The notes under the pieces: generated by a model
The model's database searches: none
Seen by the model: only the letters and a program-made list of their open reading frames with translations
What the model was told of the DNA's origin: nothing
Shown here: positions 1-64,000 of the stretch, one piece after another
Layout of the letters: the number at the start of each line of letters is the position of its first letter
How positions within the stretch are numbered: the first letter of the stretch is position 1
Assembly: GCA_963663035.1 (NCBI GenBank)
Contig: OY760074.1
Span: forward strand, 2,048,001 to 2,112,000
Direction of reading: 5' to 3'
DNA from: Acidobacteriota bacterium
Lineage (GTDB): Bacteria > Acidobacteriota > UBA6911 > RPQK01 > JADFOI01
DNA: 64,000 bases
Translations under genes and position numbers: made by a program

Positions 1-124
1 GGATTGGGGCAGCTGGGGGCTCTTCAGGTAGCTCGGCTGTCTCGCGGATTGGGGCAGCTGGGGGCTCTTCAGGTAGCTCGGCTGTCTCGCGGATTGGGGC
101 AGCTGGGGGCTCTTCAGGTAGCTC
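1..124. repeat. 45-bp in-frame tandem repeat (ELPEEPPAAPIRETA units)
   Basis: GGATTGGGGCAGCTGGGGGCTCTTCAGGTAGCTCGGCTGTCTCGC occurs about 2.7 times in the window and likely continues to the left. Confidence 0.95.
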
Positions 125-769
125 CATCTTTTCAGGAGCTGGAGCAGGTGGGCTCTCCGCGACCAGTGCCAACCCAGCCGACAGGTCTTCCAGCGGCTGA
201 GCGATCCTCTCTTGGGGGACCTCCAGATCATCCGAGCCCCTGGCACCCCCATCCAAGACCGCAACACTCAACTGCTGGGATGTAAGGTTTACCGCATCCG
301 CTAACATGGTGCCCGTAAGATCTGCCTTCTTGAGGTTTGCTCCTCGCAGGTTTGCTCCCTTGACGCTCGCGTCCCTGAGCTCCGCCTGACTGAGGTTCGC
401 ATTGGTCAGGTTGGCATCACTGAAATCCACCTGATTGAGCTTGGCCGTGCTCAGGTTTGCTCCCATGAGGTTTGCCCCCATGAGCCTGCCTCCCGTCAGG
501 ATCGCCCCCTTGAGCTTTGCCTTGGTCAGATCGGCTTCGCTGAGGTTCGCTCCCATGAGGTTCCCATGGCTCAGGTCCGCCCCCTTCAGGTTGGCTCCCA
601 TGAGATTCGCTTCGCTCAGATCCGTCGCACTCAGATTCATGCCATGGAGGTCCAGCTCCATGAGCTGCCCGTTGTAAAGGTTGGGACGCTCCTGGGGATT
701 TTTCCTCCTCCACTTGTTCCAGGCCTTTGCGCCTTTCTGTAGGATCTCCAGATGTTTCGGCTTAGCCAT
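1..769 (-). CDS. Pentapeptide-repeat protein with Pro/Glu-rich repeat region (3' end beyond window)
   Basis: ATG at 769 opens MAKPKHLEILQKGAKAWNKWRRKNP, followed by A(N/D)LxxA-type pentapeptides (ANLMG, ANLKG, ADLSH). The frame stays open to base 1, which explains its absence from the ORF track. Confidence 0.9.
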   Translation of the reverse strand, partial: MAKPKHLEILQKGAKAWNKWRRKNPQERPNLYNGQLMELDLHGMNLSATDLSEANLMGANLKGADLSHGNLMGANLSEADLTKAKLKGAILTGGRLMGANLMGANLSTAKLNQVDFSDANLTNANLSQAELRDASVKGANLRGANLKKADLTGTMLADAVNLTSQQLSVAVLDGGARGSDDLEVPQERIAQPLEDLSAGLALVAESPPAPAPEKMELPEEPPAAPIRETAELPEEPPAAPIRETAELPEEPPAAPI

Positions 770-971
770 TAGTGGTTACCTCTTAAGGATTGCCCCAGCA
801 AACCCACTCAATCCAGTGTCCTATAAATATTGATGGCCGTTCAAGCCGGACTCCCACAGCCTGGCACTTCTTCACTTCGAAGGCAGCGACCTTGAAGGCT
901 CTCACCCTCCACGGTATACTCCCGCGAGAGCAAGGCCCGGGTGAAATGAATCAGTTTGCAAAGGAGGCACC

Positions 972-1520
972 ATGAGATCTTACGGAGCGAAGGAGCTGAG
1001 CAGAAGTTTCCAGACGGTCCGGAACAACACCATCACGCTTGCCGAAGAGATTCCGGAGGATCAGTACGACTTTCAAGCGGCTCCCGACACCCGAACTGTG
1101 TCACAGCTGCTGACCCACATCGCACTGGCCTTCCAATTCCAGCACCAAATCCATACTCTGGAGGGCCTGACAACTCTTGAGGGGTTTGACTTTCAGTCGG
1201 CCATGCAGCCTCTCAGATCTCAGGAGCAGCAGCCCAGAACCAGAGATGAGATCATCGAGCTGTTGCGGGACAACGGCCAGAAGTGGGCCGAATGGCTGGA
1301 AGGTCTATCCGAGGACTTCCTGGCAGAACGTGTGGGCATGCCGCAAGGTGTGACGCCCGCCGAAAAGAGCCGCTTTGAGATGATTCTTTCAGTCAAAGAG
1401 CACGAAATGCACCACCGGGGCCAGCTCATGTTGATTCAGCGAATGCTGGGCCTGGTGCCACACTTGACGCGCCAGATGCAGGCCCGCATGGCCCAAATGC
1501 AGGATGCCGACAAGGCTTAG
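972..1520 (+). CDS. DinB family protein
   Basis: LLTHIA and HEMHHRGQL motifs; AAGGAGG RBS. Confidence 0.9.
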   Translation: MRSYGAKELSRSFQTVRNNTITLAEEIPEDQYDFQAAPDTRTVSQLLTHIALAFQFQHQIHTLEGLTTLEGFDFQSAMQPLRSQEQQPRTRDEIIELLRDNGQKWAEWLEGLSEDFLAERVGMPQGVTPAEKSRFEMILSVKEHEMHHRGQLMLIQRMLGLVPHLTRQMQARMAQMQDADKA

Positions 1521-1538
1521 TGCTTAGTGATTAGTGCT

Positions 1539-2516
1539 TCACTCGAGCAGACCTGTCTCTTTGAAGTATCGTTCTGCCCCTTTGTGGAAGGGAAGAACGG
1601 GTCCAAGGACTGCCATTTCGCGGCTGAACTCTTCCATTGAGGGATGGATCGCCCGGACCTCATCCAAGTGCTCCAGTATTGCCTTGGCGATTTGATAAAC
1701 AAGCTCTTCGGGGGTGTCCTCGCGCACCAGTATGAGGCTGGAGGTAGCCAAGGTAGGGATATTCTCACTCAAACCGTAGACTTCCCCGGAGATGGCTGCA
1801 GATACGAAATAGGGATATTTCTCCGTAACCATCTTGGTGTATTCATCGCTCACCGGCAGCATTCGAAAGCTATGGGTTATGGCAAACTCCAGGAGAGAAG
1901 CAGCGGGTGGGGCCATATACAGTACCGCAGCGTCAACACGATGGTCCCCCAAGGCTTGCAGTGAATCCCGAAACGGCAAATAGATGGGGGTGAAATCCTC
2001 AAAGGATATTCCCATCTCTTGATACACCTCTTTTTGCCTGGGAATCGCCCCATGCCCGGGAGGACCCAACACGACCCTTTGTCCCGCTATGTCCTCCACG
2101 GACTTTAAGGGAGAATCTTCCAGCACGACCATCTGAAGATAGCCAAGCTGGAAGGTTGCTATGAGAGTGCGGAGGTTGCTAAAAGACTGCTTATAGGGAG
2201 GGTCTCCCTGGAAACCATTTAAGGCAGTGGCTGCGATGGAAAGCCCTATGTCGGCCTGTTGGGTTCCCAGAAGGCGTACGTTTTGAACTCCGCCCTCCGT
2301 AGACTCGACATTGACCTGAATACCGGGGACGTATCTGTTGATGATGTTCCCGATCACTCCACCGATGGGATGCCAGCTGCCTCCGCTTGGGCCCGAGGCA
2401 ATACTCAACACCGTTTCCCTCTGCCCACAGGTGGTCAAAGAAAGAATGGCAAACACTGCAACAATGATCCTGATAGCTGCTCTTGTCATCACTCTCACCT
2501 TCACTCGAACTGGCAA
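1539..2516 (-). CDS. TAXI-family TRAP solute-binding protein (start may be slightly downstream)
   Basis: ASGPSGGSW, STEGGVQN and PFHKGAERYFKE motifs; lipobox-like LTTC. Confidence 0.9.
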   Translation of the reverse strand: MPVRVKVRVMTRAAIRIIVAVFAILSLTTCGQRETVLSIASGPSGGSWHPIGGVIGNIINRYVPGIQVNVESTEGGVQNVRLLGTQQADIGLSIAATALNGFQGDPPYKQSFSNLRTLIATFQLGYLQMVVLEDSPLKSVEDIAGQRVVLGPPGHGAIPRQKEVYQEMGISFEDFTPIYLPFRDSLQALGDHRVDAAVLYMAPPAASLLEFAITHSFRMLPVSDEYTKMVTEKYPYFVSAAISGEVYGLSENIPTLATSSLILVREDTPEELVYQIAKAILEHLDEVRAIHPSMEEFSREMAVLGPVLPFHKGAERYFKETGLLE

Positions 2517-2826
2517 CTCTGACCAGCCTTTTCACTCATTATAGATGGAGTCACGCTGCATTCCCAACCTTTAATCTGTGCAGGAAAAAAGAGCTCCCCG
2601 ATTTCTCTGCCTGAAACTGCGGTTGCTGAAGGCCCAGGGCACTAGCCCGCACATGTTTTGGTGATCTCTATCACTGAAAAACTCATGGGATGTCACTAGA
2701 ATCTTCTAGAATAAAATAGAATGATGAAGTGTCGCAAGACGACAAGAGACTTAGTCAAGAGGTAAATTGGCCCTTATCGGGTGGTTAACTAAACATGGGA
2801 ATGGTTTTGAAAGGGGGATACGACGT

Positions 2827-3471
2827 ATGAATGGCAGAAAAATACTTGTCTTTGTCAATACCCTGGTTTTCTTAAGCCTTGCCACTCTATCCGCCCAAAA
2901 CACGGATTTTGAGGTCACAACTGCGCTTGTAACGACCAGGATCGAAAACCGGGTGCCAGAGACACAGACATCGGAAAACAGATTTCCTGCAACCGTGGAC
3001 AAGCTCATCTATTTCACACAGATCGAAGAGGCCGCAGCGCCCACCACAATCCTCCACGAATGGTACTGGGAAGGGGAATTGCTGGCCAGCATTCCACTAG
3101 CAATAGCCGCTGAGCGTTGGAGAACCTGGAGTTCAAAAACCATCATGCCCCACCAGACCGGGAACTGGACTGTCGTCTCGAAAAGGCCCGATGGTAGTAC
3201 AGCTCAAAACACTTCTTTCTCTATCGACAGCGATATGCGGACTGTCCAGCTGCACATTGAAAGTAATCCTGGTGACGCCATTGTGTATGAAGGCAGCACT
3301 ATCTTGGGAACTACGGGAACCGATGGTCTGAGCATCGTCTGGTTCTGGGAAGAGGGAGAATACACCCTGGATATTACCAAGCCTGGCTATCAGTCTGGGG
3401 CAATCAAGCTCACGGTTGAAGACCCTGTCACTCGCATCCAGGAAGTCGTCCAGCTGCAAGGAAGCCCGTAG
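2827..3471 (+). CDS. Exported DUF2914-like protein with C-terminal PEGA-like domain
   Basis: Signal peptide; HEWYWEG, WRTWSSK and GNWTV; C-terminal IESNPGDA...YTLDITKPGY. Confidence 0.75.
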   Translation: MNGRKILVFVNTLVFLSLATLSAQNTDFEVTTALVTTRIENRVPETQTSENRFPATVDKLIYFTQIEEAAAPTTILHEWYWEGELLASIPLAIAAERWRTWSSKTIMPHQTGNWTVVSKRPDGSTAQNTSFSIDSDMRTVQLHIESNPGDAIVYEGSTILGTTGTDGLSIVWFWEEGEYTLDITKPGYQSGAIKLTVEDPVTRIQEVVQLQGSP

Positions 3472-3529
3472 CCTGACAAGTCCTGAAGGGCGCGGAGAAC
3501 GAAGAGATTGGCCTTCCTGGCCAACCGCC

Positions 3530-4330
3530 CTAGCCGGGACGGCGGAAGTCCAGCAAATACTCGAAAGTAACACCCATCGTGATGTAGTTGCTGGGCCAGC
3601 CAAAAATGCCGACGCGATTCACGATATTGGTGCGATCCCAGATGATGATGTTACGAAGCTCGTAGCCAACACTCTGGAGAGCCTCGATCAGCGCCACGTG
3701 GATTAGGATCCTTTTGTCCTCCCACCACATATCTGGCACATTGATGACACAGTGGGCCTTGGGACGCAGGAACGGCAACAGGTTTGCATAAATACTGGCC
3801 ATCCCAGCAGCGTACTTCTCCAGCGGAAGAAGGCCCAAATCACGTGAGTCCTGCGAATACTGTTCGACTCTCATGTACTGTTCATTTTTCCGATCTTTGG
3901 TCCGTCGGCTCTTGTTCTTTCGCCTCCGATTGAGAAGGTTTGCATAGGGCGGAGATGTGAGAATGAGCGAGAGGGTTTCTTCCTCTAAATAATGTGAGAC
4001 TTTCCGTGCATCTTCGTGAAAGGCAATCTGACGACACTTTCCGCGCAAGCTTTCTTGTCCCAATCTCTCAAGACAGAGATCAATGTAACTCTTCTGTAAG
4101 TCGAAGCCCACTGCATTTCTGTCAAGGTCCCGAGCCGCAACCATGGTGGTTCCCGATGCCACAAAGGGATCAAGCACCAGCTCTCCCTGGTGCGTAAAGA
4201 GCTCTATACATCTTTTAGCCAGGGAGATAGGAAAAACGGCTGGATGGAGTTTCTTGTCGCGAATGTCTCTTCCTTCGTAGTAGGACTGCCACACACCCAG
4301 CTGTGCTTTGAGCCACTCCTTTGCTGACAT
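3530..4330 (-). CDS. Orphan N4-C/N6-A DNA methyltransferase (N-terminus probably extends upstream across a G9 tract)
   Basis: HPAVFP, VLDPFVASGTT (motif I) and TSPPY (motif IV); no restriction enzyme adjacent. Confidence 0.88.
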   Translation of the reverse strand: MSAKEWLKAQLGVWQSYYEGRDIRDKKLHPAVFPISLAKRCIELFTHQGELVLDPFVASGTTMVAARDLDRNAVGFDLQKSYIDLCLERLGQESLRGKCRQIAFHEDARKVSHYLEEETLSLILTSPPYANLLNRRRKNKSRRTKDRKNEQYMRVEQYSQDSRDLGLLPLEKYAAGMASIYANLLPFLRPKAHCVINVPDMWWEDKRILIHVALIEALQSVGYELRNIIIWDRTNIVNRVGIFGWPSNYITMGVTFEYLLDFRRPG

Positions 4331-4564
4331 GCAATTGAGGTGCTTGGGTGAACAGGAACAGATTCTCTGGCACGGGATGTCAGCTTGGGGGGGGGCGATT
4401 CTTCGACCTGGTTGCGGAAAGACGACTCATTTCATGCTCACAGCCAATCAAAATTATAACTTCTGGGTCCGTCAATCGTGCAGAGATCCATGTGTGCTAT
4501 TTTTTTGAGTTTTTGTGACGACCACCACCCCAAAACATACTTTTATTGGCTATCCTGTCTTCAG

Positions 4565-6424
4565 ATGCACAAAGAAAACATCGCCGGGAAGACCCTCGGC
4601 TCAGGACTCAGGCACCGCAAGGAGCACAGATCCTGGAGCTGGGCGACCATCTCCCAGGAACTCGAACGGGCAATGGGTCAGACAGCCCCCCCCAAGACCA
4701 GTGTCTTCGGATACTCCACTGGAGAAGTGGAGCGACCGAACGTGTTGGTGGAGCGATATATTCAGGAGGCAATCAATAGACGCAGGATCGACGCAGTTCA
4801 AGAGCCACCAAGCCGGAGTCAAATACACTTTAGCGAGCTGGTTGAAAATGCCAGGGACCTCATCTTCCGCTATCGTCTTGCACAGCCGCAAGGCTTTGAA
4901 TATATGAGCCCGGTGGTCCAGGAGATGCTGGGCTACACCCCAGAAGACTTCTACACCGACCCCAGCCTGATCCACAAGCTCATTCACCCCGAGGACCGGC
5001 AGAGGCTGGAGCAGTCTCTCCAGGGAAAAGGTCCATATCATGAGCGGGAGACTCTTCGATGGGTGCACAGGAACGGTGGGATGCTGTGGATTCAGTGGGT
5101 GAACGTGCCCATCTATGACGAATCCGGAAACCGAGTGGCCATTGAGTGCATCGCCCGCGACATCACTTCCCAGGTGGAGGCGGAAGCAACCGCCATCCAC
5201 TTAGCCGCCATTGTCAAGTCCTCCAACGATGCCATCATTAGCACTGCACCAGATGGCTCAATTGTCAGCTGGAATGCCGCCGCGGAGCGTCTCTTTGGCT
5301 ACACGGCCCAAGAGGTGATCGGACGCACCGCCGCGATCCTCCGGCCAGGGTACAAGGCGGGGCAGTATTCTGAGATTTTTGAGAGACTCATAAAAGGCGA
5401 ACGGTTAGAATATTCTGACACGGTAGGAGTTTGCAAAAGCGGCCGGCGAGTTCACCTCTCTGTAAACATCTCTCCCATCCGAAATAACCTAGGTCAGATC
5501 ATTGGGTTCTCCGCGATCGTCCGCGACATCATAGAGCGCAAGTGGGCCGAGGAAAAGAATCGGAAGAGCCAGGAACGCTACCAACAGCTGTTCGAGAACG
5601 CGCCAGATATGATGGCTGTGATTTCCTATCCGGACGGAGAGGTCCTGGAATGCAACCAAACTCTGGTGGATGAGGTTGGCCTGAACAAAGAAGAGATCGT
5701 GGGGCGCTCCTGGCTGAAACTGTATCCTTCCGATTCCCGAGAGACGGCCCAGGAAACGTTTACGACCTATGTCCAGACAGGCAAACTACCCTGGAAGGAG
5801 CGTACCCTCCTGCGAGCCGACGGAAGCACCTTTCCTGCTCTGGTACAGGTGATGCCGATCTCTGATGAAGCAGGCTCAATTGTGGCCACTCACGTTACCT
5901 GGCGAGACATCAGCGACCTGAAACAGACCCAACAGGCTCTAGAGCAAAAGGAAAGAGAGCTATTCGCGTCTCAAAAGATGGAAGCCATTGGAACCTTGGC
6001 CGGTGGCATTGCCCATGACTTCAACAACCTCCTGACCGGTATTCGAGGCTACGCACAATTACTGCAGGAGAAACTAGAGCCAGCCTCTCCTCAAAGCAAG
6101 GATGTCCTTGAGATACTGGCATGTTCTGATCGTGCTGCGGCCTTAACAGCTCACCTTTTGGCCTTCAGCCGAAGACAACTCTTCGACCCCGTAGTCCTCC
6201 ATCTCAACTCAGTGATCGAGAACACCTGCAAAATACTCAAACGGCTGATTGGAGAGGACATAAGCCTGAACTTCGTGGCTGCCACGAACCGAGACAATAT
6301 TCGAGCCGATCCGGGTTACATCGAGCAGGTACTGATGAATCTGACCATCAATGGACGCGACGCCATGCCCGATGGGGGCACACTCACCATCACAACTTCC
6401 CACGTGACGGTGAAGCAGAACTGA
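4565..6424 (+). pseudogene. Multi-PAS hybrid histidine kinase, 5' fragment (IS-disrupted)
   Basis: Three PAS/PAC domains, H-box LAGGIAHDFNNLL, N-box QVLMNLTINGRDAM. The stop codon is the terminal TGA of the IS3. Confidence 0.9.
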
Positions 6425-6487
6425 CCTTGCCCCCTAAAACGAGTCCAGTTTGAATGTTAGGATTTCCGGTTTAGGAAGGAGGCAAGG

Positions 6488-6766
6488 ATGGCAGGGAAGC
6501 GGTTTAGGGCAGAACAGATCATCATGAAGCTGCGTGAGGCAGAGGTGGGTCTGGCCCAAGGACAGAGGGTGGGACAGGTGTCGAAGCAGATGGGGGTGAG
6601 CGAGCAGACCTACTACCGGTGGCGCAAAGAGTACGGAGGGCTCCGGTTGGACCAGGCCAAGAGGTTGAAGGTGTTGGAGAAGGAGAATACCCGGTTGAAG
6701 AAGCTGGTGGCGGATCTGTCTTTGGACAAGCAGATCCTGAAGGAAGTGTCCTCGGGAAACTTCTAG
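6488..6766 (+). CDS. IS3 transposase OrfA
   Basis: [19 protein letters not shown] and leucine zipper; GGGAAAC slippery site at 6754-6760. Confidence 0.93.
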
Positions 6767-7659
6767 GCCCGGCGAACAGGAGACGAGCGGTGATGTGGGT
6801 ACGAGAGCGATTAGGAGCAGAGCGAGTCTCCGAACGTCGGGCCTGCCAAGTGCTGGGACAGGTTCGATCGACCCAGCGAAGGGAAAGGCAAATTCCCGAT
6901 GATGAGGCCCGATTGGTGGCCCGGATGGTGGAGTTGGCTACGCAATACGGGCGTTATGGCTACCGGCGGGTCACGGCGATACTTCATGGGGAAGGGTGGA
7001 AGGTGAATCCTAAGCGGGTGGAGAGGCTGTGGAGACAAGAAGGGCTGAAAGTCCCGTCCAGACAGCCGAAACGAAGGAGGCTGTGGCTTAATGACGGTTC
7101 CTGTGTTCGGTTACGAGCGGCTCGCAAGAACCACGTCTGGAGCTATGATTTCGTGCATGAACGGACCCATGATGGGCGAGCCTTTCGGCTATTGACGATC
7201 CTGGATGAGTACACCAGAGAGTGCCTCGCCATTGATGTGAAACGGCAGATGAATCACCAAGACGTGTTGGACCGGCTGGCGGAGTTATTCGTTGATCGGG
7301 GAGTGCCTGAGTTTATCCGGTCCGATAACGGATCGGAGTTTACGGCACAGGCGGTCCGGGACTGGCTGCAGGCTGTTGGGGTAAGGACCTTGTACATCGA
7401 GCCGGGCAGCCCCTGGGAGAATGGGTACATTGAGAGTTTCAACGGGAAACTACGGGATGAGCTGCTGAACATGGAGATCTTCGACACGCTGGGGGAAGCC
7501 AAGGTGTTGGTAGAACGCTGGCGGAGGGATTACAATCAGATCCGGCCTCACAGCGCCTTGGCCTATCGGCCGCCGGCGCCAGAGGCCAAACTACCTAGGT
7601 CGCAGGCACTGGATCCAATCCCTTGGAGTGGACTTCAAATGGTCCCGGGTCTAGCATAG
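6757..7659 (+). CDS. IS3 transposase OrfB (rve/DDE), -1 frameshift fusion; start approximate
   Basis: [35 protein letters not shown] and RPHSAL motifs. Confidence 0.93.
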
Positions 7660-7688
7660 AGGGTGGACTCGTTCGTGGGGGCAGGTCA

Positions 7689-8375
7689 CCCGTCTCGCCA
7701 TCGAATAGCAGCAGCGGATGATACATGTGCTCGCGATAATAGCCGTGGTAAAAGCTGAACTCCTGCTGCCCATGCGTGACGTCATCCGTGCTGTCGATGT
7801 CCAGGATGATCTTCTCGGGCCGGCTCTTCTTGCGGTGCTTCAAGTAGGTCTCCAGCAGCCACTGTCCCAGGCGAGTGAGATCCTTCGAGTCCACCGAGTT
7901 CTCCAGTCGCGACAGCGTGGGTTGAGAAGCCAGATCCGGATCGCTTTCCGGCAGCCGATCACACACGGTCTTGAAGATGGGATCCGAGCGCAAGCTGTCG
8001 GCATCGTTGCAGTCCTCATAGCCGGCCACGATCTGAAAGCTGCGCTGGGTGAGCAGTTCGCGAATCTGGTGGCGGACGTAGCGGCTATCTCGAGCGTCCT
8101 TCAGGCAGGAGGCAAAGCCAGCCGTCAGTCCGTGCTGTTGATCCAGGGCGTACAGACACAGCAGCCCGGCATCGGAGGAGAGCCGGCCTCCATCGAATCG
8201 AGCCACCACTTTTCTGTCAGGGTGAGATGGCAAGTTGATCTGGCAGACTGATGCATCGCTGGGCCGTACCTTTTTGGTTTGGAGTTGTTTCATAACCCCT
8301 TTTATATCAAAGAGGTACGGCATCTTTTTGTGCCCTCGATCAGACCCCTTCTTCAGAATTTATGAATAATCCGGG
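7689..8375 (-). mobile_element. Truncated IS1380 copy (left 687 bp only)
   Basis: Near-identical to 23845-24531. The left IR CCCGGATTATTCATAA abuts CTAG at 8376-8379; the copy is cut at the IS3 end. Confidence 0.95.
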
Positions 8376-9041
8376 CTAGAAGCTGGCCGCTACGTGGTAC
8401 TGGTCGTAACCGACACTGGCTGTGGAATGGATCAAGCGACACAGCAAAGGATCTTTGAGCCTTTCTTTACGACCAAGGACGTGGGCGACGGAACAGGTCT
8501 GGGTTTGTCCACTGTCTATGGCATTATCAAACAGCACCACGGTTACATCTGGGTAGACAGCCAACCCGGCGAGGGGTCAAGCTTCACCATCTATTTACCA
8601 TCCACGGATAAAGAGGTGGAAGAGAAGACTAAGCAGGTCAAGCAAGAGGGGACACTCAAGGGCTCTGAAGTGATCTTGGTTGCAGAGGACGAAGAGCCGG
8701 TGCGCGAGGTCTTAAACCGTGTCCTGAAGGAGTTGGGATACACGGTCCTCTCCGCGAGCCATGCGCAAGAGGCGGAAGCACTACTTATGAAGCACGATGG
8801 TGAGATCGACCTTCTTTTGAGTGATGTCATCATGCCTGGTCGAAGCGGCCCAGCTCTGTATAGCAGGCTCAAGGACAAGCGGCCCTCCCTGAGGGTCTTA
8901 TACATGTCCGGCTATGCCGAAACCATGTTCGGCTCCTTGGATCCTTGCGCTCCCTTCCTTTCCAAGCCTTTCACCCATGAGATCCTGGCACAGAAGGTGC
9001 GAGAGGTACTCGATGGCAAGAGAGTGGAGGCTGGACGATAA
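8376..9041 (+). pseudogene. Hybrid histidine kinase, 3' fragment (HATPase G boxes plus receiver)
   Basis: Resumes LEAGRYVVLVVTDTGCGM...FEPFFTTK...GTGLGL; receiver AEDE, SDVIMP, KPF. Confidence 0.9.
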
Positions 9042-9086
9042 GTGCTCCACTAAAGTTTCACCTCAACCTGTAGCGAGAAGAAGACT

Positions 9087-9533
9087 ATGACACAAAAGTC
9101 AGCTACCAAAATTCTAATCGTCGACGATGAGTTCTACATACGGGACATCCTCTCGCAATGGTTAACGGAGGAGGGATACGAGTGTGTCACCGCCGGGGGC
9201 GTCGATGAAGCCTGTAAGCTACTGACAGAGCATAGCTTCTCTTTGGCCCTGTTGGATATCATGATGCACGAGAAGCCGGGGACCGTCATTCTTCAGGGAC
9301 TCAGGGAAGACCAACCGCAGATCGCCGTTCTTATGGTGACTGCTTTGGACGATCCTGGGATCGTCGCGGAAACCGATCGGTTTGGTGCTTCCGGATACAT
9401 CACCAAACCATTCGATCGAGATGAGATTACCGGTAATGTTGCCAGTGCGCTGCGGCGTCGTGAAGAGGCTCTGCAAGCCGGAGAGTCTCAAATGCGCCTG
9501 GAGCAAGAACTCCGGGAACTGAAATCCGGCTAG
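9087..9533 (+). CDS. Response regulator receiver protein
   Basis: ILIVDDE, LLDIMM and YITKPF motifs. Confidence 0.9.
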   Translation: MTQKSATKILIVDDEFYIRDILSQWLTEEGYECVTAGGVDEACKLLTEHSFSLALLDIMMHEKPGTVILQGLREDQPQIAVLMVTALDDPGIVAETDRFGASGYITKPFDRDEITGNVASALRRREEALQAGESQMRLEQELRELKSG

Positions 9534-9553
9534 CCCGGTTGACCTGCCCTTCC

Positions 9554-9928
9554 CTACTCCTCGGAAAGAGCAGGCACAGAGGAAACATCAGGCGGATCCG
9601 GGATCGACTCCAGGTATTCGTAGATGTCTCGCAGCTTTTCGTCGGTCAGTACCTTGGGTGAGTAAGCCGGCATGACATTAGGAGGCCGCCGCACCACGCT
9701 GGAGAAGGCCGCGAAGGGCAGCGGATCGGGGGCAAGGCGCGGGCCGCTCCCTCCATTGCCGTCATAGCCGTGGCACTGATAGCAGCCCATTTCGATGTAC
9801 TCCTCACTACCGGGTGGGAACTGGTCCTCTTCCTGCGCGCCCGCCCCTCTCATCCTTCCACCCAACACCAAGGCGGCTACCACCACAGCGAGGACAAGCA
9901 GGGTCTGTTGACGATTCTTGCTCTTCAT
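9554..9928 (-). CDS. Monoheme cytochrome c
   Basis: Signal peptide, CYQCH haem motif, GPRLA and MPAY. Confidence 0.9.
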   Translation of the reverse strand: MKSKNRQQTLLVLAVVVAALVLGGRMRGAGAQEEDQFPPGSEEYIEMGCYQCHGYDGNGGSGPRLAPDPLPFAAFSSVVRRPPNVMPAYSPKVLTDEKLRDIYEYLESIPDPPDVSSVPALSEE

Positions 9929-9939
9929 GGCTGTACTCC

Positions 9940-11871
9940 TTAACGAGGCTGGCACACAACATCCACCAGAGCGCACCCGCCCCGTTTCACCACATCGACG
10001 GCGCGTTTGAATGCCCCTGCCAACTGGGTGGGGTCGCTGATCGGTCCTTCCGCCGACACCCCCATACTCCTGGCCAAAGCGGCATAGTCAATATAGGGAT
10101 CCTCAAAGACATTGCCGATCTTGGCCGGGCCGTCGACACCGCGCTGCCGCCGTGCCGCAATACGTTGGATATGCATCACCTCCTGGTGATAGGCGCGGTT
10201 GTTGTTGATCACCATGAGAAGGGGAATATCGTGATGAGTAGCGGTCCACAACGCCCCCGACGAGTACATCAGATCACCGTCGGCCACAACGCTGACCGAC
10301 AGGCGGCCATGTTCGCGGTTTGCCAGCGCAGCGCCAATCGACGCCGGGGCTCCGTAACCAAGTCCCCCCGCGCCCGAGCCCCCGATGTACTGGTAATGCT
10401 TGTTCATCGTCCAAAAGCGTCGCGCACCACCGGTCAATTTCTGACCGACCAGAGACCAGTCGTGGTCCTTGATCTGCTGCCCCAGCTCGACCATGAGCCG
10501 GGTGGTGCTGATCGGACTGGAGTTCCAACCATAGGTGGCTTGCTTGCGCGCTTGAGTGCGACTGTCCTGGTGGCTTTTCCGAAACTCATCCTCACGAGCA
10601 GAGTTCTGGGAGCGACGCTGGGCTGTCATTGCGCGCCTGACCTCCTCGATCAAAGCCGGCAGGGATGCCTGGGCGTCACCGGCGATGGAAAGATCAACGG
10701 GCTGGTAGCGCTGGAAGTTCTGATAGTTGGCCTTGAGGTACACGTCGTTTAGGCCAAGACTGATGAGCTTAACGTCGGGGCTCAGGACGCGCCGCGTCTC
10801 ACGGTGGGGAAGATCGCGCATGCTCCAGACCGTGGTCCAGAAACTGCCCACCTCCAATCCCAGAACGACGTCGGCCTCGCGCACCAGGCGCCTCGACTGA
10901 TAGAGATGGTGATCGTTGGGAAAGTTCATACGGCCACCCCGGTCTGAAACCGGAATCTGAAGCAACTCGGCAAGCTCCACCAGGTCCTCCATTCCCTCCG
11001 GCGTGCGGGCCATACTTCCAGCCATGATCACGGGGCGCTCTGCGTTCACCAGCATTCGCGCCACCTCACGCAAGGCGCCGGTCTCCCCCTGTGAGGGAAC
11101 CGTCGGTCTGAACTCTGGAATAGCCGGCCGGTTATCGCCGACTTCCATTTCCTGCAGGTGGCCGTCCAGGGTAATCACCACCGGTCCCATGGGCGGCGTA
11201 GTAGCAATCTTGTAGGCACGCATCAAGGACTCCGTGAAATGGGCCAGCGAGACGGGGGTGTCATCCCATTTGGTGAAGTCGCGCACCAACTTGGCACAGT
11301 CCTGGGCCGCATGGGACCACTCTGCGCCGGGCCGCCGGTCGGCGGCGTCCAGGTGATTCCCAGCAAAGATAATCAGCGGCACGTGATCGGCATAAGCGTT
11401 GTAAACTGCCATCGACGCGTGCTGCAGGCCGACCGTGCCGTGGCATAACATGGCCAGGGGCTTATAGGCGATCTTGGAGTACCCGTGGCCCATGGCTATG
11501 GCGGTTTCTTCGTGCAGGCAGGTCACGAATTCAGGCGCCTTGTTGCCCCCATAGTTGACGATCGACTCCTGCAGCCCCCGGTAACTGGAGGCCGGGTTGG
11601 CGGTGATATAGTCGATGCCCAGGCTTCTAATAACATCGACCATGAAATCGGATGCCGCATTCTGGACAAAATAATGGGCAGCCTCGTCTGTGGTATAGCC
11701 ATCGGGCGGCTCCACTTCCATCCCTGCGAGGGCACTCGAGGACGGCAAAGCGGCAGCTGCACCTCCCATTTGCGCCTGGGCAAGAGCTCTGCCTGTTTGC
11801 GATTGCGCGGCCAGTCCCGAAAGTGTGCCGGCGGCTGCGACCCCCTTCAGAAAATCACGTCTGCTTGTCAT
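9940..11871 (-). CDS. Thiamine-diphosphate-dependent enzyme with Tat signal
   Basis: SRRDFLK; CLHEE catalytic Glu; ADGD...NNN ThDP motif. Confidence 0.9.
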   Translation of the reverse strand: MTSRRDFLKGVAAAGTLSGLAAQSQTGRALAQAQMGGAAAALPSSSALAGMEVEPPDGYTTDEAAHYFVQNAASDFMVDVIRSLGIDYITANPASSYRGLQESIVNYGGNKAPEFVTCLHEETAIAMGHGYSKIAYKPLAMLCHGTVGLQHASMAVYNAYADHVPLIIFAGNHLDAADRRPGAEWSHAAQDCAKLVRDFTKWDDTPVSLAHFTESLMRAYKIATTPPMGPVVITLDGHLQEMEVGDNRPAIPEFRPTVPSQGETGALREVARMLVNAERPVIMAGSMARTPEGMEDLVELAELLQIPVSDRGGRMNFPNDHHLYQSRRLVREADVVLGLEVGSFWTTVWSMRDLPHRETRRVLSPDVKLISLGLNDVYLKANYQNFQRYQPVDLSIAGDAQASLPALIEEVRRAMTAQRRSQNSAREDEFRKSHQDSRTQARKQATYGWNSSPISTTRLMVELGQQIKDHDWSLVGQKLTGGARRFWTMNKHYQYIGGSGAGGLGYGAPASIGAALANREHGRLSVSVVADGDLMYSSGALWTATHHDIPLLMVINNNRAYHQEVMHIQRIAARRQRGVDGPAKIGNVFEDPYIDYAALARSMGVSAEGPISDPTQLAGAFKRAVDVVKRGGCALVDVVCQPR

Positions 11872-11980
11872 TTCATTATCTCCTTGTTCTTGATGCTTGA
11901 TGCAGGCTTCATAGCCAGTGAGCTTACTTTAACTCTACGACAAGGTTTCCACAACTTCTTTTTTACGGTTTTGAGGCGAC

Positions 11981-12019
11981 GGCGCTGCAGTCGAAAACTT
12001 ATGCAATAGTCACGGCTAG
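11981..12019. repeat. Solo end of the IS1380-like MITE
   Basis: GGCGCTGCAGTCGAAAACTTATGCAATAGTCACGGCTAG resembles the right end of the 13584-13787 MITE. Confidence 0.55.
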
Positions 12020-12125
12020 GTGACAGCAGTCACAGCTTGTTGCTAGGCTGCCGTATAAACTGCTCTTTGAGTGTTGTCAACGCCTCTTCAGTGGTGGTGG
12101 GTGTGAAAAAGGCCGGAGAGTCTTC

Positions 12126-13583
12126 TTGGACTTTGATCTAAATAGTCTTCTCGACAGTCATGAGCTGCAGAGTACGCCTCTCTTGAGAGGCGTCGAGCTT
12201 GAATCGATCCAGACTCTGCTGGAGGGCTGTCCGATACAGGAGTTAAAAAGAGGCGACGTGCTGATCAGAGCCGGTCAGCGGAATCGCTTTCTCTACCTGG
12301 TCCTGGCTGGTGTTTTGCATATCCACCTGAAAGAACATACCCTCGACCCAATCGTAGTATTGCAACCTGGGGAGGTCGCCGGCGAACTGTCCGTCATTGA
12401 TTGTCAGGTGACTTCGGCCTATGTTGTGGCCAACGAAGACTCCTGTGTGCTCCTGCTGGACGAAAAAACCATCTGGGCCCTGGTTGATTATTATCCCATT
12501 GTGGCCCGCAATCTACTCTTCGTCCTGGCCCAGCGTTTGCGTAACGGCAACGTTATTATCGAGGCTTCCCTGATAGAGGAGGTTTCTGAGAAGGAGCTGC
12601 AAGAATTCCAGTCCCACGAGGTCCCGGCGAGCAAGGATCTGCCTGACGTGGATCTGCCTGAAGAGGACCTGCCTGAAGAGGACCTGCCTGAAGGGGACAT
12701 CGAAGCCGAACCAGCCAAACTGTACAAAGCCGCAAAGGACTATGTTGTGGAATCGATCCGTGGGGCTGAGGCAAAAAAGGGCCCCGATCTCACAAGGGGA
12801 GAGGAGTTGGTCAAAGGCCTTCACGATTCCATGGCTGATAGTTCCGCTCTCCTGCTGTTAGCCACCGACAGAAGGCAGGAATTCTCTGTCAGTGCCCACT
12901 GTGTGAATGTGGCCATTTTCTCACTTCGGATGGCACAGACCCTGAAATACGAGCTGGAAAATCAGTTGCAGGTGGGGCTGGCTGGACTCTTACACGAAAT
13001 TGGGGTGGCACGGCTCCCCAAGCGAGTGCTCCATCAACCTACACCGATGCGTTCGGAAATGAGGCACCGGCCTGCTTACGGCGCCGAGCTGTTGCACGAG
13101 TTCAACCCCGAGTGCGATTGGCTTATTGAAACTGTGGGGCAGGTATACGAACGAGAAGATGGAAGCGGATTTCCCCTGGGACTTCAGGGAAGAGATATCC
13201 GCGAAGAGGCGAAAATCCTGGGCATCGTGGATGTCTTCGAGGCCAGTGTCCACGATCGCCCTTACCGCAAGGCCTTGACTGGCTATCAGTTACTCGAAGG
13301 GTTAACCCTTGGCGTCACCACAGGTTTTTCGGATCACGTTGTAAAGGCTTTGATAGAGAGTTTCTCTGTTTATCCTTATAATGAGTACGTCGTGCTGAAT
13401 TCCGATGAGGTGGGGCAAGTCGTGGAAGTCAATCCGAGAAACTCATGGCGTCCTATCGTCAAGATCCTTTTCGACAAAGAAGGGGTACCCCTGAACAAAC
13501 CCAAAGAGACCGATCTGGCACAGGATTCCTCGCTGTTTATCACCAAAGCCATTACCTACCATGAGTTACCAGACGCGGACTAG
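12126..13583 (+). CDS. cNMP-binding domain plus degenerate HD-GYP protein
   Basis: GEVAGELS cNMP domain; HCVNVA, LLHEIG, EREDGSGFP and RPYR. Confidence 0.8.
   Translation: MDFDLNSLLDSHELQSTPLLRGVELESIQTLLEGCPIQELKRGDVLIRAGQRNRFLYLVLAGVLHIHLKEHTLDPIVVLQPGEVAGELSVIDCQVTSAYVVANEDSCVLLLDEKTIWALVDYYPIVARNLLFVLAQRLRNGNVIIEASLIEEVSEKELQEFQSHEVPASKDLPDVDLPEEDLPEEDLPEGDIEAEPAKLYKAAKDYVVESIRGAEAKKGPDLTRGEELVKGLHDSMADSSALLLLATDRRQEFSVSAHCVNVAIFSLRMAQTLKYELENQLQVGLAGLLHEIGVARLPKRVLHQPTPMRSEMRHRPAYGAELLHEFNPECDWLIETVGQVYEREDGSGFPLGLQGRDIREEAKILGIVDVFEASVHDRPYRKALTGYQLLEGLTLGVTTGFSDHVVKALIESFSVYPYNEYVVLNSDEVGQVVEVNPRNSWRPIVKILFDKEGVPLNKPKETDLAQDSSLFITKAITYHELPDAD
12636..12695. repeat. 15-bp in-frame tandem repeat (DLPEE-type x4)
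   Basis: GA(T/C)CTGCCTGAAGAG-type units in the interdomain linker. Confidence 0.85.
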
Positions 13584-13787
13584 CCCGGACTATGCATAGG
13601 TTCTCGTCACGAAGCGGTGAAAGCGCCGGCCTGACAAGGCGCGCGAGGGGTACCCGCCACGGGTCGGCCCCCGCAAACGTACTCTTGAGTAGGTTGAGGA
13701 GCCGAGGGGTACCCGCTTGCGGGTCGCGCAACACTGGCAGGGCGAGTGATTTCGGCGCTGCAGTAGAGAATTTATGCATAGTGCGGG
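13584..13787. mobile_element. IS1380-like MITE copy 1
   Basis: Ends CCCGGACTATGCATA / TATGCATAGTGCGGG; flanks CTAG/CTAA; the left flank is the stop codon of the HD-GYP gene. Confidence 0.85.
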
Positions 13788-13855
13788 CTAAACATCTCCC
13801 CAGTCATTCAGGCACCTGAAAAAGCTACCTTTCACTTTCGACGGAGCCTCCCATT

Positions 13856-14431
13856 TTGAGCCTTGGATCGCGCAAGAAAAAGTCCTCTTCCGAGGTGGCT
13901 GCTGCCGGACAGGAGTCACAAACCTTAATCGTGGTGGATGATGATGACGAGATCATCCAGTACGCTTCACGAACTCTTTGCCATCGGGGCAACGGTCTTC
14001 GCCACAGAGGGGTGGCCGTTTTTCTCTACAATAGTCAAGCTGAAGTGCTTCTGCAGAAAAGGAAGCACCAGCTCTTCGATAAGCTGTGGGATCTGGCCGG
14101 GGCCACCCATCCGCTCCACCTTGATGACAGAGACGAAAGCTACGAAGAAAGCGGAATCCGCTGCTTAAAAACCGAATGGGGAATAACACTGCCTTTACAC
14201 AAAGTTCTGGCATTTACCTATTTTGAACGGGACAACGATCGATGTGAAAACGAATCTTGTGCTCTTCTGACAGGTAAGTATGACGGAAAACTCAATCCTA
14301 ACCCACGTCACATCTACGACTTCAGGTGGGTCACCTGGAATCAACTTGCCCAGGAGCTCGATGGGGAGCCAAAAGGGTTCACACCGTGGCTGAGAAAGTC
14401 TGTTGAAGGCTTGAATGGAAGCCTATTTTGA
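13856..14431 (+). CDS. NUDIX protein, type-1 IPP isomerase-like
   Basis: LRHRGVAVFLYN, LLQKR, HP, ENE and FTPW motifs. Confidence 0.75.
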   Translation: MSLGSRKKKSSSEVAAAGQESQTLIVVDDDDEIIQYASRTLCHRGNGLRHRGVAVFLYNSQAEVLLQKRKHQLFDKLWDLAGATHPLHLDDRDESYEESGIRCLKTEWGITLPLHKVLAFTYFERDNDRCENESCALLTGKYDGKLNPNPRHIYDFRWVTWNQLAQELDGEPKGFTPWLRKSVEGLNGSLF

Positions 14432-14444
14432 AAAAACGCGGCAC

Positions 14445-14999
14445 TCAGGAGGTTGGCAGCAGACGGGACAGCCAGGAGTTTTCAAGGGTTGTTTCAAAAT
14501 CACCGGAGCGAAGCTGCCCCAGGGTACTCAGAAGGGTTTGGAAGACAGGGGTATCGGAACAGACTTCTCCCGACTCAACCAGATCCTGAAACTTGAGCGC
14601 ATCCAAGGCCTGAATCTTCCCCTCTCTGTCACGAAAGTAGAGAAGACCTCCCTTGAGACCATCCAATCCATTGAGAGTCTTGAAGGCTTTAAAGTTACGG
14701 AGGAGACTGTCGATAGAGCAGCCCGAGACACCCTCCTGGCAGTAGGCTGCAGTCACCACAAAACGCTCAGACAGAATCTTGAAGGCAGCCTGGACCGGGG
14801 CCCCGTGCGAAACCCATTGGGGTAGAAACTGCTCCAGTCCCTGGCGGATGATCTCCTCTTGAGGCCCAGTCAGCTCTTCTTGGAAACCGTGAACCCACAC
14901 CCGGGCCTGATCGGGAAGATCCTTGAACTCACTCCAGTCCACCTTCAACTCCCGATCCCCTTCGGCTGTTGCTTGTCCAGCCATGCCTTCAGCCTTCAT
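14445..14999 (-). CDS. Conserved hypothetical protein (WxSHG, SGCSIDS)
   Basis: Coherent ORF with RVWV, QWVSHGAPV, SGCSIDS and C-terminal ENSW; function not known to me. Confidence 0.7.
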   Translation of the reverse strand: MKAEGMAGQATAEGDRELKVDWSEFKDLPDQARVWVHGFQEELTGPQEEIIRQGLEQFLPQWVSHGAPVQAAFKILSERFVVTAAYCQEGVSGCSIDSLLRNFKAFKTLNGLDGLKGGLLYFRDREGKIQALDALKFQDLVESGEVCSDTPVFQTLLSTLGQLRSGDFETTLENSWLSRLLPTS

Positions 15000-15054
15000 T
15001 CAGTTCCTCACTGCTTTTTCGCATCCCAGTCACACTCCTATTGTACACAATTCG

Positions 15055-17310
15055 TTAAAGAACGGAGAAGCCTGCCTTCGTCAACGGAAGCTCTCGCACA
15101 CGATGACCGCTGGCGGCAAAGATCGCGTTGCAGATGGCCGGTGCAACCGGAGGTAGAGCGGGTTCACCAAGACCCGTGGGCGGGAAATCGCTTTCGATAA
15201 AGTGAACGTCAACCTCTGGCGCATTGGCCAGACGCAGGATTGGATATTGGTGGAAATTGGACTCCTGTACGCGCCCATTTTCTATTGAAAGCTCCAGACT
15301 CAGCATCGTGCTAAAGCCGTCGATAGCCGCACCCTGACACTGATTTTCCGCACCGCTTAGATTAATGATGGGACCGACATCGGCAGCTACCGTTACTTTA
15401 TGGACTGTCAGCTTTTTGTTCTCGTCTACACTCACCTCGGCAACTTCGGCGAAATGGCCGGCGTGACTAAAGTGGAAGGCCAGCCCCAGTCCCCGCCCGG
15501 CCGGGAACGATCTGCTCCAACCGGCTTTTTCTGCGGCAAGTCGAATAACGGCTGCGGCGCGACCGGTGTTCAGGGCACGGTCGTTTCCGGGATCCAGCCA
15601 ACGGGGCTGGCCCATCACTTCGAGGAGAAACTCAAGGTGATCGCGTCCAGCTGCCACCGCAAGCTCGTCAAGAAAGCATTGCACGGCAAAGGCAATTCCG
15701 TTTGAACGCGGTGCCCGCCATGGTCCGCAGGGCGTCGCCAGCGGCAACATGGTTTGAGTCAGTCGGTAGTTGGAAAGCAGAGGTCCGGGGAACTCCTCTT
15801 CGCCAATATTACCTCCGCTGACGGGACGTTGTCCGTCACTGGAGAAGGTCACGAAGTGATCCTGCCAGGCCGAAAGCTTGCCCGATCGATCGACTGCACC
15901 TTTGAAGGAATGGAAGCCCGCCACACGGTAAAAGTCGTGGGCCATATCGTCTTCGCGCGTCCATTGCAGTTTTACCGGTGCGTCAATCTGCTTCGAGATG
16001 GCCGCTGCTTCGCACATGGGATCATTCATTAAGCGGCGCCCGAAACCGCCGCCCACTCGGGTCTGGTGAATCGTTACCCGATCCTCGGGAATGCCGAGCA
16101 GTTTGGCCACGCTGCCAAGTCCCCGTTGGGGAGTCTGGGTGGGAGCCCAAATCTCGACCCCGCCCTCACGATACCAGGCCGTGCAGTTTTGGGGCTCAAG
16201 CGGCGCGTGTGAGAGAAATGGGTAGCTGTAGAAGGCGTCCACCGTTTTGGAGGCGCTGCTGAAGGCTTCCTCCAGGTTGCCAGTGTCGCTAATAATCTGG
16301 TTGCCGCTTTGATTGGCCAGCTCCCCGGCTCGTCGAACGGCACCACTCCAACTATCCTTGGAAGCCTGGCTTTCATCCCAGGTCACCCGAAGCTGACGTT
16401 TGGCGCTGAGAGCGGCCCAGGTGGAAGTCGCAACAATAGCGACTCCGGGCATCAGCTCTGCGACCTGCCCGTTGCCTTCCAGCACAAAGGCATCCTCGAC
16501 GCCAGGAAGCGAACGGATCTCGTCTAGATTGGCCTGGCCAACCCGGCCACCGGTGGCCGGGCATTTTTCATAGGCGGCATAGAGCATGCCCGGCACGACC
16601 TGATCGATTCCAAAAAGCGGTTGTCCGGTAACCACTTTGTGGTTATCGACGCCGCCTACCCGTGTGCCCAGCAGCTTGTAGTCTGAGCGCTCTTTCAGGG
16701 TGACAGATTGCGGGTCCGGAACCGGAAGCGCGGCTGCCCTGTTGGCCAGTTCGCCATACCCCAATCGCCGGCCACTCTGACGATGGATCACCGTACTCGT
16801 TTCTGTGGTGCACTCAGCAGTCGAAACACCCCATTCTTGGGCCGCAGCCGATACAAGCATGGCGCGGGCCACCCCGCCGGCGCGGCGCAGTTGATCCCAG
16901 CTCGAGGCCACGGATCGGGAGCCACCGGCAGACTGACGGCCATACACCGCTTGATTGATCGGTGACTGTTCCACACGCACGTCAGACCAGTCAGCGTCCA
17001 ACTCCTCGGCGACGATCATGGGCAGGGCAGTCATGACGCCCTGACCAATCTCGGGATTCTTCGAGTAGATCAGAATCGAGCCATCGGGTGATATGCGAAT
17101 GAAGGCGTTGGGGACGAACTCGCTTCCAGCCTGTGCGGCAAAAGCACTGCTCCCCCCTTCAATGTAGAAGGCAAGTGCCAGTCCCCCACCAGCCACTCCG
17201 GTCAGCTTCAGGAACGAGCGTCGACCTATGGCCTCCGCCCTGGTTTCAGCAGTTGTTTCAAACGCGGCTTCCGCCTCGCAGAGAACGTCATGAAGATATT
17301 CGTCATTCAT
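15055..17310 (-). CDS. Molybdopterin oxidoreductase, isoquinoline 1-oxidoreductase beta-like
   Basis: RRSFLK Tat motif, EIGQGVMT, AEELDADW, GGGFGRR, WTREDD and GLGEP. Confidence 0.9.
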   Translation of the reverse strand: MNDEYLHDVLCEAEAAFETTAETRAEAIGRRSFLKLTGVAGGGLALAFYIEGGSSAFAAQAGSEFVPNAFIRISPDGSILIYSKNPEIGQGVMTALPMIVAEELDADWSDVRVEQSPINQAVYGRQSAGGSRSVASSWDQLRRAGGVARAMLVSAAAQEWGVSTAECTTETSTVIHRQSGRRLGYGELANRAAALPVPDPQSVTLKERSDYKLLGTRVGGVDNHKVVTGQPLFGIDQVVPGMLYAAYEKCPATGGRVGQANLDEIRSLPGVEDAFVLEGNGQVAELMPGVAIVATSTWAALSAKRQLRVTWDESQASKDSWSGAVRRAGELANQSGNQIISDTGNLEEAFSSASKTVDAFYSYPFLSHAPLEPQNCTAWYREGGVEIWAPTQTPQRGLGSVAKLLGIPEDRVTIHQTRVGGGFGRRLMNDPMCEAAAISKQIDAPVKLQWTREDDMAHDFYRVAGFHSFKGAVDRSGKLSAWQDHFVTFSSDGQRPVSGGNIGEEEFPGPLLSNYRLTQTMLPLATPCGPWRAPRSNGIAFAVQCFLDELAVAAGRDHLEFLLEVMGQPRWLDPGNDRALNTGRAAAVIRLAAEKAGWSRSFPAGRGLGLAFHFSHAGHFAEVAEVSVDENKKLTVHKVTVAADVGPIINLSGAENQCQGAAIDGFSTMLSLELSIENGRVQESNFHQYPILRLANAPEVDVHFIESDFPPTGLGEPALPPVAPAICNAIFAASGHRVRELPLTKAGFSVL

Positions 17311-17528
17311 GGCCCAACCTCTTTCCTCGCTGGATTGATCTGTAAGTTTCTTAGCAGCAGTGTTTATCCCCTTGCGGAGGCATTTCCAGCGACCTCCTGA
17401 GAGCTTGAACTCAGTGTTGCACAGTCTCGGGCCAGAATCAATCGGGCGGTTTACCCATTCGATTTGGAACTCACGGACCCTATCGGTTGAACGAGCTTGC
17501 CCATAATCGATATACTCCCGTCCCTTCT

Positions 17529-18608
17529 ATGAAGATTGCTATTGTTGGACTGTCGAATAGCGGCAAAACGACGGTTTTTAATGCATTGACACGGGGAACG
17601 GCTGAGACCGCCTCCTTCACTTCGGGAAAGTTTGAGCCCAATCTGGCCTCGGTCAAGGTTCCCGATCCCAGGTTGGACGTATTGGCCGAGATTTACCAGC
17701 CGCGAAAGCTCACGGCAGCTGAAGTCCAATACGTGGATGTGACCGGCTTCAAGGGAGAGGAACAGGGGACAGAGCTGCCGGCCGAAGTCCTGGGTTATAT
17801 CGGAACGGCCGATGCTTTGCTTCACGTGGTCCGTGCCTTTGAGGACGAGAGGGTCCCCCATCCCTCAGGAGTAGTGAACCCTGAGGACGACCTGTCTGGA
17901 GTCGACTTTGAACTCATCTTTTCAGACCTCAGGATCATCGAGAAAAGGCGGGCACGGCTGGAGAAAGATCTGAAGAAGACTTCAGGCCAGGAGAAAAATA
18001 TTAAGATTGCCGAACAGGATCTCCTGTGCCGACTCAAGGAGAGCCTTGAGGCAGAGAAGCCGATTCGAGATCTGGAACTCTCCTCACAGGAGGAGAAGCT
18101 GATTCGAGGCTATCCACTCCTCTCAAAGAAGCCGGTCCTGGTGGTTTTGAATATCGGGGAAGAGCAGCTCTCCTCCCCCCCGCCCTTGGAATACAATCAC
18201 TCGAAAAGCTTGGTGGTGCCTCTCAGTGCCAAGATCGAGGAGGAATTGACCCAACTGGAGGAAAACGATGCCCGTGAATTCATGGGGAGTCTCAAAATTC
18301 AGGAACCCGCCAGAGATCGGGTCATCGCTTCATCCTACGCCTTGCTGGGACTGATTAGTTTTCTCACCGTCGGAGAAGATGAGGTGCGGGCCTGGACGAT
18401 TCGCCAGGGCGCCGTTGCCGTGGAGGCCGGAGGCGTCATCCATTCCGATATCGAGCGCGGATTCATTCGGGCAGAGGTCATTTCCTTTGAGGATCTGGTC
18501 AAATCCGGCAGTATGGCAAGCGCACGCAAGCAGGGTCTGTTGAGACTCGAGGGCCGCCAATACGTGCTCCAAGATGGAGATATTAGCAATTTTTTGTTTA
18601 ACGTCTGA
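17529..18608 (+). CDS. ychF: Redox-regulated ATPase YchF
   Basis: GLSNSGKTT, VPDPRLD, EVRAWTI, IHSDIERGFIRAE and RLEG motifs. Confidence 0.93.
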   Translation: MKIAIVGLSNSGKTTVFNALTRGTAETASFTSGKFEPNLASVKVPDPRLDVLAEIYQPRKLTAAEVQYVDVTGFKGEEQGTELPAEVLGYIGTADALLHVVRAFEDERVPHPSGVVNPEDDLSGVDFELIFSDLRIIEKRRARLEKDLKKTSGQEKNIKIAEQDLLCRLKESLEAEKPIRDLELSSQEEKLIRGYPLLSKKPVLVVLNIGEEQLSSPPPLEYNHSKSLVVPLSAKIEEELTQLEENDAREFMGSLKIQEPARDRVIASSYALLGLISFLTVGEDEVRAWTIRQGAVAVEAGGVIHSDIERGFIRAEVISFEDLVKSGSMASARKQGLLRLEGRQYVLQDGDISNFLFNV

Positions 18609-20019
18609 GGGAGTTCGTCGTGCCGGTACAGCCGAGCAGGGCCACGGTCTCGGAATGGGTCGTGTAGGTAAAACAGTCAAAGAGGGCCAGGGAATGCAGC
18701 CAGAAGCCCACATCCAGGAAAGGCTTGAGATCTCGTGCCAAGCTGGCATGATCACAGGCCAGCCAGATGAGCGCCGTCGGCGCCTCTCGGTTGACTAGCA
18801 CCCGGCTCAGACTCCTGGCGGCAGGCAAGCCGATGCCGTCTCTGGGAGGGTCGCAGATCAGGATGTCGGGAAATTCACGATCGTCAATCCTGGCCTGGAT
18901 GAATTCTCGAACGTCGCCCACTACGGCGTGGGCCGCTAAAGCAGGGTGATTGAGCTTTAGTGCGGAAATAGCCGATGCCTCCCCATCCACCGACCAGGTG
19001 GTGACCTTGTGCCCGGCACCCGCCGCCATCTCGAAAAGATCGGAAAGCGCTCCCGCCCCACAGTAAAGATCCCATGCCGTCCACCCGGCTTTCTCCTCAA
19101 GAGATGAGAAAGCCGGCTGCCGAAGCAGTTGCTGCAACTGATCCAGGATCTCCGCTCGATACAGGGACAGGGCTTGGGAGTGCGGCTGCACGAATACCCG
19201 GGAACCCACCATGAACGGATCACGCTCCGGATGGGCCACATCGGCAAATCCCTCGCCATCGACCTGAGCGCCGTTCCACTCCTTGACCAGGCGCTGCAGT
19301 TTCCGGCGAAGCGCAGATTCCTCTTTTGGTCTCCGGCACACCAGGGCACTCAAGCTGAGGACCACGGCATGGTTGCGCAGCAGGGTCGCTTCGAATTGCA
19401 GATCCACCAGACCTGCCCGCCCATACAACCGGCTCATGTCATCGACCTTGAGCCAGGCCATCAGTCTGGAGCGGGTATCCTCCAAGGGGGGAGCCAGGAG
19501 AAGGCAATTTTCAGTGGAGACGACCTGATGGGTACGCCGTGCGAAAAATCCGAGGGTCTCACCGTCAAAATGCCAACGGGCCCTCACCCGATAGCCCAGA
19601 GGACTGCCCTGGTGACACCGAAGCAGCCGGTCCGCAAGATCGACCTGCTGGGGAGACCAACCTCCCACCCGCCGGAGCGTCTGAATCAACCACTGCCTCT
19701 TGAGGGTGAGCTGGCCCTGGGGCGTCACGTGCTGCAGCTGGCAGCCTCCACAGCGAGGAGCATGGGGACAGGGGAGCTCCTGGCGCATCTCCGAGCGCTT
19801 GAGCACGCTCTGGAGGGCTCCCTCTGCCAACGTGCTACGCTCCCCTTCCAGCCGGACGGTCACGCTTTCGCCGCCGATGCCCCCTTCCACCAACACCACC
19901 TTGCCCCCGGGGAGCCGCCCTACGCCCAGCCCGTCCGTAGCGGTATCGTGAAGCTCGACTTCAGGGAAGACTCTTTCGCTTTCTGCGGCAGGTAAATTGT
20001 CAAGTCCCGGATCGTGCAT
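18598..20019 (-). CDS. RNA (uracil-C5)-methyltransferase, RlmD/TrmA family
   Basis: TRAM domain, CxxxxxCGGC, DLYCGAG, DPPRDG, ACD...LARDL and THSE. Confidence 0.85.
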   Translation of the reverse strand: MHDPGLDNLPAAESERVFPEVELHDTATDGLGVGRLPGGKVVLVEGGIGGESVTVRLEGERSTLAEGALQSVLKRSEMRQELPCPHAPRCGGCQLQHVTPQGQLTLKRQWLIQTLRRVGGWSPQQVDLADRLLRCHQGSPLGYRVRARWHFDGETLGFFARRTHQVVSTENCLLLAPPLEDTRSRLMAWLKVDDMSRLYGRAGLVDLQFEATLLRNHAVVLSLSALVCRRPKEESALRRKLQRLVKEWNGAQVDGEGFADVAHPERDPFMVGSRVFVQPHSQALSLYRAEILDQLQQLLRQPAFSSLEEKAGWTAWDLYCGAGALSDLFEMAAGAGHKVTTWSVDGEASAISALKLNHPALAAHAVVGDVREFIQARIDDREFPDILICDPPRDGIGLPAARSLSRVLVNREAPTALIWLACDHASLARDLKPFLDVGFWLHSLALFDCFTYTTHSETVALLGCTGTTNSLRR

Positions 20020-20036
20020 TCGGTCGCTCCCTATCG

Positions 20037-20552
20037 TTATGAATCGGGCAGTTCCATAGGATGATCGGCGCTGCCCCCATATATCTGAGGGACCTTAGCA
20101 CCCATGGGTCTTAGGTAGGCGGACAACTGCCCCCGGTGATGCACCGAATGGCGGATCATGAACGACAAAAAGCCGATAGCCGGTAAGTTAAAGACACCCA
20201 TGAGGGACACTTCCTGGGTCAACCGCTCCCCTGAGAGAGACTTCACCTGCTCTATCAGAGTCGGTATTCTCTCGTTATAGAGGTCAATGGCGTCGGCCAC
20301 CGAAGTCACTTCGGAGTCGTTCCCTTGGGGGGGCACAGGACCAAACTGACCGTCGATCACCGCCTGGAGAAACCACACATCCTCTAAAGAGATATGGCGT
20401 GCAAGCTCCAGGGCGCTCATAGAGTTCGAATGCGGCCTGTAGTCGCGCTCTTCTTCAGGAACAGCTTTGAAAACTCTCACATTGGTCTCGACTTCCTGGG
20501 TAAGGATGGGAATATAAAAATCGGCCATGGCTCTCGCGCTTTCCGAATTCAT
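20037..20552 (-). CDS. DinB family protein
   Basis: LARHI and HSVHHRGQLSAYLR...VPQIYG motifs. Confidence 0.9.
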   Translation of the reverse strand: MNSESARAMADFYIPILTQEVETNVRVFKAVPEEERDYRPHSNSMSALELARHISLEDVWFLQAVIDGQFGPVPPQGNDSEVTSVADAIDLYNERIPTLIEQVKSLSGERLTQEVSLMGVFNLPAIGFLSFMIRHSVHHRGQLSAYLRPMGAKVPQIYGGSADHPMELPDS

Positions 20553-20617
20553 GAGTCTCTCCTCCTGACAGTTCTCTGGATGGTTTTAGAAATCGTCTGT
20601 AAGTTACTGAAACAAAA

Positions 20618-20695
20618 TGGTACGCCCGACAGGATTCGAACCTGTGACCTTTGGTTCCGGAGACCAACGCTCTATCCGTGCTGAGCTACGGGCGC
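20618..20695 (-). tRNA. tRNA-Arg(CCG)
   Basis: GCGCCCGTAGCTCAG...CTCCGGA...GGTTCGAATCC...ACCA. Confidence 0.96.
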
Positions 20696-20761
20696 ATGGA
20701 TTTTAGATTCCGAAGTTTAGCAGAATAGCCACCAGCGGTCGATTGGGAACTTGTGTCTGGA

Positions 20762-20790
20762 TTGACATGCATTCCAGGGCGGGGTATAGT
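20762..20790 (+). promoter_or_regulatory. sigma70 promoter of the RRM gene
   Basis: TTGACA-17-TATAGT. Confidence 0.75.
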
Positions 20791-20996
20791 GCAGGGGATT
20801 GCCCTAGTTTAAGGCCTCCCGAGGGTGTCGATGAAAACAATATATAAAAGGCCTTTATTCAAGTCTAACCTTGCGAAGATCCCCCAAGGAACAACCGACC
20901 AGAATCGTGACACCGAGTAAAAAGTTACCGTGTTCTGCTCCTTTCGAGGTCAAAATTTCAGGGTTGATGACAGTAACATTCTCTTAGGAGGAGAAC

Positions 20997-21299
20997 ATGA
21001 GCAGTAACAAATTGTATGTAGGTGGTTTGCCGTATTCCGTTACGGACGACAAGCTACAGGAACTTTTCTCGCCACACGGCACAGTAGAATCAGCCCGCGT
21101 GATTACAGACCGAATGACTGGTCGGTCACGGGGCTTTGGTTTCGTGGAAATGAGCTCTCAGGCTGAGGCTGAAGAAGCGACCAAGAACCTGAACGGCACT
21201 GATCTCGAAGGTCGAAGCCTTACGGTAAACGAGGCCAAACCACAGCAGCCCCGATCAGGCGGCGGCGGTGGCGGCGGCGGCGGCGGCGACCGCTGGTAA
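20997..21299 (+). CDS. RRM RNA-binding protein with Gly-rich tail
   Basis: RNP2 LYVGGL and RNP1 RGFGFVEM. Confidence 0.95.
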   Translation: MSSNKLYVGGLPYSVTDDKLQELFSPHGTVESARVITDRMTGRSRGFGFVEMSSQAEAEEATKNLNGTDLEGRSLTVNEAKPQQPRSGGGGGGGGGGDRW

Positions 21300-21320
21300 T
21301 CTCATAGGATAAGCGCAAAG

Positions 21321-21349
21321 AAGAGGCGTCAGGTCGGTTCGCCTCTTTT
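21321..21349 (+). terminator. Putative intrinsic terminator
   Basis: AAGAGGCG...CGCCTCTT followed by a T run. Confidence 0.55.
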
Positions 21350-21463
21350 AGCCTGCATTTCCCACACTAGAATAACTGAATCCCCTCCACCAGTGTCTCG
21401 GCCTCTCTTCTCAGCTCCTTTAGTGGAATGACGACTGTTATAGTACAATAGAGATCAATTATT

Positions 21464-22030
21464 ATGCTTGCGATCATTCTTCTACTGCTACTTCTTTCCC
21501 CTGCATGGAGCCTTGCACAGGAAACCGAAGAACCTTCTCTGGCTGAGGTTGCACGCAGAGAGCGTGAGCGCAGAGCCAACTTGACAGGGGAGTTCCGGAT
21601 CATCACCGAAGCCAACTTGAAGGATTTCGTAGGTCTTGTGAGTACAAGTGGGAATCCTCCGACTGCAGCTTCCAGAAGAACGGACGTGGGCGAATCCGGA
21701 TCAGAAGAGAATTCTGAAGACGCCAAGGAAACTCCTGCGGCCTGGCCGGCATTATTCCACGAGGCTCGCCTGGACCTTGCCAACGCTGTGAATCGAGGTC
21801 GCGTCCTAGAGCTCAAAATGACTGACCTCCAAAGCGCATGGTTGCGCGAGGACGACGGTTCGGCACAAGGCAGGATCCAACAACAGTTGCAGGAAACCCA
21901 GCAGCAGATCGAAAGCAACGATCGAGAGACTCAAGCTACCAGAGAAACCTTTCAAGCACTGCAACTCGAAGCTGAACAGGCAGGCGTGTTCCCGGCAGTC
22001 ATTCGCGAACTCGTGGGTGAACTCCCCTAG
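21464..22030 (+). CDS. Exported coiled-coil hypothetical protein
   Basis: Signal peptide, SLAEVARRERERR, helical C-terminus. Confidence 0.7.
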   Translation: MLAIILLLLLLSPAWSLAQETEEPSLAEVARRERERRANLTGEFRIITEANLKDFVGLVSTSGNPPTAASRRTDVGESGSEENSEDAKETPAAWPALFHEARLDLANAVNRGRVLELKMTDLQSAWLREDDGSAQGRIQQQLQETQQQIESNDRETQATRETFQALQLEAEQAGVFPAVIRELVGELP

Positions 22031-22287
22031 CGACGATAGACACACCTCTTGGTGTTTTCTGTTCAGAAACATTCCCGTCTTCGACGAAAAAGCTTCAAAG
22101 AAGTAAAAAAACTCACCTGCCGGGCACTTCTGGTGACGGCCGTCACTGAAGAGTGCTTGGGATATCGCTAGAATCTCTCCTATGAAAGTGGCTGTGTTTG
22201 TCTTTGAGGACAAACCAATAACGAATAGGTAGGGGTTTAAAGAAGAAAAGAAAATTCTAAAAAATATTCAAGACAGGGGGTGCTTTA

Positions 22288-23016
22288 ATGAAGAGTCTAT
22301 GTTTTCTGCTTTCGTTCTTGGTCGCCTTTTCAGCCGGTCTCTATGGACAAGAGGAACTCTCAATACAAGATATCATTGACCTGGTACACGCCGGACTCAG
22401 TGATTCATTCGTTCTCCAGAAGATCCGCATCAGCACACTGGAATACGAACCTTCTGTAGAAGACCTCGTCGAGCTCCGAAGAGCAGGGGTTTCGGAAAGA
22501 ATCATCCTGTCGCTGATGGGAGTAACGTCACAAACAAGGCTGACTTCACAGGTCAGATATACATCTGAAGGGGCAATCTACCACGGGTTTGAACTCTTTG
22601 CTGGCTACTCCTATGGACTTTTTGATGGAAATGTCAACCTCCAGGGTTGGAATCTGTCCACTGGTCATAATGTCAACCGTTGGTTCGGAATAACCTTCGA
22701 CGGATCCGGTTTCTATACTAATGGAGTAACCTCAAATGTCCATACCGGCTTGGTCGGACCACAGTTTGCCGTTCGTGTCTCCCGACTGGTAACTCCCTAT
22801 GTGCGGGACCTGGTCGGTTATGCTCATGTAAGAGGAGGCATCTTAGGTGTTGTCGGCAACGCTTCAGGACTTGCCTACGGAGGTGGTGCAGGAGTGGATG
22901 TAAAGGTCACTGAAGAACTGGCAGTAAGGGCGGTCCAGGTCGATTTTATACGAATCGAGGTTGGAAACTTTGCAGACCAAATTCGAACATCCTTCGGAAT
23001 CGTTCGAAGATGGTAA
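22288..23016 (+). CDS. Outer-membrane beta-barrel protein with N-terminal helical domain
   Basis: Signal peptide; LVELRRAGVSERII; alternating beta strands; terminal W. Confidence 0.75.
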   Translation: MKSLCFLLSFLVAFSAGLYGQEELSIQDIIDLVHAGLSDSFVLQKIRISTLEYEPSVEDLVELRRAGVSERIILSLMGVTSQTRLTSQVRYTSEGAIYHGFELFAGYSYGLFDGNVNLQGWNLSTGHNVNRWFGITFDGSGFYTNGVTSNVHTGLVGPQFAVRVSRLVTPYVRDLVGYAHVRGGILGVVGNASGLAYGGGAGVDVKVTEELAVRAVQVDFIRIEVGNFADQIRTSFGIVRRW

Positions 23017-23069
23017 GATTTTTACCTGGCTTAGCCACTAGGTGAACTGAGCATCCGTACTCTCTTGTC

Positions 23070-23702
23070 TCAATCCACCCAGAGGATCTCGGAATCAGAA
23101 TCTTCAGGAAGGATTTGAGCCAGAAACACCAAGAGTTTGTTCTGCTCTTCGGCGGCCAGGTGCAGGAACTCCAGAGCCACAAGGTTATCGGTCTCTCCCT
23201 TGTGGCTCATCGGCTCATATCGAACAACCCACCCCACCGCCCTGACCGCTTCGGATAGAGATAAAAGAAAGCTGATCTCCAGCTTATCTCTCAGTCTCAG
23301 TGGAACAGGGGTACGAAAAGCCAGTCCACCCACACTGATGTTTTCAGTCTCGGCGTTGAGCACTCTCTGTCCGATGAGTCGACTGTCCGCAGCGTCAATG
23401 ATAGTAAATGAGAAGGAGATCGGATAAGACACTCGCTGGGCCTTCCTGCGTTGCACTGAGATCTCTTCTCTGGGACCTGCGATGGTCAGTAGTTGGTTTG
23501 AAGGGCCGGATACGTTGAGGATCTCGGAGTTGAAAGAGTAGGCCGCTTGTTGGTTCCAATATTTCACCTGCACCTGCTCTCCTGGTGAAAAGGGCCGTGC
23601 TGAGGACGAACAAAACAATTCTAACCAGACTTGATTGGAAGAGATTTTCGCCACAGTGGCGGCACGTTCGGTACCCACTTCCGCCAAGGGAGAAAGGGAC
23701 AC
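23070..23702 (-). CDS. PilZ-domain protein (YcgR-like); start uncertain
   Basis: RRKAQR and NISVGG motifs. Confidence 0.85.
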   Translation of the reverse strand: MSLSPLAEVGTERAATVAKISSNQVWLELFCSSSARPFSPGEQVQVKYWNQQAAYSFNSEILNVSGPSNQLLTIAGPREEISVQRRKAQRVSYPISFSFTIIDAADSRLIGQRVLNAETENISVGGLAFRTPVPLRLRDKLEISFLLSLSEAVRAVGWVVRYEPMSHKGETDNLVALEFLHLAAEEQNKLLVFLAQILPEDSDSEILWVD

Positions 23703-23844
23703 TGTGTGATCCAGGAGAAGGTGATGATCCGAACCAAGCGTTAAGACTTCCGCAAACTTCAGATCTTTACAATCGACTAATGTGCTAAAGATATCGATAC
23801 CCCGCTGTTCTCCGATGGTTTGCTGCTGTGGAGATTTCGTCTAG

Positions 23845-25483
23845 CCCGGATTATTCATAAATTCTGAAGAAGGGGTCTGATCGAGGGCACAAAAAGATGC
23901 CGTACCTCTTTGATATAAAAGGGGTTATGAAACAACTCCAAACCAAAAAGGTACGGCCCAGCGATGCATCAGTCTGCCAGATCAACTTGCCATCTCACCC
24001 TGACAGAAAAGTGGTGGCTCGATTCGATGGAGGCCGGCTCTCCTCCGATGCCGGGCTGCTGTGTCTGTACGCCCTGGATCAACAGCACGGACTGACGGCT
24101 GGCTTTGCCTCCTGCCTGAAGGACGCTCGAGATAGCCGCTACGTCCGCCACCAGATTCGCGAACTGCTCACCCAGCGCAGCTTTCAGATCGTGGCCGGCT
24201 ATGAGGACTGCAACGATGCCGACAGCTTGCGCTCGGATCCCATCTTCAAGACCGTGTGTGATCGGCTGCCGGAAAGCGATCCGGATCTGGCTTCTCAACC
24301 CACGCTGTCGCGACTGGAGAACTCGGTGGACTCGAAGGATCTCACTCGCCTGGGACAGTGGCTGCTGGAGACCTACTTGAAGCACCGCAAGAAGAGCCGG
24401 CCCGAGAAGATCATCCTGGACATCGACAGCACGGATGACGTCACGCATGGGCAGCAGGAGTTCAGCTTTTACCACGGCTATTATCGCGAGCACATGTATC
24501 ATCCGCTGTTGCTATTCGATGGCGAGACGGGCGATCTGGTATGTGCGCTACTGCGGCCCGGCAACCAGGGGGCGGCCGCCCACGCGGTGGCGGTTCTCAA
24601 ACGGGTGGTGGCCCGGATGCGCCAGGTTCTGGGATCCGATGTTCCGATCGAAGTGCGAGCCGACAGTGGCTTTGCGACGCCGGCACTGTACGAGTTCTGT
24701 GAGGAGGAAAAACTGCAGTATGTGGTGGGCTTTGCCCGCAACTCCCGGCTGGCGGCCACCGTCGAGCCCTTGGTTGAGCAGGTGCAAGCAGACTATGACG
24801 ACTCAGGAGAAAAGCAACGCCAGTTCACCGAGCTCGTCTATCAGGCCGACAGTTGGGACCGGGAGCGGCGCATGGTGGCCAAGGTGGAAGTGAGCGAGCG
24901 CGGGTTCAACCGTCGCTTTGTGGTCACCAACCGCCAGGATCTCACGGCCGGGCAGCTGTATGACCACTACATCGGACGGGGCCAGTGCGAGAACTTCGTG
25001 AAAGCTTTCAAAAAAGATCTGGCCATGGATCGCTTGAGCTGCCACCGTTTCCTGGCCAACCAGTTCCGACTCTTCATCCACGCCCTGGCCTATGTCTTAA
25101 TCCTGCGCCTGCGGGATTACCTGTGCGGGACTCCCTGGCACAACCTGGAGATTGAGACGCTCCGCCGCCGCCTGTTCAAAATCGGTGCCCGGGTTCGGGA
25201 AACTTCTCGTCGCATCTGGGTGCACCTGGCATCGTCTTATCCCGAACAAAAGCTCTTCGCATTACTGATGCACCGTCTGTGTCCCACCTGACGGTCCCCT
25301 GACTCCCTGCGCCAACACAGATATACAGCCCCCTGCGGGCCGAGCTGTTTCCGGAAGGGGCTCTCGCTTCATCTCTATTCGGCTCAACAAGCTTGGACGC
25401 CTTGTAATCGCACCTGAACACACTCTCAGCCCTGAACTTCCGCAGAAAATCGACACTCACCCCAAACTTATGAATAATTGCGG
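23845..25483 (+). mobile_element. Full IS1380-family element, 1639 bp, CTAG target duplication
   Basis: IRs CCCGGATTATTCATAA / CCGCAATTATTCATAA; CTAG at 23841-44 and 25484-87. Confidence 0.95.
23897..25291 (+). CDS. IS1380 transposase (DDE)
   Basis: FDGGRLSSDAG, LASQPTLSRLEN, LDIDST, RADSGF and RGQCEN. Confidence 0.95.
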   Translation: MPYLFDIKGVMKQLQTKKVRPSDASVCQINLPSHPDRKVVARFDGGRLSSDAGLLCLYALDQQHGLTAGFASCLKDARDSRYVRHQIRELLTQRSFQIVAGYEDCNDADSLRSDPIFKTVCDRLPESDPDLASQPTLSRLENSVDSKDLTRLGQWLLETYLKHRKKSRPEKIILDIDSTDDVTHGQQEFSFYHGYYREHMYHPLLLFDGETGDLVCALLRPGNQGAAAHAVAVLKRVVARMRQVLGSDVPIEVRADSGFATPALYEFCEEEKLQYVVGFARNSRLAATVEPLVEQVQADYDDSGEKQRQFTELVYQADSWDRERRMVAKVEVSERGFNRRFVVTNRQDLTAGQLYDHYIGRGQCENFVKAFKKDLAMDRLSCHRFLANQFRLFIHALAYVLILRLRDYLCGTPWHNLEIETLRRRLFKIGARVRETSRRIWVHLASSYPEQKLFALLMHRLCPT

Positions 25484-25595
25484 CTAGTGTATCGATAATG
25501 GCAGGAACCGTGCTGTGACTGCCATCACCACACTGAGGGGAGTACTTCGCCGGTTGCACATGTTTTTCGAGTGAGTCTGTGGTAAAGATTAAGGA

Positions 25596-26741
25596 ATGCT
25601 GAAGAATCCGATTAGAATCCGATTTGACAGGAATGAGTTCGCAGGCGCGTTTGGCGATATCGGCACCGATTTCCCTCTGATTATTGCCATGATACTGGCA
25701 GCCGGTTTGGACAGCACCAGTGCATTGGTCATGTTCGGCACGATGCAAATCCTCACGGCCCTGATCTATAGGATGCCTATGCCTGTCCAGCCTCTCAAAG
25801 CCATGGCTGCCATCGTCATCACGCAAGAAATCAGTGGAGATATTTTGTACGGGGGCGGCTTGGCAATTGGGGTTCTTATGTTCATGCTCACCGTAACGAA
25901 ACTCATTGACCTGTTGGCTAAAGTTGTACCCAAGTGCGTAATTAGAGGGATACAATTTGGCTTAGGCATCAAGCTTTCCTTACTGGCATTAGGCGACTAT
26001 GTGGCCTCCGAGGGTACCTACGGTTACTGGCTGGCAGCTGTAGCGTTTATCTTGACCGTTGTTCTTCTGGGAAACCGGAAATTCCCAGCTGCCCTGTTCG
26101 TGATCGCTTTAGGTATCACTTACGCCTTTATCTTCAATGTTGATAGCACTGACTTAGTCGCAAGCGTGGGCATTCGATTGCCGCAATTGCATGTACCTGA
26201 GTGGGCGGACATTCTCACAGGCTTTGTTCTTTTGGCCATACCCCAAATCCCACTTTCTCTTGGCAATTCGGTCCTGGCCACCAAACAAGTGTCTGACGAT
26301 CTGTTCCCGGATAGAAAATCTCTCACGGTGCGCAAGATCAGTTTTACCTATTCCTTCATGAATTTGATCAACCCTCTCTTCAGCGGGATACCCACTTGTC
26401 ACGGCTCAGGAGGAATGGCGGGACACTATACCTTCGGCGGCAGAACGGGCGGCTCAGTAGTCATTTACGGATCGATGTATCTCTTTGTAGGACTTTTCCT
26501 CAGCAAGGGATTCGAGACTGTCATTCATATCTTCCCTTTGCCGGTATTGGGAGTGATACTTCTATTTGAAGGGATTGCCTTAATGTTATTCATCAGGGAT
26601 ATCGTGCCATCGAAATCGGAGTTCAGTATCGCTAGCCTGGTTGCCCTGATGGCAGGTGGCTTAGCCTACGGCTTTGTCGTGGGACTGTTAGTGGGCACCT
26701 CGTTGTATTACTTGTCCAAAAGAGGAATGGTAGGAGTCTAG
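25596..26741 (+). CDS. Putative molybdate/sulfate transporter (MOT1-like)
   Basis: GAFGDIGT, PMPVQPLKA and PTCHGSGGMAGHYTFGGRTG. Confidence 0.88.
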   Translation: MLKNPIRIRFDRNEFAGAFGDIGTDFPLIIAMILAAGLDSTSALVMFGTMQILTALIYRMPMPVQPLKAMAAIVITQEISGDILYGGGLAIGVLMFMLTVTKLIDLLAKVVPKCVIRGIQFGLGIKLSLLALGDYVASEGTYGYWLAAVAFILTVVLLGNRKFPAALFVIALGITYAFIFNVDSTDLVASVGIRLPQLHVPEWADILTGFVLLAIPQIPLSLGNSVLATKQVSDDLFPDRKSLTVRKISFTYSFMNLINPLFSGIPTCHGSGGMAGHYTFGGRTGGSVVIYGSMYLFVGLFLSKGFETVIHIFPLPVLGVILLFEGIALMLFIRDIVPSKSEFSIASLVALMAGGLAYGFVVGLLVGTSLYYLSKRGMVGV

Positions 26742-26948
26742 CCGGGATTATGCAGAAATTTTCTACTGCAGTGCCGCAATCATCCACGCTGACTGCGTTA
26801 TGCGACCCGCAAGCGGGTACCCCTTGGGCTCCTCGGCGTACTGCATGAGTACGCCTGCGGGGCCCGACCCGCAGGCGGGTACCCCTCGCATGCCTTGTCA
26901 TCGCAGCGCCAGCGGCACTTCATCACGAAAACCTATGCATCATCCCGG
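26742..26948. mobile_element. IS1380-like MITE copy 2
   Basis: Ends CCGGGATTATGCA / TGCATCATCCCGG; CTAG duplication; the left copy is the transporter stop codon. Confidence 0.88.
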
Positions 26949-27024
26949 CTAGCCGCAGACAGTTTTGATGAACTGCTCTGGCTGCGAATCATCAGAGCAA
27001 GGGACGGTCGTTATCTGGTGAGAG

Positions 27025-28590
27025 CTATCCGGTTGATGCTTGCTTGGCGAGGATCGGGTTAGCGCCAGCCTTCCGTTCCCTTGAGCTCGCGGGCACCTGC
27101 AGCTCCGGCATGGGTGCCGACTGAAAAAACTTTTGCAGCGGCCTCGCCAACCACGACGCCCAATGGGCTGCCTTGCCGATCCGAGCACTATCGGTGGCCA
27201 ATCCCGTGTTGGCGTACATCTGCCGGTAGAGCTTTGAAATCATGATAAAGGCCAGCCGGGAGCGCAGGGTCGGCGTGCAGCGGGATCGCTGCCAGATTCT
27301 TTTCAGGCTATAAAAACGGTCCCAAACCCCTTGGGTGTTCTGGCGGATCTCCTCAATGGACATCTCCGGATGGGGTATAAACAGCCTCGGTCGAACCGGC
27401 CTGGGAATGAGCCAGAATCTCGTCAGAGGAAAACCTGCAACGCGGGTGGGGTCGTTCTCCATCTTTTTTTCCCAGCGCATAAAGTCCACCGTGCCGGGAA
27501 AAGGGGTCAGGGTTACAAACTGGGCCAAGGCCACCTGGGCAGCCTGAGCCACAGTGACCGTGGTGTCGAAGGTTTCCGTGCGGTCGCTGGACAGCCCAAA
27601 GATAAAGGAGCCCAGGACCTGGACGCCGTGTTCCGGGAAAATTCGGAGCCTTTTCACCAGGTCATCGCCCGACGAGTTGAACTCCTTGTAAACGGCCTTC
27701 AGACCCTCCGGGGTGACCGATTCAACTCCCACCAGGGCTCCCTTGATCCTGGCCCGGCGCATGGCGTCCAGAAATTCCGGATCGTCTGCGGCCTCCATCG
27801 TGATTTGGGTGAAAAAGCACATGTTCTTGGGCAGCTCGGCCAGCCGGTCCATCAATTCAAACCGCTCCTCGCGGATGGCCTTCAGCTCGGCCAGCCGCTC
27901 GGGTTGGTTCCGGCTCTCGGCCAGTCTCAGATCTTCCAGCGTCACCGGATAGAAGTTGTCATCGGCCAGCGCAATGAATCGATACCCCTGACGACGCAGG
28001 TCCACAATCTCTCCCAGGACTCTATCCACTACGGGCTGTCTGGGACGCTGTCCGTCGGTTCGCCACACCGAACAAAAGGAGCAGTGTTTGGGACATCCCC
28101 GCACCGTTTGGACCGATGCCATCATGTAGGCGCGCGGCGGCATCAAATCCCAACGCGCTGCCAGGAACTGGTCGGGCTCGATTTGCCCTCCGTCGTAGAG
28201 GCGTTGGGGACCCCCATTGCTGCAATCCGCCAGCACTTTTTCCCAAATGACGTCTCCATCGCCCTTCACCGCCGCGTGGGCACCCCCAAACTCGTAGGCT
28301 TCCTCCGGATAGAGCGTGGCGTGGATGCCGCCGAAGACCACGTAGGCTCCCCGCTGGCGAGCCGCCCGCCCCACCTCGTAGCCGCGCAGCGCATTCAGAG
28401 TGTGAATCCCGATTCCCACGACGTCGCCCTCTTGAATCTGGGTGAAGTCCATGGGCTCGAGCGTTTCATCTATCACCCGGGGATCTCCGAAGCTGCCTGG
28501 AGTCGCAGCCGCCAGGACATAGAGCCAGCGCGGCGTTATAACCCCTACGCCAAAAGCTACGTCACTGGGATTGACCAGGTGTACACGCAT
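27025..28590 (-). CDS. B12-binding radical SAM protein
   Basis: GGIHATL and RGCPKHCSFC motifs; DDNF. Confidence 0.9.
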   Translation of the reverse strand: MRVHLVNPSDVAFGVGVITPRWLYVLAAATPGSFGDPRVIDETLEPMDFTQIQEGDVVGIGIHTLNALRGYEVGRAARQRGAYVVFGGIHATLYPEEAYEFGGAHAAVKGDGDVIWEKVLADCSNGGPQRLYDGGQIEPDQFLAARWDLMPPRAYMMASVQTVRGCPKHCSFCSVWRTDGQRPRQPVVDRVLGEIVDLRRQGYRFIALADDNFYPVTLEDLRLAESRNQPERLAELKAIREERFELMDRLAELPKNMCFFTQITMEAADDPEFLDAMRRARIKGALVGVESVTPEGLKAVYKEFNSSGDDLVKRLRIFPEHGVQVLGSFIFGLSSDRTETFDTTVTVAQAAQVALAQFVTLTPFPGTVDFMRWEKKMENDPTRVAGFPLTRFWLIPRPVRPRLFIPHPEMSIEEIRQNTQGVWDRFYSLKRIWQRSRCTPTLRSRLAFIMISKLYRQMYANTGLATDSARIGKAAHWASWLARPLQKFFQSAPMPELQVPASSRERKAGANPILAKQASTG

Positions 28591-28676
28591 GGAACGCTCC
28601 CCTTCCCCTGAAACTTGAATTCCGAAGAAAGATTCATTATACAGAGTCACCCTGCAATTGATTGCTCATTTGCGCG

Positions 28677-30527
28677 CTATTCGAGTTCCGCAAACCGTTT
28701 TTCGAACTCCGGCTTCAACCTGTCGTGCTCGTTGATGAGTTCCTCCAGCTCCTCAACGAGGTTCTGAATCTGAGGCTTGAGTACACTGCTGCGCTGCGCC
28801 AGTTTAGCGATCGACTCCCTCTCGCCTTTGGTTGCCGCCTCACACAGCAAAGCTTCGACCTCTTTTGCCTCCTCTTCGCGCGCGGCCATTTCCTTCTCGA
28901 CCCCCTCGATCCGAGCCTTCAAAGGCTTCAGACTCTTGGAACGCTCCGCAACAAGCTCTGCCCGCAGGCGACGCAGCTCTTTACGACTTCTTCCCCGCGC
29001 CGGAGTCCGTTTGGCCACCTGGTTCTGGGAATTCTGCTCTTCTCTCCAGCCCACCCGCTCGAGAAAATCCTGGTAGTTGCCCTCAAACACACAGCTCTGC
29101 CCGCCGTCGAACACGACGAGCCGGTTGGCCACCCGGCGTAGGATCAGCTCACTGTGAGTGACCAACACGACCGCTCCCTCGAAGAGCTCCAACGCATGCA
29201 TAAGGCCCTCGGTCGACTGCATGTCCAGGTGATTGGTGGGCTCGTCCAGAATCAACAGATTGGCAGGGCTCACCAGGAGCTTGCCCAGCAGGACACGACT
29301 CTTCTCGCCACCGGAGAGGACTTGCACTTTCTTGAGGGCATCGTCACCCGGGAACATCATCAGACCGCAAATCTTGCGTGCGGCCCCGCGGCTATGGTCG
29401 GGATGGGCCGATTGGATTTCTTCCTCTATTGTCTTATCAGGATCCAAGCGCTCCACATTATTCTGACCGTAGTAGGCCACCTGAGCCTTGGGATGCAGCT
29501 GAATCTTGCCGGTGACCGGCTGAAGGACATGGGCGAACAACGACAGGAGTGTCGTCTTTCCTCGGCCATTGGGCCCGATAACCGCGATTCGATCCTTTGC
29601 TCCCATCCGAAATTTCAATTCCTCGATCAGGGTCGGCCCATCGGGGTAGTGAAAGGACAGTCCCTCCACATCCATGATCTTCTTGGCCGCAAAGGGAGCG
29701 GCATGGAACCGGAAGCTCAGATCATGGATCTGATCGAGGCGCTCCAGGGTCTCCGCCTTCTCCAGCTTTCTAACGCGCGATTGCACCGCCCTGGCTTTGG
29801 TGGCTTTGGCCCGAAACCGCTGGATGAACCGCTCCTGCTGACGACGATCCCGCTCCTGATTCAGGCGCGTCTTTTCATGGATCTCCTCTTCCTGCACAAT
29901 CTGTGCAAAGACCTTGAGGGTCGTACCTTCCACCTTGCGCAACTTGCGACGCTGAATCGCCATGGTATGGGTCGTCACCTGGTCCATGAACTCGCGATGG
30001 TGGGTGATCAGAATCATCTCGCCACGCCAAGCACAAAGAAAACGCCTCAACCAGCGCATGGAGACAATGTCCAAGTAATTGGTGGGCTCGTCCAACAGCA
30101 GCAGGTTGGGCTCGGAAACCAGCACTTTGGCAAGGTTGAGACGCACCTGATAGCCGCCCGACAGCTTTTCAGGGGAGCACTGCAGCAACTCGCCCTCGAA
30201 CCCCAGACCGTGCAGCGCGGCTTCCGCCCGGTAACTGAGGTCAGTGCCGTCTTCCGACCCGGGGAGTGCGCTGCAGGCCTCGTCCAGAACGCTGTCCTGG
30301 CTGAATTCGAGATGCTGGGACAGATGACCGATCCGATAATGTTTGGGCACCACGATCTCCCCGCCATCCGGCCTCTCGGTTCCGAGAAGAAGCCGGAACA
30401 GGGTGGTCTTGCCGTGCCCATTACGGCCGATAAGTCCGAGACGCTCGCCCGGATTCATCAGAAAGTTGACGTCATCCAACAGTACGTTGGAACCGTAGGA
30501 CTTGGAAAGATTGAGAACACGAATCAT
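28677..30527 (-). CDS. ABC-F family ATPase
   Basis: Two ABC cassettes (GRNGHGKT, GPNGRGKT, LSGG, DEPTN); no TM segments. Confidence 0.93.
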   Translation of the reverse strand: MIRVLNLSKSYGSNVLLDDVNFLMNPGERLGLIGRNGHGKTTLFRLLLGTERPDGGEIVVPKHYRIGHLSQHLEFSQDSVLDEACSALPGSEDGTDLSYRAEAALHGLGFEGELLQCSPEKLSGGYQVRLNLAKVLVSEPNLLLLDEPTNYLDIVSMRWLRRFLCAWRGEMILITHHREFMDQVTTHTMAIQRRKLRKVEGTTLKVFAQIVQEEEIHEKTRLNQERDRRQQERFIQRFRAKATKARAVQSRVRKLEKAETLERLDQIHDLSFRFHAAPFAAKKIMDVEGLSFHYPDGPTLIEELKFRMGAKDRIAVIGPNGRGKTTLLSLFAHVLQPVTGKIQLHPKAQVAYYGQNNVERLDPDKTIEEEIQSAHPDHSRGAARKICGLMMFPGDDALKKVQVLSGGEKSRVLLGKLLVSPANLLILDEPTNHLDMQSTEGLMHALELFEGAVVLVTHSELILRRVANRLVVFDGGQSCVFEGNYQDFLERVGWREEQNSQNQVAKRTPARGRSRKELRRLRAELVAERSKSLKPLKARIEGVEKEMAAREEEAKEVEALLCEAATKGERESIAKLAQRSSVLKPQIQNLVEELEELINEHDRLKPEFEKRFAELE

Positions 30528-30644
30528 GGGAGGCTAAAATTTAGTTGCATAATCTGATCTTGTGAATCCTGAATGCCCCGATAGGGCAGCCACCGCCCCG
30601 TAAAGGGTACACTGTAACGGGGGCTATCTACCATAGCGGAGGAA

Positions 30645-31139
30645 GTGGCGGCAGTTGAAATGAGCAGTAAACGGAGTCGAGAGAATCAGCCTGAATCGGA
30701 ACAGGAAAGCAAGCTCATCATTGGCTGGCGGGAGATGATTTCTATCCCGGAATGGGGCATCACCAAGCTTCACGCAAAAATGGACAGCGGTGCCAGGAGC
30801 AGCGCCATTGATGTTGCCAGCTCCGAGATATTGCCGGAAGGCCGGATTCGCTTTGAAGTGGTCCTAGACCGAAAGAAAAAGGACCGCAACCGGATCATTG
30901 AAGCATCGATTAGCAGAAGGACGTCAATCCGGTCCAGCACGGGGGAGACTCGGAATCGATTGATGGTGCTGGTCCAGGTGAAAATTGGACCGATCGTGAA
31001 ACCTGTCGAATTCAGTCTGGTGTGCAGAAAGAACATGCTGTGTCGGGCCCTCCTGGGTCGAAGGGCTCTGGAGGGTGATTTCCTTATTGATTCCACCAGA
31101 AAATATTCTTTGAACAGTGGATCGAGGAAGAATCTTTAG
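30645..31139 (+). CDS. RimK-associated protease-like protein (RimB-like)
   Basis: IGWRE, AKMDSGARSS and LLGRRAL; abuts rimK. Confidence 0.85.
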   Translation: MAAVEMSSKRSRENQPESEQESKLIIGWREMISIPEWGITKLHAKMDSGARSSAIDVASSEILPEGRIRFEVVLDRKKKDRNRIIEASISRRTSIRSSTGETRNRLMVLVQVKIGPIVKPVEFSLVCRKNMLCRALLGRRALEGDFLIDSTRKYSLNSGSRKNL

Positions 31140-32315
31140 ATGAGAATCGCCATCCTTTCCAGAAGCCCCGAAGCCTATAGCACCCGTCGACTCTGTGAAG
31201 CTGCCACCGGGCATGGGCACCAGATGGAGGTCCTCGATACCCTTGAACTGGGCATCCATGTTGAACAGGCCCAGCCATCGCTTACCCACAGGACCCAACA
31301 GTGCGAGCCTTTCCAAGCTGTTATCCCTCGAATTGGCGCATCTATTACCTTTTTTGGAACCGCTGTGGTGCGACAGTTTGAGCAGATGGGTGTCTTTTCT
31401 CTCAATTCTTCCCAGGCTATTGCTGTGGCCCGGGATAAGCTGCGCTGCCTTCAAATTTTGAGTCGACATGACATCGGAATTCCTCCCTCGGCTTTTGTGC
31501 GGAGCAAAAAGGACGTTCTCCCCGCAATCGAAAGAGTGGGTGGAACTCCCGTCATCATCAAACTTCTGGAAGGCACACAGGGTATCGGGGTCATTCTGGC
31601 TGAGGATCTCAAAACCGCAGAGGCGATTATCGAGACTCTCCAGAGTACCAAGCAGAACGTTCTCATTCAGAAATTCGTTTCAGAGAGCAAGGGACGCGAC
31701 ATTCGGGCTTTCGTGGTGGGGGATCGTGTCGTTTGCGCCATGAGGCGACAAGCTGCAGGACAGGAGTTCAGAAGCAATGTGCACAGAGGAGGCTCCGTAC
31801 AAGCGGTCCAGTTGGATGAACTCTACGAGCGTACGGCGGTCAGAGCAGCCCAAATCATCGGCTTGCAGGTTGCCGGCGTGGATATGCTGGAAGGCGACGA
31901 CGGGCCTCAGATCATGGAAGTCAATTCTTCCCCCGGCCTGCAGGGCATCGAAATGGCCACAAAGATGGACGTGGCAGGCGCCATCATCGAGCATTTAGAG
32001 GATCGGGTGATTTTTGAGGAAATTGACATCAGGCAACGGTTGACGCTGGCCCGCGGTTATCAGATAGCGGAAATAACGGTAGGAAACAATTCAGAACTAG
32101 CCCACAAGGCACTCGTGGACACCGGGTTGCGCGATCGCGACATTCTGGTACTGAGCATCAACCGGAATACCCTCATCATCCCCAATCCGGAGGGCGACTT
32201 CGAAGTTCTGCCCGGCGATCTCCTCATCTGTTATGGCAAACAGATCACCATGAAATCGTTTCTCCTGGCCGGGACGAAGCCAATAGATAGAGAGAGAATC
32301 CCCGTAAGTCATTGA
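31140..32315 (+). CDS. rimK: RimK alpha-L-glutamate ligase with C-terminal TrkA_C domain
   Basis: YSTRRL, IPRIGAS, RDKLR, FRSNVHRGG and EVNSSPGL; C-terminal IIPNP...GDLLI. Confidence 0.9.
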   Translation: MRIAILSRSPEAYSTRRLCEAATGHGHQMEVLDTLELGIHVEQAQPSLTHRTQQCEPFQAVIPRIGASITFFGTAVVRQFEQMGVFSLNSSQAIAVARDKLRCLQILSRHDIGIPPSAFVRSKKDVLPAIERVGGTPVIIKLLEGTQGIGVILAEDLKTAEAIIETLQSTKQNVLIQKFVSESKGRDIRAFVVGDRVVCAMRRQAAGQEFRSNVHRGGSVQAVQLDELYERTAVRAAQIIGLQVAGVDMLEGDDGPQIMEVNSSPGLQGIEMATKMDVAGAIIEHLEDRVIFEEIDIRQRLTLARGYQIAEITVGNNSELAHKALVDTGLRDRDILVLSINRNTLIIPNPEGDFEVLPGDLLICYGKQITMKSFLLAGTKPIDRERIPVSH

Positions 32316-32321
32316 AGAGAA

Positions 32322-32397
<76 letters not shown>

Positions 32398-32524
32398 ATG
32401 TGTTTAGAATCAAGAGTTTACCACTTCCGAAAGCTCAAAATCCACTTGATTTTGGGCGACTTTAACCGCGACTTTAACCACCGTGTATTTTTCGCCGCCA
32501 GATTAAGCAGAGCCGCCGCGTTGT

Positions 32525-32746
32525 CTAGTCATGCTCATCAACAATGTTGTAGCGATCAGAGACGCTCCCGGTCTTGTGTCCGGTCACCACCTTATCGCTC
32601 AACCCGGCCCGCCTGAAGTCGTGCATAACCCGATCACCCATGCCTGCTTCCTTACAAGCAGTCTTCCAGGATCGCTCACAGTTGACCATTTGGCTTCCGT
32701 CGCGGTGAAAGAGGTAGGGGATCACTTTTCCAGGTTGCGTAGACAT
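32525..32746 (-). pseudogene. Tyrosine integrase C-terminal remnant
   Basis: WKTACKEAG, HDFRR, TGHKT and RYNIV, with apparent internal deletions. Confidence 0.8.
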
Positions 32747-33085
32747 TCCTCTGGCTGGCGCTTTTCACCACCACTTTTTGCAATCCCTTTCGGATAGATT
32801 TTTACGTGAGGCCGCGGGTAATTTTTCTATGTTCCCTTGAGAATTTCTGGCGACGGGTATTTAAACGTGGGTCCAGCCAGCCACCTTCCAATTTCGTGGC
32901 AAGCAGCGAGCCAAGTCGGGCCTGTCTTTCCCCTTGACATTGAGGGAATTTCGAGTAGGATAGGGGCGCTTGAAAAGCATCTCTTCCACCCAAAAACTGT
33001 AAGCGCTTGTCCCGCTTCTCTCCTTTTTGGGCGTAGTCAACCAGACATCACAGGGAGCTTGAAGCCACAGCTTTATGAGGTGACG

Positions 33086-33847
33086 ATGCCGAAAGCCGTA
33101 CTGGATCGAATCAGTTACTTTGATGATATTGCACAGGACTACGAGGATGTTCGTGGAACTGAAATCTGGCCTTCACTGCTGCACACGATGCGTTCCGTTG
33201 CTTCGAACGCTCTGCGCATCTTGGACGTGGCAACGGGTACGGGTCTGTTCGGTGTGAGGTTGGCCGAGGAGGGTTATCAGGTACTCGGTTTGGACCAAAA
33301 CCCCCACATGCTGGCTCAAGCAATACGCAAAGCCAAGCAGCAAGCCTCTTCCTTTCGGGGAGTGCTCGGATTGGCCGAGCAACTGCCCCTGTCCGAGAGA
33401 AGTATCTCGGTGATGCTTTCAACCAATGCCATCCACCATTTTGACCTTCAGGCCCATTTCACAGAGGTGAAGCGAGTGTTAAGGCAAAACGGCTGCTACG
33501 TCATTTACACCCGCTTTCAGAAACAGAATGCCCGTTCCATCTGGGGGCGGCTGTTTCCCCATTTTACTGAGAAGGAGATCCGCCTGTACCACCCGGAGGA
33601 TTTCCAAGGGCTCGAAGCAGAGTTTCCCGAGTTGGCACTGGAGTCCTTAGATGAACTGTCGTTCGAGAAGCCGTCTTCCCGCGATCGTCTTCTGCAGATC
33701 GCGCGCCAACGCCAATACTCGACTTTTGCGTTCTATGGTGAGGAGGAGTTTTGGCGAGCCTATGCTACGTTTCGCTCGCGTCTGGAGTCCTGGAATGACA
33801 GTTCTTACCTTGCCGAAATTGGGCGCATTGTCTTCCGACGCCGGTAG
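33086..33847 (+). CDS. Class I SAM-dependent methyltransferase
   Basis: ILDVATGTG, GLDQNPHML and AIHHF; GAGG RBS before ATG 33086. Confidence 0.88.
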   Translation: MPKAVLDRISYFDDIAQDYEDVRGTEIWPSLLHTMRSVASNALRILDVATGTGLFGVRLAEEGYQVLGLDQNPHMLAQAIRKAKQQASSFRGVLGLAEQLPLSERSISVMLSTNAIHHFDLQAHFTEVKRVLRQNGCYVIYTRFQKQNARSIWGRLFPHFTEKEIRLYHPEDFQGLEAEFPELALESLDELSFEKPSSRDRLLQIARQRQYSTFAFYGEEEFWRAYATFRSRLESWNDSSYLAEIGRIVFRRR

Positions 33848-34060
33848 TAATCTGAGCGGCTTAAAAAGCCCGGCTGAGGTTCAGGCCGTCTAAGAGTACA
33901 TCACTAATTGAATATACTGAGCAAAGAAGCGTGAAAAAGGAAGTTGAGGCGGCTTCAACTTTCACCGTGACTTTCAGCACGGCAACCTTTTTTGATCTTA
34001 ACTTCTACCTCTCAAACAAAAGGGAAAGCCTTCAGATCTTTGATGAGGCCATTCGGCCTG

Positions 34061-34089
34061 TTGACTCAGGAGGGATACCACACTACAAT
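34061..34089 (+). promoter_or_regulatory. sigma70 promoter
   Basis: TTGACT-17-TACAAT. Confidence 0.65.
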
Positions 34090-34241
34090 CCTATCCCACG
34101 AATCTTAGCACATAACTTACACTAGTGGAGTAAGATACGGTAGATCCCCCCCCACGAACGTTCAAGCTTAAGACACTTTTTGAATTCCGCGCCCGGGCCC
34201 GAATCGGAGGCCTCCCTGTCGGTACGGTCCTGGCAGTTCTG

Positions 34242-36368
34242 GTGACTATCTTCAGTACTCTAACGGCCCAGCAGGCAGAAGTGGAGGACAGGAAAGCGGT
34301 AGTGGCCATCTTTACAGATGCCAAGATTACTATCGACGGCGAGTTGAACGAGCCAGCCTGGCAAACGGCCCAGATCGCCACAGACTTCATCCAGCGAGCC
34401 CCCGCTGAGGGACAACCGGCCAGCCATCCGAGCGTGGTCAGAGTGCTGTACGACAACGAGTATCTCTATGTAGGAGCATACCTCTATGACAGCAGACCAG
34501 ACCTCATCGTAGTCCATGACATCACCCGGGACTCTGGAGCAGGACGGCAGGACTCCTTCGGAGTTGTCCTGGATACCTTCCGGGATCGTCGCAACGGATA
34601 CAACTTCTCCGTTTCACCTCTCGGTTCCAAGAGAGACTTGCAGTTTTTCAATGAAGGTGCGGACGCGAATCGCAACTGGAATGCGGTTTGGCATATCGAA
34701 ACCCGGATCCAGGAAGATGGTTGGACGGCGGAATACGCGATCCCTTTTAAGTCCCTGCGATTTAGCCGCGATGAGGAACAGGTCTGGGGAGTCCAGTTTT
34801 ATCGGTCGATCCGTCGCCTCAACGAGTCCACGTCGTGGATGCCGATTCCCTCCCGTTATAGAAACTATAGTCAGCGGATCTCTTATGCAGGCGATCTCCA
34901 TGGTGTGCGCGACGTTAGACCAGGAAAGAATCTGAAGGTCAAGCCCTATATTTTTGGGGGTGTCAACCATTTTGCCAGTCGAGGTGAAGAGACAAGTGGG
35001 GATCTAGATGGGGGGGTGGACGTGAAGTATGGTCTGACCTCCGGCTTGACTCTGGACCTAACGGTGAATACGGATTTTTCTCAGGCTGAAGCAGACACCC
35101 AGCAGGTTAACCTAACGCGCTTTCCTCTGTTCTTTCCTGAAAAGCGAGACTTCTTTCTGGAAAACACGGGAAACTTTCGGTTCGAGGCCGCCGGCAATAA
35201 CCAGGCCTTACTGTTTCACAGCCGTCGCATTGGATTGGCGGGGGGATTGCCGGTTCCCATTTTGGGAGGAGCTCGAATGACCGGCCGAGCCGGCCCATAC
35301 TACCTGGGATTGATGAACATTCAGACTCGCTCGAACAGGGACATCCCTGCCAATAATTTTTCGGTTGCGCGAGTGCGGCGCAATATCCTGGGCAACTCCG
35401 ATATCGGGGTCATCTTTCTCAACCGCCAGTCGCGCCTGCCCGAGGACCACAACCGTTCCTTTGGAGCGGATGTGAATTTCCTGCTCTTCGATCAACGGCT
35501 ATCAGCCAGCGCCATGTTGGCCAGGACGCGGACACCCGGCCGAGAGGGCCGCGACTGGCTCAAAAGCGCTGAGACCCGTTGGGATGACGGTCTCATCCGC
35601 TTTAGTGGGTATTTCCTCGAAATGCAGACGAACTTCAACCCGGAAGTCGGATTCGTGAGACGACCGGGCAGGAAAATTATTCACAATGAGTTCGGACTTC
35701 GCTTCTTTCAGGGCCGCGATTCGAACCTGAGCCGCTACATCCGAGAGATCTCTCCCCATCTTGTCTCAGAACAGATCATCCTTCCCGGGAGCATTACCGA
35801 AACCAAGCTGCTTCGTCCCCAGTTCCGTGTGGAATTCCAAGATGGGAGCACTTTTCAACTCCAGTACATTCAAAACTTCGAGCGCGTGAGCGATCCCTTT
35901 GACATCAGCGATTTCACCATCACTAGCGGTGACTATCACTTCAACGAATATTCGGTCCAATATTCCTCCAATAACGGCGCCTCCTTGGCAGCCAACATCG
36001 GCTATCGGAGCGGAGATTTCTACAACGGTGCCAAGCAGACTCTTGATCTAGGAGTGACCTTCCGACCCAATTTCCGTCTCACCACAAGCATGAGCTATGA
36101 GCTGAATGATATCGAGCTCCCGCAAGGGTCGCTCGCACTTCATCTCATCGGCCTGAACATGAAATACGCCTTCAACTCCAAGACCTTTGTCAACGCTTTC
36201 CTTCAGTACAATAATGACACCAATCGGATCAGTTCGAACATTCGTTTCCGCCTGATCCATCGCCCCTTGAGCGATCTCTTCGTGGTTTATAATGAAGTGC
36301 GAGACCAGGCGCGTGATCTGAACGATCGGGAGCTCGCTCTCAAATATACTTACCTGTTGGACTTCTAA
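34242..36368 (+). CDS. DUF5916 / CBM9-like outer-membrane protein (start uncertain)
   Basis: IDGELNEPAW, WTAEYAIPFKSLRF and NTDFSQAEAD...FPLFFPEKRDFFLE. Confidence 0.88.
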   Translation: MTIFSTLTAQQAEVEDRKAVVAIFTDAKITIDGELNEPAWQTAQIATDFIQRAPAEGQPASHPSVVRVLYDNEYLYVGAYLYDSRPDLIVVHDITRDSGAGRQDSFGVVLDTFRDRRNGYNFSVSPLGSKRDLQFFNEGADANRNWNAVWHIETRIQEDGWTAEYAIPFKSLRFSRDEEQVWGVQFYRSIRRLNESTSWMPIPSRYRNYSQRISYAGDLHGVRDVRPGKNLKVKPYIFGGVNHFASRGEETSGDLDGGVDVKYGLTSGLTLDLTVNTDFSQAEADTQQVNLTRFPLFFPEKRDFFLENTGNFRFEAAGNNQALLFHSRRIGLAGGLPVPILGGARMTGRAGPYYLGLMNIQTRSNRDIPANNFSVARVRRNILGNSDIGVIFLNRQSRLPEDHNRSFGADVNFLLFDQRLSASAMLARTRTPGREGRDWLKSAETRWDDGLIRFSGYFLEMQTNFNPEVGFVRRPGRKIIHNEFGLRFFQGRDSNLSRYIREISPHLVSEQIILPGSITETKLLRPQFRVEFQDGSTFQLQYIQNFERVSDPFDISDFTITSGDYHFNEYSVQYSSNNGASLAANIGYRSGDFYNGAKQTLDLGVTFRPNFRLTTSMSYELNDIELPQGSLALHLIGLNMKYAFNSKTFVNAFLQYNNDTNRISSNIRFRLIHRPLSDLFVVYNEVRDQARDLNDRELALKYTYLLDF

Positions 36369-36413
36369 CGGCTTGGTCTCTCACGCGCCAGATTCAGCGC
36401 AATAGGAAGCGGA

Positions 36414-36490
36414 TGGGGTGGGCGACGGGACTCGAACCCGCGGCCACAGGGGCCACAACCCTGTGCTCTACCTACTGAGCTACGCCCACC
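36414..36490 (-). tRNA. tRNA-His(GTG)
   Basis: GGTGGGCGTAGCTCAG...TTGTGGC...GGTTCGAGTCC...CCCA, including G-1. Confidence 0.95.
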
Positions 36491-36544
36491 GTGGAGATGC
36501 TGGTATTTTAGTGGTTGGGGGGGGTGAGGAGCAAGGTGGCACAG

Positions 36545-36600
36545 CTGACAACTGACAACTGACAGACGGCAACTGACAACTGACAACTGACAACTGACAT
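36545..36600. repeat. Heptamer array (CTGACAA), about 8 units
   Basis: Direct reading; includes degenerate units. Confidence 0.9.
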
Positions 36601-36684
36601 TAAGAAGGACTCCGGAAAGAGAAAGTCAGAATCTAAAAGATCCTTGGAGCCGGGAGGCTTTGACGTGAGAAGATAGGGTGCACA

Positions 36685-37659
36685 ATGATTGATCTGGCTC
36701 ATCCTGAAGTTGGTTTTGCGGTTGGTGTGGTGAGGGAGACAGCACAGTTAGCCAAAGAGATGCAGCAGGAGATCAATATCGCTGCTCTCGCTAAAGAAGA
36801 CCGATCGCCGGTCACTGTGGCTGATTTCGCCGTGCAGGCCCTGTTGGGGCGCTCACTGGAAAAGACTTTCCCGCATGACCCTCTGGTGGCCGAGGAGGAT
36901 TCGGGGCTGCTGCGCAGCGCAGAAGGACAAACCCTTCTGGAGCGGGTAACGGCATCCATCATCCGTGTCGTTCCTGGCGCCACTCCCGAGAAACTTCGCA
37001 ACTGGATTGATCGCGGTGGCAACAATCCGACCGATCGCTTTTGGGTATTGGATCCCATCGACGGCACCAAGGGTTTTCTGCGCGGAGACCAGTACGCCGT
37101 TGCACTGGCCCTGGTGGTGAAAGGCAGGGTTGAGATTGGAGTGCTGGGATGCCCCAACCTGGAGGGTGGCTTCCTGATCGCGGCTGTACGTGGGAAAGGG
37201 TGCTGGAGAACACCCTTAGCCAAGCTGGACAGGTTTGAAAAATTGCAGGTGTCTGAACGCACAGAAGCCACCCAGGCTCGCGTGCTGCGGTCCTTTGAGT
37301 CTGACCATACCGACCTGACTCAGATGGACGAGCTCCTGCGCGCCTTAGGAGTCAAAGCCAAGCCGCAGCTGATGGACAGCCAGGCGAAGTATGCTCTCCT
37401 GGCTGAGGGAAAGGGTGACCTGCTCTTTCGGCTGCTCTCGCCGGAGAATCCTGATTACGAGGAGAAAATCTGGGACCAGGCGGCGGGTTCTCTGGTGGTC
37501 GAGGAGGCGGGGGGGCGAGTCACGGATTTGGATGGGAGAGGCCTGAACTTTTCCGCTGGACGCACATTGACCCAGAATCGAGGCGTGGTTGCTTCCAACA
37601 CTCATTTGCATGAAGTGGCTTTAGAAGTGTTGGCCGCAGAAGCAAACAAGAAGACTTAA
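36685..37659 (+). CDS. 3'(2'),5'-bisphosphate nucleotidase (HAL2/CysQ-like)
   Basis: SPVTVADF, AEED, WVLDPIDGTKGF, DSQAKY and EKIWDQAAG. Confidence 0.92.
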   Translation: MIDLAHPEVGFAVGVVRETAQLAKEMQQEINIAALAKEDRSPVTVADFAVQALLGRSLEKTFPHDPLVAEEDSGLLRSAEGQTLLERVTASIIRVVPGATPEKLRNWIDRGGNNPTDRFWVLDPIDGTKGFLRGDQYAVALALVVKGRVEIGVLGCPNLEGGFLIAAVRGKGCWRTPLAKLDRFEKLQVSERTEATQARVLRSFESDHTDLTQMDELLRALGVKAKPQLMDSQAKYALLAEGKGDLLFRLLSPENPDYEEKIWDQAAGSLVVEEAGGRVTDLDGRGLNFSAGRTLTQNRGVVASNTHLHEVALEVLAAEANKKT

Positions 37660-37705
37660 GCACAATCTCGTCTAGCCTGCATCAGGCTCATTGAAAGCGG
37701 AGACA

Positions 37706-37999
37706 TTACGAGAGGTATCGCATGAACTCCCCTTCAAAATCGGGGAAGTAAGTGGAGATGACCGTCACGTCGAAAGTGGGAAGAATCGACTCTTTGGGCT
37801 CCCTTTCCAGCAGAAATTGGAAGGCCGCCTGGATACAGCTGTCAAGGCTTACCTGAGAACTGGTCAAGCGCTCATAGGTGTCCTGTGTCATCGTGACCCG
37901 ATGATGAGTTTCACTACCTCTCTCTCTCACCGTGACGGTGAACTGATAGGGATCGTCCGTCTTCGTCTGTAATACCTTCACCGTATTCTGTTTGCTCAT
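37706..37999 (-). CDS. Conserved hypothetical protein
   Basis: FLLEREPKESIL...F...I..YFP pattern. Confidence 0.75.
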   Translation of the reverse strand: MSKQNTVKVLQTKTDDPYQFTVTVRERGSETHHRVTMTQDTYERLTSSQVSLDSCIQAAFQFLLEREPKESILPTFDVTVISTYFPDFEGEFMRYLS

Positions 38000-38132
38000 T
38001 ATGTTTTCATTTTACAAGATAAGCGGCCCTACCATCAGGAACATCGCAGGAACAAGGCCAAAACGATTGCTTTTAAGCCTTTTTCGTAGTAGAAACTGAC
38101 ACACGGCACCCATCGCGAATTGGAAGGCACCT

Positions 38133-39560
38133 ATGGCTGAGATTAGACACTTGAGCGGTGTAACGCGGAGAAAGTTTCTAGCAGGGTTGGGAGCAGCGGG
38201 TGCTGTCATGATTTTGGGTCCAAGCAATCAGGCCTATGCCCAGTCGCTGCCTCGACCCGGACCCGCCGATTGGCCCCGCTTCGGCTGTGACCTGCACAAC
38301 ACCCGCTTTAACGCTCGTGAGAGAACGCTGGGCCAAGACAACGTGGGGCGGCTGAAGATGAAGTGGCGCTTCCAGGCGGATGGAGTCATTCAAACGACTC
38401 CCACTGTGATCGGAGACACCCTCTTTTTTGGAACCCAGTCCGGGCAAGAGTTTGCGTTGGAGACCCAAACCGGGGAACCCAAATGGAGGTTTGCGGTTGA
38501 GAATCAGCAGACCAAGCGCTACATGAGGCAGGGAGTGCGCTCTTCCTCCCATTATGCCGATGGCCGTGTCTACTTCGGGGACAATATGACGAAGATACGG
38601 TGTATCGAGGCGGCCACTGGGAAAGAGATTTGGCAAACACAGTTAAGCGACGATCCTACTGCCCAGACCCGCTCCTCGCCTGCTGTATACAACGGCAGAG
38701 TCGTTCTGGGGTATTCTTCTGCCCTTGGTAATGCCGAGATCGTCTGCCTGGACGCCGACACGGGGGCCGTCTCCTGGCGCTTTAGAACCGCTCCAGAGGG
38801 TGCCGGTGGTTCAGTTTGGGGTTCGCCCGCCATTGATGAACAAGAGCAAATCGTCTACAACGTTACGGGCAGCGCCAAGGGCTTCATGCCTCCAGGTCCC
38901 ATGTTGTATACCGAGAGCATTTTGGCTCATGACCTGGAAAGCGGAGAACTCCTCTGGTATTCGCAGGCGCGACCGCGCTCTCCCCATGACCTTGATTTCG
39001 GATGCCACCCCATGATCTTCGAAGCCCAGGCTCCCTCGGGATACCGTGGCAATGTGGTACGAAATTGTGTGGCGGCCGGTAGTAAAGGAGGGTTGTTCAC
39101 TTGGGACCGGTATACAGGTGAACTCTATTGGAAAGTGATGCTCACCAGCGCCGCTGCCAGTGGCGGTATGCAACAGGACAGTACGGCAGTGGCCTACAAT
39201 CGGATCTATGCTGTCTCGAGCGCCATCACTGCCAACGGTCCGGTGTCAGTCACCGCAGCCTTGCATCCGTACACTGGAGACATCATCTGGTGGGTGCCCA
39301 ATGCAGTTGACAATCACGCGCCGGTGGCTGTAGCCAACGGTGTATTCTACCAGGGCTTGATGGACGGCACCCTGCAGGCTCTTGATGCGGATTATGGCCG
39401 GGTGCTGTGGGAGCACAAGTTGCCCACTGCTCACAGAGGGGGAATAGCCATTGCCAACGGAACACTCTACGTTGGCAGCGGTGAACCATCCGGGGCCACC
39501 GAAGAAGTTGTCAATAGGGGCAGCTATTACATGTACGCCTTCAGCATTGATGGTGCCTAA
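38133..39560 (+). CDS. Tat-exported PQQ-type beta-propeller protein
   Basis: TRRKFL; DWPRFG; repeated xxTGxxxW blades; DLDFG. Confidence 0.85.
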   Translation: MAEIRHLSGVTRRKFLAGLGAAGAVMILGPSNQAYAQSLPRPGPADWPRFGCDLHNTRFNARERTLGQDNVGRLKMKWRFQADGVIQTTPTVIGDTLFFGTQSGQEFALETQTGEPKWRFAVENQQTKRYMRQGVRSSSHYADGRVYFGDNMTKIRCIEAATGKEIWQTQLSDDPTAQTRSSPAVYNGRVVLGYSSALGNAEIVCLDADTGAVSWRFRTAPEGAGGSVWGSPAIDEQEQIVYNVTGSAKGFMPPGPMLYTESILAHDLESGELLWYSQARPRSPHDLDFGCHPMIFEAQAPSGYRGNVVRNCVAAGSKGGLFTWDRYTGELYWKVMLTSAAASGGMQQDSTAVAYNRIYAVSSAITANGPVSVTAALHPYTGDIIWWVPNAVDNHAPVAVANGVFYQGLMDGTLQALDADYGRVLWEHKLPTAHRGGIAIANGTLYVGSGEPSGATEEVVNRGSYYMYAFSIDGA

Positions 39561-39613
39561 AGAAGAAGCCGGGGAGCAGGTTGAGAGAAAGTTTGAGGAG
39601 AGGTAATCGGCAA

Positions 39614-40207
39614 ATGTCCCACCATAAAAGTGGAATGATACGTCGTGACTTCCTGAGGGTGGCAGGAGTAGGTACGTTTGGACTCTCCAGTCTGAGTTGG
39701 CTGAAGTTGGCCAGTGGGCAATCGGCGATTAACGAAATCAGCCTTTCCAGAAATTATGCTGCCGGCCGCTACTATTTTAATCCACTGGGACTGCATATAG
39801 CTCCTGGTGAAACCGTTCAATGGTCTTCCAGGAGCGAAGGATTCTCGGTGAGCGCCTATCATCCTGACAACGATAATCATGAGTTGCGAATTCCGGAGGA
39901 TGCAGAGCCCTTTGACACGGGAATCATGCCCGTGCGTTCGACCTTGGAATGGACCTTCGAAGTGGAAGGCACCTATGACTACTACAGCCAGAGACAGGAG
40001 GTCATAGGTATGGTCGGTCGGATTGTTGTGGGGAGGCCGGGCGGCCCTGGTGAAGAACCTTTAGGTTACGGTTCAGGAGAGGGACGTGCTCCCATATTTA
40101 GGGAGGCCAGGAAAGTCTTTGAATTTGCCAGATCAGAAGAAATAGTCAGAAGAAAAGTCATCCCCTATCCTGTAAAGGAGCTGGAGCGCAGATTTCCACT
40201 GTATTGA
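39614..40207 (+). CDS. Tat-exported cupredoxin-fold protein
   Basis: RRDFL; FNPLGLHIAPGETVQW, AYHPDN and GTYDYY...GMVGRIVVG. Confidence 0.8.
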   Translation: MSHHKSGMIRRDFLRVAGVGTFGLSSLSWLKLASGQSAINEISLSRNYAAGRYYFNPLGLHIAPGETVQWSSRSEGFSVSAYHPDNDNHELRIPEDAEPFDTGIMPVRSTLEWTFEVEGTYDYYSQRQEVIGMVGRIVVGRPGGPGEEPLGYGSGEGRAPIFREARKVFEFARSEEIVRRKVIPYPVKELERRFPLY

Positions 40208-40219
40208 GTCTTACCCTTA

Positions 40220-42532
40220 ATGTTGAAAACTAATTTTCTGCACTTTCGTCACGTTGGATTGGGGCTCTTCTCATTGGCTCTGGCAATCTCCTTTGTTGGA
40301 GCATCCCAAGATCCTGAGGCTGGAGTGCTGTCGGGTCAGATCACCGATCAAACAGACCTTGCCGTCGGTGCTGTCCAAATCTGCGTCAGAGGGCTTTCAA
40401 CGGCCGTCCTGCGTGTCACTCGCTCAGGCCAGGATGGACAGTTCCGGATTCCAGACCTTCCCCCTGATTCCTACGAAGTCCGCCTCAGCGCGCCAGGATT
40501 TAACGAACACGTGGAAGTCGTGGCCTTGGGGGACAATCAAAACCGGATCTTGAACGTCCGTTTGCGAGTCTCCATGCTGCCTGAATCGATCACCGTGACC
40601 CCCTCCCGCAGCGAACAAACAGTGGGTGAGCTGGCAGCTTCCGTCAGTGTCCTCACCCAAGATGAGATCCAGAGCTCGCCAGCGCTGGTTCTGGATGATG
40701 TGCTTCGTCAGATTCCCTCTTTCAGTCTCTTCCGGCGGACCAGCAGCCTGGCGGCACACCCCACCAGTCAAGGAGTCTCGCTGCGTGGCATCGGACCCAG
40801 TGGCGTCAGCCGGACTCTGGTACTGGTGGACGGCATGCCTTTCAACGATCCCTTTGGAGGTTGGGTGTACTGGAGCCGCGTTCCCCTGTTAAGCATCGAC
40901 CGGGTTGAGATCGTGGAAGGCTCGAGTTCCAGCCTCTACGGGAACTACGCTATGGGGGGAGTGATCCACATCCTGAGCCGGAAACCGGAAAGGCGAACCC
41001 TGGCCATGGAGGGGCGCCTCGGAAATCGAGAGACGGCGAAGCTTGATTTCTTCGTCAGCGACGTGTGGGGTCCCTGGGGGTTGTCCCTGGACGGAAGCCT
41101 CTTCCACACCGACGGATACAAGATCGTTGCCCCGGGCCAACGAGGGCAGGTGGATATAGAAGCCAATTCCGAACACCGAAATTTTAATCTCAAGCTGGAT
41201 TACACCCCCTCGGCCGATTTCAATTTCTTCGTCAAAGGGAGTTACTTCACCGAGGACCGCAGCAATGGCGCCCCCTTGCAGAACAATGATACCCAGTATC
41301 GATTTCTGGGCACAGGAGTGCGCTTTCGTACCCCCGACAACAGCGAATGGCAGGCCTCCCTGTTTTCCCAATTTCAGAATTTCGGGGGCACTTTCTCTTC
41401 GATTCCGGCGGATCGAAACTCGGAACGACTGGCCCTTGGGCAGGAGGTTCCCACCTACGGATATGGTGGCTTTACCCAGTGGTCAAAGCCTCTATCCAGT
41501 TCACACTTGCTCTCGGCAGGCTTTGACTGGAGATGGACGGACGGCGAAAGCCAGGACATTGTCTATATTCGGACGCCTCCCATACCGGTGCGTTTCCGCG
41601 ACTCGGGTGGCCGGCAGCGGGCAGTGGGAGTGTTTCTGCAGGACTCTTTTACACTAATGCCCGGCTTTCAGGCCACGCTCAGCGCTCGTTTTGACCACTG
41701 GCGAAATTACGATGCTGCAAAGAAGGAGCTGGCGGTTTTCAGCGGACTGCGGACCCGAGAGGACTTTGCCGACAAGGAACTTGGTGTGGTCAGTGCACGC
41801 CTCGGGTTGTGGTATGAGCTGAAGGATGGGATCTCAGTTTGGAGCGCTGTTGGCTCCGGGTTTCGCACACCCACGCTCAATGAGCTGTATCGGCAATTTC
41901 AGGTGGGTTCCATTCTCACTCAGGCCAACCCCGATCTGGGTCCGGAACGCCTGAGAGGTGCCGAAGGTGGCCTGAACTATGCTGTGAATGAGAAGATCTT
42001 CTGGCGGGTGACCGGCTTTTGGAGTCGCGTCAAAGACCCCGTTTCAAACGTCACCATCGCGCCCAATACACGTCAGAGACAAAATTTGGGCCAAACCCGA
42101 AGCTTGGGACTTCAATGGGAGTTGGAGTACCGTCCCAGTAGAAACTGGCTCTTGGGAGGCGCCTATCTGGTGAATGATTCGACGGTGAGAAGCTTCCCCG
42201 CCAACGTCGCCATAGAGGGTAACAGGCTGGCTCAGGTGGCAAGACACCGAATCACGCTCCAGGCCTCCTATAGGGATCCCCAGACCGTGAATGTGGCGCT
42301 GATGGGAAGATTTGTGGGTGCTCAATTTGACGATGATCTCAATCTTTTTCCCCTGGGAAACTACTTTGTGGTGGACACGACGGTTTCCCGGCGCATGGGC
42401 AAAGATACTGAGGTCTTCCTGGCCGTTGAGAATCTATTTAACCGGGAATATCCGGTTCGGACCAGTCCAAGCAGTATCGGAACACCGATCCTGATACAGG
42501 GAGGTGTCCGCTTTCAAATCCTGGGGCGTTGA
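40220..42532 (+). CDS. TonB-dependent receptor
   Basis: Carboxypeptidase-regulatory-like N-domain; plug region LVLVDG...IDRVEIVEG..SSLYG..AMGGVI. Confidence 0.92.
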   Translation: MLKTNFLHFRHVGLGLFSLALAISFVGASQDPEAGVLSGQITDQTDLAVGAVQICVRGLSTAVLRVTRSGQDGQFRIPDLPPDSYEVRLSAPGFNEHVEVVALGDNQNRILNVRLRVSMLPESITVTPSRSEQTVGELAASVSVLTQDEIQSSPALVLDDVLRQIPSFSLFRRTSSLAAHPTSQGVSLRGIGPSGVSRTLVLVDGMPFNDPFGGWVYWSRVPLLSIDRVEIVEGSSSSLYGNYAMGGVIHILSRKPERRTLAMEGRLGNRETAKLDFFVSDVWGPWGLSLDGSLFHTDGYKIVAPGQRGQVDIEANSEHRNFNLKLDYTPSADFNFFVKGSYFTEDRSNGAPLQNNDTQYRFLGTGVRFRTPDNSEWQASLFSQFQNFGGTFSSIPADRNSERLALGQEVPTYGYGGFTQWSKPLSSSHLLSAGFDWRWTDGESQDIVYIRTPPIPVRFRDSGGRQRAVGVFLQDSFTLMPGFQATLSARFDHWRNYDAAKKELAVFSGLRTREDFADKELGVVSARLGLWYELKDGISVWSAVGSGFRTPTLNELYRQFQVGSILTQANPDLGPERLRGAEGGLNYAVNEKIFWRVTGFWSRVKDPVSNVTIAPNTRQRQNLGQTRSLGLQWELEYRPSRNWLLGGAYLVNDSTVRSFPANVAIEGNRLAQVARHRITLQASYRDPQTVNVALMGRFVGAQFDDDLNLFPLGNYFVVDTTVSRRMGKDTEVFLAVENLFNREYPVRTSPSSIGTPILIQGGVRFQILGR

Positions 42533-42540
42533 AATAAGGA

Positions 42541-44736
42541 CTAACGGTCCAGGGAATAGGTCCATTTCAGCAGGAGCGATCGACCCACCAATCCTGACTG
42601 TAACTCATCGACATTTCTCCCTTCATTATAAATCAAGAAGATATCGTCGCCGGGCCGATAGATATAATTGAGCCGAAATCGGAAGTTCACGAAATCATCC
42701 AGGCTGCTGTACTGGACCGTGCTGCTGGTGAGCCACTGTCGGCTGAAAGCATAGTTGGCCCGGGTATTGATCACTTGGGAAGTGAAGTCTCCAAAGGGAA
42801 GATCAACCTCCTCCAGTGCATAATCTACATCGAAGGAGAGGGCTTCACTGACTTTAATTTGCGGCCTAATCCTCAGTTCGATTCGACGTCCCTCAAAGAA
42901 GTCCCACTCATACCGGAATCGAATAATCTGCGCGCCTGCGATCCTTCGCTGAGGCGCACTATCCGCCATGAGCAAGAGGTCCCAGCCACGGTAGGTCCCG
43001 GTGGGTATGGTGATGTTGGAACGAATGTCGAAGGGCTGAAAAAGCCTTTCAAAGTTGCGGTGCAAATCGAAACTGAGTCGGTCGCCGGACTCGAAGAAAG
43101 CTTCGCCGGTGAGCATATGGTATTGCATTGTCTCCTGTTTCCCATCCTGATTCTGGGTGTAATCCAGGCGGGTTCGGATGACAAACTGGCGAATAAGATC
43201 ACTGTCGGGGCGAGGTTTGACGCCGAATTGAAGGGTTGTCTTTCGCTGGTCAGGCCGAGGTACAAAGCCAATCTCAGCATTAAAGTCCCTCTGAACATAC
43301 AACTGTTCTGCACCCATGAGAAGAGAATCACTAGACCACAGAATTCGACCGAAAGCTGACCAGTCGTCGCCGGGTAGGCCAGGAGTTTCAGTTTTCGCCA
43401 CAAAACCCTGGAGGTTGAGATTGTCGGCAAAAACGAAATTGCTGTCGATCCCAAAAACCCGGTTGTAGTCTCCGGCCAGAGACGATTGCCGATTGGTGAA
43501 GATGGCTCCAACCGAGGAGCGTTCCAGCAAATCACGCTTCACACGAAAGACGCCAAAATTATTGCTCCGGACACCCAGCTCCGAGTCGGTCTGCATTTCG
43601 ATTATGCCCAGTGAGTAAGGACCAACGCGACCGGTAAACTTGGCTCCTGCAATGATGGGAATCAGTTCCCCTCTATTGGGCCCGGCCGCAATAAGGCCAA
43701 TGCGACGACTGAAGAAGAGTTTGAAATCGCGGCTTGCATTGAGTCCAACTCCCGTGCCGAACTCGAAGATCCCAGCTCCTTCCAGAAAAAATTCACGCCT
43801 TTCCGGGAAAAACAAAGGAAAACGAGTGATGTTGGTGATCAGATCATCCACTTCAGTCTGGGCAAAGTCGGTGTTGGCTGTCATGTCCAGAGTGAGTGCC
43901 GGAGTTGGGCGGAATTTCAGCAGTTCCAGACCAATATCGGATAAGTTGTCCGTCTCGGTTCCACCGGCCGGACCCGGTGTCTGCCCGAAACCGCCTACCA
44001 CGAAAGGCTTGATCCTCCAGCGAAGACCCTGGGTGGCATTTTCCAGCCCTGACAACTGACCCGCCTGGGAAACATCTTCAAACTTGAAGTTCCGATCAAA
44101 GGTATTCCAGTATATGGCCTCGTTCTTGCGGCGAATGAGGCGTTCAATCTCCAGTCCCCACTCTCCCTCTTCGCCCATGCGCAAGGACTTGAAGGGGATC
44201 ATCAGCTCTGCCGTCCAGCCCTCTTGAGTCCTGGTAGCCGCAGACTCCCACTTTTCATCCCATGAAACATTGATATCGAGTCCTTCGTCGGTTAACAGAG
44301 CGTCAAACTGGGTCCCCAGCGAATTGGTGCGAAAGAGAAAGGCATTTCGATTATCGTGGAAGGTGTCAAGGAGCACGGCCACGCTGTCGTCTTTGGTGAG
44401 ATCCTGGTCGCGCCGTCGCTCGGTGGCGATGATTTCACCCGGCTGCAGATCATCACAGCGAATTCCAAAGTAGATAGCCTCACTCGTGTACACGATGCGG
44501 ACCACCGTATTCTCGCTGGAAATTGCCCCTTCCTGCGGGTCCTTCTGGTGAAAGTCCGAGAGTGGAGCGGCCAGAGTCCAGACCTGATCATCAAGGACTC
44601 CGTCGACCTGGGGGGCCACCTCCACGAAGTAAGCCACAGCCTGTTTCTGGACTGTCGAGTCGGTCTGAGCTTGAATGGGTAGAAGAAAACCCGAACACAG
44701 CACAACACTCAGAATCTTGGTCAGAGATCTTTGCAT
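42541..44736 (-). CDS. DUF5916 / CBM9-like outer-membrane protein
   Basis: VDGVLDD, IPFKSLR and NTDFAQTEVD...FPLFFPERREFFLE. Confidence 0.88.
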   Translation of the reverse strand: MQRSLTKILSVVLCSGFLLPIQAQTDSTVQKQAVAYFVEVAPQVDGVLDDQVWTLAAPLSDFHQKDPQEGAISSENTVVRIVYTSEAIYFGIRCDDLQPGEIIATERRRDQDLTKDDSVAVLLDTFHDNRNAFLFRTNSLGTQFDALLTDEGLDINVSWDEKWESAATRTQEGWTAELMIPFKSLRMGEEGEWGLEIERLIRRKNEAIYWNTFDRNFKFEDVSQAGQLSGLENATQGLRWRIKPFVVGGFGQTPGPAGGTETDNLSDIGLELLKFRPTPALTLDMTANTDFAQTEVDDLITNITRFPLFFPERREFFLEGAGIFEFGTGVGLNASRDFKLFFSRRIGLIAAGPNRGELIPIIAGAKFTGRVGPYSLGIIEMQTDSELGVRSNNFGVFRVKRDLLERSSVGAIFTNRQSSLAGDYNRVFGIDSNFVFADNLNLQGFVAKTETPGLPGDDWSAFGRILWSSDSLLMGAEQLYVQRDFNAEIGFVPRPDQRKTTLQFGVKPRPDSDLIRQFVIRTRLDYTQNQDGKQETMQYHMLTGEAFFESGDRLSFDLHRNFERLFQPFDIRSNITIPTGTYRGWDLLLMADSAPQRRIAGAQIIRFRYEWDFFEGRRIELRIRPQIKVSEALSFDVDYALEEVDLPFGDFTSQVINTRANYAFSRQWLTSSTVQYSSLDDFVNFRFRLNYIYRPGDDIFLIYNEGRNVDELQSGLVGRSLLLKWTYSLDR

Positions 44737-44803
44737 AGGTACCTCGGTCGAAGCACCAAGGTTAGCCAAAAACCCAATGACTGGCAAGCAAAAACCGAGG
44801 GAC

Positions 44804-44929
44804 AGGAGGCAGGAGGCAGGAGGTAGGAGGTAGGAGGTAGGAGGCAGGAGGTAGGAGGTAGGAGGCAGGAGGCAGGAGGCAGGAGGTAGGAGGTAGGAGG
44901 TAGGAGGCAGGAGGTAGGAGGTAGGAGGC
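44804..44929. repeat. Heptamer array (AGGAGGY)x18
   Basis: 18 full units; last-base pattern CCTTTCTTC repeated twice. Confidence 0.97.
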
Positions 44930-44983
44930 AGGAGAAGCGCTGACCGTTGACATGTTCTCTCGCGCGTAGCGCGCTCCTAGTTC

Positions 44984-45013
44984 TTGACCCTTTTTTGCCG
45001 ACCAGAGTATAAT
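44984..45013 (+). promoter_or_regulatory. sigma70 promoter of the aminotransferase
   Basis: TTGACC-18-TATAAT. Confidence 0.65.
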
Positions 45014-45038
45014 CCCGCTTTTTCGAGGAGGCAGGCTC

Positions 45039-46211
45039 TTGCTGGCAGACAGAATCCTTTCCGTAGAACGGTCCCCCTTTTACAGCATTATGGAACTGGC
45101 GGCGGCAAGGGAGGACTGTATTTACCTTCAGTTAGGAGAGCCGGACTTTGTCACACCCAGCCATATCCTGGACGCTGCAAAAAAGGCTCTGGATGAAGGC
45201 CATACTCACTATGGGCCCGATCGGGGCCACCCTGAACTGCGTCAGCACATTGCTGAGAAGATCCAGCGAGACTACGGAGCAGATTATCATTGGGAAGATG
45301 AGATCCTGGTGACGGCCGGGGGCCAGGCAGCCCTGCACATCGCCATTATGGCTCTGGCCAATCCCGGGGACGAGATTATTGTCCTGCTCCCCCATTACCC
45401 TCCCTATGTGGCCAACGCCCAACTGGCCGGTGCCGAGGCCGTCTTTGTCAAGTTGAAGAGCGAGGAAGGTTTTATCCCAAATGCCGCTGACATCGAAAAA
45501 GTCATCACTCCAAAAAGCAAGATTCTCATTGTGTTGACCCCCAATAATCCAACGGGAGCCGTCTATCCGGAGCAGACCCTGCGGGAAATTCTGGAGCTTG
45601 CCAAACAGCACAACATCACCTTGATCTCCGATGAAGTCTACGAACACCTGGTCTTCGATGGGGTCGAGCACAAGAGCCTCATTTCCCTTCCCGATGCCAA
45701 GGATCACGTGGTGCAGGTCAACAGTTTCTCCAAGACTTATGCGATGACGGGTTTGAGGGTCGGATACCTAGCAGCCTCAAGCGAGAAGCTGATTCACTTT
45801 TTGAAATACCATCACACGGTCAACATCTGCGCCAACGTCCCTTCACAGATAGCTTGCATCACAGCCCTGCAAGGCCCTCAGGATTGCGTGGTGGAAATGC
45901 GGCAGGCTTACCACCAAAGGCGGGATCTGGTGGTGGAAGGGCTAAGGGACATCCCGGGGATTCAGTGCGATTCTCCACAGGGGACTTTCTTTGCCTTCGC
46001 AGATATTCGAGAGCTGGGTGTTCCCTCTCTGGAGTTCGCCAAATACCTGGTGAGGGAGGCCGGAGTTGTGCTGACAAACGGTAGCGGGTTTGACTATGAG
46101 GGATTCATCCGCGTCTCCTACGCAGCCAAGCCAGAGAGGATTCGCGAAGCCATGGATCGGATGAAAAAGGCAGTGCTGGAAATGCCGAAAACGCTGACAG
46201 CTGACAACTGA
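45039..46211 (+). CDS. PLP-dependent aminotransferase class I/II
   Basis: GEPDF, PNNPTG, SDEVY and SFSKTYAMTGLRVGY. Confidence 0.93.
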   Translation: MLADRILSVERSPFYSIMELAAAREDCIYLQLGEPDFVTPSHILDAAKKALDEGHTHYGPDRGHPELRQHIAEKIQRDYGADYHWEDEILVTAGGQAALHIAIMALANPGDEIIVLLPHYPPYVANAQLAGAEAVFVKLKSEEGFIPNAADIEKVITPKSKILIVLTPNNPTGAVYPEQTLREILELAKQHNITLISDEVYEHLVFDGVEHKSLISLPDAKDHVVQVNSFSKTYAMTGLRVGYLAASSEKLIHFLKYHHTVNICANVPSQIACITALQGPQDCVVEMRQAYHQRRDLVVEGLRDIPGIQCDSPQGTFFAFADIRELGVPSLEFAKYLVREAGVVLTNGSGFDYEGFIRVSYAAKPERIREAMDRMKKAVLEMPKTLTADN

Positions 46212-46230
46212 CCGCTGACAGCTGACAGCT
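46193..46230. repeat. Heptamer array (GCTGACA), about 5 units, spanning the stop codon
   Basis: Direct reading. Confidence 0.8.
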
Positions 46231-46274
46231 CGGAAGCACGAATTCGGCACCTGAGGTGCCTCCCACGCACGATT

Positions 46275-46988
46275 TCACTGGAGGATGATTCGGGTGTCCA
46301 GGGCCAGCGCTCCTTCCCCGTTGACCAGAACAGGGTTGAGGTCAACTGCGCCCACTTCAGGATTTTCCGTTCCCAGGGCACAGACAGCCAAAATCACCTT
46401 TTTCAGCGCATCGGTGTCAGCCTTTGCCCTTCCCCGAAATCCACCGAGAAGTTGATATCCCTTGACTTCACTCAGCATCTCCTCGACCTCCTCCTCTCCT
46501 ACCGGGCACAACCTAAAGGTAACATCCTGGTAGACCTCGACAAAGACACCTCCCATTCCAAACATGACGACGGGTCCAAGCACCTCATCGCGTTTTAATC
46601 CAACAATAGTCTCCACTCCTTCACCGGCCATTTTTGCAACCACCTGTCCTTTGATCTGGGCCTCTGGCTTATTCTTCTTTACCCTCTCCACAATTCCGTC
46701 ATAGGCTTGAACCAATTGGTCTTTTGTGGCGATCCCAACTCGGACACCCTCCACTTCCGATTTGTGTATGACCTGGGGTGATACCACCTTCATGACCACG
46801 GGATAACCCAGTCTCTCGGCGATGGAGAGAGCCGCCTCCTTGTCTGAAGCAAAGCCGCCTTCAGGCAAGGGCAGCCGGTAGCTCCGACACACCTCGGCTG
46901 CCTCATTTTCCAACAGGAAATTCCGCTTTTCGTTCTGGGCAGCTTGGTAGTACTTCAAGAAAGTTTCTCTGCCAGTCATCTTTTCCAC
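46275..46988 (-). CDS. ADP-forming acyl-CoA synthetase beta (ATP-grasp) subunit
   Basis: GYPVVMK, HKSEVEGV, GMGGVFVE and DLNPV. Confidence 0.9.
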   Translation of the reverse strand: MEKMTGRETFLKYYQAAQNEKRNFLLENEAAEVCRSYRLPLPEGGFASDKEAALSIAERLGYPVVMKVVSPQVIHKSEVEGVRVGIATKDQLVQAYDGIVERVKKNKPEAQIKGQVVAKMAGEGVETIVGLKRDEVLGPVVMFGMGGVFVEVYQDVTFRLCPVGEEEVEEMLSEVKGYQLLGGFRGRAKADTDALKKVILAVCALGTENPEVGAVDLNPVLVNGEGALALDTRIILQ

Positions 46989-47012
46989 ATTTCCCCGCTA
47001 TAATACCCATTT

Positions 47013-47717
47013 ATGAGTGCAGACACGAGCAGCGTTACTTTAACCTTTAATCTCCTCTCCTCGGCCGGGTCGCAGACCGCCCAGTTTTCCATCAGCGAGA
47101 CCGTCATCGCAGGATGGACGGGTCGGGACTCAGAGGCCGTCGAGAAGCACATTCGTGAGCTGGAAAAACTGGGAATACAGCGTCCGGCCTCGACGCCGAT
47201 CTTCTACCGGGTCGCCGCTGTCCGCCTGACCACCGCCGGAGAGATTCAAGTGGTGGGTGAAAGATCCAGCGGTGAGGTGGAGGTCGTCCTTCTACAGCAA
47301 GATGGGCAACTCTGGGTGGGGGTCGGATCCGATCACACTGACCGCGAAGTCGAGACCTATGGAGTCACGGTTTCGAAGCAGGTCTGTGACAAGCCCGTGG
47401 CCCCCGACCTCTGGCCCTACGCTGAGGTGGAGAAGCACTGGGACCAGCTGGCTCTCCGCTCATACGCTCTTGTGGGAGACAAAAAGGAGCTGTATCAGGA
47501 GGGGACGGTCGCCTCCTTACTTCCACCGAGTGATCTCATGGCACGCTACACCGAAGGCGAGAGTCTTTCGGACGGCACCCTGATGTTCGGTGGAACCCTG
47601 ACCACCCTGGGTGAAGTGCAGCCCTCCCGGAGGTTTGAGTTCGAATTGGAAGACCCGGTCCTCCAGCGACGGATCACCCACGGCTACGATGTCCTGACCC
47701 TTCCCATTTTGGGCTAA
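47013..47717 (+). CDS. DUF2848 family protein
   Basis: IAGWTGRD, HIREL, SSGEVE, SDHTDR and SKQVCDKP. Confidence 0.85.
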   Translation: MSADTSSVTLTFNLLSSAGSQTAQFSISETVIAGWTGRDSEAVEKHIRELEKLGIQRPASTPIFYRVAAVRLTTAGEIQVVGERSSGEVEVVLLQQDGQLWVGVGSDHTDREVETYGVTVSKQVCDKPVAPDLWPYAEVEKHWDQLALRSYALVGDKKELYQEGTVASLLPPSDLMARYTEGESLSDGTLMFGGTLTTLGEVQPSRRFEFELEDPVLQRRITHGYDVLTLPILG

Positions 47718-47718
47718 G

Positions 47719-47909
47719 CCCGCATTATGCATAGGTTTTCGTAGCGAAGTGGCGCAAGCGCCGCGATGACAAGGCGTGCGACCCGCAAGCGGGTACCCCA
47801 AGCGCCCCGCAGGCGTACTCGTGCAGTACGCCGAGGAGCGCAAGGCAGCACAACGCCGGCAGCGCGGATGATTGCGACGCTGTAGCAGAAAATTTATGCG
47901 TAATGCGGG
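47719..47909. mobile_element. IS1380-like MITE copy 3
   Basis: Ends CCCGCATTATGCATA / TATGCGTAATGCGGG; the duplicated CTAAG carries the stops of both convergent genes. Confidence 0.9.
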
Positions 47910-48290
47910 CTAAGGGGGATCGTAGTAGTGGGTCTCGAGGAGGAGACAGCCATCCACCGACTTGAAGGGACCATGGAAGGCCCCCGGGGGTCGGCACGCG
48001 TAAGTCCCGGGGGGGAAGGACTCCCCCCCTTCCCCCTGCTCGTCATTGCCCACAATCAATTCTCCGGAGAGGAGATAGACCTCCTCCCAATACTCGTGAA
48101 CGAAAGGCGCTGTTGTGAAGACACCAGGATGGAAACGTAGAAGCCGGGTCCGACTGCCACATTTGTTCTCCTCATCGAGATGACCCGAGAGAATCTTCTG
48201 CTGGATACCACTTGGATACCCCAGCGGCACCTCCCATCCCTCCTCCATGTTCACAGTGTGGAACTCCAGATGCTCCCTCTCGATAGCCAT
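47910..48290 (-). CDS. ChrR-like cupin protein
   Basis: HEYWEEVY and YACRPPGAFHGPF. Confidence 0.85.
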   Translation of the reverse strand: MAIEREHLEFHTVNMEEGWEVPLGYPSGIQQKILSGHLDEENKCGSRTRLLRFHPGVFTTAPFVHEYWEEVYLLSGELIVGNDEQGEGGESFPPGTYACRPPGAFHGPFKSVDGCLLLETHYYDPP

Positions 48291-48334
48291 GCTTGCAAAT
48301 ACCTCCTCGAAAAAAAACGATCACCGATGACCTA

Positions 48335-49825
48335 TTAAAAGATCTCGGACCACTCGCGGGCAACCTTCTTCTTCACCTTCGGGTTGGACTCGACCACCTG
48401 CGGAAATTCATTCCGAAGCAGTTTTCCATACGGCTTGGTGGCGAAGATGATCCCTCGACTGCCAGTGTACTCCAGCATATCTTTGGATGGATCCTGCTCT
48501 GCAAGAGGATCAACCGGACTCCCTATGGTCTCTTTGATGATATCGATTCCTGTCGCCGGGTCGCTGCGCGAACACATGGCCCAGATCACATCGTCCAGGT
48601 TGGTTGGGTCTATGTCATCGTCGACCACCACCACGTATCTTCCTGCTACGGCTCCCGGCCTGCACTGACATGCGATATACCCGGCCATGCGATCATGCCC
48701 GGCAAACATCTGTTTGATCGAGATTACGGTGAACGCCCGGGAATATCCAGCCTCGTGGCACCATACACCCTGCACCTCTTGAACACCGGCCTGCTCCAGG
48801 ATGTCCCAGATCAGGGCTGCCCTGACCGGGCACCTGAAGTAGCTGTAGTCATGAGGAGGACGACCCGCGCAAGTGCCCAGCAGGATCGGATTGTTCCGAT
48901 AATAGACGGCCTCAACTTTGACCGTGGGACAGTCTTTGACGGTTCCCATGGAGTAGTAGCCCATGAACTCTCCCAAGGGCCCCTCTGGCCTGGGTTCGTT
49001 CACGATGTATCCCTCGATGGCGACTTCACTGTCAGCCGGAATGGGAAGGCCGGTAACGGGCCCTTGGATCACCTCGTAAGCCTGTCGACTCACAGCCCCT
49101 GCATAAGCCAACTCGGACACGCCCTGAGGAGCTTCAATTCCGGCAAACATCAGTGCCAGCGGGTGGTGGCCAAAAGAAACAGCGACCGGGCAGGGCTTTC
49201 CTGCATCCCAGTACTTCTTGACCATGAACCTGGCATGCCGCACCGCTTCAAACAGGATGGACAGGGTGTTCTCGTCCTGCAGCATCATGCGATAGGCCCC
49301 CACGTTCACCCAACCTGTGTCCGGATCGCGGGTCATCACGGCATCGGCGGTTCCGATGTAGCGGCCGCCGTCATGCTCAAAGTACTTGGGCGCGGGGAAC
49401 TTGAACATATCCACGTCCTTTGACATGTTTTCGAGAAAGGGAGCATCCTCTACAGTTCTGGGCGAATAGTCATCGATGTTCCCACCGGCTGACCGCATTC
49501 GATCTCTGAGGACCTTGACCAGTTCCAGGTCACTGAGCGTGGAAGGCAGACCGAGTGTAAGCGCCACTCTCTGCGAGTCCAGCAGTGCGCCGGTAAGTAT
49601 CCGAAATCCATCCGGATATCCCTTTATCTTGTCGAACAGGAGGCTATACTTGTTTTTCTTGACGTTGGTGTCTGTGATGGCGCCAATCTCCTGGTCCCAG
49701 TCGGCACCATTCACCTTTCTGAGAAGGCCCAAGGCCTCCACCTCATCGATCCAGAGACGAAAGTCTCTCCTCAGGCTTTCACCTTCCCTGACAAGTTTCT
49801 CATCCTGATCTTTCACCTTACCCAT
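48335..49825 (-). CDS. UbiD-family prFMN-dependent decarboxylase
   Basis: DGGRYIGT, NVGAYR, EGPLGEFMGY and VDDDIDP. Confidence 0.92.
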   Translation of the reverse strand: MGKVKDQDEKLVREGESLRRDFRLWIDEVEALGLLRKVNGADWDQEIGAITDTNVKKNKYSLLFDKIKGYPDGFRILTGALLDSQRVALTLGLPSTLSDLELVKVLRDRMRSAGGNIDDYSPRTVEDAPFLENMSKDVDMFKFPAPKYFEHDGGRYIGTADAVMTRDPDTGWVNVGAYRMMLQDENTLSILFEAVRHARFMVKKYWDAGKPCPVAVSFGHHPLALMFAGIEAPQGVSELAYAGAVSRQAYEVIQGPVTGLPIPADSEVAIEGYIVNEPRPEGPLGEFMGYYSMGTVKDCPTVKVEAVYYRNNPILLGTCAGRPPHDYSYFRCPVRAALIWDILEQAGVQEVQGVWCHEAGYSRAFTVISIKQMFAGHDRMAGYIACQCRPGAVAGRYVVVVDDDIDPTNLDDVIWAMCSRSDPATGIDIIKETIGSPVDPLAEQDPSKDMLEYTGSRGIIFATKPYGKLLRNEFPQVVESNPKVKKKVAREWSEIF

Positions 49826-49884
49826 ATAGGATCTCCTCCACCTGATCTGAGTCCGTCTGAAGGTATCGAATCACCCGGCGGAGG

Positions 49885-51768
49885 TCAATGCATGGGCAGC
49901 GAAGCATCTCTGCGGATCTGGTTAAGCCCGATAAAAAGCAGCACCGCTAGCCCGATTCCGTCGGTGATGAGTTCCGGAGCAATCAGCAGAAAAGCGGAAA
50001 CCCACAGGCAGAGAGTTTCCCACCACCGATTGGGCCTGGACAGATGCCCAATAATGGCTCCTGAAAGGGCCAGAACACCGATGAGCAGTGAGCCCGACGT
50101 TACCGCGATCTCGCTCCAGTCGCCCTGCAAAACGATGGCGGGGTTGAAGACGAAGGCATAGGGTATGATGAAGCCGGCCAGACTCAGTTTAAAAGCTTGC
50201 CAACCCGTTTCCATGATTCCAGCACCGCTGATGCCTGCAGCCACATAAGAAGCCAGGGCCACAGGTGGAGTAACCATGGAGAGAACACAAAAATAAAGGA
50301 CGAAAAGATGGGCCGGAATGATCGGCACACCCATCTTCTGAAGAGCCGGCGCCATCAGAATAGCGCCCATAATGTAAGAGCCGCTGGTGGGCATGCCCAT
50401 TCCCATGATGATGCAGCCGAGCATGATCAGAACCAAGGCTGGCACCAGATAGCCACCGGAGGCCGCAATGATCAGGCTGGAGAACTTGAGCCCAAGCCCG
50501 GTATAGGACACGACCCCTACCACCACACCCGCTGCTGCCGCCGGTACCGTCACGCCCACCGCTCGACGGGCTCCCATTTCCAGAGCCTTCAAGATATCGG
50601 TTGGCGAAGAGCGAGTCCCCCGGTCGACTAAACTGGCTGCCACCACAGCTACAGTGGCCATGAAAGCAGCCCTTTGCAGGGAATATCCGGCAAAGATGAA
50701 GTACACCAGAACGCCCATGGGGAGAAGCAGCACCAAGCGGGACCTGACCTTGGAAAGATCCGGCAAATCCTCTGGCTTCAGCCCCAGCAGCCCCTCCTGC
50801 TTGGCCTTGAGGTCCACCATTAGGAAAATGGCCACATAGTAAGCCAGGGCGGGAATGATGGCGACCAGGGCGACTTGAAGATAGGGAATTCCCACCATCT
50901 CTGCCATGATAAAGGCAGCAGAACCCATAATGGGCGGCATCAATTGTCCACCCGTCGAGGCGACGGCCTCCACTGCACCTGCGAAGCGGGCAGGATAGCC
51001 GGCCTGCTTCATCAGAGGAATCGTAAAGACGCCAGTGGCACTCACATTGGCCACGGCACTGCCGCTGATGGTCCCCATCAGACTGGAGCCAACGATGGCT
51101 CCTTTGGCGGGCCCGCCTCGTCTGGTGCCGGTGAGACGGAAGGCCAGGTCGATAAAGAGTTGTCCACCGCCGGAAACCTCCATAAAGGCCGCGAAGAGAA
51201 TAAAGTAAAAAACATAGTTGGAGATGACACCGGTAGGGATTCCGAAGAGGCCTTGTACGGCCAACGCCTGTTGTTCGGCCAGGTCGCTGAGCGAGATTCC
51301 AGTGTGTCGCAGGAGTCCCGGCATCCAGGGCCCCACCAGTTGATAGACGAGAAAGAGGGAAGCCAGTATCGGCAAGCTCCAGCCCACCACTCGGCGGCAG
51401 GCTTCAAGAGTCAAACCGATGAGAAGCAGGGCAATGACAATGTCCAGAGGGTGGAGCGGATCAACAAAGTTCATCCGGGAAATGAGCCGATCGTAGTTCC
51501 ACACCAGGTGGGCGCCCCCGACCAATGACAGGCCACTCAAGAGCAGGTCATACCAGGCCACGCCTCCCCAGAAGGTTTGTCCTTCTTTCCCCCTGGCTGG
51601 CCCCTGGACCGGATAGATCAGGAAGGCCAGGGAGAGGGCAAACACAAGATGTACGGGGCGTTGGATCATTTCCGGATAGAAACCAGCCCCGGCTGTGTAC
51701 AACTGGAACACCGACCAGGCGATTGCGAGGAGAGGGGTCAGGCGAAGGTATCGCTTCAACATCTTCAC
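49885..51768 (-). CDS. TRAP fused permease (TAXI-associated)
   Basis: GGPAK, GTISGSAVAN, ASTGGQLMPPIMG and TPPVALA. Confidence 0.93.
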   Translation of the reverse strand: MKMLKRYLRLTPLLAIAWSVFQLYTAGAGFYPEMIQRPVHLVFALSLAFLIYPVQGPARGKEGQTFWGGVAWYDLLLSGLSLVGGAHLVWNYDRLISRMNFVDPLHPLDIVIALLLIGLTLEACRRVVGWSLPILASLFLVYQLVGPWMPGLLRHTGISLSDLAEQQALAVQGLFGIPTGVISNYVFYFILFAAFMEVSGGGQLFIDLAFRLTGTRRGGPAKGAIVGSSLMGTISGSAVANVSATGVFTIPLMKQAGYPARFAGAVEAVASTGGQLMPPIMGSAAFIMAEMVGIPYLQVALVAIIPALAYYVAIFLMVDLKAKQEGLLGLKPEDLPDLSKVRSRLVLLLPMGVLVYFIFAGYSLQRAAFMATVAVVAASLVDRGTRSSPTDILKALEMGARRAVGVTVPAAAAGVVVGVVSYTGLGLKFSSLIIAASGGYLVPALVLIMLGCIIMGMGMPTSGSYIMGAILMAPALQKMGVPIIPAHLFVLYFCVLSMVTPPVALASYVAAGISGAGIMETGWQAFKLSLAGFIIPYAFVFNPAIVLQGDWSEIAVTSGSLLIGVLALSGAIIGHLSRPNRWWETLCLWVSAFLLIAPELITDGIGLAVLLFIGLNQIRRDASLPMH

Positions 51769-51795
51769 AACCTGTCTGCAAAGAGGGGGGGGAAA

Positions 51796-52929
51796 CTACT
51801 CCAGAAGACCAGCTTCCCGGTAATAGCGCTCCGCACCCGGATGCAGGGGAACACCCACTTTGCTGAACGCCAGAGAGGGGTCGAACTCCTGTAGGCCCTT
51901 GTGCGCTGCTGCCAGTTCATCCTTGCGCTCAATGACCGTTTTAGTGATCAAGTAAGCGACGTCGTCAGGCATCCTGGTGGTGGCATCCAGCGTCACTGAC
52001 CAGCCAACGGTGTGCACATCCTGGTCCTGCCCCCTGAAGTTGCCGGCAGGAAGCACCAACAGGTCCATCTCGTATTCCTGCTCCAGCCAGCGGGCAATAT
52101 CGTCGGGAAGGGATAGAAACTTGACAGAGCTCAGGACGGAGATCTCTGTGATGGAGGGATGCGCCTTGGGAGTGCCATGGACCAAAAGGTCCGCTCTACC
52201 GTCCTGAAAGGCCGTCTTGATCACATCAAAGGAGGTATTATGCACTGAGCTACCCCAGGCCTTGATGTCTTCATAGCCCAGGCCGAGGGCCTCCAAAAGC
52301 ATCCGCGCGGCCTGCTCGCCCTGACCACCCACCGTGATGGTGTACAGTGAGACCGGCATCTTGGTTTCCTTCAGCTCCTTCAGGGACTGAATGGGCAGGT
52401 CCTTGCGGGCGAGCACCAGGAGATAGTACAGGTCAAAGGCGCCCACCAGTGCACGCAGGCTCTCCGCCTGGGTCTCATAGATCAGCCGACCCTGCCGAGC
52501 CCAGCGGGTGTTGACGGCAAAGTTTATGGCAAAATCAGCCTTGCCTTCCTGAAGCAGTCTGGGATTGGCGACCCCGCCAGCCAGAGGCAAGACATCCAGG
52601 CTGGAACCGGGAGGCAGCTGAGGTCGGAGAAGTTCGGCGATACTCGCTCCATAGGCATACCAGGCAGTCCCTTCTGTGAATGTAGCGAAGCGCAGTTGCA
52701 CCGGCTCTTTCAGAATGCTCTCGGAGGTCATCTCCCCTGAGGAAGTCTGGGAGGACGAACCACAGCCCACAAGCGCTAAAAGGAAAAGCAGCGATGCCCA
52801 CAGCAGAGGCAGAAGAACCCAATGGTTCCTCATTGAAGAAAAAGACCACCTGGGGCCAACCTGAAATGTACTGGGCCTCATTTTCACCCCCATGTCACTT
52901 GATCTGTCCTCTACAGTCGGGCTGAACAA
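51796..52929 (-). CDS. TAXI-family TRAP receptor (true start probably downstream)
   Basis: GGVANP and PLHPGAERYYRE; lipobox LVGC. Confidence 0.88.
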   Translation of the reverse strand: MFSPTVEDRSSDMGVKMRPSTFQVGPRWSFSSMRNHWVLLPLLWASLLFLLALVGCGSSSQTSSGEMTSESILKEPVQLRFATFTEGTAWYAYGASIAELLRPQLPPGSSLDVLPLAGGVANPRLLQEGKADFAINFAVNTRWARQGRLIYETQAESLRALVGAFDLYYLLVLARKDLPIQSLKELKETKMPVSLYTITVGGQGEQAARMLLEALGLGYEDIKAWGSSVHNTSFDVIKTAFQDGRADLLVHGTPKAHPSITEISVLSSVKFLSLPDDIARWLEQEYEMDLLVLPAGNFRGQDQDVHTVGWSVTLDATTRMPDDVAYLITKTVIERKDELAAAHKGLQEFDPSLAFSKVGVPLHPGAERYYREAGLLE

Positions 52930-52984
52930 CCGGAGATCTTATGTTACACCACAGCTGGTCAGGATGAAACGAAGCCTCTCCTCT

Positions 52985-55384
52985 TCAGTGCTGGAGAGCC
53001 TTCATGATCTTCTCTGGAGTCATGGGTAAGGAGGTGATTTTGACCTGGAAGGGAGAAAGGGCATCTTCAACTGCATTGGCAATTGCAGCAAGAGAGGTGA
53101 TGCTTCCCCCTTCTCCTACGGCCTTACTGCCGAGTAAGGTAAAGGGGCAGGGAGACTCCATATGCTCGATCTCAAGCCTGGGCAGCCCAAGAAAAGTCGG
53201 CTTCAAGTAGTCCATGAATGTACTGGAGAGGAGTTGCCCATCTTCGGCGTAAACGAAGTCCTCACAGAGCGAAGCTCCTATTCCATGAACTGTGGAACCT
53301 ATCAGCATCCCTTCAACGATCCCGGGGTTGATTTGTCTACCGCAGTCATGAACGATGACATAGCGAAGGAAGTGCACCATCCCCGTCTCCACATCCACTT
53401 CCACAACGACCACGTGCACAGAATTGGAATGTGTGGTTTGGACGTTGAAATCGGTTCTGCTGGGTAGTTTGGTGTATGGGCTCCTATAGTAAGCTATCTC
53501 CTTTAGTCCCGGCTCCAGGTCCTCGGGCAGCAAGAGAATCTGCTTATAGGCTAAAGAAGCGACCTCCTGGAATGAAACAGCCTTTCCCTTTCCCTTACCC
53601 TTCCCCGTACACACCTTTCCTTCCCTCAACTCCAGGTCCGTTTCATCCACTTTCAACATATGGGCGGCGATCTTTCGAATCTTATCTCTGACCTTCTTAG
53701 TCGCCATAATCACTGCACCCAGATCCACGTCGTTGAACTTGTTGGAGTAGACTCCGGAATGGCCAAGGAAGGGAGAGACAAGAGAATCGATCCGGCTCTC
53801 CACCGAAACTCTCTCAAGGGTAATGCCCAGCATATCAGCGACCACTTGAGCAGCAGTCGTCGTATGACCTTGTCCCGAGTCCATAGAACCCAGGAGAACC
53901 TGTACATTTCCGTCAAAATCCATCCCTACAATGGCACCATCAGCGTTCCCCATGTACTCTGGAGTACCCCTGGAGGTGTAGTAATAGCCAAGGTTGGAGG
54001 TGCCCGGTTCGATACCTGCGCTGATCCCTATCCCGATGTACCTTCCCTTCTTTCTTTCCTCTTCCCGCTGCTTCTTCCGCTCTTCATACCCGACCCGTGT
54101 CAGAGCTTTCTTTAGACACTCGGGATAATTGCCGCTCTCATAGATTTCGCCGGACGGGGTTGTGTAGGGCATCTGCTCTGGCTGAACAAAGTTCCTGAAC
54201 CTCACCTCAGAGGGATCCAGGCCGAGTCTCTTAGCGACGATATCCACCATCCTCTCCAATACGAAAATCATGGCCGGCTTCCCAACTCCCCGGTTCTGAA
54301 CTGTGGGACCTTTATTGGTCACCACACTGATCAGCTCGGCCCTGGTGCCCGTAATGTTGTAGCATCCAACCATGGTCGCGAACTTTATGAGCGCATAGAT
54401 GCCTGTGGTGTGGATGAAGGAACCGTCATTCTCTGTGTCCTTCAGGGCAAGACCCAGGATCCTTCCATCCTTTCGCACAGCCAGCTCAATCTCAAGATGG
54501 GCGTCAGGGGCATGAGATCCGGCCGTTAAGTTTGCGGTTCTTGTTTGTATCCACTTGACCGGTTTATCCACTTTCTTGGCGAGAAGAGAAAGTATGACCA
54601 TGTGGGGCCATATCGCCAACTTGAGGCCGAATGAGCCCCCGATGTCGGGAACGATGAGCCTCAACTGGTTAGTGGAAATGCCCAAGCATCGACAGACGTT
54701 GACAATGCTCCTTCCGTGCTGCTGGTCATTGGCCCACACGACGAAAGAGTCGTTTGCCCGTTCATACTCTGCGATGATCGCCCAGGTCTCCAGAGGTGTT
54801 GAACTGTACCTTTGGATTTTGAATGTCTCTTGAACGATGAGATCGGCTTCTTTGTAAGCCTCCTCCAGGCTGCCATGCTCCATCACATCATGGAGCAGGA
54901 CATTGCTCCCAGCTTCCTCAAAGACCAAGGGGGCATCTTCCTTGAGTGCATCCGAGATGTGAACGAGCGGGGTCAGGAGTTCATAATCCACCTTGATGAG
55001 CTCAAGGGCATCCTCGGCGATGTAGGCGTCCTGGGCAACTATGGCGGCGACCGGTTCTCCAACATAGCGGACCTTGTCCACCGCCATTGGGTATTGGATT
55101 GCAGTTTTGGTGATGGCTCTGCCGGGTATCGGCCTGGTCTGCTCAGCTACCTCTTTTCCCGTGATGACGGCCATGACCCCCGGCAGCTTTTCAGCCTCAC
55201 TGGTGTCGATCGCCTGAATTCGAGCGTGGGCCAAAGGACTTCCCAAGACCGCTGCATGGTGGCAATCCATATTCAGATCATCAATGTAGAGGGCCTCCCC
55301 CCGGACCAGCCGACTATCCTCTTTTCTTGGGCTGGGCTTTCCCACCCAATTTCTCGTCACCAGAATGTCCTCCAACTTCATCAT
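52985..55384 (-). CDS. Xanthine dehydrogenase-family Moco large subunit
   Basis: VRYVGEP, GGSFG, GQGH, HDCGRQINP and KAVGEGG. Confidence 0.92.
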   Translation of the reverse strand: MMKLEDILVTRNWVGKPSPRKEDSRLVRGEALYIDDLNMDCHHAAVLGSPLAHARIQAIDTSEAEKLPGVMAVITGKEVAEQTRPIPGRAITKTAIQYPMAVDKVRYVGEPVAAIVAQDAYIAEDALELIKVDYELLTPLVHISDALKEDAPLVFEEAGSNVLLHDVMEHGSLEEAYKEADLIVQETFKIQRYSSTPLETWAIIAEYERANDSFVVWANDQQHGRSIVNVCRCLGISTNQLRLIVPDIGGSFGLKLAIWPHMVILSLLAKKVDKPVKWIQTRTANLTAGSHAPDAHLEIELAVRKDGRILGLALKDTENDGSFIHTTGIYALIKFATMVGCYNITGTRAELISVVTNKGPTVQNRGVGKPAMIFVLERMVDIVAKRLGLDPSEVRFRNFVQPEQMPYTTPSGEIYESGNYPECLKKALTRVGYEERKKQREEERKKGRYIGIGISAGIEPGTSNLGYYYTSRGTPEYMGNADGAIVGMDFDGNVQVLLGSMDSGQGHTTTAAQVVADMLGITLERVSVESRIDSLVSPFLGHSGVYSNKFNDVDLGAVIMATKKVRDKIRKIAAHMLKVDETDLELREGKVCTGKGKGKGKAVSFQEVASLAYKQILLLPEDLEPGLKEIAYYRSPYTKLPSRTDFNVQTTHSNSVHVVVVEVDVETGMVHFLRYVIVHDCGRQINPGIVEGMLIGSTVHGIGASLCEDFVYAEDGQLLSSTFMDYLKPTFLGLPRLEIEHMESPCPFTLLGSKAVGEGGSITSLAAIANAVEDALSPFQVKITSLPMTPEKIMKALQH

Positions 55385-55863
55385 GGGTCTTTTCTCTCTA
55401 CTCTCCTGATCCTTTCAGCCGCATACTTCACAGCATCCACAATCTGCTGATAGCCCGTGCACATGCACAGGTTTCCGACCAGCGCCCTTCTGATCTCTTC
55501 CTCATCAGGCTCTGGATTGCCCTGGAGCAAGAAGTAGGAAGTCATAATCATGCCAGGGGTGCAATAGCCACACTGCACAGCAAATCGCTCCCTGAAGGCC
55601 TCTTGCACTGGGTGCAGATCTTCAGCTGCCAGACCTTCTATGGTCGTGATCTCAAAGCCATCCGCACCAACCGCCAGCATCATGCACGACTTGATCGCTC
55701 TCCCCTGGCAGATCACCGTGCAGGCCCCGCAATGTCCGGTGTCGCAGCCTACATGGGTTCCCGTGAGACGGGCCTTTTCTCTGATGTAATGGACAAGCAG
55801 AAGCCGGGCCTCCACATCGTGTTGAAAGTCTTTCCCATTAATTCTCAATTGGATCTCGTGCAT
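55381..55863 (-). CDS. (2Fe-2S) small subunit, CoxS/XdhC-like
   Basis: GCDTGHCGACTV, QCGYCTPG and GNLCMCTGY. Confidence 0.93.
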   Translation of the reverse strand: MHEIQLRINGKDFQHDVEARLLLVHYIREKARLTGTHVGCDTGHCGACTVICQGRAIKSCMMLAVGADGFEITTIEGLAAEDLHPVQEAFRERFAVQCGYCTPGMIMTSYFLLQGNPEPDEEEIRRALVGNLCMCTGYQQIVDAVKYAAERIRRVERKDP

Positions 55864-55973
55864 GATGTCCCTGCTAGGTTGATGCCCCGTCGCCACAAGA
55901 TACTCGGAAGCAAATCGACAGTCAACAACCTGACTCACGAGTCTTTTCTATCGACTAAATCGATCAAAAAACC

Positions 55974-56122
55974 GTTTGCACAACCCCTCAACCGGGAGCC
56001 CAAAAACGGTGTTTCAGAAGGGTGTGGAAAAAGCTGTGGATAAGCTGGTGCTCTTTTCTCTGAAAAACATGTCACAGAACTTCCTCACGGAAATCCGAGT
56101 TTTGCACAATAAATGTGCATCA
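55974..56122. promoter_or_regulatory. Cluster of DnaA-box-like 9-mers
   Basis: TGTGGATAA 56035, TGTGGAAAA 56023 and TTTTGCACA 56100 fit TTWTNCACA; one-mismatch boxes at 55974 and 56114. Confidence 0.55.
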
Positions 56123-56141
56123 TTTTTTTTATCTTTTTCTC

Positions 56142-56169
56142 TTGTTTCCGGTTCGCAACTGGATAGAAT
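56142..56169 (+). promoter_or_regulatory. Putative sigma70 promoter of the ncRNA candidate
   Basis: TTGTTT-16-TAGAAT, ending 7 nt before the terminal stem, with a T-rich tract upstream. Confidence 0.55.
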
Positions 56170-56175
56170 TAGAAC

Positions 56176-56614
56176 TGTCCCAAGGGGTAAACGCAATGAG
56201 CCGAAACCCTGAGGCGGCGACCCCGAGTCGGAAAGATCTGCTATCAGGCTTCGGTCGAAGTAGCAGGGAAGCCAGCAAGGGGGGGAAGCCGAAACCTACT
56301 TGCTTCGGTAAGGGGGGGAACGGTTGAACCGGACCGAGAGGAAAACCGGTTTTCTTCGGAAAGCAGGGAGCATACTTCGGGACGGGACGTAGCCGGGAAC
56401 TTCCATTTTGATGGGATTCTCGAAAGAGAAAAGTCAAGGTGGGAAGGGCGGCCCGCTTTCTGGGTTGTCAGTTGCGCTCTTCGGAGTGTAGCCGGCGGTT
56501 TGGGGGTGTGGGTCAACCACTTGAGAAGCTGAGAAACCGATTTTTAACGAGGTCGGGAAAGAGGGCTTCCCAAGCCATCAGATTTGGCTCTCTCTGCGGA
56601 TATCACTTGGGACA
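56176..56614 (+). ncRNA. Large structured non-coding RNA candidate, family unknown
   Basis: 5' and 3' ends pair; nested long-range helices; several cUUCGg and GNRA loops; many G-U pairs; T-rich tail; no credible ORF. Confidence 0.8.
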
Positions 56615-56643
56615 TTTATTTATCCTCTCTTTTTCTTTATTAG

Positions 56644-56853
56644 CCCGCATTATCCATAAATTTTCTGCTGCAGTGTCGCAATCATCCACGCTGACGACGT
56701 TGTGCGACCCGCAAAGCGGGTACCCCTTGCGCTCCTCGACGTACTGCAAGAGTACGTCTGCGCGGGGCGCGACCCGCAAGCGGGTACCCCTCACACGCCT
56801 TGTCATCGCGGCGCTTGCACCACTTCGCTAAGAAAACCTATGGGAAATGCGGG
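56644..56853. mobile_element. IS1380-like MITE copy 4
   Basis: Ends CCCGCATTATCCATA / TATGGGAAATGCGGG; flanks TTAG/CTAG; the right flank is the lipoprotein stop. Confidence 0.88.
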
Positions 56854-57342
56854 CTAGTCCACCTTCTGATAGACGTACCTGAACTCAGGGGATCCGGCTG
56901 GAGCAATGAAGAGCTGGTCTTCCTCCTGGCTAAAGATAAATTCAGAGGTGGTGCCGTCACGGTCGGGGTTCAGTGTGGAAGTCCAGGTCGCTGTCACTAT
57001 CTCTCCCTCAAGGGTAAAGGTTCCGCAGGCAGAGTTGGCAGCAGTGAAGGCTGCAGCTGCCTTTCTCATTGCCTCCTCGTCAGACTCGTCCTGGACGAAG
57101 TTCTCTCGCTCTTTATCGACGCGCAGATGGCACAGAGAGCCATCCTGAACAATCATTAGGCCTTTCTGGGTTGAGCTCGGCCCATTGGGAGAATCCAGGC
57201 GAAGCAGTTGGTAGACCCCATTGTACCGTTCGACACTTGACTCGGCTTGGGGAGTCACTTCGGTGGCGGTGGCGGCTCCTCCGCTGCAAGCCATTACAGC
57301 CATAGCACTGCTGAGAGACAACAAAGCCATCAGGTTCTTCAT
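56854..57342 (-). CDS. Hypothetical lipoprotein (lipocalin-like possible)
   Basis: Lipobox VMAC; GVYQL strand; GAGGAGG RBS. Confidence 0.75.
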   Translation of the reverse strand: MKNLMALLSLSSAMAVMACSGGAATATEVTPQAESSVERYNGVYQLLRLDSPNGPSSTQKGLMIVQDGSLCHLRVDKERENFVQDESDEEAMRKAAAAFTAANSACGTFTLEGEIVTATWTSTLNPDRDGTTSEFIFSQEEDQLFIAPAGSPEFRYVYQKVD

Positions 57343-57430
57343 ACGATCCTCCTCTTGACACTAATCAACATTTTCATGCTATCGTGCGCCAGAGGAGTTT
57401 AAATGGTTGCAGCTTGCAGGTCAACCCTAG

Positions 57431-57621
57431 CCCGAATTATGCATAGGTTTTCGTAGCGAAGTGGCGCAGGCGCCGCAATGACAAGGCGTGTGAGGGGTAC
57501 CCGCTTGCGGGTCGCGCCCCGCAGACGTACTCCTGCAGTACGTCGAGGAGCGCAAGGAAACACAACGCCGACAGAGCGGATGATTGCGACACTGTAGCAG
57601 AAAATTTATGCATAATATGGG
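57431..57621. mobile_element. IS1380-like MITE copy 5
   Basis: Ends CCCGAATTATGCATA / TATGCATAATATGGG; CTAG duplication. Confidence 0.9.
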
Positions 57622-57654
57622 CTAGTAGGTGCAAAAGACTGGAGAGGCAGATAA

Positions 57655-58704
57655 GTGGAAAAGATCCCGGTAGGAATTTTAGGTGCCACTGGGGCGGTAG
57701 GACAGAAGTTCATTCTGCTCTTGACTGATCATCCCTGGTTTGAACTCCGGGAGTTGGCCGCCTCCGAGCAATCATCAGGAAATCGATATCAAGATGTCGT
57801 CTCCTGGAGACAGGCGAGTCCGATTCCGGAAACCATCCGAGAAATGATGGTCAAAGACTGCGAACCGAATCTCGACTGTAAGATTGTTTTTTCTGGTCTG
57901 GATTCCTCAGTGGCCGGAAACATTGAAGAGTCTTTCGCCCAAGCGGGATACTGGGTGTTTTCCAATGCCATGAATCACCGCATGGATCCCGATGTTCCGC
58001 TGGTGATCACGGAGCTCAACCCTGAGCACCTGAACATCATTCCCCACCAGCAGAAGACTCGAGGCTGGGAGGGGGCCATCCTCACCAACGCCAATTGCTC
58101 CGCGATTGTCCTGGCTCTCTCGCTTGGACCACTTCACAAGAGGTTCGGACTGGAGACTGTCCATGCGGTAACTTTCCAAGCGGTCTCGGGTGCCGGCTAT
58201 CCCGGTGTCCCCTCACTGGACATCCTGGGAAACGTCATTCCCTTTATTCCTGGAGAAGAAGAAAAGATGGAAAGTGAGACCCGAAAGATCTTAGGTGTAC
58301 TGGATCAGGATCGGTTTCGTCCGGCCGCTTTCACAGTCAGCACTCATGCGAATCGAGTGCCGGTTGAGGAGGGTCACCTGGAATGTGTTTCGGTCAAGCT
58401 GAAGGAGAAGGCTCCGCTGGAAGAAGTGATTCGATGCTGGCAGGAATTTACTGGACCAGATCATGAATTGAAGCTTCCCTCAGCCCCCCAGCACCCTGTG
58501 GTGGTGGTTTCAGAAGAGGATGGTCCCCAACCTCGCCGAGACGTCTGGAAATACCAGGGGATGAGTGCTCTGATAGGGCGTGTCCGCCCCTGTCCACTTT
58601 TTGACATCAAGTATGTTGTGCTCGGACATAACACCATCCGGGGAGCCGCCGGAGCCTCAGTGCTCAATGCGGAGTTGGTCCTCAAGAAAGGGATGTTGGA
58701 GTAG
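57655..58704 (+). CDS. asd: Aspartate-semialdehyde dehydrogenase
   Basis: GATGAVGQ, NANCS, QAVSGAG and HNTIRGAAG. Confidence 0.95.
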   Translation: MEKIPVGILGATGAVGQKFILLLTDHPWFELRELAASEQSSGNRYQDVVSWRQASPIPETIREMMVKDCEPNLDCKIVFSGLDSSVAGNIEESFAQAGYWVFSNAMNHRMDPDVPLVITELNPEHLNIIPHQQKTRGWEGAILTNANCSAIVLALSLGPLHKRFGLETVHAVTFQAVSGAGYPGVPSLDILGNVIPFIPGEEEKMESETRKILGVLDQDRFRPAAFTVSTHANRVPVEEGHLECVSVKLKEKAPLEEVIRCWQEFTGPDHELKLPSAPQHPVVVVSEEDGPQPRRDVWKYQGMSALIGRVRPCPLFDIKYVVLGHNTIRGAAGASVLNAELVLKKGMLE

Positions 58705-58709
58705 GCCCC

Positions 58710-59405
58710 ATGCGAATTACCCTTATAGGCTACGGCAAGATGGGAAGAAAGGTAGAGGAGGTGAGCCGTGACCAAGGCCACGAAGTTGTCCACACGATCG
58801 ATATCGACAACCTTGCCTCTGAAGCCGGATTCTCAGGAGAATGGGTCAAGATGACTGATGTCCTCATCGATTTTTCCACAGCAGCTACCGTGGTGACGAA
58901 TGTCCAGAATGCCGCCCGCGCGAAGATTCCCATAGTGGAAGGGACCACTGGTTGGAATGAACAGTTGAAGAAGGTTCAGCAGATCGTGGAGAGCCAGGGT
59001 GGAACCTGCGTCTATTCCAGCAACTTCAGTATGGGGGTTCAGAGTCTCTTCCACCTGACACGACAGGCTGGGAAGCTGCTTTCTCGTTTTGAAGATTTCC
59101 ATCCCTTTATCGTGGAATCTCATCACACTCAGAAGATCGATGCACCCTCGGGCACGGCACTGACATTGCGCAAAATTCTCGAGGAATCGTACAGCTCAGA
59201 GGTACCCACTTCGAGCCTGCGGGTTGGTTTTATCCCCGGAAACCACCTTGTGGGCTTTGACTCTCCCTTTGATACTCTGACGCTGGAGCACAGGGCGCGA
59301 AGCCGGGAGGGCTTTGCTAGAGGAGCGCTCTTTGCTGCCCAGTGGGTCCAGGGTAAAACAGGCTTGTATCGCTTCGAAGACGTCCTTTTCGGTGAAGAAA
59401 CATGA
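58710..59405 (+). CDS. dapB: 4-hydroxy-tetrahydrodipicolinate reductase
   Basis: GYGKMG, GTTG and ESHHTQKIDAPSGTA. Confidence 0.95.
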   Translation: MRITLIGYGKMGRKVEEVSRDQGHEVVHTIDIDNLASEAGFSGEWVKMTDVLIDFSTAATVVTNVQNAARAKIPIVEGTTGWNEQLKKVQQIVESQGGTCVYSSNFSMGVQSLFHLTRQAGKLLSRFEDFHPFIVESHHTQKIDAPSGTALTLRKILEESYSSEVPTSSLRVGFIPGNHLVGFDSPFDTLTLEHRARSREGFARGALFAAQWVQGKTGLYRFEDVLFGEET

Positions 59406-60295
59406 TCAATACAACCGGTTGTGGCACAGCTTTAGTGACCCCTTTTCAATCCAATAACGAGGTCGACCTGGAAACCTATCGGAAACTGGTCCGGTGGCAG
59501 ATCGATTCGGGGATCAACTTCCTGGTTCCCGTGGGAACTACCGGGGAGAGCGTCACCCTCAGTGAAGAGGAATACCGGGATGTGATTCGAACCTGTGTGG
59601 AAACAGTGGCAGGCAAAGTTCCAGTCGTGGCAGGTGCTGGCACCAACAACACGGCCCATGCGATCCACCTGGCTGGCATCGCCCAGGAGCAGGGGGCCGA
59701 CGCTCTGCTTGCAGTAACTCCCTACTACAACAAACCCACCCAGGAAGGTCTTCTTCGTCACTTCCAGAAGATTGCCGAGTCAATCGAAATTCCGGTCATT
59801 CTCTACAACGTTCCAGGGCGCACCGTGACCAATATCACGGTAGAAACTGCGCTTCGGTTGGCACAGATCGATAATATTATCGGCATCAAAGAAGCCAGTG
59901 GAGATCTCAGTCAAGTTATGCAGATTCTGGATCACCGTCCTCCAGGATTCCTGGTTCTGTCGGGAGACGACAGTCTCGCCCTGGCCATTACACTGTTGGG
60001 TGGGGAGGGCATCATTTCAGTGGCCAGCAATTTGATTCCTGCCGAAATGACTCGAATCATCGATCTGGCCCGCCGTGAAGAGTTGGAGGAGGCTCGGAAA
60101 CTTCATTATCACTACCTCTCCTTAATGGAACTCAACTTCATTGAAACGAGCCCTATCCCTGTGAAATATGCGCTTTCCCGCATGGGCAAGCTTGAAGAGG
60201 TCTACCGGCTCCCCCTGTGTCCGCTCAGCGAAGCGAGTAAAGGAAGGATGGATCAAGAGCTGCAGAAGCTCAACCTGGTGAGTCCCCGTGGTTGA
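59402..60295 (+). CDS. dapA: 4-hydroxy-tetrahydrodipicolinate synthase
   Basis: GTTGES, PYYNKP, YNVPGRT and IKEASG. Confidence 0.96.
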   Translation: MINTTGCGTALVTPFQSNNEVDLETYRKLVRWQIDSGINFLVPVGTTGESVTLSEEEYRDVIRTCVETVAGKVPVVAGAGTNNTAHAIHLAGIAQEQGADALLAVTPYYNKPTQEGLLRHFQKIAESIEIPVILYNVPGRTVTNITVETALRLAQIDNIIGIKEASGDLSQVMQILDHRPPGFLVLSGDDSLALAITLLGGEGIISVASNLIPAEMTRIIDLARREELEEARKLHYHYLSLMELNFIETSPIPVKYALSRMGKLEEVYRLPLCPLSEASKGRMDQELQKLNLVSPRG

Positions 60296-61106
60296 GACGA
60301 TTGAGAAACTCTTTGAGAAGGACGAGTTTGACGGGACCGACAGGAGCACTCTGGAATCCTTTCTGGATCAATTGGACAGTGGGGAAATTCGTGCAGCCGA
60401 GAGAGTCGATGGTCAGTGGACAACCAATACCTGGGTCAAAAAGGGGATCCTGGTCGGATTCCGGATGGGAGTGCTGGCAGATCGATCCATCGATGAGCAT
60501 TTCCGTTTTTTTGATAAAGACACCTTTCCACTGAAGTCGCTTCAACTGGACTCGGGGGTCCGTATAGTTCCCGGGGGGTCCGCGGTGCGGCGCGGAGCCT
60601 ATGTCGCTGCAGGTGTCACCTGTATGCCACCCATGTATATCAATGTCGGTGCTTACGTGGATGAGGGGACCATGGTTGATTCCCATGCCCTGGTCGGATC
60701 GTGTGCCCAGGTCGGGAAACGCGTTCATCTAAGCGCCGCTGCACAGATTGGGGGAGTCCTGGAACCTGTGGGAGCGCTTCCCGTGATCGTTGAAGACGAG
60801 GTCCTGGTGGGAGGCAATTGTGGAGTCTATGAAGGGACGATTGTGCGCCGCGGAGCGGTGCTGGCAGCAGGGGTCATTTTGACTCGCGGAACCCCGGTTC
60901 ATGATCTCACCAAGGAAACAGTGCTCCGAGGTGAGGAAGAGCGCCCTCTCGAAATTCCCGAGGGTGCCGTGGTCGTCCCCGGCAGCCGTCCAATCTCTTC
61001 CAGCTATGGCAAGGCTCAGGGACTCTCCCTGTACACTCCAATCATCGTGAAGTACAGGGACTGGAAAACCGAGAAGTCAGTCAAGCTGGAAGAGTGGCTC
61101 AGGTAG
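60288..61106 (+). CDS. dapD: Tetrahydrodipicolinate N-succinyltransferase
   Basis: WVKKGIL, GAYVDEGTMVD, GSCAQ and IGGVLEP. Confidence 0.95.
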   Translation: MVETIEKLFEKDEFDGTDRSTLESFLDQLDSGEIRAAERVDGQWTTNTWVKKGILVGFRMGVLADRSIDEHFRFFDKDTFPLKSLQLDSGVRIVPGGSAVRRGAYVAAGVTCMPPMYINVGAYVDEGTMVDSHALVGSCAQVGKRVHLSAAAQIGGVLEPVGALPVIVEDEVLVGGNCGVYEGTIVRRGAVLAAGVILTRGTPVHDLTKETVLRGEEERPLEIPEGAVVVPGSRPISSSYGKAQGLSLYTPIIVKYRDWKTEKSVKLEEWLR

Positions 61107-61228
61107 GAGAGAGAAGGTAGGAGACAGGAGGCAGAAGCGTCACAGGGACTACGTCCTCTGCTAAGCTCCAAGTCGAAAGCTTAACTCCCTCTCCATTCTG
61201 ACTCCTGACTCCTACCTCCTGACTCCTA
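61102..61228. repeat. Degenerate heptamer arrays in inverted arrangement (AGGAG-rich / CTCCT-rich)
   Basis: GTAGGAGACAGGAGGCAG on the left and (ACTCCTG/ACTCCTA/CCTCCTG)n on the right. Confidence 0.7.
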
Positions 61229-61249
61229 TTCCCAAGTGTTATCATAGAT

Positions 61250-62080
61250 GTGAGAATGGCAGCTGAAAAGGGGCCAAGCAAGCGAAGGCCGATTATCACC
61301 CTGATCACGGATTTTGGGGAGGGATATTACGTCGCTGCAATGAAGGGGGTCATCCTTGACATCTGCCAGGACGCCTGCATTGTGGACATCAGTCATGATA
61401 TTCGATCTCATGACGTGCTGGAGGGTGCCTTCACCCTTCTTTGCAGTTACCCGTACTTTCCCCCCAAGAGTGTTCACGTCGCAGTAATCGACCCAGGGGT
61501 GGGCTCAGAGCGTCGCGGAATTATCGTGTCAACCAACGATCATTACTTCGTGGGCCCTGATAATGGTGTCTTTTCCTTCGTCTACAATCGAGAGCAGGTC
61601 AAGAAAGTTGTTTCTATCGAGTCCCAACTCTACCAGCGAGGCACAGTTTCTCCCACCTTTCATGGTCGTGATGCGTTTAGTCCGGTGGCCGCATGGCTGG
61701 CGCTGGGAACCCCGCTCGAGAAGTTTGGCCAGGAGATCGAAGATTATGCGGGTGCCACTGTTCTGCCTGTTCAGAAAGTGGAAGAAAATCGACTTGAAGG
61801 CATGGTCATTCACGTGGACAAATTCGGCAACGTCATCACCAGCATCTCTCGAGACAATGCCTCACAGCTCCTCGGGAATGAGGGCACCCCGAAGTTCTAC
61901 CTCAATGGCCAGGAGGTGACTCACCACTACAGCTTTTACGCTGAAGCCGCCCCAGGAGAGATCTTCACCCTTATAGGCAGCAGCGGCTATTATGAGATTG
62001 CGGCACACAAAGAGAGGGCTGCTGATATCTTGGGCGTGGCGCGCGGGGAAAGGGTTCAATTGGAGCTGGTGACAGACTAA
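61250..62080 (+). CDS. SAM hydroxide adenosyltransferase / chlorinase-like (DUF62)
   Basis: TDFG, IDPGVGSERR, GPDNG, TFHGRD and DKFGN. Confidence 0.9.
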   Translation: MRMAAEKGPSKRRPIITLITDFGEGYYVAAMKGVILDICQDACIVDISHDIRSHDVLEGAFTLLCSYPYFPPKSVHVAVIDPGVGSERRGIIVSTNDHYFVGPDNGVFSFVYNREQVKKVVSIESQLYQRGTVSPTFHGRDAFSPVAAWLALGTPLEKFGQEIEDYAGATVLPVQKVEENRLEGMVIHVDKFGNVITSISRDNASQLLGNEGTPKFYLNGQEVTHHYSFYAEAAPGEIFTLIGSSGYYEIAAHKERAADILGVARGERVQLELVTD

Positions 62081-62275
62081 CCGCATTTCTCACACCCGCT
62101 CTGCTGCAGCGGCGCAATGATCCGACCTGCCTGCGTTGCGCGACCCGCAAGCGGGTACCCCTCGCGCGCCAGTCGGAGCCGCAGGCTAAAGCCTGCGGGC
62201 CCGTGGGCTAAAGCCCACGGCTCTGTTTTCCGGCCCTTTCGCCGCTTCGCGACGACCTGGTGTAAGAAATGCGGG
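62081..62275. mobile_element. IS1380-like MITE copy 6 (divergent, with REP-like hairpins)
   Basis: Ends CCGCATTTCTCACACC / GGTGTAAGAAATGCGGG; the duplicated CTAA carries the stops of both convergent genes. Confidence 0.82.
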
Positions 62276-63439
62276 CTAACCAGCCCGGTACGAGGGTGAC
62301 ACTTCCCGCATCCGCTCCACAATCTTCGGCAAGACACCAACCACATAGTCTATCTCCTGCTCTGTGTTCATCCGGCTCAAACTGAAACGAATGGCGGACT
62401 TGTGTAACTGCGGCTTGCCTCCAAGAGCCGTTAAAACGTGCGAGGGTTCAACGGTGCCTGAGGCGCAGGCGGAACCAGTTGACACCGCCACCCCCTCAAA
62501 ATCAAGGGAGATGAGCAGGGCCTCCCCTTCAAGGGAACGAAAGCTGATATTGGTCAGGTGTGGGACTCGTCTGGTTTTCGATCCATTGACCACGGTTCCT
62601 GGAATTTGTTCCAGGATGCCCCTCTCCAACCTGTCTCGCAGCGCCCCAATTCTCGTACTGAAGTCCTTCAGCGCCTCCTTCGCCAGCTCAGCCGTCCGTC
62701 CCAGGCCTACGATCCCAGGCACGTTCAAGGTGCCTGCACGCCGGCTGCGCTCGTGGGAGCCTCCATGCAGCAGTGGGTCTATCGACACCCCACTCCGCAC
62801 ATAGAGTGCACCCACACCTTTAGGGCCGTGGATTTTGTGTGCCGATATGGACAGGAGATCGACACCCAGTTCCTCCACGTTCACCGGGATCTTTGCCACC
62901 GTCTGGACTGCATCGGTGTGAAAGAGAACCTCTCTTTCCCGTGCGATAGCAGCCATCTCTTCGATGGGTTGAATCACTCCGATCTCGTTGTTGCCGTGCA
63001 TGATGGAAATCAGTGTGGTCTCATCCTCAATGGCTTCCTTGAACTGATCCAGAGAAATCATGCCCTCCCGATCCACCGGGAGGCAGCTCACCCGAAAACC
63101 TTCCCTTTCCAGTTGCTCACAGGTGTGCAGGACAGCCGAATGCTCAGTGGCAGCCGTGAGAATGTGATTTCCCCGCGAGCGGTGATGGGTCGCCACTCCC
63201 CGAAGCGCCGCATTGTCGGCCTCCGTGCCGCCGCTGGTGAACACAATCTCTCTGGGCCGGGCTCCAATCAACTCGGCAACTTGACTCCGAGCACTTTCCA
63301 CCACCGAACTCGCCTTTTGGCCGTAAGAGTGAATCGAGGAGGCGTTTCCAAAATCCTCCAGATAATGAGGCTTCATCGCCTCAAAAACCAAGGGATCCAG
63401 TGGAGTGGTGGCATTGTTGTCCAGATAGACTTGCTGCAT
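62276..63439 (-). CDS. Cysteine desulfurase (IscS/NifS family)
   Basis: YLDNNATT, FTSGGTE, SAHKIHGPKG and STGSAC. Confidence 0.94.
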   Translation of the reverse strand: MQQVYLDNNATTPLDPLVFEAMKPHYLEDFGNASSIHSYGQKASSVVESARSQVAELIGARPREIVFTSGGTEADNAALRGVATHHRSRGNHILTAATEHSAVLHTCEQLEREGFRVSCLPVDREGMISLDQFKEAIEDETTLISIMHGNNEIGVIQPIEEMAAIAREREVLFHTDAVQTVAKIPVNVEELGVDLLSISAHKIHGPKGVGALYVRSGVSIDPLLHGGSHERSRRAGTLNVPGIVGLGRTAELAKEALKDFSTRIGALRDRLERGILEQIPGTVVNGSKTRRVPHLTNISFRSLEGEALLISLDFEGVAVSTGSACASGTVEPSHVLTALGGKPQLHKSAIRFSLSRMNTEQEIDYVVGVLPKIVERMREVSPSYRAG

Positions 63440-63488
63440 GTTTGTCCGATCATATCACCCACCAAACTGAGGCAACAACTGGACAGCC

Positions 63489-63517
63489 TTGACAGCCGAG
63501 AAAGCGAATCTTATATA
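63489..63517 (+). promoter_or_regulatory. sigma70 promoter of hsp20
   Basis: TTGACA-17-TATATA. Confidence 0.6.
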
Positions 63518-63656
63518 AGTAAAAGGCTGGTTGATGGAAGACCTAAGTTACTTAGGCTTAAATACTTAAGTCCACCAGTCAGGACTGTGAACTGCGCAGA
63601 GACACAGAAAGGACGAAACTTTAGCAGGTTATTTAAAACAATGGAGGTAAGGAAGA

Positions 63657-64000
63657 ATGCAATTAGTAAGATTTAATCCCTTTTGGGGCTCAACAGCAGT
63701 GGAGCCGACAATGGATCGACTCTTTGACCGCTTTTTCGAGGATACGGGCACAAAGCTGAACGGTAGGACTGGGTCTCCGTCAGTGGATGTTTCTGAGACT
63801 GAAAACGAGATCGTGTTCACAGCTGAGTTTCCAGGATTTGAAAAGGAGGAGATTGACATCTCCGTCAACGAGGGTCGCTTGAACATCAGTGGCGAGAGAC
63901 CCTTCACAGAGGAAAAGGAAACCAAGCATCACCGGGTCGAGCGTTGGTATGGAAAATTCAATCGCAGCTTCCTTTTACCGAAATCCGCAGACCCCGAAAC
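63657..64000 (+). CDS. Hsp20 small heat-shock protein (3' end beyond window)
   Basis: MQLVRFNP...PSVDVSETENE...FPGFEKEEIDISV...ERWYGKFNRSFLLP. Confidence 0.92.
   Translation, partial: MQLVRFNPFWGSTAVEPTMDRLFDRFFEDTGTKLNGRTGSPSVDVSETENEIVFTAEFPGFEKEEIDISVNEGRLNISGERPFTEEKETKHHRVERWYGKFNRSFLLPKSADPE

Follow-up and report, generated by a model that had tools for sequence, protein, structure and literature searches.

We analysed a 64,000-nt window, the whole stretch of DNA under study, from the genome of an uncultured marine Acidobacteriota bacterium, and found that an 18-mer repeated in its MITEs lies at the centre of an element of 21 bases, here called E, that forms a hairpin. E is probably a micro-element separate from the MITE and common to many phyla, which would have entered the MITE at two spots in the ancestor of the genus and would since then have travelled as a passenger only. 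G-numbers below denote the genomes compared (G000 being the window's own) and L-numbers the loci of the exact 21-mer.

Element E and its MITE sites

A first-pass annotation had placed the 18-mer at nine positions of the window. Our search at ≤ 2 mismatches returned seven of them: six exact copies (13706+, 26806-, 47782-, 56773-, 57494+ and 62144-) and one copy with one mismatch (26868-). None of 100 shuffled controls gave any match at this threshold. The remaining two positions, 13647 and 56708, hold variants of the same family, and the stem ACCCGC/GCGGGT was found in the element as claimed. E is a GC-rich sequence of 21-22 nt, (C)GGGGYACCCGCTTGCGGGTCG, with the exact 21-mer GGGGYACCCGCTTGCGGGTCG. 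It belongs to a wider family of 18-27 nt with the frame GGGGYACCC-N3-12-GGGTCG, in which the loop or inner stem varies, the ends are GGGGY at the 5' side and GGGTCG at the 3' side, and the stem spans 4-6 bp. The 'TCGC-like' right flank is not a flank, since TCG is part of the element and accompanies it in all other phyla. In two phyla (G000 and G045) the compensatory stem ACCCAC/GTGGGT stands for ACCCGC/GCGGGT, and the inner stems CCGG/CCGG and CCGT../..ACGG were seen within the same frame; such changes suggest a conserved hairpin of the kind described for small dispersed repeats (SDRs). E alone folded no better than shuffles (z -0.05). The elements, MITEs and insertion sequence mapped in the window are as follows.

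13580..13791, + strand: MITE copy 1 (L-E'-M-E-R), CTAG/CTAA flanks
13647..13667, + strand: loop variant E' at site 1 of copy 1; GGGGTACCCGCCACGGGT read there, variant GGGGTACCCGCCACGGGTCGG, 31 copies genome-wide
13706..13726, + strand: canonical 21-nt E at site 2 of copy 1, matching the 18-mer
24017..25237, + strand: transposase of an IS1380-family insertion sequence (IS), about 30 IS copies in the genome
26738..26952, - strand: MITE copy 2 (L-E-M-E-R), CTAG flanks
26803..26823, - strand: canonical E at site 2 of copy 2, a MITE on the - strand
26865..26885, - strand: E carrying a single mismatch in its loop (CCTG), site 1 of copy 2
47714..47913, + strand: MITE copy 3 (L-inverted E-M-filler-R)
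47779..47799, - strand: E at site 1 of copy 3, inverted relative to its + strand MITE
~47847-47851: empty site 2 of copy 3, GGCAG
56640..56857, - strand: MITE copy 4 (L-E-M-E-R), a long single hairpin with E-M-E at the tip
56705..56726, - strand: variant of E whose loop is one base longer (CTTTG), site 2 of copy 4, 10 copies genome-wide
56770..56790, - strand: canonical E at site 1 of copy 4
57427..57625, + strand: MITE copy 5 (L-E-M-filler-R), CTAG flanks
57494..57514, + strand: canonical E at site 1 of copy 5
~57557-57561: empty site 2 of copy 5, GGAAA
62077..62279, - strand: MITE copy 6, second terminal-repeat type GCCCGCATTTCTCACAC, extra left-arm hairpin modules, single E
62141..62161, - strand: canonical E at the sole site of copy 6

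As the annotation had read it, site 2 was filled in MITE copies 1, 2 and 4 and empty in copies 3 and 5, and site 1 of copy 3 carried the reverse complement of the element in copy 5. The empty sites hold GGCAG (copy 3) and GGAAA (copy 5). This inversion is local, because the orientation of the central hairpin M is unchanged. The fold of copy 4 reached -65.1 kcal/mol (z -7.95). Copy 6 (62077-62279) is a sixth MITE, with a different type of terminal repeat. The end of the IS reads CCGCAATTATTCATAAGTTT, which is similar to the terminal repeat of the MITE and lies directly next to CTAG; the IS1380 family is probably the driver family of the MITE and not of E.

The MITE was represented in G000 by 195 loci of ≥ 100 bp and 114 terminal inverted repeat (TIR) pairs, with ..CTAG/CTAA flanks. 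It is non-coding, 140-260 bp long and present in many copies, with the IS-like TIRs and CTAG-type flanks of an IS1380-type MITE. Genome-wide, all 141 exact copies of the 18-mer (138 of the canonical 21-mer) lay inside MITE loci (≥ 100 bp), as did 230 of 231 frame elements; therefore E probably spreads in G000 as a passenger. These counts speak against the annotation's independently mobile element as an ongoing activity in G000. Where a MITE holds two copies of E, they are direct repeats, and 86 short MITE forms carry one E. The fillers vary by MITE subfamily (CGAAG/GGAAG versus CGGAGG/CCGAG) and E is invariant; across 63 copies, the E2 consensus frequency was 0.988, against 0.74-0.89 in the flanks.

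MITEs without E were found in two sister genera, in which G013, G008 and G011 (no E) gave 41, 29 and 25 matches to the MITE. None of 12 MITE loci from these genomes held a frame element, and the nine copies that were parsed all read L-CGA-CCGAGG-M-CGA-CCGAG-R, with fillers of 5-6 nt at both sites. The inverted-E lineage of copy 3 (e-M-empty) recurred at G000:3488249 and in the sister species G002. The inverted state is inherited, within a transposing MITE lineage that G000 shares with G002. Orthologous MITE loci for copies 3, 4 and 5 were sought in six genomes of the same genus, and these genomes showed neither gain nor loss of E in place: MITE insertions were lineage-specific in this comparison, the site of copy 3 had no MITE in G003-G006, and the G002 MITEs C218 and C23 were rejected as orthologues by their location at other places. 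Four sequencing runs were also compared; three of them, with a word share of 0.95-0.97, yielded contigs almost identical to the window (0-3 differences), all of which stopped at MITEs, where short-read contigs break.

Copies of E in other phyla

The exact 21-mer was found in at least 104 stretches of the collection scanned, and the 80 loci listed came from eight named phyla. Among the matches listed, 59 of the 79 loci analysed lay outside MITEs, and the contexts included tips of REP-like palindromes, heptamer arrays, loops of E's own copies and in-frame gene inserts. Counts of the pattern GGGGYACCC-N6-GGGTCG per genome were 120 (G045, most of them the 21-mer), 6, 5, 1 and 1, with none for the reversed control. 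Chance was dismissed as the source of the cross-phylum matches on these counts, because a rough estimate predicts a few to a few tens of matches in the whole collection rather than at least 104. Misbinned Acidobacteriota DNA is an unlikely source of the non-MITE copies, as their flanks are a cyanobacterial leuS and AT-rich Saccharibacteria genes. A search of viral contigs gave a single locus, by which a phage link was ruled out. In the same order as G000, none of 26 genomes from 15 sibling families had E.

By Pfam, E lay in frame in tRNA-synt_1, Aminotran_5, FGGY_C and Usp genes (leuS, a cysteine-desulfurase-like gene, a sugar kinase and Usp). The leuS of a cyanobacterium carried E and none of its eight aligned relatives did. 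In the cysteine-desulfurase-like gene of Saccharibacteria, two of eight orthologues had E, reading RPASGYP in place of PN, and six lacked it. Between two orthologues with 75% identity over the gene, the copies of E matched at 20/21 positions. All such in-frame inserts in conserved genes with E-less orthologues were outside the window's genome. A REP-like palindrome of a Planctomycete was filled with E in 6 of its 49 copies, with GCGTA replaced. In the manner of SDRs, E also occurred inside mini-transposons, in heptamer-type direct repeats (L058, L090, L071 and L062) and, in seven nested copies, in loops of its own kind (L027, L039, L041, L046, L049, L060 and L100). Comparison of filled with empty states showed E in the place of 3-6 loop nucleotides of an existing hairpin or of a short gene segment (5 nt replaced by 21, 4 by 22 and 6 by 21). 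No common target sequence was seen across phyla among the 79 loci analysed. The proposed sequence targeting is plausible locally, as the motif CGA|CCGAG occurs at each of the two sites in the MITE.

Copies in other phyla were mostly single, with a few inverted pairs in G045. Two pairs of E about 1.1 kb apart in that genome were considered as a possible autonomous form and rejected, as the pairs have only E in common. The other hairpin modules of the MITE were ruled out as pan-phylum elements: GCCGTGGGCTTTAGCCCACGG was found in none of five distant genomes, and CCGCAGGCTAAAGCCTGCGG gave one match, with one mismatch, in the distant genomes searched. Taken together, the E-less MITEs of two sister genera, the 21-mer in non-MITE contexts elsewhere and the orthologues without E bear out the view of the micro-element as an entity separate from the MITE. 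The observation made on the window is partly confirmed, and its interpretation partly supported.

Origin and movement of E

We favour, as the probable history, the entry of E as a separate pan-phylum element. In the ancestral Acidobacteriota lineage of this genus, E would have entered an IS1380-type MITE at two positions with the common motif CGA|CCGAG, on either side of the central hairpin that lies at the fold-back's tip; at site 1, entry in the opposite orientation would have occurred at least twice. Since then E would have multiplied in G000 only with MITE transposition. The differences among MITE copies may come from a limited number of old insertions, from recombination between direct E copies, which would yield the 147-bp L-E-R forms, together with microhomology deletions, and from shuffling between MITE copies. 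Our best guess for the mover is a trans-acting activity on single-stranded hairpin loops, spread horizontally and not encoded beside E. Several observations stand against this history. No insertion was observed as it happened, filled sites show replacement instead of a clean insertion, no mover was found, and selection for a function could also explain why E is conserved almost perfectly. We know of no transposition chemistry that predicts replacement-type filling.

That E is still active in G000, with repeated insertion and loss at MITE loops as its sole suitable targets, or with gene conversion between MITEs, seems unlikely to us. The site states agree with such activity in being scattered on the MITE backbone tree, where neighbours 93-95% identical differ in state. 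Site 1 needed 34 changes (shuffle mean 37.3) and site 2 needed 16 (shuffle mean 21.6), and nearest neighbours agreed in 40/90 and 65/90 cases, respectively; this FastTree tree is weak, being built on only ~150 nt. The almost unstructured states are explained more readily by gene conversion or frequent turnover than by a small number of old events, and to that extent they stand against the favoured history. The target motif common to both sites, the invariance of E across diverged subfamilies and two terminal-repeat types, and the recurrence of rare variants (+TG and +T) in different subfamilies point the same way, although these variants can arise by slippage. Against continued activity, the genome is rich in hairpins and yet no exact 18-mer lay outside MITEs, a search for the enzyme that moves E gave no candidate, and no polymorphism was seen in contigs that match the window closely but break at MITEs.

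We consider it improbable that E is a host-useful protein-binding site or RNA hairpin rather than selfish mobile DNA, maintained by selection and disseminated through horizontal transfer or convergence. Such a role would account for its letter-for-letter conservation across phyla and between orthologues with 25% gene divergence, for the compensatory stem variants in two phyla, and for a conserved frame around a variable loop, which resembles a protein recognition site. However, E lies in frame in unrelated housekeeping genes in either orientation, nests in its own loop, is patchily distributed down to its absence from the sibling families, and as a hairpin is not unusually stable; Rfam searches gave no family, only chance-level matches and three tRNAs. 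Still less probable is an origin of E as a module of the MITE itself, with empty sites produced by hairpin-stimulated deletion and the inverted copy by template switching in a quasi-palindrome. The confinement of all exact copies in G000 to MITEs and an inverted state that is inherited and not recurrent are in line with this origin, and deletions do occur between direct E copies and at 4-nt microhomologies (TGCG and CGCG at the junctions). The fillers, however, are not derivable from E by deletion and are the sole state in the sister genera, where the MITE occurs without E, the exact 21-mer stands in 59 non-MITE contexts in other phyla among the matches listed, and E shows far less divergence than the sequence on either side. 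An original module is largely refuted by the cross-phylum 21-mers and the E-less sister-genus MITEs.

Beyond the entry of E into this MITE, we tentatively propose a wider reading, to which we give somewhat less than even credence: GGGGYACCC-loop-GGGTCG elements may form a family that spreads horizontally and comprises the smallest known mobile DNAs, of 18-23 nt, active in at least eight phyla, written by putative trans-acting machinery into genes and hairpin loops (MITE tips, REP tips and their own loops) and kept letter-perfect by homing-like re-copying. Such re-copying would explain nearly identical insertions in a gene only 75% identical. E is too small to encode anything, yet it is letter-identical from Saccharibacteria to Planctomycetes and is tolerated inside essential genes and other mobile elements. 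If mobile, it would point to an unrecognised, widely shared DNA-insertion activity on hairpin loops and provide a concrete sequence frame for hunting that activity by co-occurrence, and the internal variation of MITEs could owe something to parasitism at a second level. In annotation, E accounts for 7-residue inserts in conserved proteins and for the modular look of these MITEs.

Relation to known repeats

The cyanobacterial SDR5/HIP1 frame in which the element had first been placed does not fit, as the genome is that of an Acidobacteriota and HIP1, rejected as the target of E, is not enriched (45 versus ~55 expected). Elhai et al. in 2008 (Genome Res 18:1484) reportedly described SDR1-8 of Nostocaceae, of 21-27 nt, with SDR5 said to insert precisely inside HIP1. 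The 21-mer falls within this size range. E resembles these SDRs, as they are reported (PMC5861425, PMC4390886), in size, in its hairpin with compensatory changes and in its mini-transposon and heptamer-repeat hosts, and likewise in self-nesting, presence/absence at homologous sites and the lack of a known mover. SDRs are reported only from Nostocaceae (PMC5861425), whereas E is letter-identical in eight named phyla among the matches listed. E also differs from the precise insertion of SDR5 in HIP1 by replacing 3-6 nt with no role of HIP1, and in-frame copies inside conserved genes were seen for E.

With REPs and REPINs, as described in Di Nocera et al. 2013 (PMC3733652) and Bertels and Rainey 2011 (PMC3116915), E shares a short palindrome, a conserved unpaired tag, a variable stem or loop and presence in several phyla; some REPs also lie at tips of larger palindromes and inside genes. 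REP super-families are there tagged GTAG or CGTC, with stems of 6-13 bp, the CGTC type being given without a known dedicated transposase (PMC3733652), whereas E has GGGGY at the 5' and CG at the 3' side and a stem of 4-6 bp. Its copies are mostly single (direct in MITEs), unlike the head-to-head dimers of REPINs, and inverted doublets were not the rule. The element's strings were absent from four supplementary files of Di Nocera et al. 2013 (PMC3733652). A co-distributed RAYT, suggested as a check, found no support: G005 (38 matches to the 21-mer at ≤ 1 mismatch) and G095 (at least seven frame copies) had no Y1_Tnp match, absences that MAG incompleteness weakens, and no frame element lay in the flanks (≤ ~1.5 kb per side, less at contig ends) of 12 Y1_Tnp loci from seven genomes. 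The RAYT of G000 at 346384-346728 has its own, different REPs. Sub-strings of the element and its variants, and terms for SDRs and palindromic elements, returned no description of the E family in the literature searched.

The carrier repeat has the IS-like terminal inverted repeats and CTAG-like tetramer flanks of IS1380-family CTAG-target MITEs, and this MITE is the vehicle only, E occurring without it in other phyla and it without E in sister genera. The Rickettsia palindromic elements (RPE) of Ogata et al. in 2000 are said to be ~100-150 bp long and confined to Rickettsiales. They are, like E, palindromic selfish-looking DNA that lies in frame in housekeeping genes and adds a short peptide loop, whereas E measures 21 nt (7 codons) and is pan-phylum.

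E copies and their carrier repeat

The 18-mer GGGGTACCCGCTTGCGGG, which the first-pass annotation had placed at nine positions in the window, was found there six times exactly and once with one mismatch, and none of 100 shuffled controls gave any match. The other two places are variants of E, the 21-nt hairpin-forming element built around the 18-mer: a loop variant, GGGGTACCCGCCACGGGT, at 13647 and a copy with a loop longer by one base at 56705-56726. Every E copy in the window lies inside a repeat of 200-215 bp that is present six times, an IS1380-type carrier (MITE) composed of a left arm, site 1, a central hairpin M (~43 nt), site 2 and a right arm. Its fold is a single long hairpin (-65.1 kcal/mol, z -7.95), and with this layout both sites lie at the tip of the fold-back. 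As had been described, site 2 holds E in copies 1, 2 and 4 and lacks it in copies 3 and 5, which have GGCAG and GGAAA there. Site 1 of copy 3 carries the reverse complement of E while M keeps its direction, so the reported inversion is local. The TCG previously taken as a right flank is part of E. With these small corrections, the observation of the repeat in the window is sound.

The window belongs to a single contig of 3,594,683 bp (G+C 54.4%). BLAST with the six window copies as queries identified 259 MITE loci in this genome (G000), 195 of them ≥100 bp. Pairs of MITE terminal repeats (n=114) are flanked by CTAG-like tetramers, with lengths clustering at ~147, 190-210 and 250-260 bp. The MITE end resembles that of an IS1380-family IS (CCGCAATTATTCATAAGTTT-CTAG) present in ~30 copies; the ~30 transposase copies have equal profile scores, and the five compared were identical over ~1.6 kb. 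Genome-wide, the MITE terminal repeats differ among copies at positions 4-6 (GGG, CGC, CGG, CAC, CTC, GTG and others) yet are complementary there end-to-end within each copy (window example, 47718-47733 with 47894-47909). The left arm can additionally contain small hairpin modules, GCCGTGGGCTTTAGCCCACGG and CCCGCAGGCTAAAGCCTGCGG, which are found outside MITEs too; a copy of CCCGCAGGCTAAAGCCTGCGG with one mismatch was found in a WOR-3 genome, and GCCGTGGGCTTTAGCCCACGG in none of five distant genomes.

Features of the window and of the carrier (window coordinates unless marked G000)
7685-8203, -, IS1380-family transposase gene, partial copy
24017-25237, +, IS1380-family transposase gene, full copy
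20621-20695, -, tRNA gene
32325-32397, -, tRNA gene
36417-36489, -, tRNA gene
62160-62215 and G000:2440249-2440433, left-arm hairpin modules GCCGTGGGCTTTAGCCCACGG and CCCGCAGGCTAAAGCCTGCGG

Site states and their history in G000

Across G000 the 18-mer occurs 141 times exactly and 182 times with up to 2 mismatches. Counted inside and outside MITEs, all 141 exact copies fell within MITE loci ≥100 bp, as did 230 of the 231 matches to the wider frame GGGGYACCC-N3-12-GGGTCG (reversed control, 0); the lone frame match outside is compatible with chance. Five of the 195 longer loci were not orientable, and the remaining 190 comprised 90 long forms, 86 short forms in which the two arms flank one element (L-E-R) and 14 unparsed loci. 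Recombination between two directly repeated E copies would yield such short forms.

Site states and their mapping on the MITE backbone tree (90 long forms)
Site 1: canonical E 46, CCAC-loop variant 30, filler 11, inverted E 3; 34 changes (shuffle mean 37.3, minimum 31); nearest-neighbour agreement 40/90
Site 2: canonical E 66, filler 24; 16 changes (shuffle mean 21.6, minimum 17); nearest-neighbour agreement 65/90

Each MITE subfamily has its own fillers of 5-6 nt, CGAAG and GGAAG/GGAAA in one and CGGAGG/CAGAGG and CCGAG/CTGAG/TCGAG in the other. The fillers cannot be derived from E through deletion. Genuine deletions are also found, among them the short forms and junctions with TGCG or CGCG microhomology. 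One MITE (G000:406421-406665) carries a tandem pair of elements at site 2, GGGGTACCCGCTTGCGGGTCG then GGGGCACCCACTTGTGGGTCG, the second with a compensatory stem change. With the origin at ~3.20 Mb and the terminus at ~1.22 Mb (cumulative GC skew), 89 of 140 E 21-mers lie on the lagging-strand side, a count that includes non-independent copies of the same MITE and is uncorrected for gene orientation.

A tree was computed from the MITE backbone, masking both sites, and the site states were placed on it (FastTree; median nearest-neighbour identity 92.5%). The states were barely structured, and the 34 and 16 changes overstate the number of events, given a backbone of only ~150 nt and the use of FastTree. 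The mapping speaks against one ancestral event per site and would fit either ongoing turnover or an exchange of states among MITE copies. The inverted site-1 form is not a recurring flip. Two inverted copies in G000 (window copy 3 and G000:3488249) are mutual best matches at 93%, and a MITE of the same composition (inverted E, M, filler) occurs at two other places in the sister species G002. A second inverted lineage is found in the other MITE subfamily and in relatives (G000:413259, G000:3533322, L033, L075 and L088). At L075 the inverted E looks like a clean 17-nt addition beside a near-intact filler (GA-C[...]GGAGG), unlike the direct copies at MITE sites, where the filler is replaced. Current autonomous mobility in G000, implied by the first-pass annotation, is not supported.

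E without the MITE and the MITE without E

We searched related genomes for the E 21-mer with ≤1 mismatch and found it in all six other same-genus genomes, in 2 of 8 genomes from three other genera of the family, and in none of 26 genomes from 15 other families of the order. Three family genomes without E are MITE-rich (41, 29 and 25 matches in G013, G008 and G011); two others without E (G007 and G012) had no MITE match. Among 12 MITE loci fetched from E-less family genomes, none contained a frame element, and all nine parsed MITEs read ...GCGCGA-CCGAGG-[M]-...GCCGA-CCGAG-CGCAAC..., the motif CGA-CCGAG being common to both sites. The filler is therefore the general state and E the addition. In 63 MITE copies of G000 the mean consensus frequency was 0.988 for E at site 2 and 0.89, 0.86, 0.82 and 0.74 for four 30-nt flanking segments, where the regular expression selecting E constrains 14 of the 21 positions and misses 3 of 66 filled copies. 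Within G000, the aligned copies indicate that the divergence of E is much lower than that of its surroundings.

The exact 21-mer GGGGYACCCGCTTGCGGGTCG was present in at least 104 stretches (one genome per prokaryote species). Contexts among the 80 matches listed were 20 Acidobacteria MITEs and 59 unrelated ones, with one dropped for a short flank.

Loci by phylum among the 80 matches listed
Planctomycetota, 28
Acidobacteriota, 22
Thermodesulfobacteriota, 9
'Deltaproteobacteria' label, 8
Chloroflexota, 5
Abditibacteriota, 1
Caldifarciminota (WOR-3), 1
Cyanobacteriota, 1
Saccharimonadota, 1
No label, 4

Frame copies per genome (GGGGYACCC-N6-GGGTCG; N3-12 form)
Planctomycete, 11.4 Mb: 120; 309
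Cyanobacterium: 6; 18
Blastocatellia: 5; 21
Saccharibacteria, 0.8 Mb: 1; left out
WOR-3: 1; left out

Two further Saccharibacteria, G095 and G096, had 7 and 2 N3-12 matches, and reversed-pattern controls gave 0 for both patterns in all genomes searched. The N6 matches are mostly the canonical 21-mer. The frame holds varied loops and inner stems (e.g., GGTACTCC, GTTCCGAC, GCGCAGC) down to an 18-nt minimal form with a YYT loop, and the compensatory stem variant ACCCAC/GTGGGT is common to G000 and the Planctomycete. Among the matches listed, 53 of 59 non-MITE contexts have a C directly before E, and 44 of the 59 have a pyrimidine one base further out; the unit thus probably spans 22-23 nt.

Several of these contexts have an empty counterpart. 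In a Thermosynechococcaceae MAG, leuS contains E in frame within its N-terminal portion (tRNA-synt_1); eight relatives of the same family were aligned and none has E, their 4 nt corresponding to 22 nt in the filled gene. A Saccharibacteria MAG likewise carries E in frame, within a cysteine-desulfurase-like (Aminotran_5) gene; among eight orthologues, the reading is ..A(K/Q/D)-(P/A)(N/S)-EII.. in six and ..A(Q/K)-RPASGYP-EI.. in two. The filled pair, L097 (G042) and L163 (G095), has E at one codon position, 20/21 identical in genes that are 75% identical, which suggests repeated insertion at one spot or maintenance at the nucleotide level. E is in frame, too, in an FGGY_C kinase, in a Usp-Usp linker and in a GluQRS-like gene, the last scoring below the Pfam cut-off. 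Such copies call to mind Rickettsia palindromic elements. Of 49 matches to a REP-like palindrome of the Planctomycete, TAGGGTGGGAC.AGATCGCGTAGCGAGCGCCGGCCCACC, six carry a frame element instead of GCGTA at the tip, in a single orientation. At seven Planctomycetia loci among the matches listed, a second frame element hosts E in its loop (GGGGYAC.C[E]CGGGTCGG), and at L058, L090, L071 and L062 it lies between units of short tandem repeats. Flank complementarity in the 59 non-MITE contexts among the matches listed was 2.4-2.7 of 8 positions against 2.15 in the control, only a modest excess; hairpin tips are thus a frequent but non-exclusive home of E. With E-less MITEs in relatives and E outside MITEs elsewhere, there is support for the earlier proposal that E is a distinct micro-element which has parasitised a MITE.

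Candidate movers and known systems

No mover of E emerged from searches for a RAYT/Y1_Tnp link, viral contigs and Rfam families: the 21-mer occurred in only one viral contig, and no Rfam family matched E. G000 has two Y1_Tnp (RAYT/IS200-like) genes.

G000:346384-346728, -, RAYT-type Y1 transposase gene, flanked by REPs of its own (GGAGCCCCGAAGGGGC...AGCCCAGGGC...), which differ from E
G000:2324722-2325042, +, Y1-like gene (249 aa), between two ~50-bp copies of the upstream gene's 3' end

A co-distributed RAYT was not found: Y1_Tnp had no match in G005 (a same-genus genome with 38 matches to the 21-mer) or in G095, and no frame element lay near Y1_Tnp at 12 loci from seven genomes (flanks fetched, up to ~1.5 kb each side). 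The replacement of loop nucleotides, the free loop within a conserved frame, self-nesting and the preference for single-stranded tips suggest that E may be moved by an activity that recognises the frame and acts on hairpin loops of single-stranded DNA. Movement through an RNA intermediate, reportedly proposed by Elhai for the cyanobacterial small dispersed repeats (SDRs), and production of copies by templated repair are possible alternatives to such a loop-acting activity.

The cyanobacterial SDR5/HIP1 mechanism invoked earlier is not supported. HIP1 (GCGATCGC) occurs 45 times in G000 against ~55 expected; it is not enriched, and the HIP1 frame is thus inapplicable. Sub-strings of E were absent from the article texts searched; supplements and part of PMC lay beyond this search, and an earlier description is possible. 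In the passages of PMC5861425 and PMC4390886 that treat them, SDRs are known only from Nostocaceae, with SDR5 precisely within HIP1. E is like these SDRs in size, hairpin, mini-transposon residence, heptamer-repeat residence and self-nesting. Di Nocera et al. (PMC3733652) describe REP super-families that have a conserved tag, span several phyla and sometimes lie in palindrome tips and genes; for the CGTC-type REPs a transposase is not known. E resembles these tagged REPs in its conserved tag, multi-phylum spread and residence in tips and genes, and differs from them in the tag itself, stem length and dimer organisation.

What the first reader, a model, noticed from the sequence alone, without database searches (positions are those of the whole stretch)
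56176..56614. Candidate novel ~440-nt highly structured stand-alone RNA
Seen by hand-folding the + strand. Terminal stem: TGTCCCAAG(56176) with CTTGGGACA(56614). Nested long-range helices: CGCA/TGCG, GAGCCGA/TTGGCTC, CTGA-GGC/GCC-A-TCAG and GGGAAGCC(56266)/GGCTTCCC(56564). Hairpins: CGAC/GTCG, CTGCTA..GGC-TTCG-GTC..TAGCAG, CTTGC-TTCG-GTAAG, AACCGG..CC-GAGA-GG..CCGGTT, TTTC-TTCG-GAAA, CTTCCATTTTGAT..TTCTC-GAAA-GAGAA..GTCAAGGTGGGAAG, GTTGCGCTC-TTCG-GAGTGTAGC and CCGATTT/AGGTCGG. Four stem-closed cUUCGg loops, GNRA loops and many G-U pairs point to selection on RNA of this strand. It has a candidate promoter, a T-rich tail and no same-strand gene downstream, so it is unlikely to be a riboswitch. 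It lacks the signatures of RNase P, tmRNA, SRP, 6S and self-splicing introns. Inference: a large ornate ncRNA in the size class of OLE/ROOL/GOLLD/Ms1, possibly undescribed and possibly DnaA-linked.
Basis: partly seen in the sequence, partly recalled or inferred. Interest (0 to 1): 0.9.

Follow-up and report, generated by a model that had tools for sequence, protein, structure and literature searches.

The report
New abundant structured RNA in Acidobacteriota
This is a real, very highly expressed, about 437-base folded RNA gene that matches no catalogued RNA family, occurs throughout one order of Acidobacteriota, and sits behind a conserved row of binding sites for the replication initiator DnaA.

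Summary
Window 56177-56613 (+) is a stand-alone gene for a ~437-nt structured RNA. It has a conserved sigma-70-type promoter, and its closing helix is followed by a T-run. The + strand folds far better than shuffles (z -5.3); the - strand does not. In 15 relatives, 48 of 126 consensus pairs show compensatory changes, against 27±3 in shuffles.

Rfam 15 gives no match for this copy or for 20 diverse relatives. RNase P, tmRNA and SRP RNA lie elsewhere in the genome, and 6S lies elsewhere in most relatives.

The RNA was found in at least 63 of 76 genomes of its order and in 0 of 61 genomes of sister orders. Lengths run from 242 to 695 nt, the ends are invariant, and paralogs are common.

Metatranscriptome contigs from three studies cover just the RNA at about 1000-fold the depth of its flanks.

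asd or lysC often follows, but each has its own promoter, so the RNA is not a leader.

The upstream 240 nt is conserved too. It holds tandem DnaA boxes at -154/-142, the arrangement found in front of dnaA across the phylum.

Function is unknown. My best guess is a trans-acting RNA-protein scaffold whose transcription is tuned by DnaA.

The parts
55950..55969 (+). Conserved far-upstream block ATCGACTAAATCGATCAAAA (about -227 to -208 from the RNA start); binding partner unknown.
   Evidence: Seen in most of the 29 upstream regions printed, including paralogs with different upstream genes; no test of function.
56023..56050 (+). Array of three direct repeats: TGTGGAAAA (56023-56031), TGTGGATAA (56035-56043, a perfect DnaA box on the - strand) and TGGTG (56046-56050). 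The periodicity is 12 and 11 bp.
   Evidence: perfect box; 53 of 56 instances have at least one box within one mismatch at -180..-111, 33 have a perfect box and 26 have two; the tandem motif is unique in the 3.59-Mb genome; the same tandem motif lies directly upstream of dnaA in 15 of 46 loci from the phylum.
56103..56119 (+). Conserved palindrome TGCACA-N5-TGTGCA just upstream of the T-run. It is either an operator for a dimeric protein or an insulating hairpin.
   Evidence: flags it as a hairpin plus T-run; present, with at most one mismatch per half, in 37 of 56 instances at the same distance.
56122..56169 (+). Promoter: T-rich UP-like run (56122-56139), -35 TTGTTT (56142-56147), 16-nt spacer, -10 TAGAAT (56164-56169).
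   Evidence: the same layout in all listed relatives; the pattern TTG-N19-21-(T/C/G)AnnnT-N6-9-start occurs in 50 of 57 instances. The consensus scan does not flag it.
56177..56613 (+). The RNA itself, about 437 nt. It is a multi-branched fold closed by a roughly 30-bp rod formed by its 5' and 3' ends.
   Evidence: fold and covariation; metatranscriptome contigs at depth 920-6637 span 56192/56194-56611/56612.
56177..56203 (+). 5' strand of the closing rod: P1 GUCCCAAG, a G opposite an A, GGUA, a tandem purine-purine loop, then the covarying P2 (CGC) and P3 (GAGCCG).
   Evidence: in 42 non-redundant representatives P1 and GGUA/UAUC are almost invariant (GGUG/CAUC covaries), while P2 and P3 covary; the 15-mer is conserved across the order.
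56585..56613 (+). 3' strand of the closing rod (TGGCTC ... GCGGATATCACTTGGGAC).
56208..56296 (+). Domain I: CCCC/GGGG, GUCGG/CCAGC and a UUCG-capped hairpin.
   Evidence: helices 4-9. In the wider alignment A2 only 73% of cells pair, partly because of misalignment.
56299..56395 (+). Central hairpins: CUUGC-UUCG-GUAAG; CGAG/UUCG enclosing CCGGUUUUC-UUCG-GAAAGCAGG; a short GGGAC/GCCG hairpin.
   Evidence: helices 10-13 (3, 3, 4 and 1 pairs with changes on both sides).
56401..56444 (+). Long hairpin with a sequence-conserved GAUUCUC-GAAA-GAGAA tip.
   Evidence: helices 14-15: 7 of 12 and 1 of 5 pairs have changes on both sides. The tip is invariant in alignment A1.
56446..56518 (+). Long UUCG-capped hairpin.
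   Evidence: helices 16-18: 7 of 8, 4 of 14 and 1 of 3 pairs have changes on both sides.
56520..56574 (+). 3' domain: CUUGAGAAG/CUUCCCAAG enclosing AGAAACC, a hairpin (CCGAUUUU/GAGGUCGG) and a purine-rich loop.
   Evidence: helices 19-20: 5 of 9 and 4 of 8 pairs have changes on both sides. AGAAAC is invariant.
56614..56625 (+). T-rich tail (ATTTATTTATCC); together with P1 it is the presumed intrinsic terminator.
   Evidence: The scan cannot flag it, because the 'loop' is the whole RNA.

Best explanation
Shown: window 56177-56613 (+) is an independent gene for a ~437-nt, highly structured, very abundant non-coding RNA. It is transcribed from its own sigma-70-type promoter. It ends where its 5'/3' closing helix (GUCCCAAG/CUUGGGAC) is followed by a U-run. 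It belongs to a family of 242-695 nt RNAs with invariant termini, variable interior domains and frequent paralogs. In the genomes searched, the family is confined to one GTDB order of Acidobacteriota. It matches no Rfam 15 family.

Inferred: the sequence-invariant terminal rod is a recognition platform for a protein. That rod is an 8-bp P1, a G opposite an A, 4 bp, and a tandem purine-purine loop. The UUCG/GAAA-capped interior hairpins are a stabilising, expansion-tolerant body. The RNA would then act in trans as a stable RNA-protein scaffold or sequestering RNA.

Inferred: its transcription is tuned by DnaA. This rests on a conserved array of same-orientation DnaA boxes at -154/-142/-131, which would link the RNA's level to replication-initiation status.

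I put the identity (real, stand-alone, new RNA family) at 0.95 or higher, DnaA binding to the upstream array at about 0.6, and the trans-acting protein-scaffold mechanism at about 0.4.
For: Structure.
- MFE -193.3 kcal/mol, z -5.26, against -136.6 for the opposite strand.
- Of 126 consensus pairs, 94.9% of cells are paired. 48 pairs have changes on both sides, against 27.0±3.0 in 500 shuffles (0 of 500 reach it) and 11-16 in the slid controls.

Independent gene.
- The promoter layout is conserved, and a T-run follows the 3' end, in all listed relatives.
- asd and lysC downstream have their own conserved promoter-like sequences between the RNA's T-run and their start codons.
- Neighbouring genes differ between groups.

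Expression, 4 RNA runs from 3 studies.
- Contigs at k-mer depth 4942 (X1), 2982 (X2), 4843-6637 (X3) and 920-2333 (X4) cover 56192/56194-56611/56612 with 0-1 mismatch.
- Exact-match flank contigs have depth 2-6.
- Nothing covers 55942-56154, and no contig bridges the 3' end.

Distribution.
- 14 of 14 genomes of the family.
- The 15-mer within one mismatch occurs in 68 of 76 genomes of the order.
- The 5'-domain model R1 hits 53 of 76 genomes in the order and 0 of 61 in the other orders of the class.
- The exact motif occurs in 0 of 11 same-class genomes and 9 of 363 other-class genomes. All 9 are chance sites with no promoter or terminator.

Not a known RNA.
- Rfam negative.
- RNase P, tmRNA and SRP RNA are at other loci.
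- 6S is at other loci in 58 of 76 genomes.

Terminal rod: invariant P1 and loops with covarying P2 and P3 in 42 representatives.

DnaA link.
- document the boxes at a fixed distance upstream of the RNA.
- The tandem motif occurs in 279 of 401 genomes of the phylum.
- It lies 33-92 nt before the aligned start of DnaA in 15 of 46 fetched loci.
Against: - No partner protein, ligand or target was identified, and no protein gene is consistently adjacent.
- The RNA was not found by any method in some lineages of the order. These include genus g23 (3 genomes) and G025/G034 of family f12; BLAST was negative in the 4 of these tested. So it is not indispensable.
- Contigs cannot give transcript ends, strand or true levels, and the tool warns against ranking genes by depth. 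The contigs start at 56192-56199, not 56177. I attribute this to assembly breaks in the 15-mer shared by relatives, but a processed 5' end is not excluded.
- The simple scans flag neither the promoter nor the terminator.
- DnaA boxes at -131 to -154 are far from the promoter for classical repression. The genome shows no canonical DnaA-box cluster anywhere (at most 3 per kb). DnaA binding is therefore inferred only from the likeness to dnaA upstream regions.
- asd or lysC follows on the same strand in 27 of 57 instances, which leaves room for a functional link with the aspartate pathway.
Confidence: 0.55

Rival explanations
1. It is a cis-acting leader (riboswitch or attenuator) of the aspartate-pathway genes asd, lysC and dapB. 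A signal would stabilise the P1 helix, terminate transcription at the U-run and so control read-through.
For: asd directly follows on the same strand in 17 instances, and 1 kb away in this window. lysC directly follows in 9, and follows asd in L102 and L116. P1 plus a U-run is the geometry of an 'off' switch. In L018 (unpublished genome G017) only about 50-60 nt separate the T-run from asd.
Against: Conserved promoter-like sequences lie between the T-run and asd or lysC in the other lineages. Other members are followed by ThuA-like, thioredoxin/NHL or amidase genes, or by a convergent gene. In this genome an opposite-strand ORF flanked by REP-like repeats lies in between. No contig bridges the terminator, and the RNA is about 1000-fold above its flanks. 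There is no lysine or other riboswitch match in Rfam. P1 is invariant in sequence, unlike riboswitch P1 helices.
Confidence: 0.05
2. It is an RNA-polymerase-binding regulator of the 6S or Ms1 type.
For: It is abundant, stand-alone, closed by a long terminal helix, and driven by a stable-RNA-like promoter. RF00013 finds no 6S in this genome or in any of the 7 genomes of its genus.
Against: A bona fide 6S is found at other loci in 58 of 76 genomes of the order, including 8 genomes of the same family that also carry this RNA. The fold is a multi-branched junction, not a rod with a central bubble. No 6S or Ms1 match appeared in the E-value-mode scans.
Confidence: 0.07
3. It works as RNA alone, either as a ribozyme or as a self-assembling RNA-only complex like those reported for OLE, ROOL and GOLLD.
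For: It is large, has many conserved unpaired purine-rich junctions (GAAAACC, AGAAACC, GGAACUU) and a sequence-invariant GAAA-capped hairpin that could make tertiary contacts. The size class and unknown function resemble OLE, ROOL and GOLLD. The abstract of PMC12286853, seen in the listing, reports homo-oligomeric RNA-only complexes for those three.
Against: Length varies nearly three-fold (242-695 nt), and only the termini and a few junctions are conserved. That is unusual for a precise catalytic core or a fixed cage geometry. Most loops are UUCG, which rarely make tertiary contacts (my own knowledge, not tested). There is no homology to any ribozyme family.
Confidence: 0.15
4. The functional unit is the DNA: a DnaA-binding locus, titrating or reactivating DnaA, whose activity is modulated by strong transcription next to it. 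The RNA would be a stable by-product.
For: This is the only tandem DnaA-box array in the genome. The array and the rest of the upstream block are conserved at fixed spacing even in paralogs. In genus g23 the boxes and palindrome persist (L222, L231) without a recognisable RNA.
Against: 48 compensatory pairs and invariant unpaired nucleotides show selection on the RNA fold itself. A by-product would not keep its structure over an order-wide divergence down to 66% identity within the family and far lower outside it.
Confidence: 0.05
5. It is not a functional RNA: a chance GC-rich fold, a repeat element or a missed protein-coding gene.
For: The genome is rich in REP-like palindromes, two of which lie just downstream. 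Stop-free stretches of up to 110 codons overlap the region.
Against: It is single-copy here and differs from the REP-like repeat. The stop-free stretches change frame and position between the 15 relatives. The covariation, strand asymmetry and expression evidence are as above.
Confidence: 0.01

Closest known systems
OLE, ROOL and GOLLD RNAs (large bacterial ncRNAs of unknown function)
   Same: Size class (hundreds of nt), many conserved helices with covariation, stand-alone transcription, lineage-restricted distribution, no known biochemical function.
   Different: No sequence or structure match to their Rfam models. Different phylum. No association with prophages or tRNAs, or with the oap-type genes that I recall for OLE. 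This RNA is closed by an invariant 5'/3' rod that doubles as the terminator stem, and it has a DnaA-box promoter module.
raiA motif RNA
   Same: A structured RNA that often sits upstream of one particular gene yet is an independent, abundant transcript. The abstract of PMC11706538, seen in the listing, describes the raiA motif as a conserved structured ncRNA. The asd/lysC neighbourhood here is a comparable lure.
   Different: No Rfam match; about twice the size; Acidobacteriota rather than Bacillota or Actinomycetota; a different fold.
6S RNA and Ms1
   Same: Abundant, stable, and closed by pairing of the 5' and 3' ends. A global sequestering role is conceivable.
   Different: 6S co-exists at other loci. 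The fold is branched, with no central bubble. No RF00013 match at this locus.
Y RNA (bacterial Yrl RNAs)
   Same: A conserved terminal stem with non-canonical features that serves as a protein-binding site, plus a variable interior module. This comparison is recalled, not tested.
   Different: No rsr (Ro) gene was looked for or seen nearby. This RNA is much larger. No Rfam Y RNA match appeared in the E-value-mode scans.
DnaA-autoregulated dnaA promoter
   Same: The same tandem same-orientation 9-mers, TGTGGAAAA-N3-TGTGGA(A/T)AA, occur just upstream of dnaA in 15 of 46 loci from the phylum.
   Different: Here the array lies about 95-120 nt upstream of the -35 of a non-coding RNA gene, 1.4 Mb from either dnaA copy.

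Membership tests
Any Rfam 15 family (4227 covariance models) | A match at or above the family's gathering score | tested here: not met
   Whole window: only 3 tRNAs. Region 55900-56900 at E<=10: four chance-level hits, best E 0.42, all far below gathering. 20 diverse homologous loci: only 2 tRNAs. 6 loci at E<=1: nothing on the RNA.
6S RNA (RF00013) | A covariance-model match, and being the genome's 6S locus | tested here: not met
   No RF00013 match in the own genome. In 58 of 76 genomes of the order, 6S lies at loci other than this RNA, for example G009 contig C34 against C117.
6S RNA (RF00013) | A rod-like fold with a large central bubble, about 185 nt | tested here: not met
   The fold is a multi-branched junction of 242-695 nt.
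RNase P RNA, tmRNA, SRP RNA | Being the genome's copy of that RNA | tested here: not met
   RF00010 at 1495289-1495672 (322.8 bits), RF00023 at 2434497-2434857 (187.9 bits) and RF00169 at 920979-921077 (68.4 bits), all outside the window.
Riboswitch or cis-regulatory leader (e.g. lysine riboswitch) | The regulated gene is transcribed through the element, with no promoter of its own in between | tested here: not met
   Conserved TTGACA...TATGGT-type sequences (asd) and TTGGAT...TATATT-type sequences (lysC) lie between the T-run and the start codon. No contig bridges the terminator. The exception not resolved is L018 (unpublished G017), which has only about 50-60 nt.
Riboswitch or cis-regulatory leader (e.g. 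lysine riboswitch) | A consistent functional class of downstream genes | tested here: not met
   asd or lysC in 27 of 57 instances. The others are followed by ThuA-like, thioredoxin/NHL or amidase genes, or a convergent PPDK-like gene.
OLE, ROOL, GOLLD and raiA RNAs | A match to the family's covariance model | tested here: not met
   These models are part of the Rfam scans; none matched.
OLE, ROOL, GOLLD and raiA RNAs | Higher-order RNA-only assembly or an ornate tertiary structure | not testable with these tools
   No RNA 3D prediction or experiment is available here.
Sigma-70-type promoter | -35 and -10 hexamers with a 16-18 nt spacer | tested here: inconclusive
   TAGAAT (5 of 6) and TTGTTT (3 of 6) with a 16-nt spacer. 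Not flagged by the consensus scan. The layout is conserved in 50 of 57 instances.
Intrinsic terminator | A GC-rich stem immediately followed by a U-run | tested here: inconclusive
   The 8-bp P1 is followed by A/Y plus T6-T9 in relatives. The T-rich tail was a selection criterion for the 57 instances. The stem's 'loop' is the whole RNA, so the scan cannot score it. No contig runs past it at high depth.
DnaA box array | A 9-mer matching TTATCCACA (consensus recalled from E. coli and B. subtilis work) | tested here: met
   Perfect match at 56035-56043 (- strand) and a one-mismatch match at 56023-56031.
DnaA box array | Used as a DnaA site in this phylum | tested here: met
   The same tandem motif lies 33-92 nt before the DnaA coding start in 15 of 46 fetched loci. 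Three of those ORFs were confirmed as DnaA by Pfam.
DnaA box array | DnaA actually binds and regulates the RNA promoter | not testable with these tools
   This needs a footprint, ChIP or reporter assay.

The most novel reading that the evidence does not exclude
The RNA is a previously unrecognised, order-wide 'fifth stable RNA' that belongs to the replication-initiation circuit. DnaA bound to the tandem boxes would set its level. The RNA, through a protein bound to its invariant terminal rod, would feed back on the cell cycle or couple replication status to growth physiology. That would make it a DnaA-controlled large ncRNA with no counterpart in model bacteria.
Probability: 0.15. Interest if true: 0.92.

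Novelty: categorically new. Interest (0 to 1): 0.82.

Why it matters
Large, highly structured bacterial RNAs of unknown function are rare, and each new class has opened new biology. This one has unusually complete in-silico support: order-wide conservation, strong covariation, a defined promoter and terminator, paralogs, and roughly 1000-fold over-representation in metatranscriptomes from three studies.

It comes from Acidobacteriota, a dominant but poorly studied environmental phylum. The runs that hold it are labelled sponge and marine-sediment metatranscriptomes.

Its promoter module carries the same tandem DnaA boxes as dnaA itself. That gives a concrete, testable handle, namely DnaA-dependent control of an abundant ncRNA, which is not a known theme in model bacteria. 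Length variants from 242 to 695 nt with invariant termini also mark out a minimal core for biochemical and structural work.

Tried and rejected
Known housekeeping RNAs: rejected, because RNase P, tmRNA and SRP RNA lie elsewhere in the genome.

6S replacement: rejected, because 6S co-exists at other loci in 58 of 76 genomes.

Riboswitch or leader of asd/lysC: considered seriously. Rejected mainly on the downstream genes' own promoters, the varied contexts and the absence of any bridging contig.

Replication origin: rejected. Cumulative GC skew puts the origin near 3.2 Mb and the terminus near 1.25 Mb, while the RNA is at 2.10 Mb. Paralogs also exist.

Homologs outside the order.
- The exact 5' motif gave only chance sites.
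- The regions upstream of asd in five sister-order genomes showed nothing similar in the two I could read; two others did not match my Asd motif and one had no asd hit.
- Using the tandem DnaA boxes as an anchor in ten genomes led to dnaA or unrelated loci.
- Model R1 found 0 of 61 genomes.
- R1 has only 5 base pairs, so it is essentially a sequence profile. Distant homologs with a different 5' domain would be missed.

A full-length covariance model could not be built because of the 400-column and calibration-time limits. A structure-informed 5'-domain model was prepared but not built, because only 73% of cells paired on alignment A2.

A link between the two dnaA paralogs and the RNA: rejected, because the duplication is confined to the own genus plus G063.

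The weak CRISPR-DR31 hit at 56675-56709 (E 0.42) is below threshold and lies in the REP-like repeat region.

The 30 non-Acidobacteriota-labelled rows among the 80 shown from the genome-contig scan (9 of them Saccharibacteria-type) were not inspected one by one. None of them passed the 5'+3' motif filter.

Parts of the window without cover (55942-56154 and 57646-57900) are not evidence of silence.

Literature: searches (listings and abstracts only) and term look-ups in two 2026 preprints (0 occurrences of Acidobacteri, DnaA, aspartate-semialdehyde or 'large structured') found no description of this RNA. Catalogues of candidate RNAs in the supplements of large-scale screens, including the preprints listed, may hold it without my being able to see it.

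Full report
1. The observation.

Folded as RNA, the + strand of 56176-56614 has an MFE of -193.3 kcal/mol. Dinucleotide shuffles average -158.9 ± 6.6, giving z -5.26, and 0 of 100 fold as well. The reverse complement reaches only -136.6 kcal/mol, z -2.1. This strand asymmetry is what G-U pairs produce in an RNA of the + strand.

- Ten are in the MFE and/or the comparative consensus.
- The long-range GGGAAGCC/GGCTTCCC helix is not (0 of 8 pairs).
- The CGAC/GTCG hairpin is not (0 of 4).
- The AACCGG/CCGGTT hairpin is not (0 of 6).
- The strand GGCTTCCC instead belongs to the covarying helix CTTGAGAAG/CTTCCCAAG.

2. It is not a catalogued RNA.

Rfam 15 (4227 models) gave the following.
- Whole window at gathering score: only three tRNAs.
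- Region 55900-56900 at E<=10: four chance-level hits, the best at E 0.42 and far below its gathering score.
- Twenty homologous loci covering all length classes: nothing but two tRNAs.
- Six loci scanned at E<=1: nothing on the RNA.

The genome is a single 3.59-Mb contig, and the window is 2,048,001-2,112,000. It has RNase P RNA at 1.495 Mb, tmRNA at 2.434 Mb and SRP RNA at 0.921 Mb.

RF00013 finds no 6S in this genome or in any of the 7 genomes of its genus. It does find 6S in 58 of 76 genomes of the order, always at a locus other than this RNA. That includes eight genomes of the same family that also carry the RNA. The RNA is therefore not a 6S.

3. Relatives and anatomy.

BLASTN in 41 relatives found full-length homologs (66-88% identity) in 14 of 14 genomes of the family. 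In five other families of the order only the ends matched.

Every copy has the same frame:
- a T-rich run;
- a -35 cTTGt;
- about 17 nt of spacer;
- a -10 TAgAaT or TAtAcT;
- 7-8 nt;
- then GTCCCAAGGGGTARAC ... GCGAATATCACTTGGGAC, followed by A/Y and T6-T9.

I collected 57 distinct instances of 242-695 nt, median 454. The 3' motif and the T-rich tail were selection criteria, so they are present by construction. The promoter pattern was not a criterion, and it is present in 50 of 57.

The shortest form (242 nt, L018) comes from genome G017, which is flagged unpublished.

Several genomes hold two paralogs. One example is a ~355-nt form ending CCTTGGGGC. The named scan also shows two groups in single MAGs.

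The public titles of the genome-contig hits name Acidobacteriota, Acidobacteria, Acidobacteriaceae or 'Candidatus Aminicenantes' MAGs in 50 of the 80 rows shown, out of 89 stretches found.

4. Structure and covariation.

A MAFFT alignment of 15 family members (A1, 466 columns, 77% mean column identity) gives an RNAalifold consensus of 126 pairs in 20 helices. Counting on that structure gives these figures.
- 94.9% of cells are standard pairs.
- 48 pairs have changes on both sides, against 27.0 ± 3.0 in 500 column shuffles (0 of 500 reach it).
- The versions slid by 1-3 columns give 11-16 such pairs and 36-53% pairing.

The tool's own caveat applies: related sequences can beat the shuffles without any structure. 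The slid controls, which keep relatedness, are equally far below.

The architecture is as follows.
- A closing rod of about 30 bp made by the two ends.
- A 5' domain.
- Three UUCG-capped hairpins.
- A long hairpin with a sequence-invariant GAUUCUC-GAAA-GAGAA tip.
- A long UUCG hairpin.
- A 3' domain with invariant AGAAAC.

Window coordinates are in the parts list.

In 42 non-redundant representatives the rod keeps an invariant P1 (GUCCCAAG/CUUGGGAC). Next comes a G opposite an A, then GGUA/UAUC (GGUG/CAUC in two lineages, a compensatory change), then a tandem purine-purine loop. Beyond that, P2 and P3 covary freely. Helices that covary next to a module that never varies point to sequence-specific recognition of that module. 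This last step is an inference.

No open reading frame is conserved. Stop-free stretches change frame and position among the 15 sequences.

5. Distribution.

- The 15-mer GTCCCAAGGGGTARA, with at most one mismatch, occurs in 68 of 76 genomes of the order. Some one-mismatch sites are chance, as the reversed-pattern control and my inspection show.
- The exact GTCCCAAGGGGTRRR occurs in 21 of 27 in-order genomes of a 401-genome phylum sample. It occurs in 0 of 11 genomes from other orders of the class and in 9 of 363 from other classes.
- All nine out-of-order sites, plus one extra in-order site, lie in ORF-like DNA with no promoter or terminator.
- A covariance model of the 5' 120 nt (R1, from alignment A2) hits 53 of 76 in-order genomes and 0 of 61 genomes of the other orders of the class. 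R1 has only 5 base pairs, so it is essentially a sequence profile. It adds G021 and G043, whose 5' motif has diverged.
- Adding together R1 hits (53), exact 15-mers missed by R1's filters (8) and two copies verified by eye (L048, L049), at least 63 of 76 genomes have the RNA.
- It was not found by any method in genus g23 (3 genomes) or in G025/G034. BLAST with a same-family query was negative in the four of these tested. BLAST was also negative in G021, where R1 does find a copy.

6. Expression.

Thirteen runs on record as RNA hold part of the stretch. Four metatranscriptome runs from three studies were laid on 55800-57900. These are Logan contigs, not reads.

In each run the contigs over 56192/56194-56611/56612 have very high k-mer depth:
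- X1: 370 nt, 1 mismatch, depth 4942;
- X2: 418 nt, 1 mismatch, depth 2982;
- X3: two contigs, depth 4843 and 6637;
- X4: depth 920-2333.

Exact-match contigs from the flanks have depth 2-6, for example X1 at 56769-56995 and 57159-57376 with 0 mismatches. Those flank contigs show that the organism, or a very near relative, is in the runs.

No contig covers 55942-56154, and none bridges the 3' end at high depth. The bin 56510-56580 reaches depths up to 444,785 because short contigs from relatives pile up on the most conserved segment.

Several caveats come from the tool. Contig depth is one figure per contig. Contigs give no strand and no true ends. The runs were chosen for holding this stretch.

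The contigs begin at 56192-56199 rather than 56177. I attribute this to graph breaks in the 15-mer shared by many relatives, but 5' processing is not excluded.

One X1 contig joins a 3'-end-like sequence of a relative to position 56193. I cannot explain it; it may be template switching or an assembly chimera.

7. Neighbours, and why it is not a leader.

Clustering the flanking ORFs of the 57 instances gave these downstream neighbours.
- asd lies downstream on the same strand in 18 instances. In 17 it follows directly. In this window it is 1 kb away, behind an opposite-strand lipocalin-like ORF flanked by REP-like repeats.
- Aspartokinase (AA_kinase plus ACT) follows directly in 9 instances, and follows asd in two more.
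- Other groups are followed by ThuA-like, thioredoxin/NHL or amidase genes, or by a convergent PPDK-like gene.

Conserved promoter-like sequences lie between the RNA's T-run and the asd or lysC start codon:
- CCTTGACA...GCTATGGTG in the own family;
- GTTATAGT in a second group;
- TTGGAT...GGGGTATATTACGG before lysC.

Together with the expression picture, this makes a read-through leader unlikely. The asd/lysC neighbourhood is more simply explained as an inherited gene order. A functional link is not excluded.

8. The upstream module and DnaA.

- The perfect DnaA box TGTGGATAA (56035-56043) and TGTGGAAAA (56023-56031) are not enriched in the window as a whole: 13 matches against 9.1 expected.
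- They recur at -142..-145 and -154..-157 from the RNA start in nearly all instances. This includes paralogs and copies with unrelated upstream genes.
- Of 56 instances with enough upstream sequence, 53 have at least one box within one mismatch at -180..-111. Thirty-three have a perfect box, and 26 have two.

The printed upstream regions show a conserved 240-nt module:
- ATCGACTAAATCGATCAAA at about -227;
- three same-orientation repeats with 12- and 11-bp spacing;
- a palindrome TTGCACA-N5-TGTGCAA at about -74 to -58 (37 of 56 instances);
- the T-run and the promoter.

In the own genome there are only 14 perfect boxes, and the tandem motif is unique. No canonical box cluster exists anywhere, with at most 3 per kb.

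Across the phylum, the tandem motif with at most two mismatches occurs in 279 of 401 genomes, far above the reversed-pattern control. In 15 of 46 fetched loci it lies 33-92 nt before the aligned start of DnaA. Three of those ORFs were confirmed as DnaA by Pfam.

From established knowledge of dnaA autoregulation in E. coli and B. subtilis, these are therefore genuine DnaA boxes in this phylum. That DnaA binds the array in front of the RNA gene is an inference from likeness, and it was not tested. Nine-mers spaced by 2-3 bp in one orientation are the layout known to favour DnaA oligomers; this point is recalled from E. coli oriC work.

The locus is not the origin. GC skew puts the origin near 3.2 Mb and the terminus near 1.25 Mb.

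In genus g23 the boxes and the palindrome persist without a recognisable RNA (L222, L231).

9. What it most likely is and does.

Shown:
- an independent, strongly expressed, structurally constrained RNA gene;
- a family restricted, as far as searched, to one order.

Inferred:
- a trans-acting RNA-protein particle built on the invariant terminal rod, with DnaA-tuned transcription.

Rivals: a leader of asd/lysC, a 6S/Ms1-like RNA, a ribozyme or RNA-only assembly, a DNA-level DnaA locus, and an artefact. They are weighed in their own sections.

10. Novelty.

No Rfam family matches.
- Five full-text searches found no description; I saw listings and abstracts only.
- Two term look-ups in 2026 preprints also found none.
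- Supplements could not be opened, and they may hold candidate lists that include it.

I rate it a new RNA class. The general category of large bacterial ncRNAs with unknown function already exists. This family, its terminator-closing invariant rod and its DnaA-box promoter module have no described counterpart that I could find.

Claims resting on unpublished genomes:
- G017 supplies the 242-nt minimal form, its close spacing to asd, and one row in each order, class or phylum tally.
- G217 enters only the tally.

Noticed in passing
window 56706-56727, 56771-56791, 57493-57513 (-), 62142, 26804, 13705 (-); genome-wide: A REP-like palindromic repeat, GACCCGCAA(A)GCGGGTACCCCT, occurs at least 144 times in the 3.59-Mb genome (76 + 68 by strand), often in pairs about 62 nt apart. 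Two copies lie just downstream of the RNA. Together with one at 57493 they flank the lipocalin-like ORF that separates the RNA from asd in this genome only.
   Followed up: partly
own genome 3,512,940-3,514,268 (-) and 39,112-40,446 (+) (L188:976-2304, L189:1174-2508): Two full-length DnaA paralogs, 78% identical, both far above the TIGR00362 cut-off. The duplication is seen in 6 of 7 genomes of the genus and in G063; the other genomes of the order have one copy or none detected.
   Followed up: partly
phylum-wide; e.g. L195:1501-1521, L202, L223; L192 (G278): The tandem motif TGTGGAAAA-N3-TGTGGA(A/T)AA is a phylum-wide element (279 of 401 genomes). It is often preceded by an inverted TTTTCCACA right before dnaA. 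In G278 it has 12 matches, one of them about 130 nt upstream of a tRNA gene, which hints at DnaA boxes in front of other stable-RNA genes.
   Followed up: partly
L222 (G038) and L231 (G067), around position 1501: In genus g23, where the RNA is not found, a perfect tandem box and the TGCA...TGTGCA palindrome persist at one locus, followed by unrelated sequence. This is either a relic of a lost RNA gene or a module reused for another gene.
   Followed up: no
window 56193 (run X1, table 7): One metatranscriptome contig joins a relative's 3'-end-like sequence (...GCGAATATCACTT plus AAA) to position 56193 of the RNA. It could be an assembly chimera, reverse-transcriptase template switching, or a 3'-5' junction. 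Unexplained.
   Followed up: no
alignment A2, RNA positions 8-12 with about 45-49 (window 56184-56188 with about 56221-56225): RNAalifold on the 5' 120 nt alone pairs GGGGU with ACCCC. This could be a transient co-transcriptional helix that is later replaced by the closing rod. Both strands are nearly invariant, so there is no covariation to test it.
   Followed up: no
whole own genome: No cluster of canonical DnaA boxes was found (at most 3 within 1 kb, at most one mismatch each), and there are fewer perfect boxes (14) than expected by chance (about 27). The origin is therefore not recognisable by the usual signature. GC skew puts it near 3.2 Mb, about 0.3-0.4 Mb from either dnaA copy.
   Followed up: partly
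own genus (G000-G006): RF00013 detects no 6S RNA in any of the 7 genomes of the genus, although it detects one in all 8 other genomes of the family. The 6S is either diverged or lost in this genus.
   Followed up: no
complete genomes of the order: In many genomes the RNA gene lies 64-160 kb from dnaA on the same replicon (e.g. G016, G030, G036, G056, G059, G060, G024, G035). In the own genome it is 1.4-1.5 Mb away.
   Followed up: no
window 52985-55938 (-): Divergently upstream lies a molybdenum hydroxylase pair: an 799-aa large subunit with Ald_Xan_dh_C and MoCoBD domains, and a 185-aa [2Fe-2S] small subunit. Ordinary.
   Followed up: no
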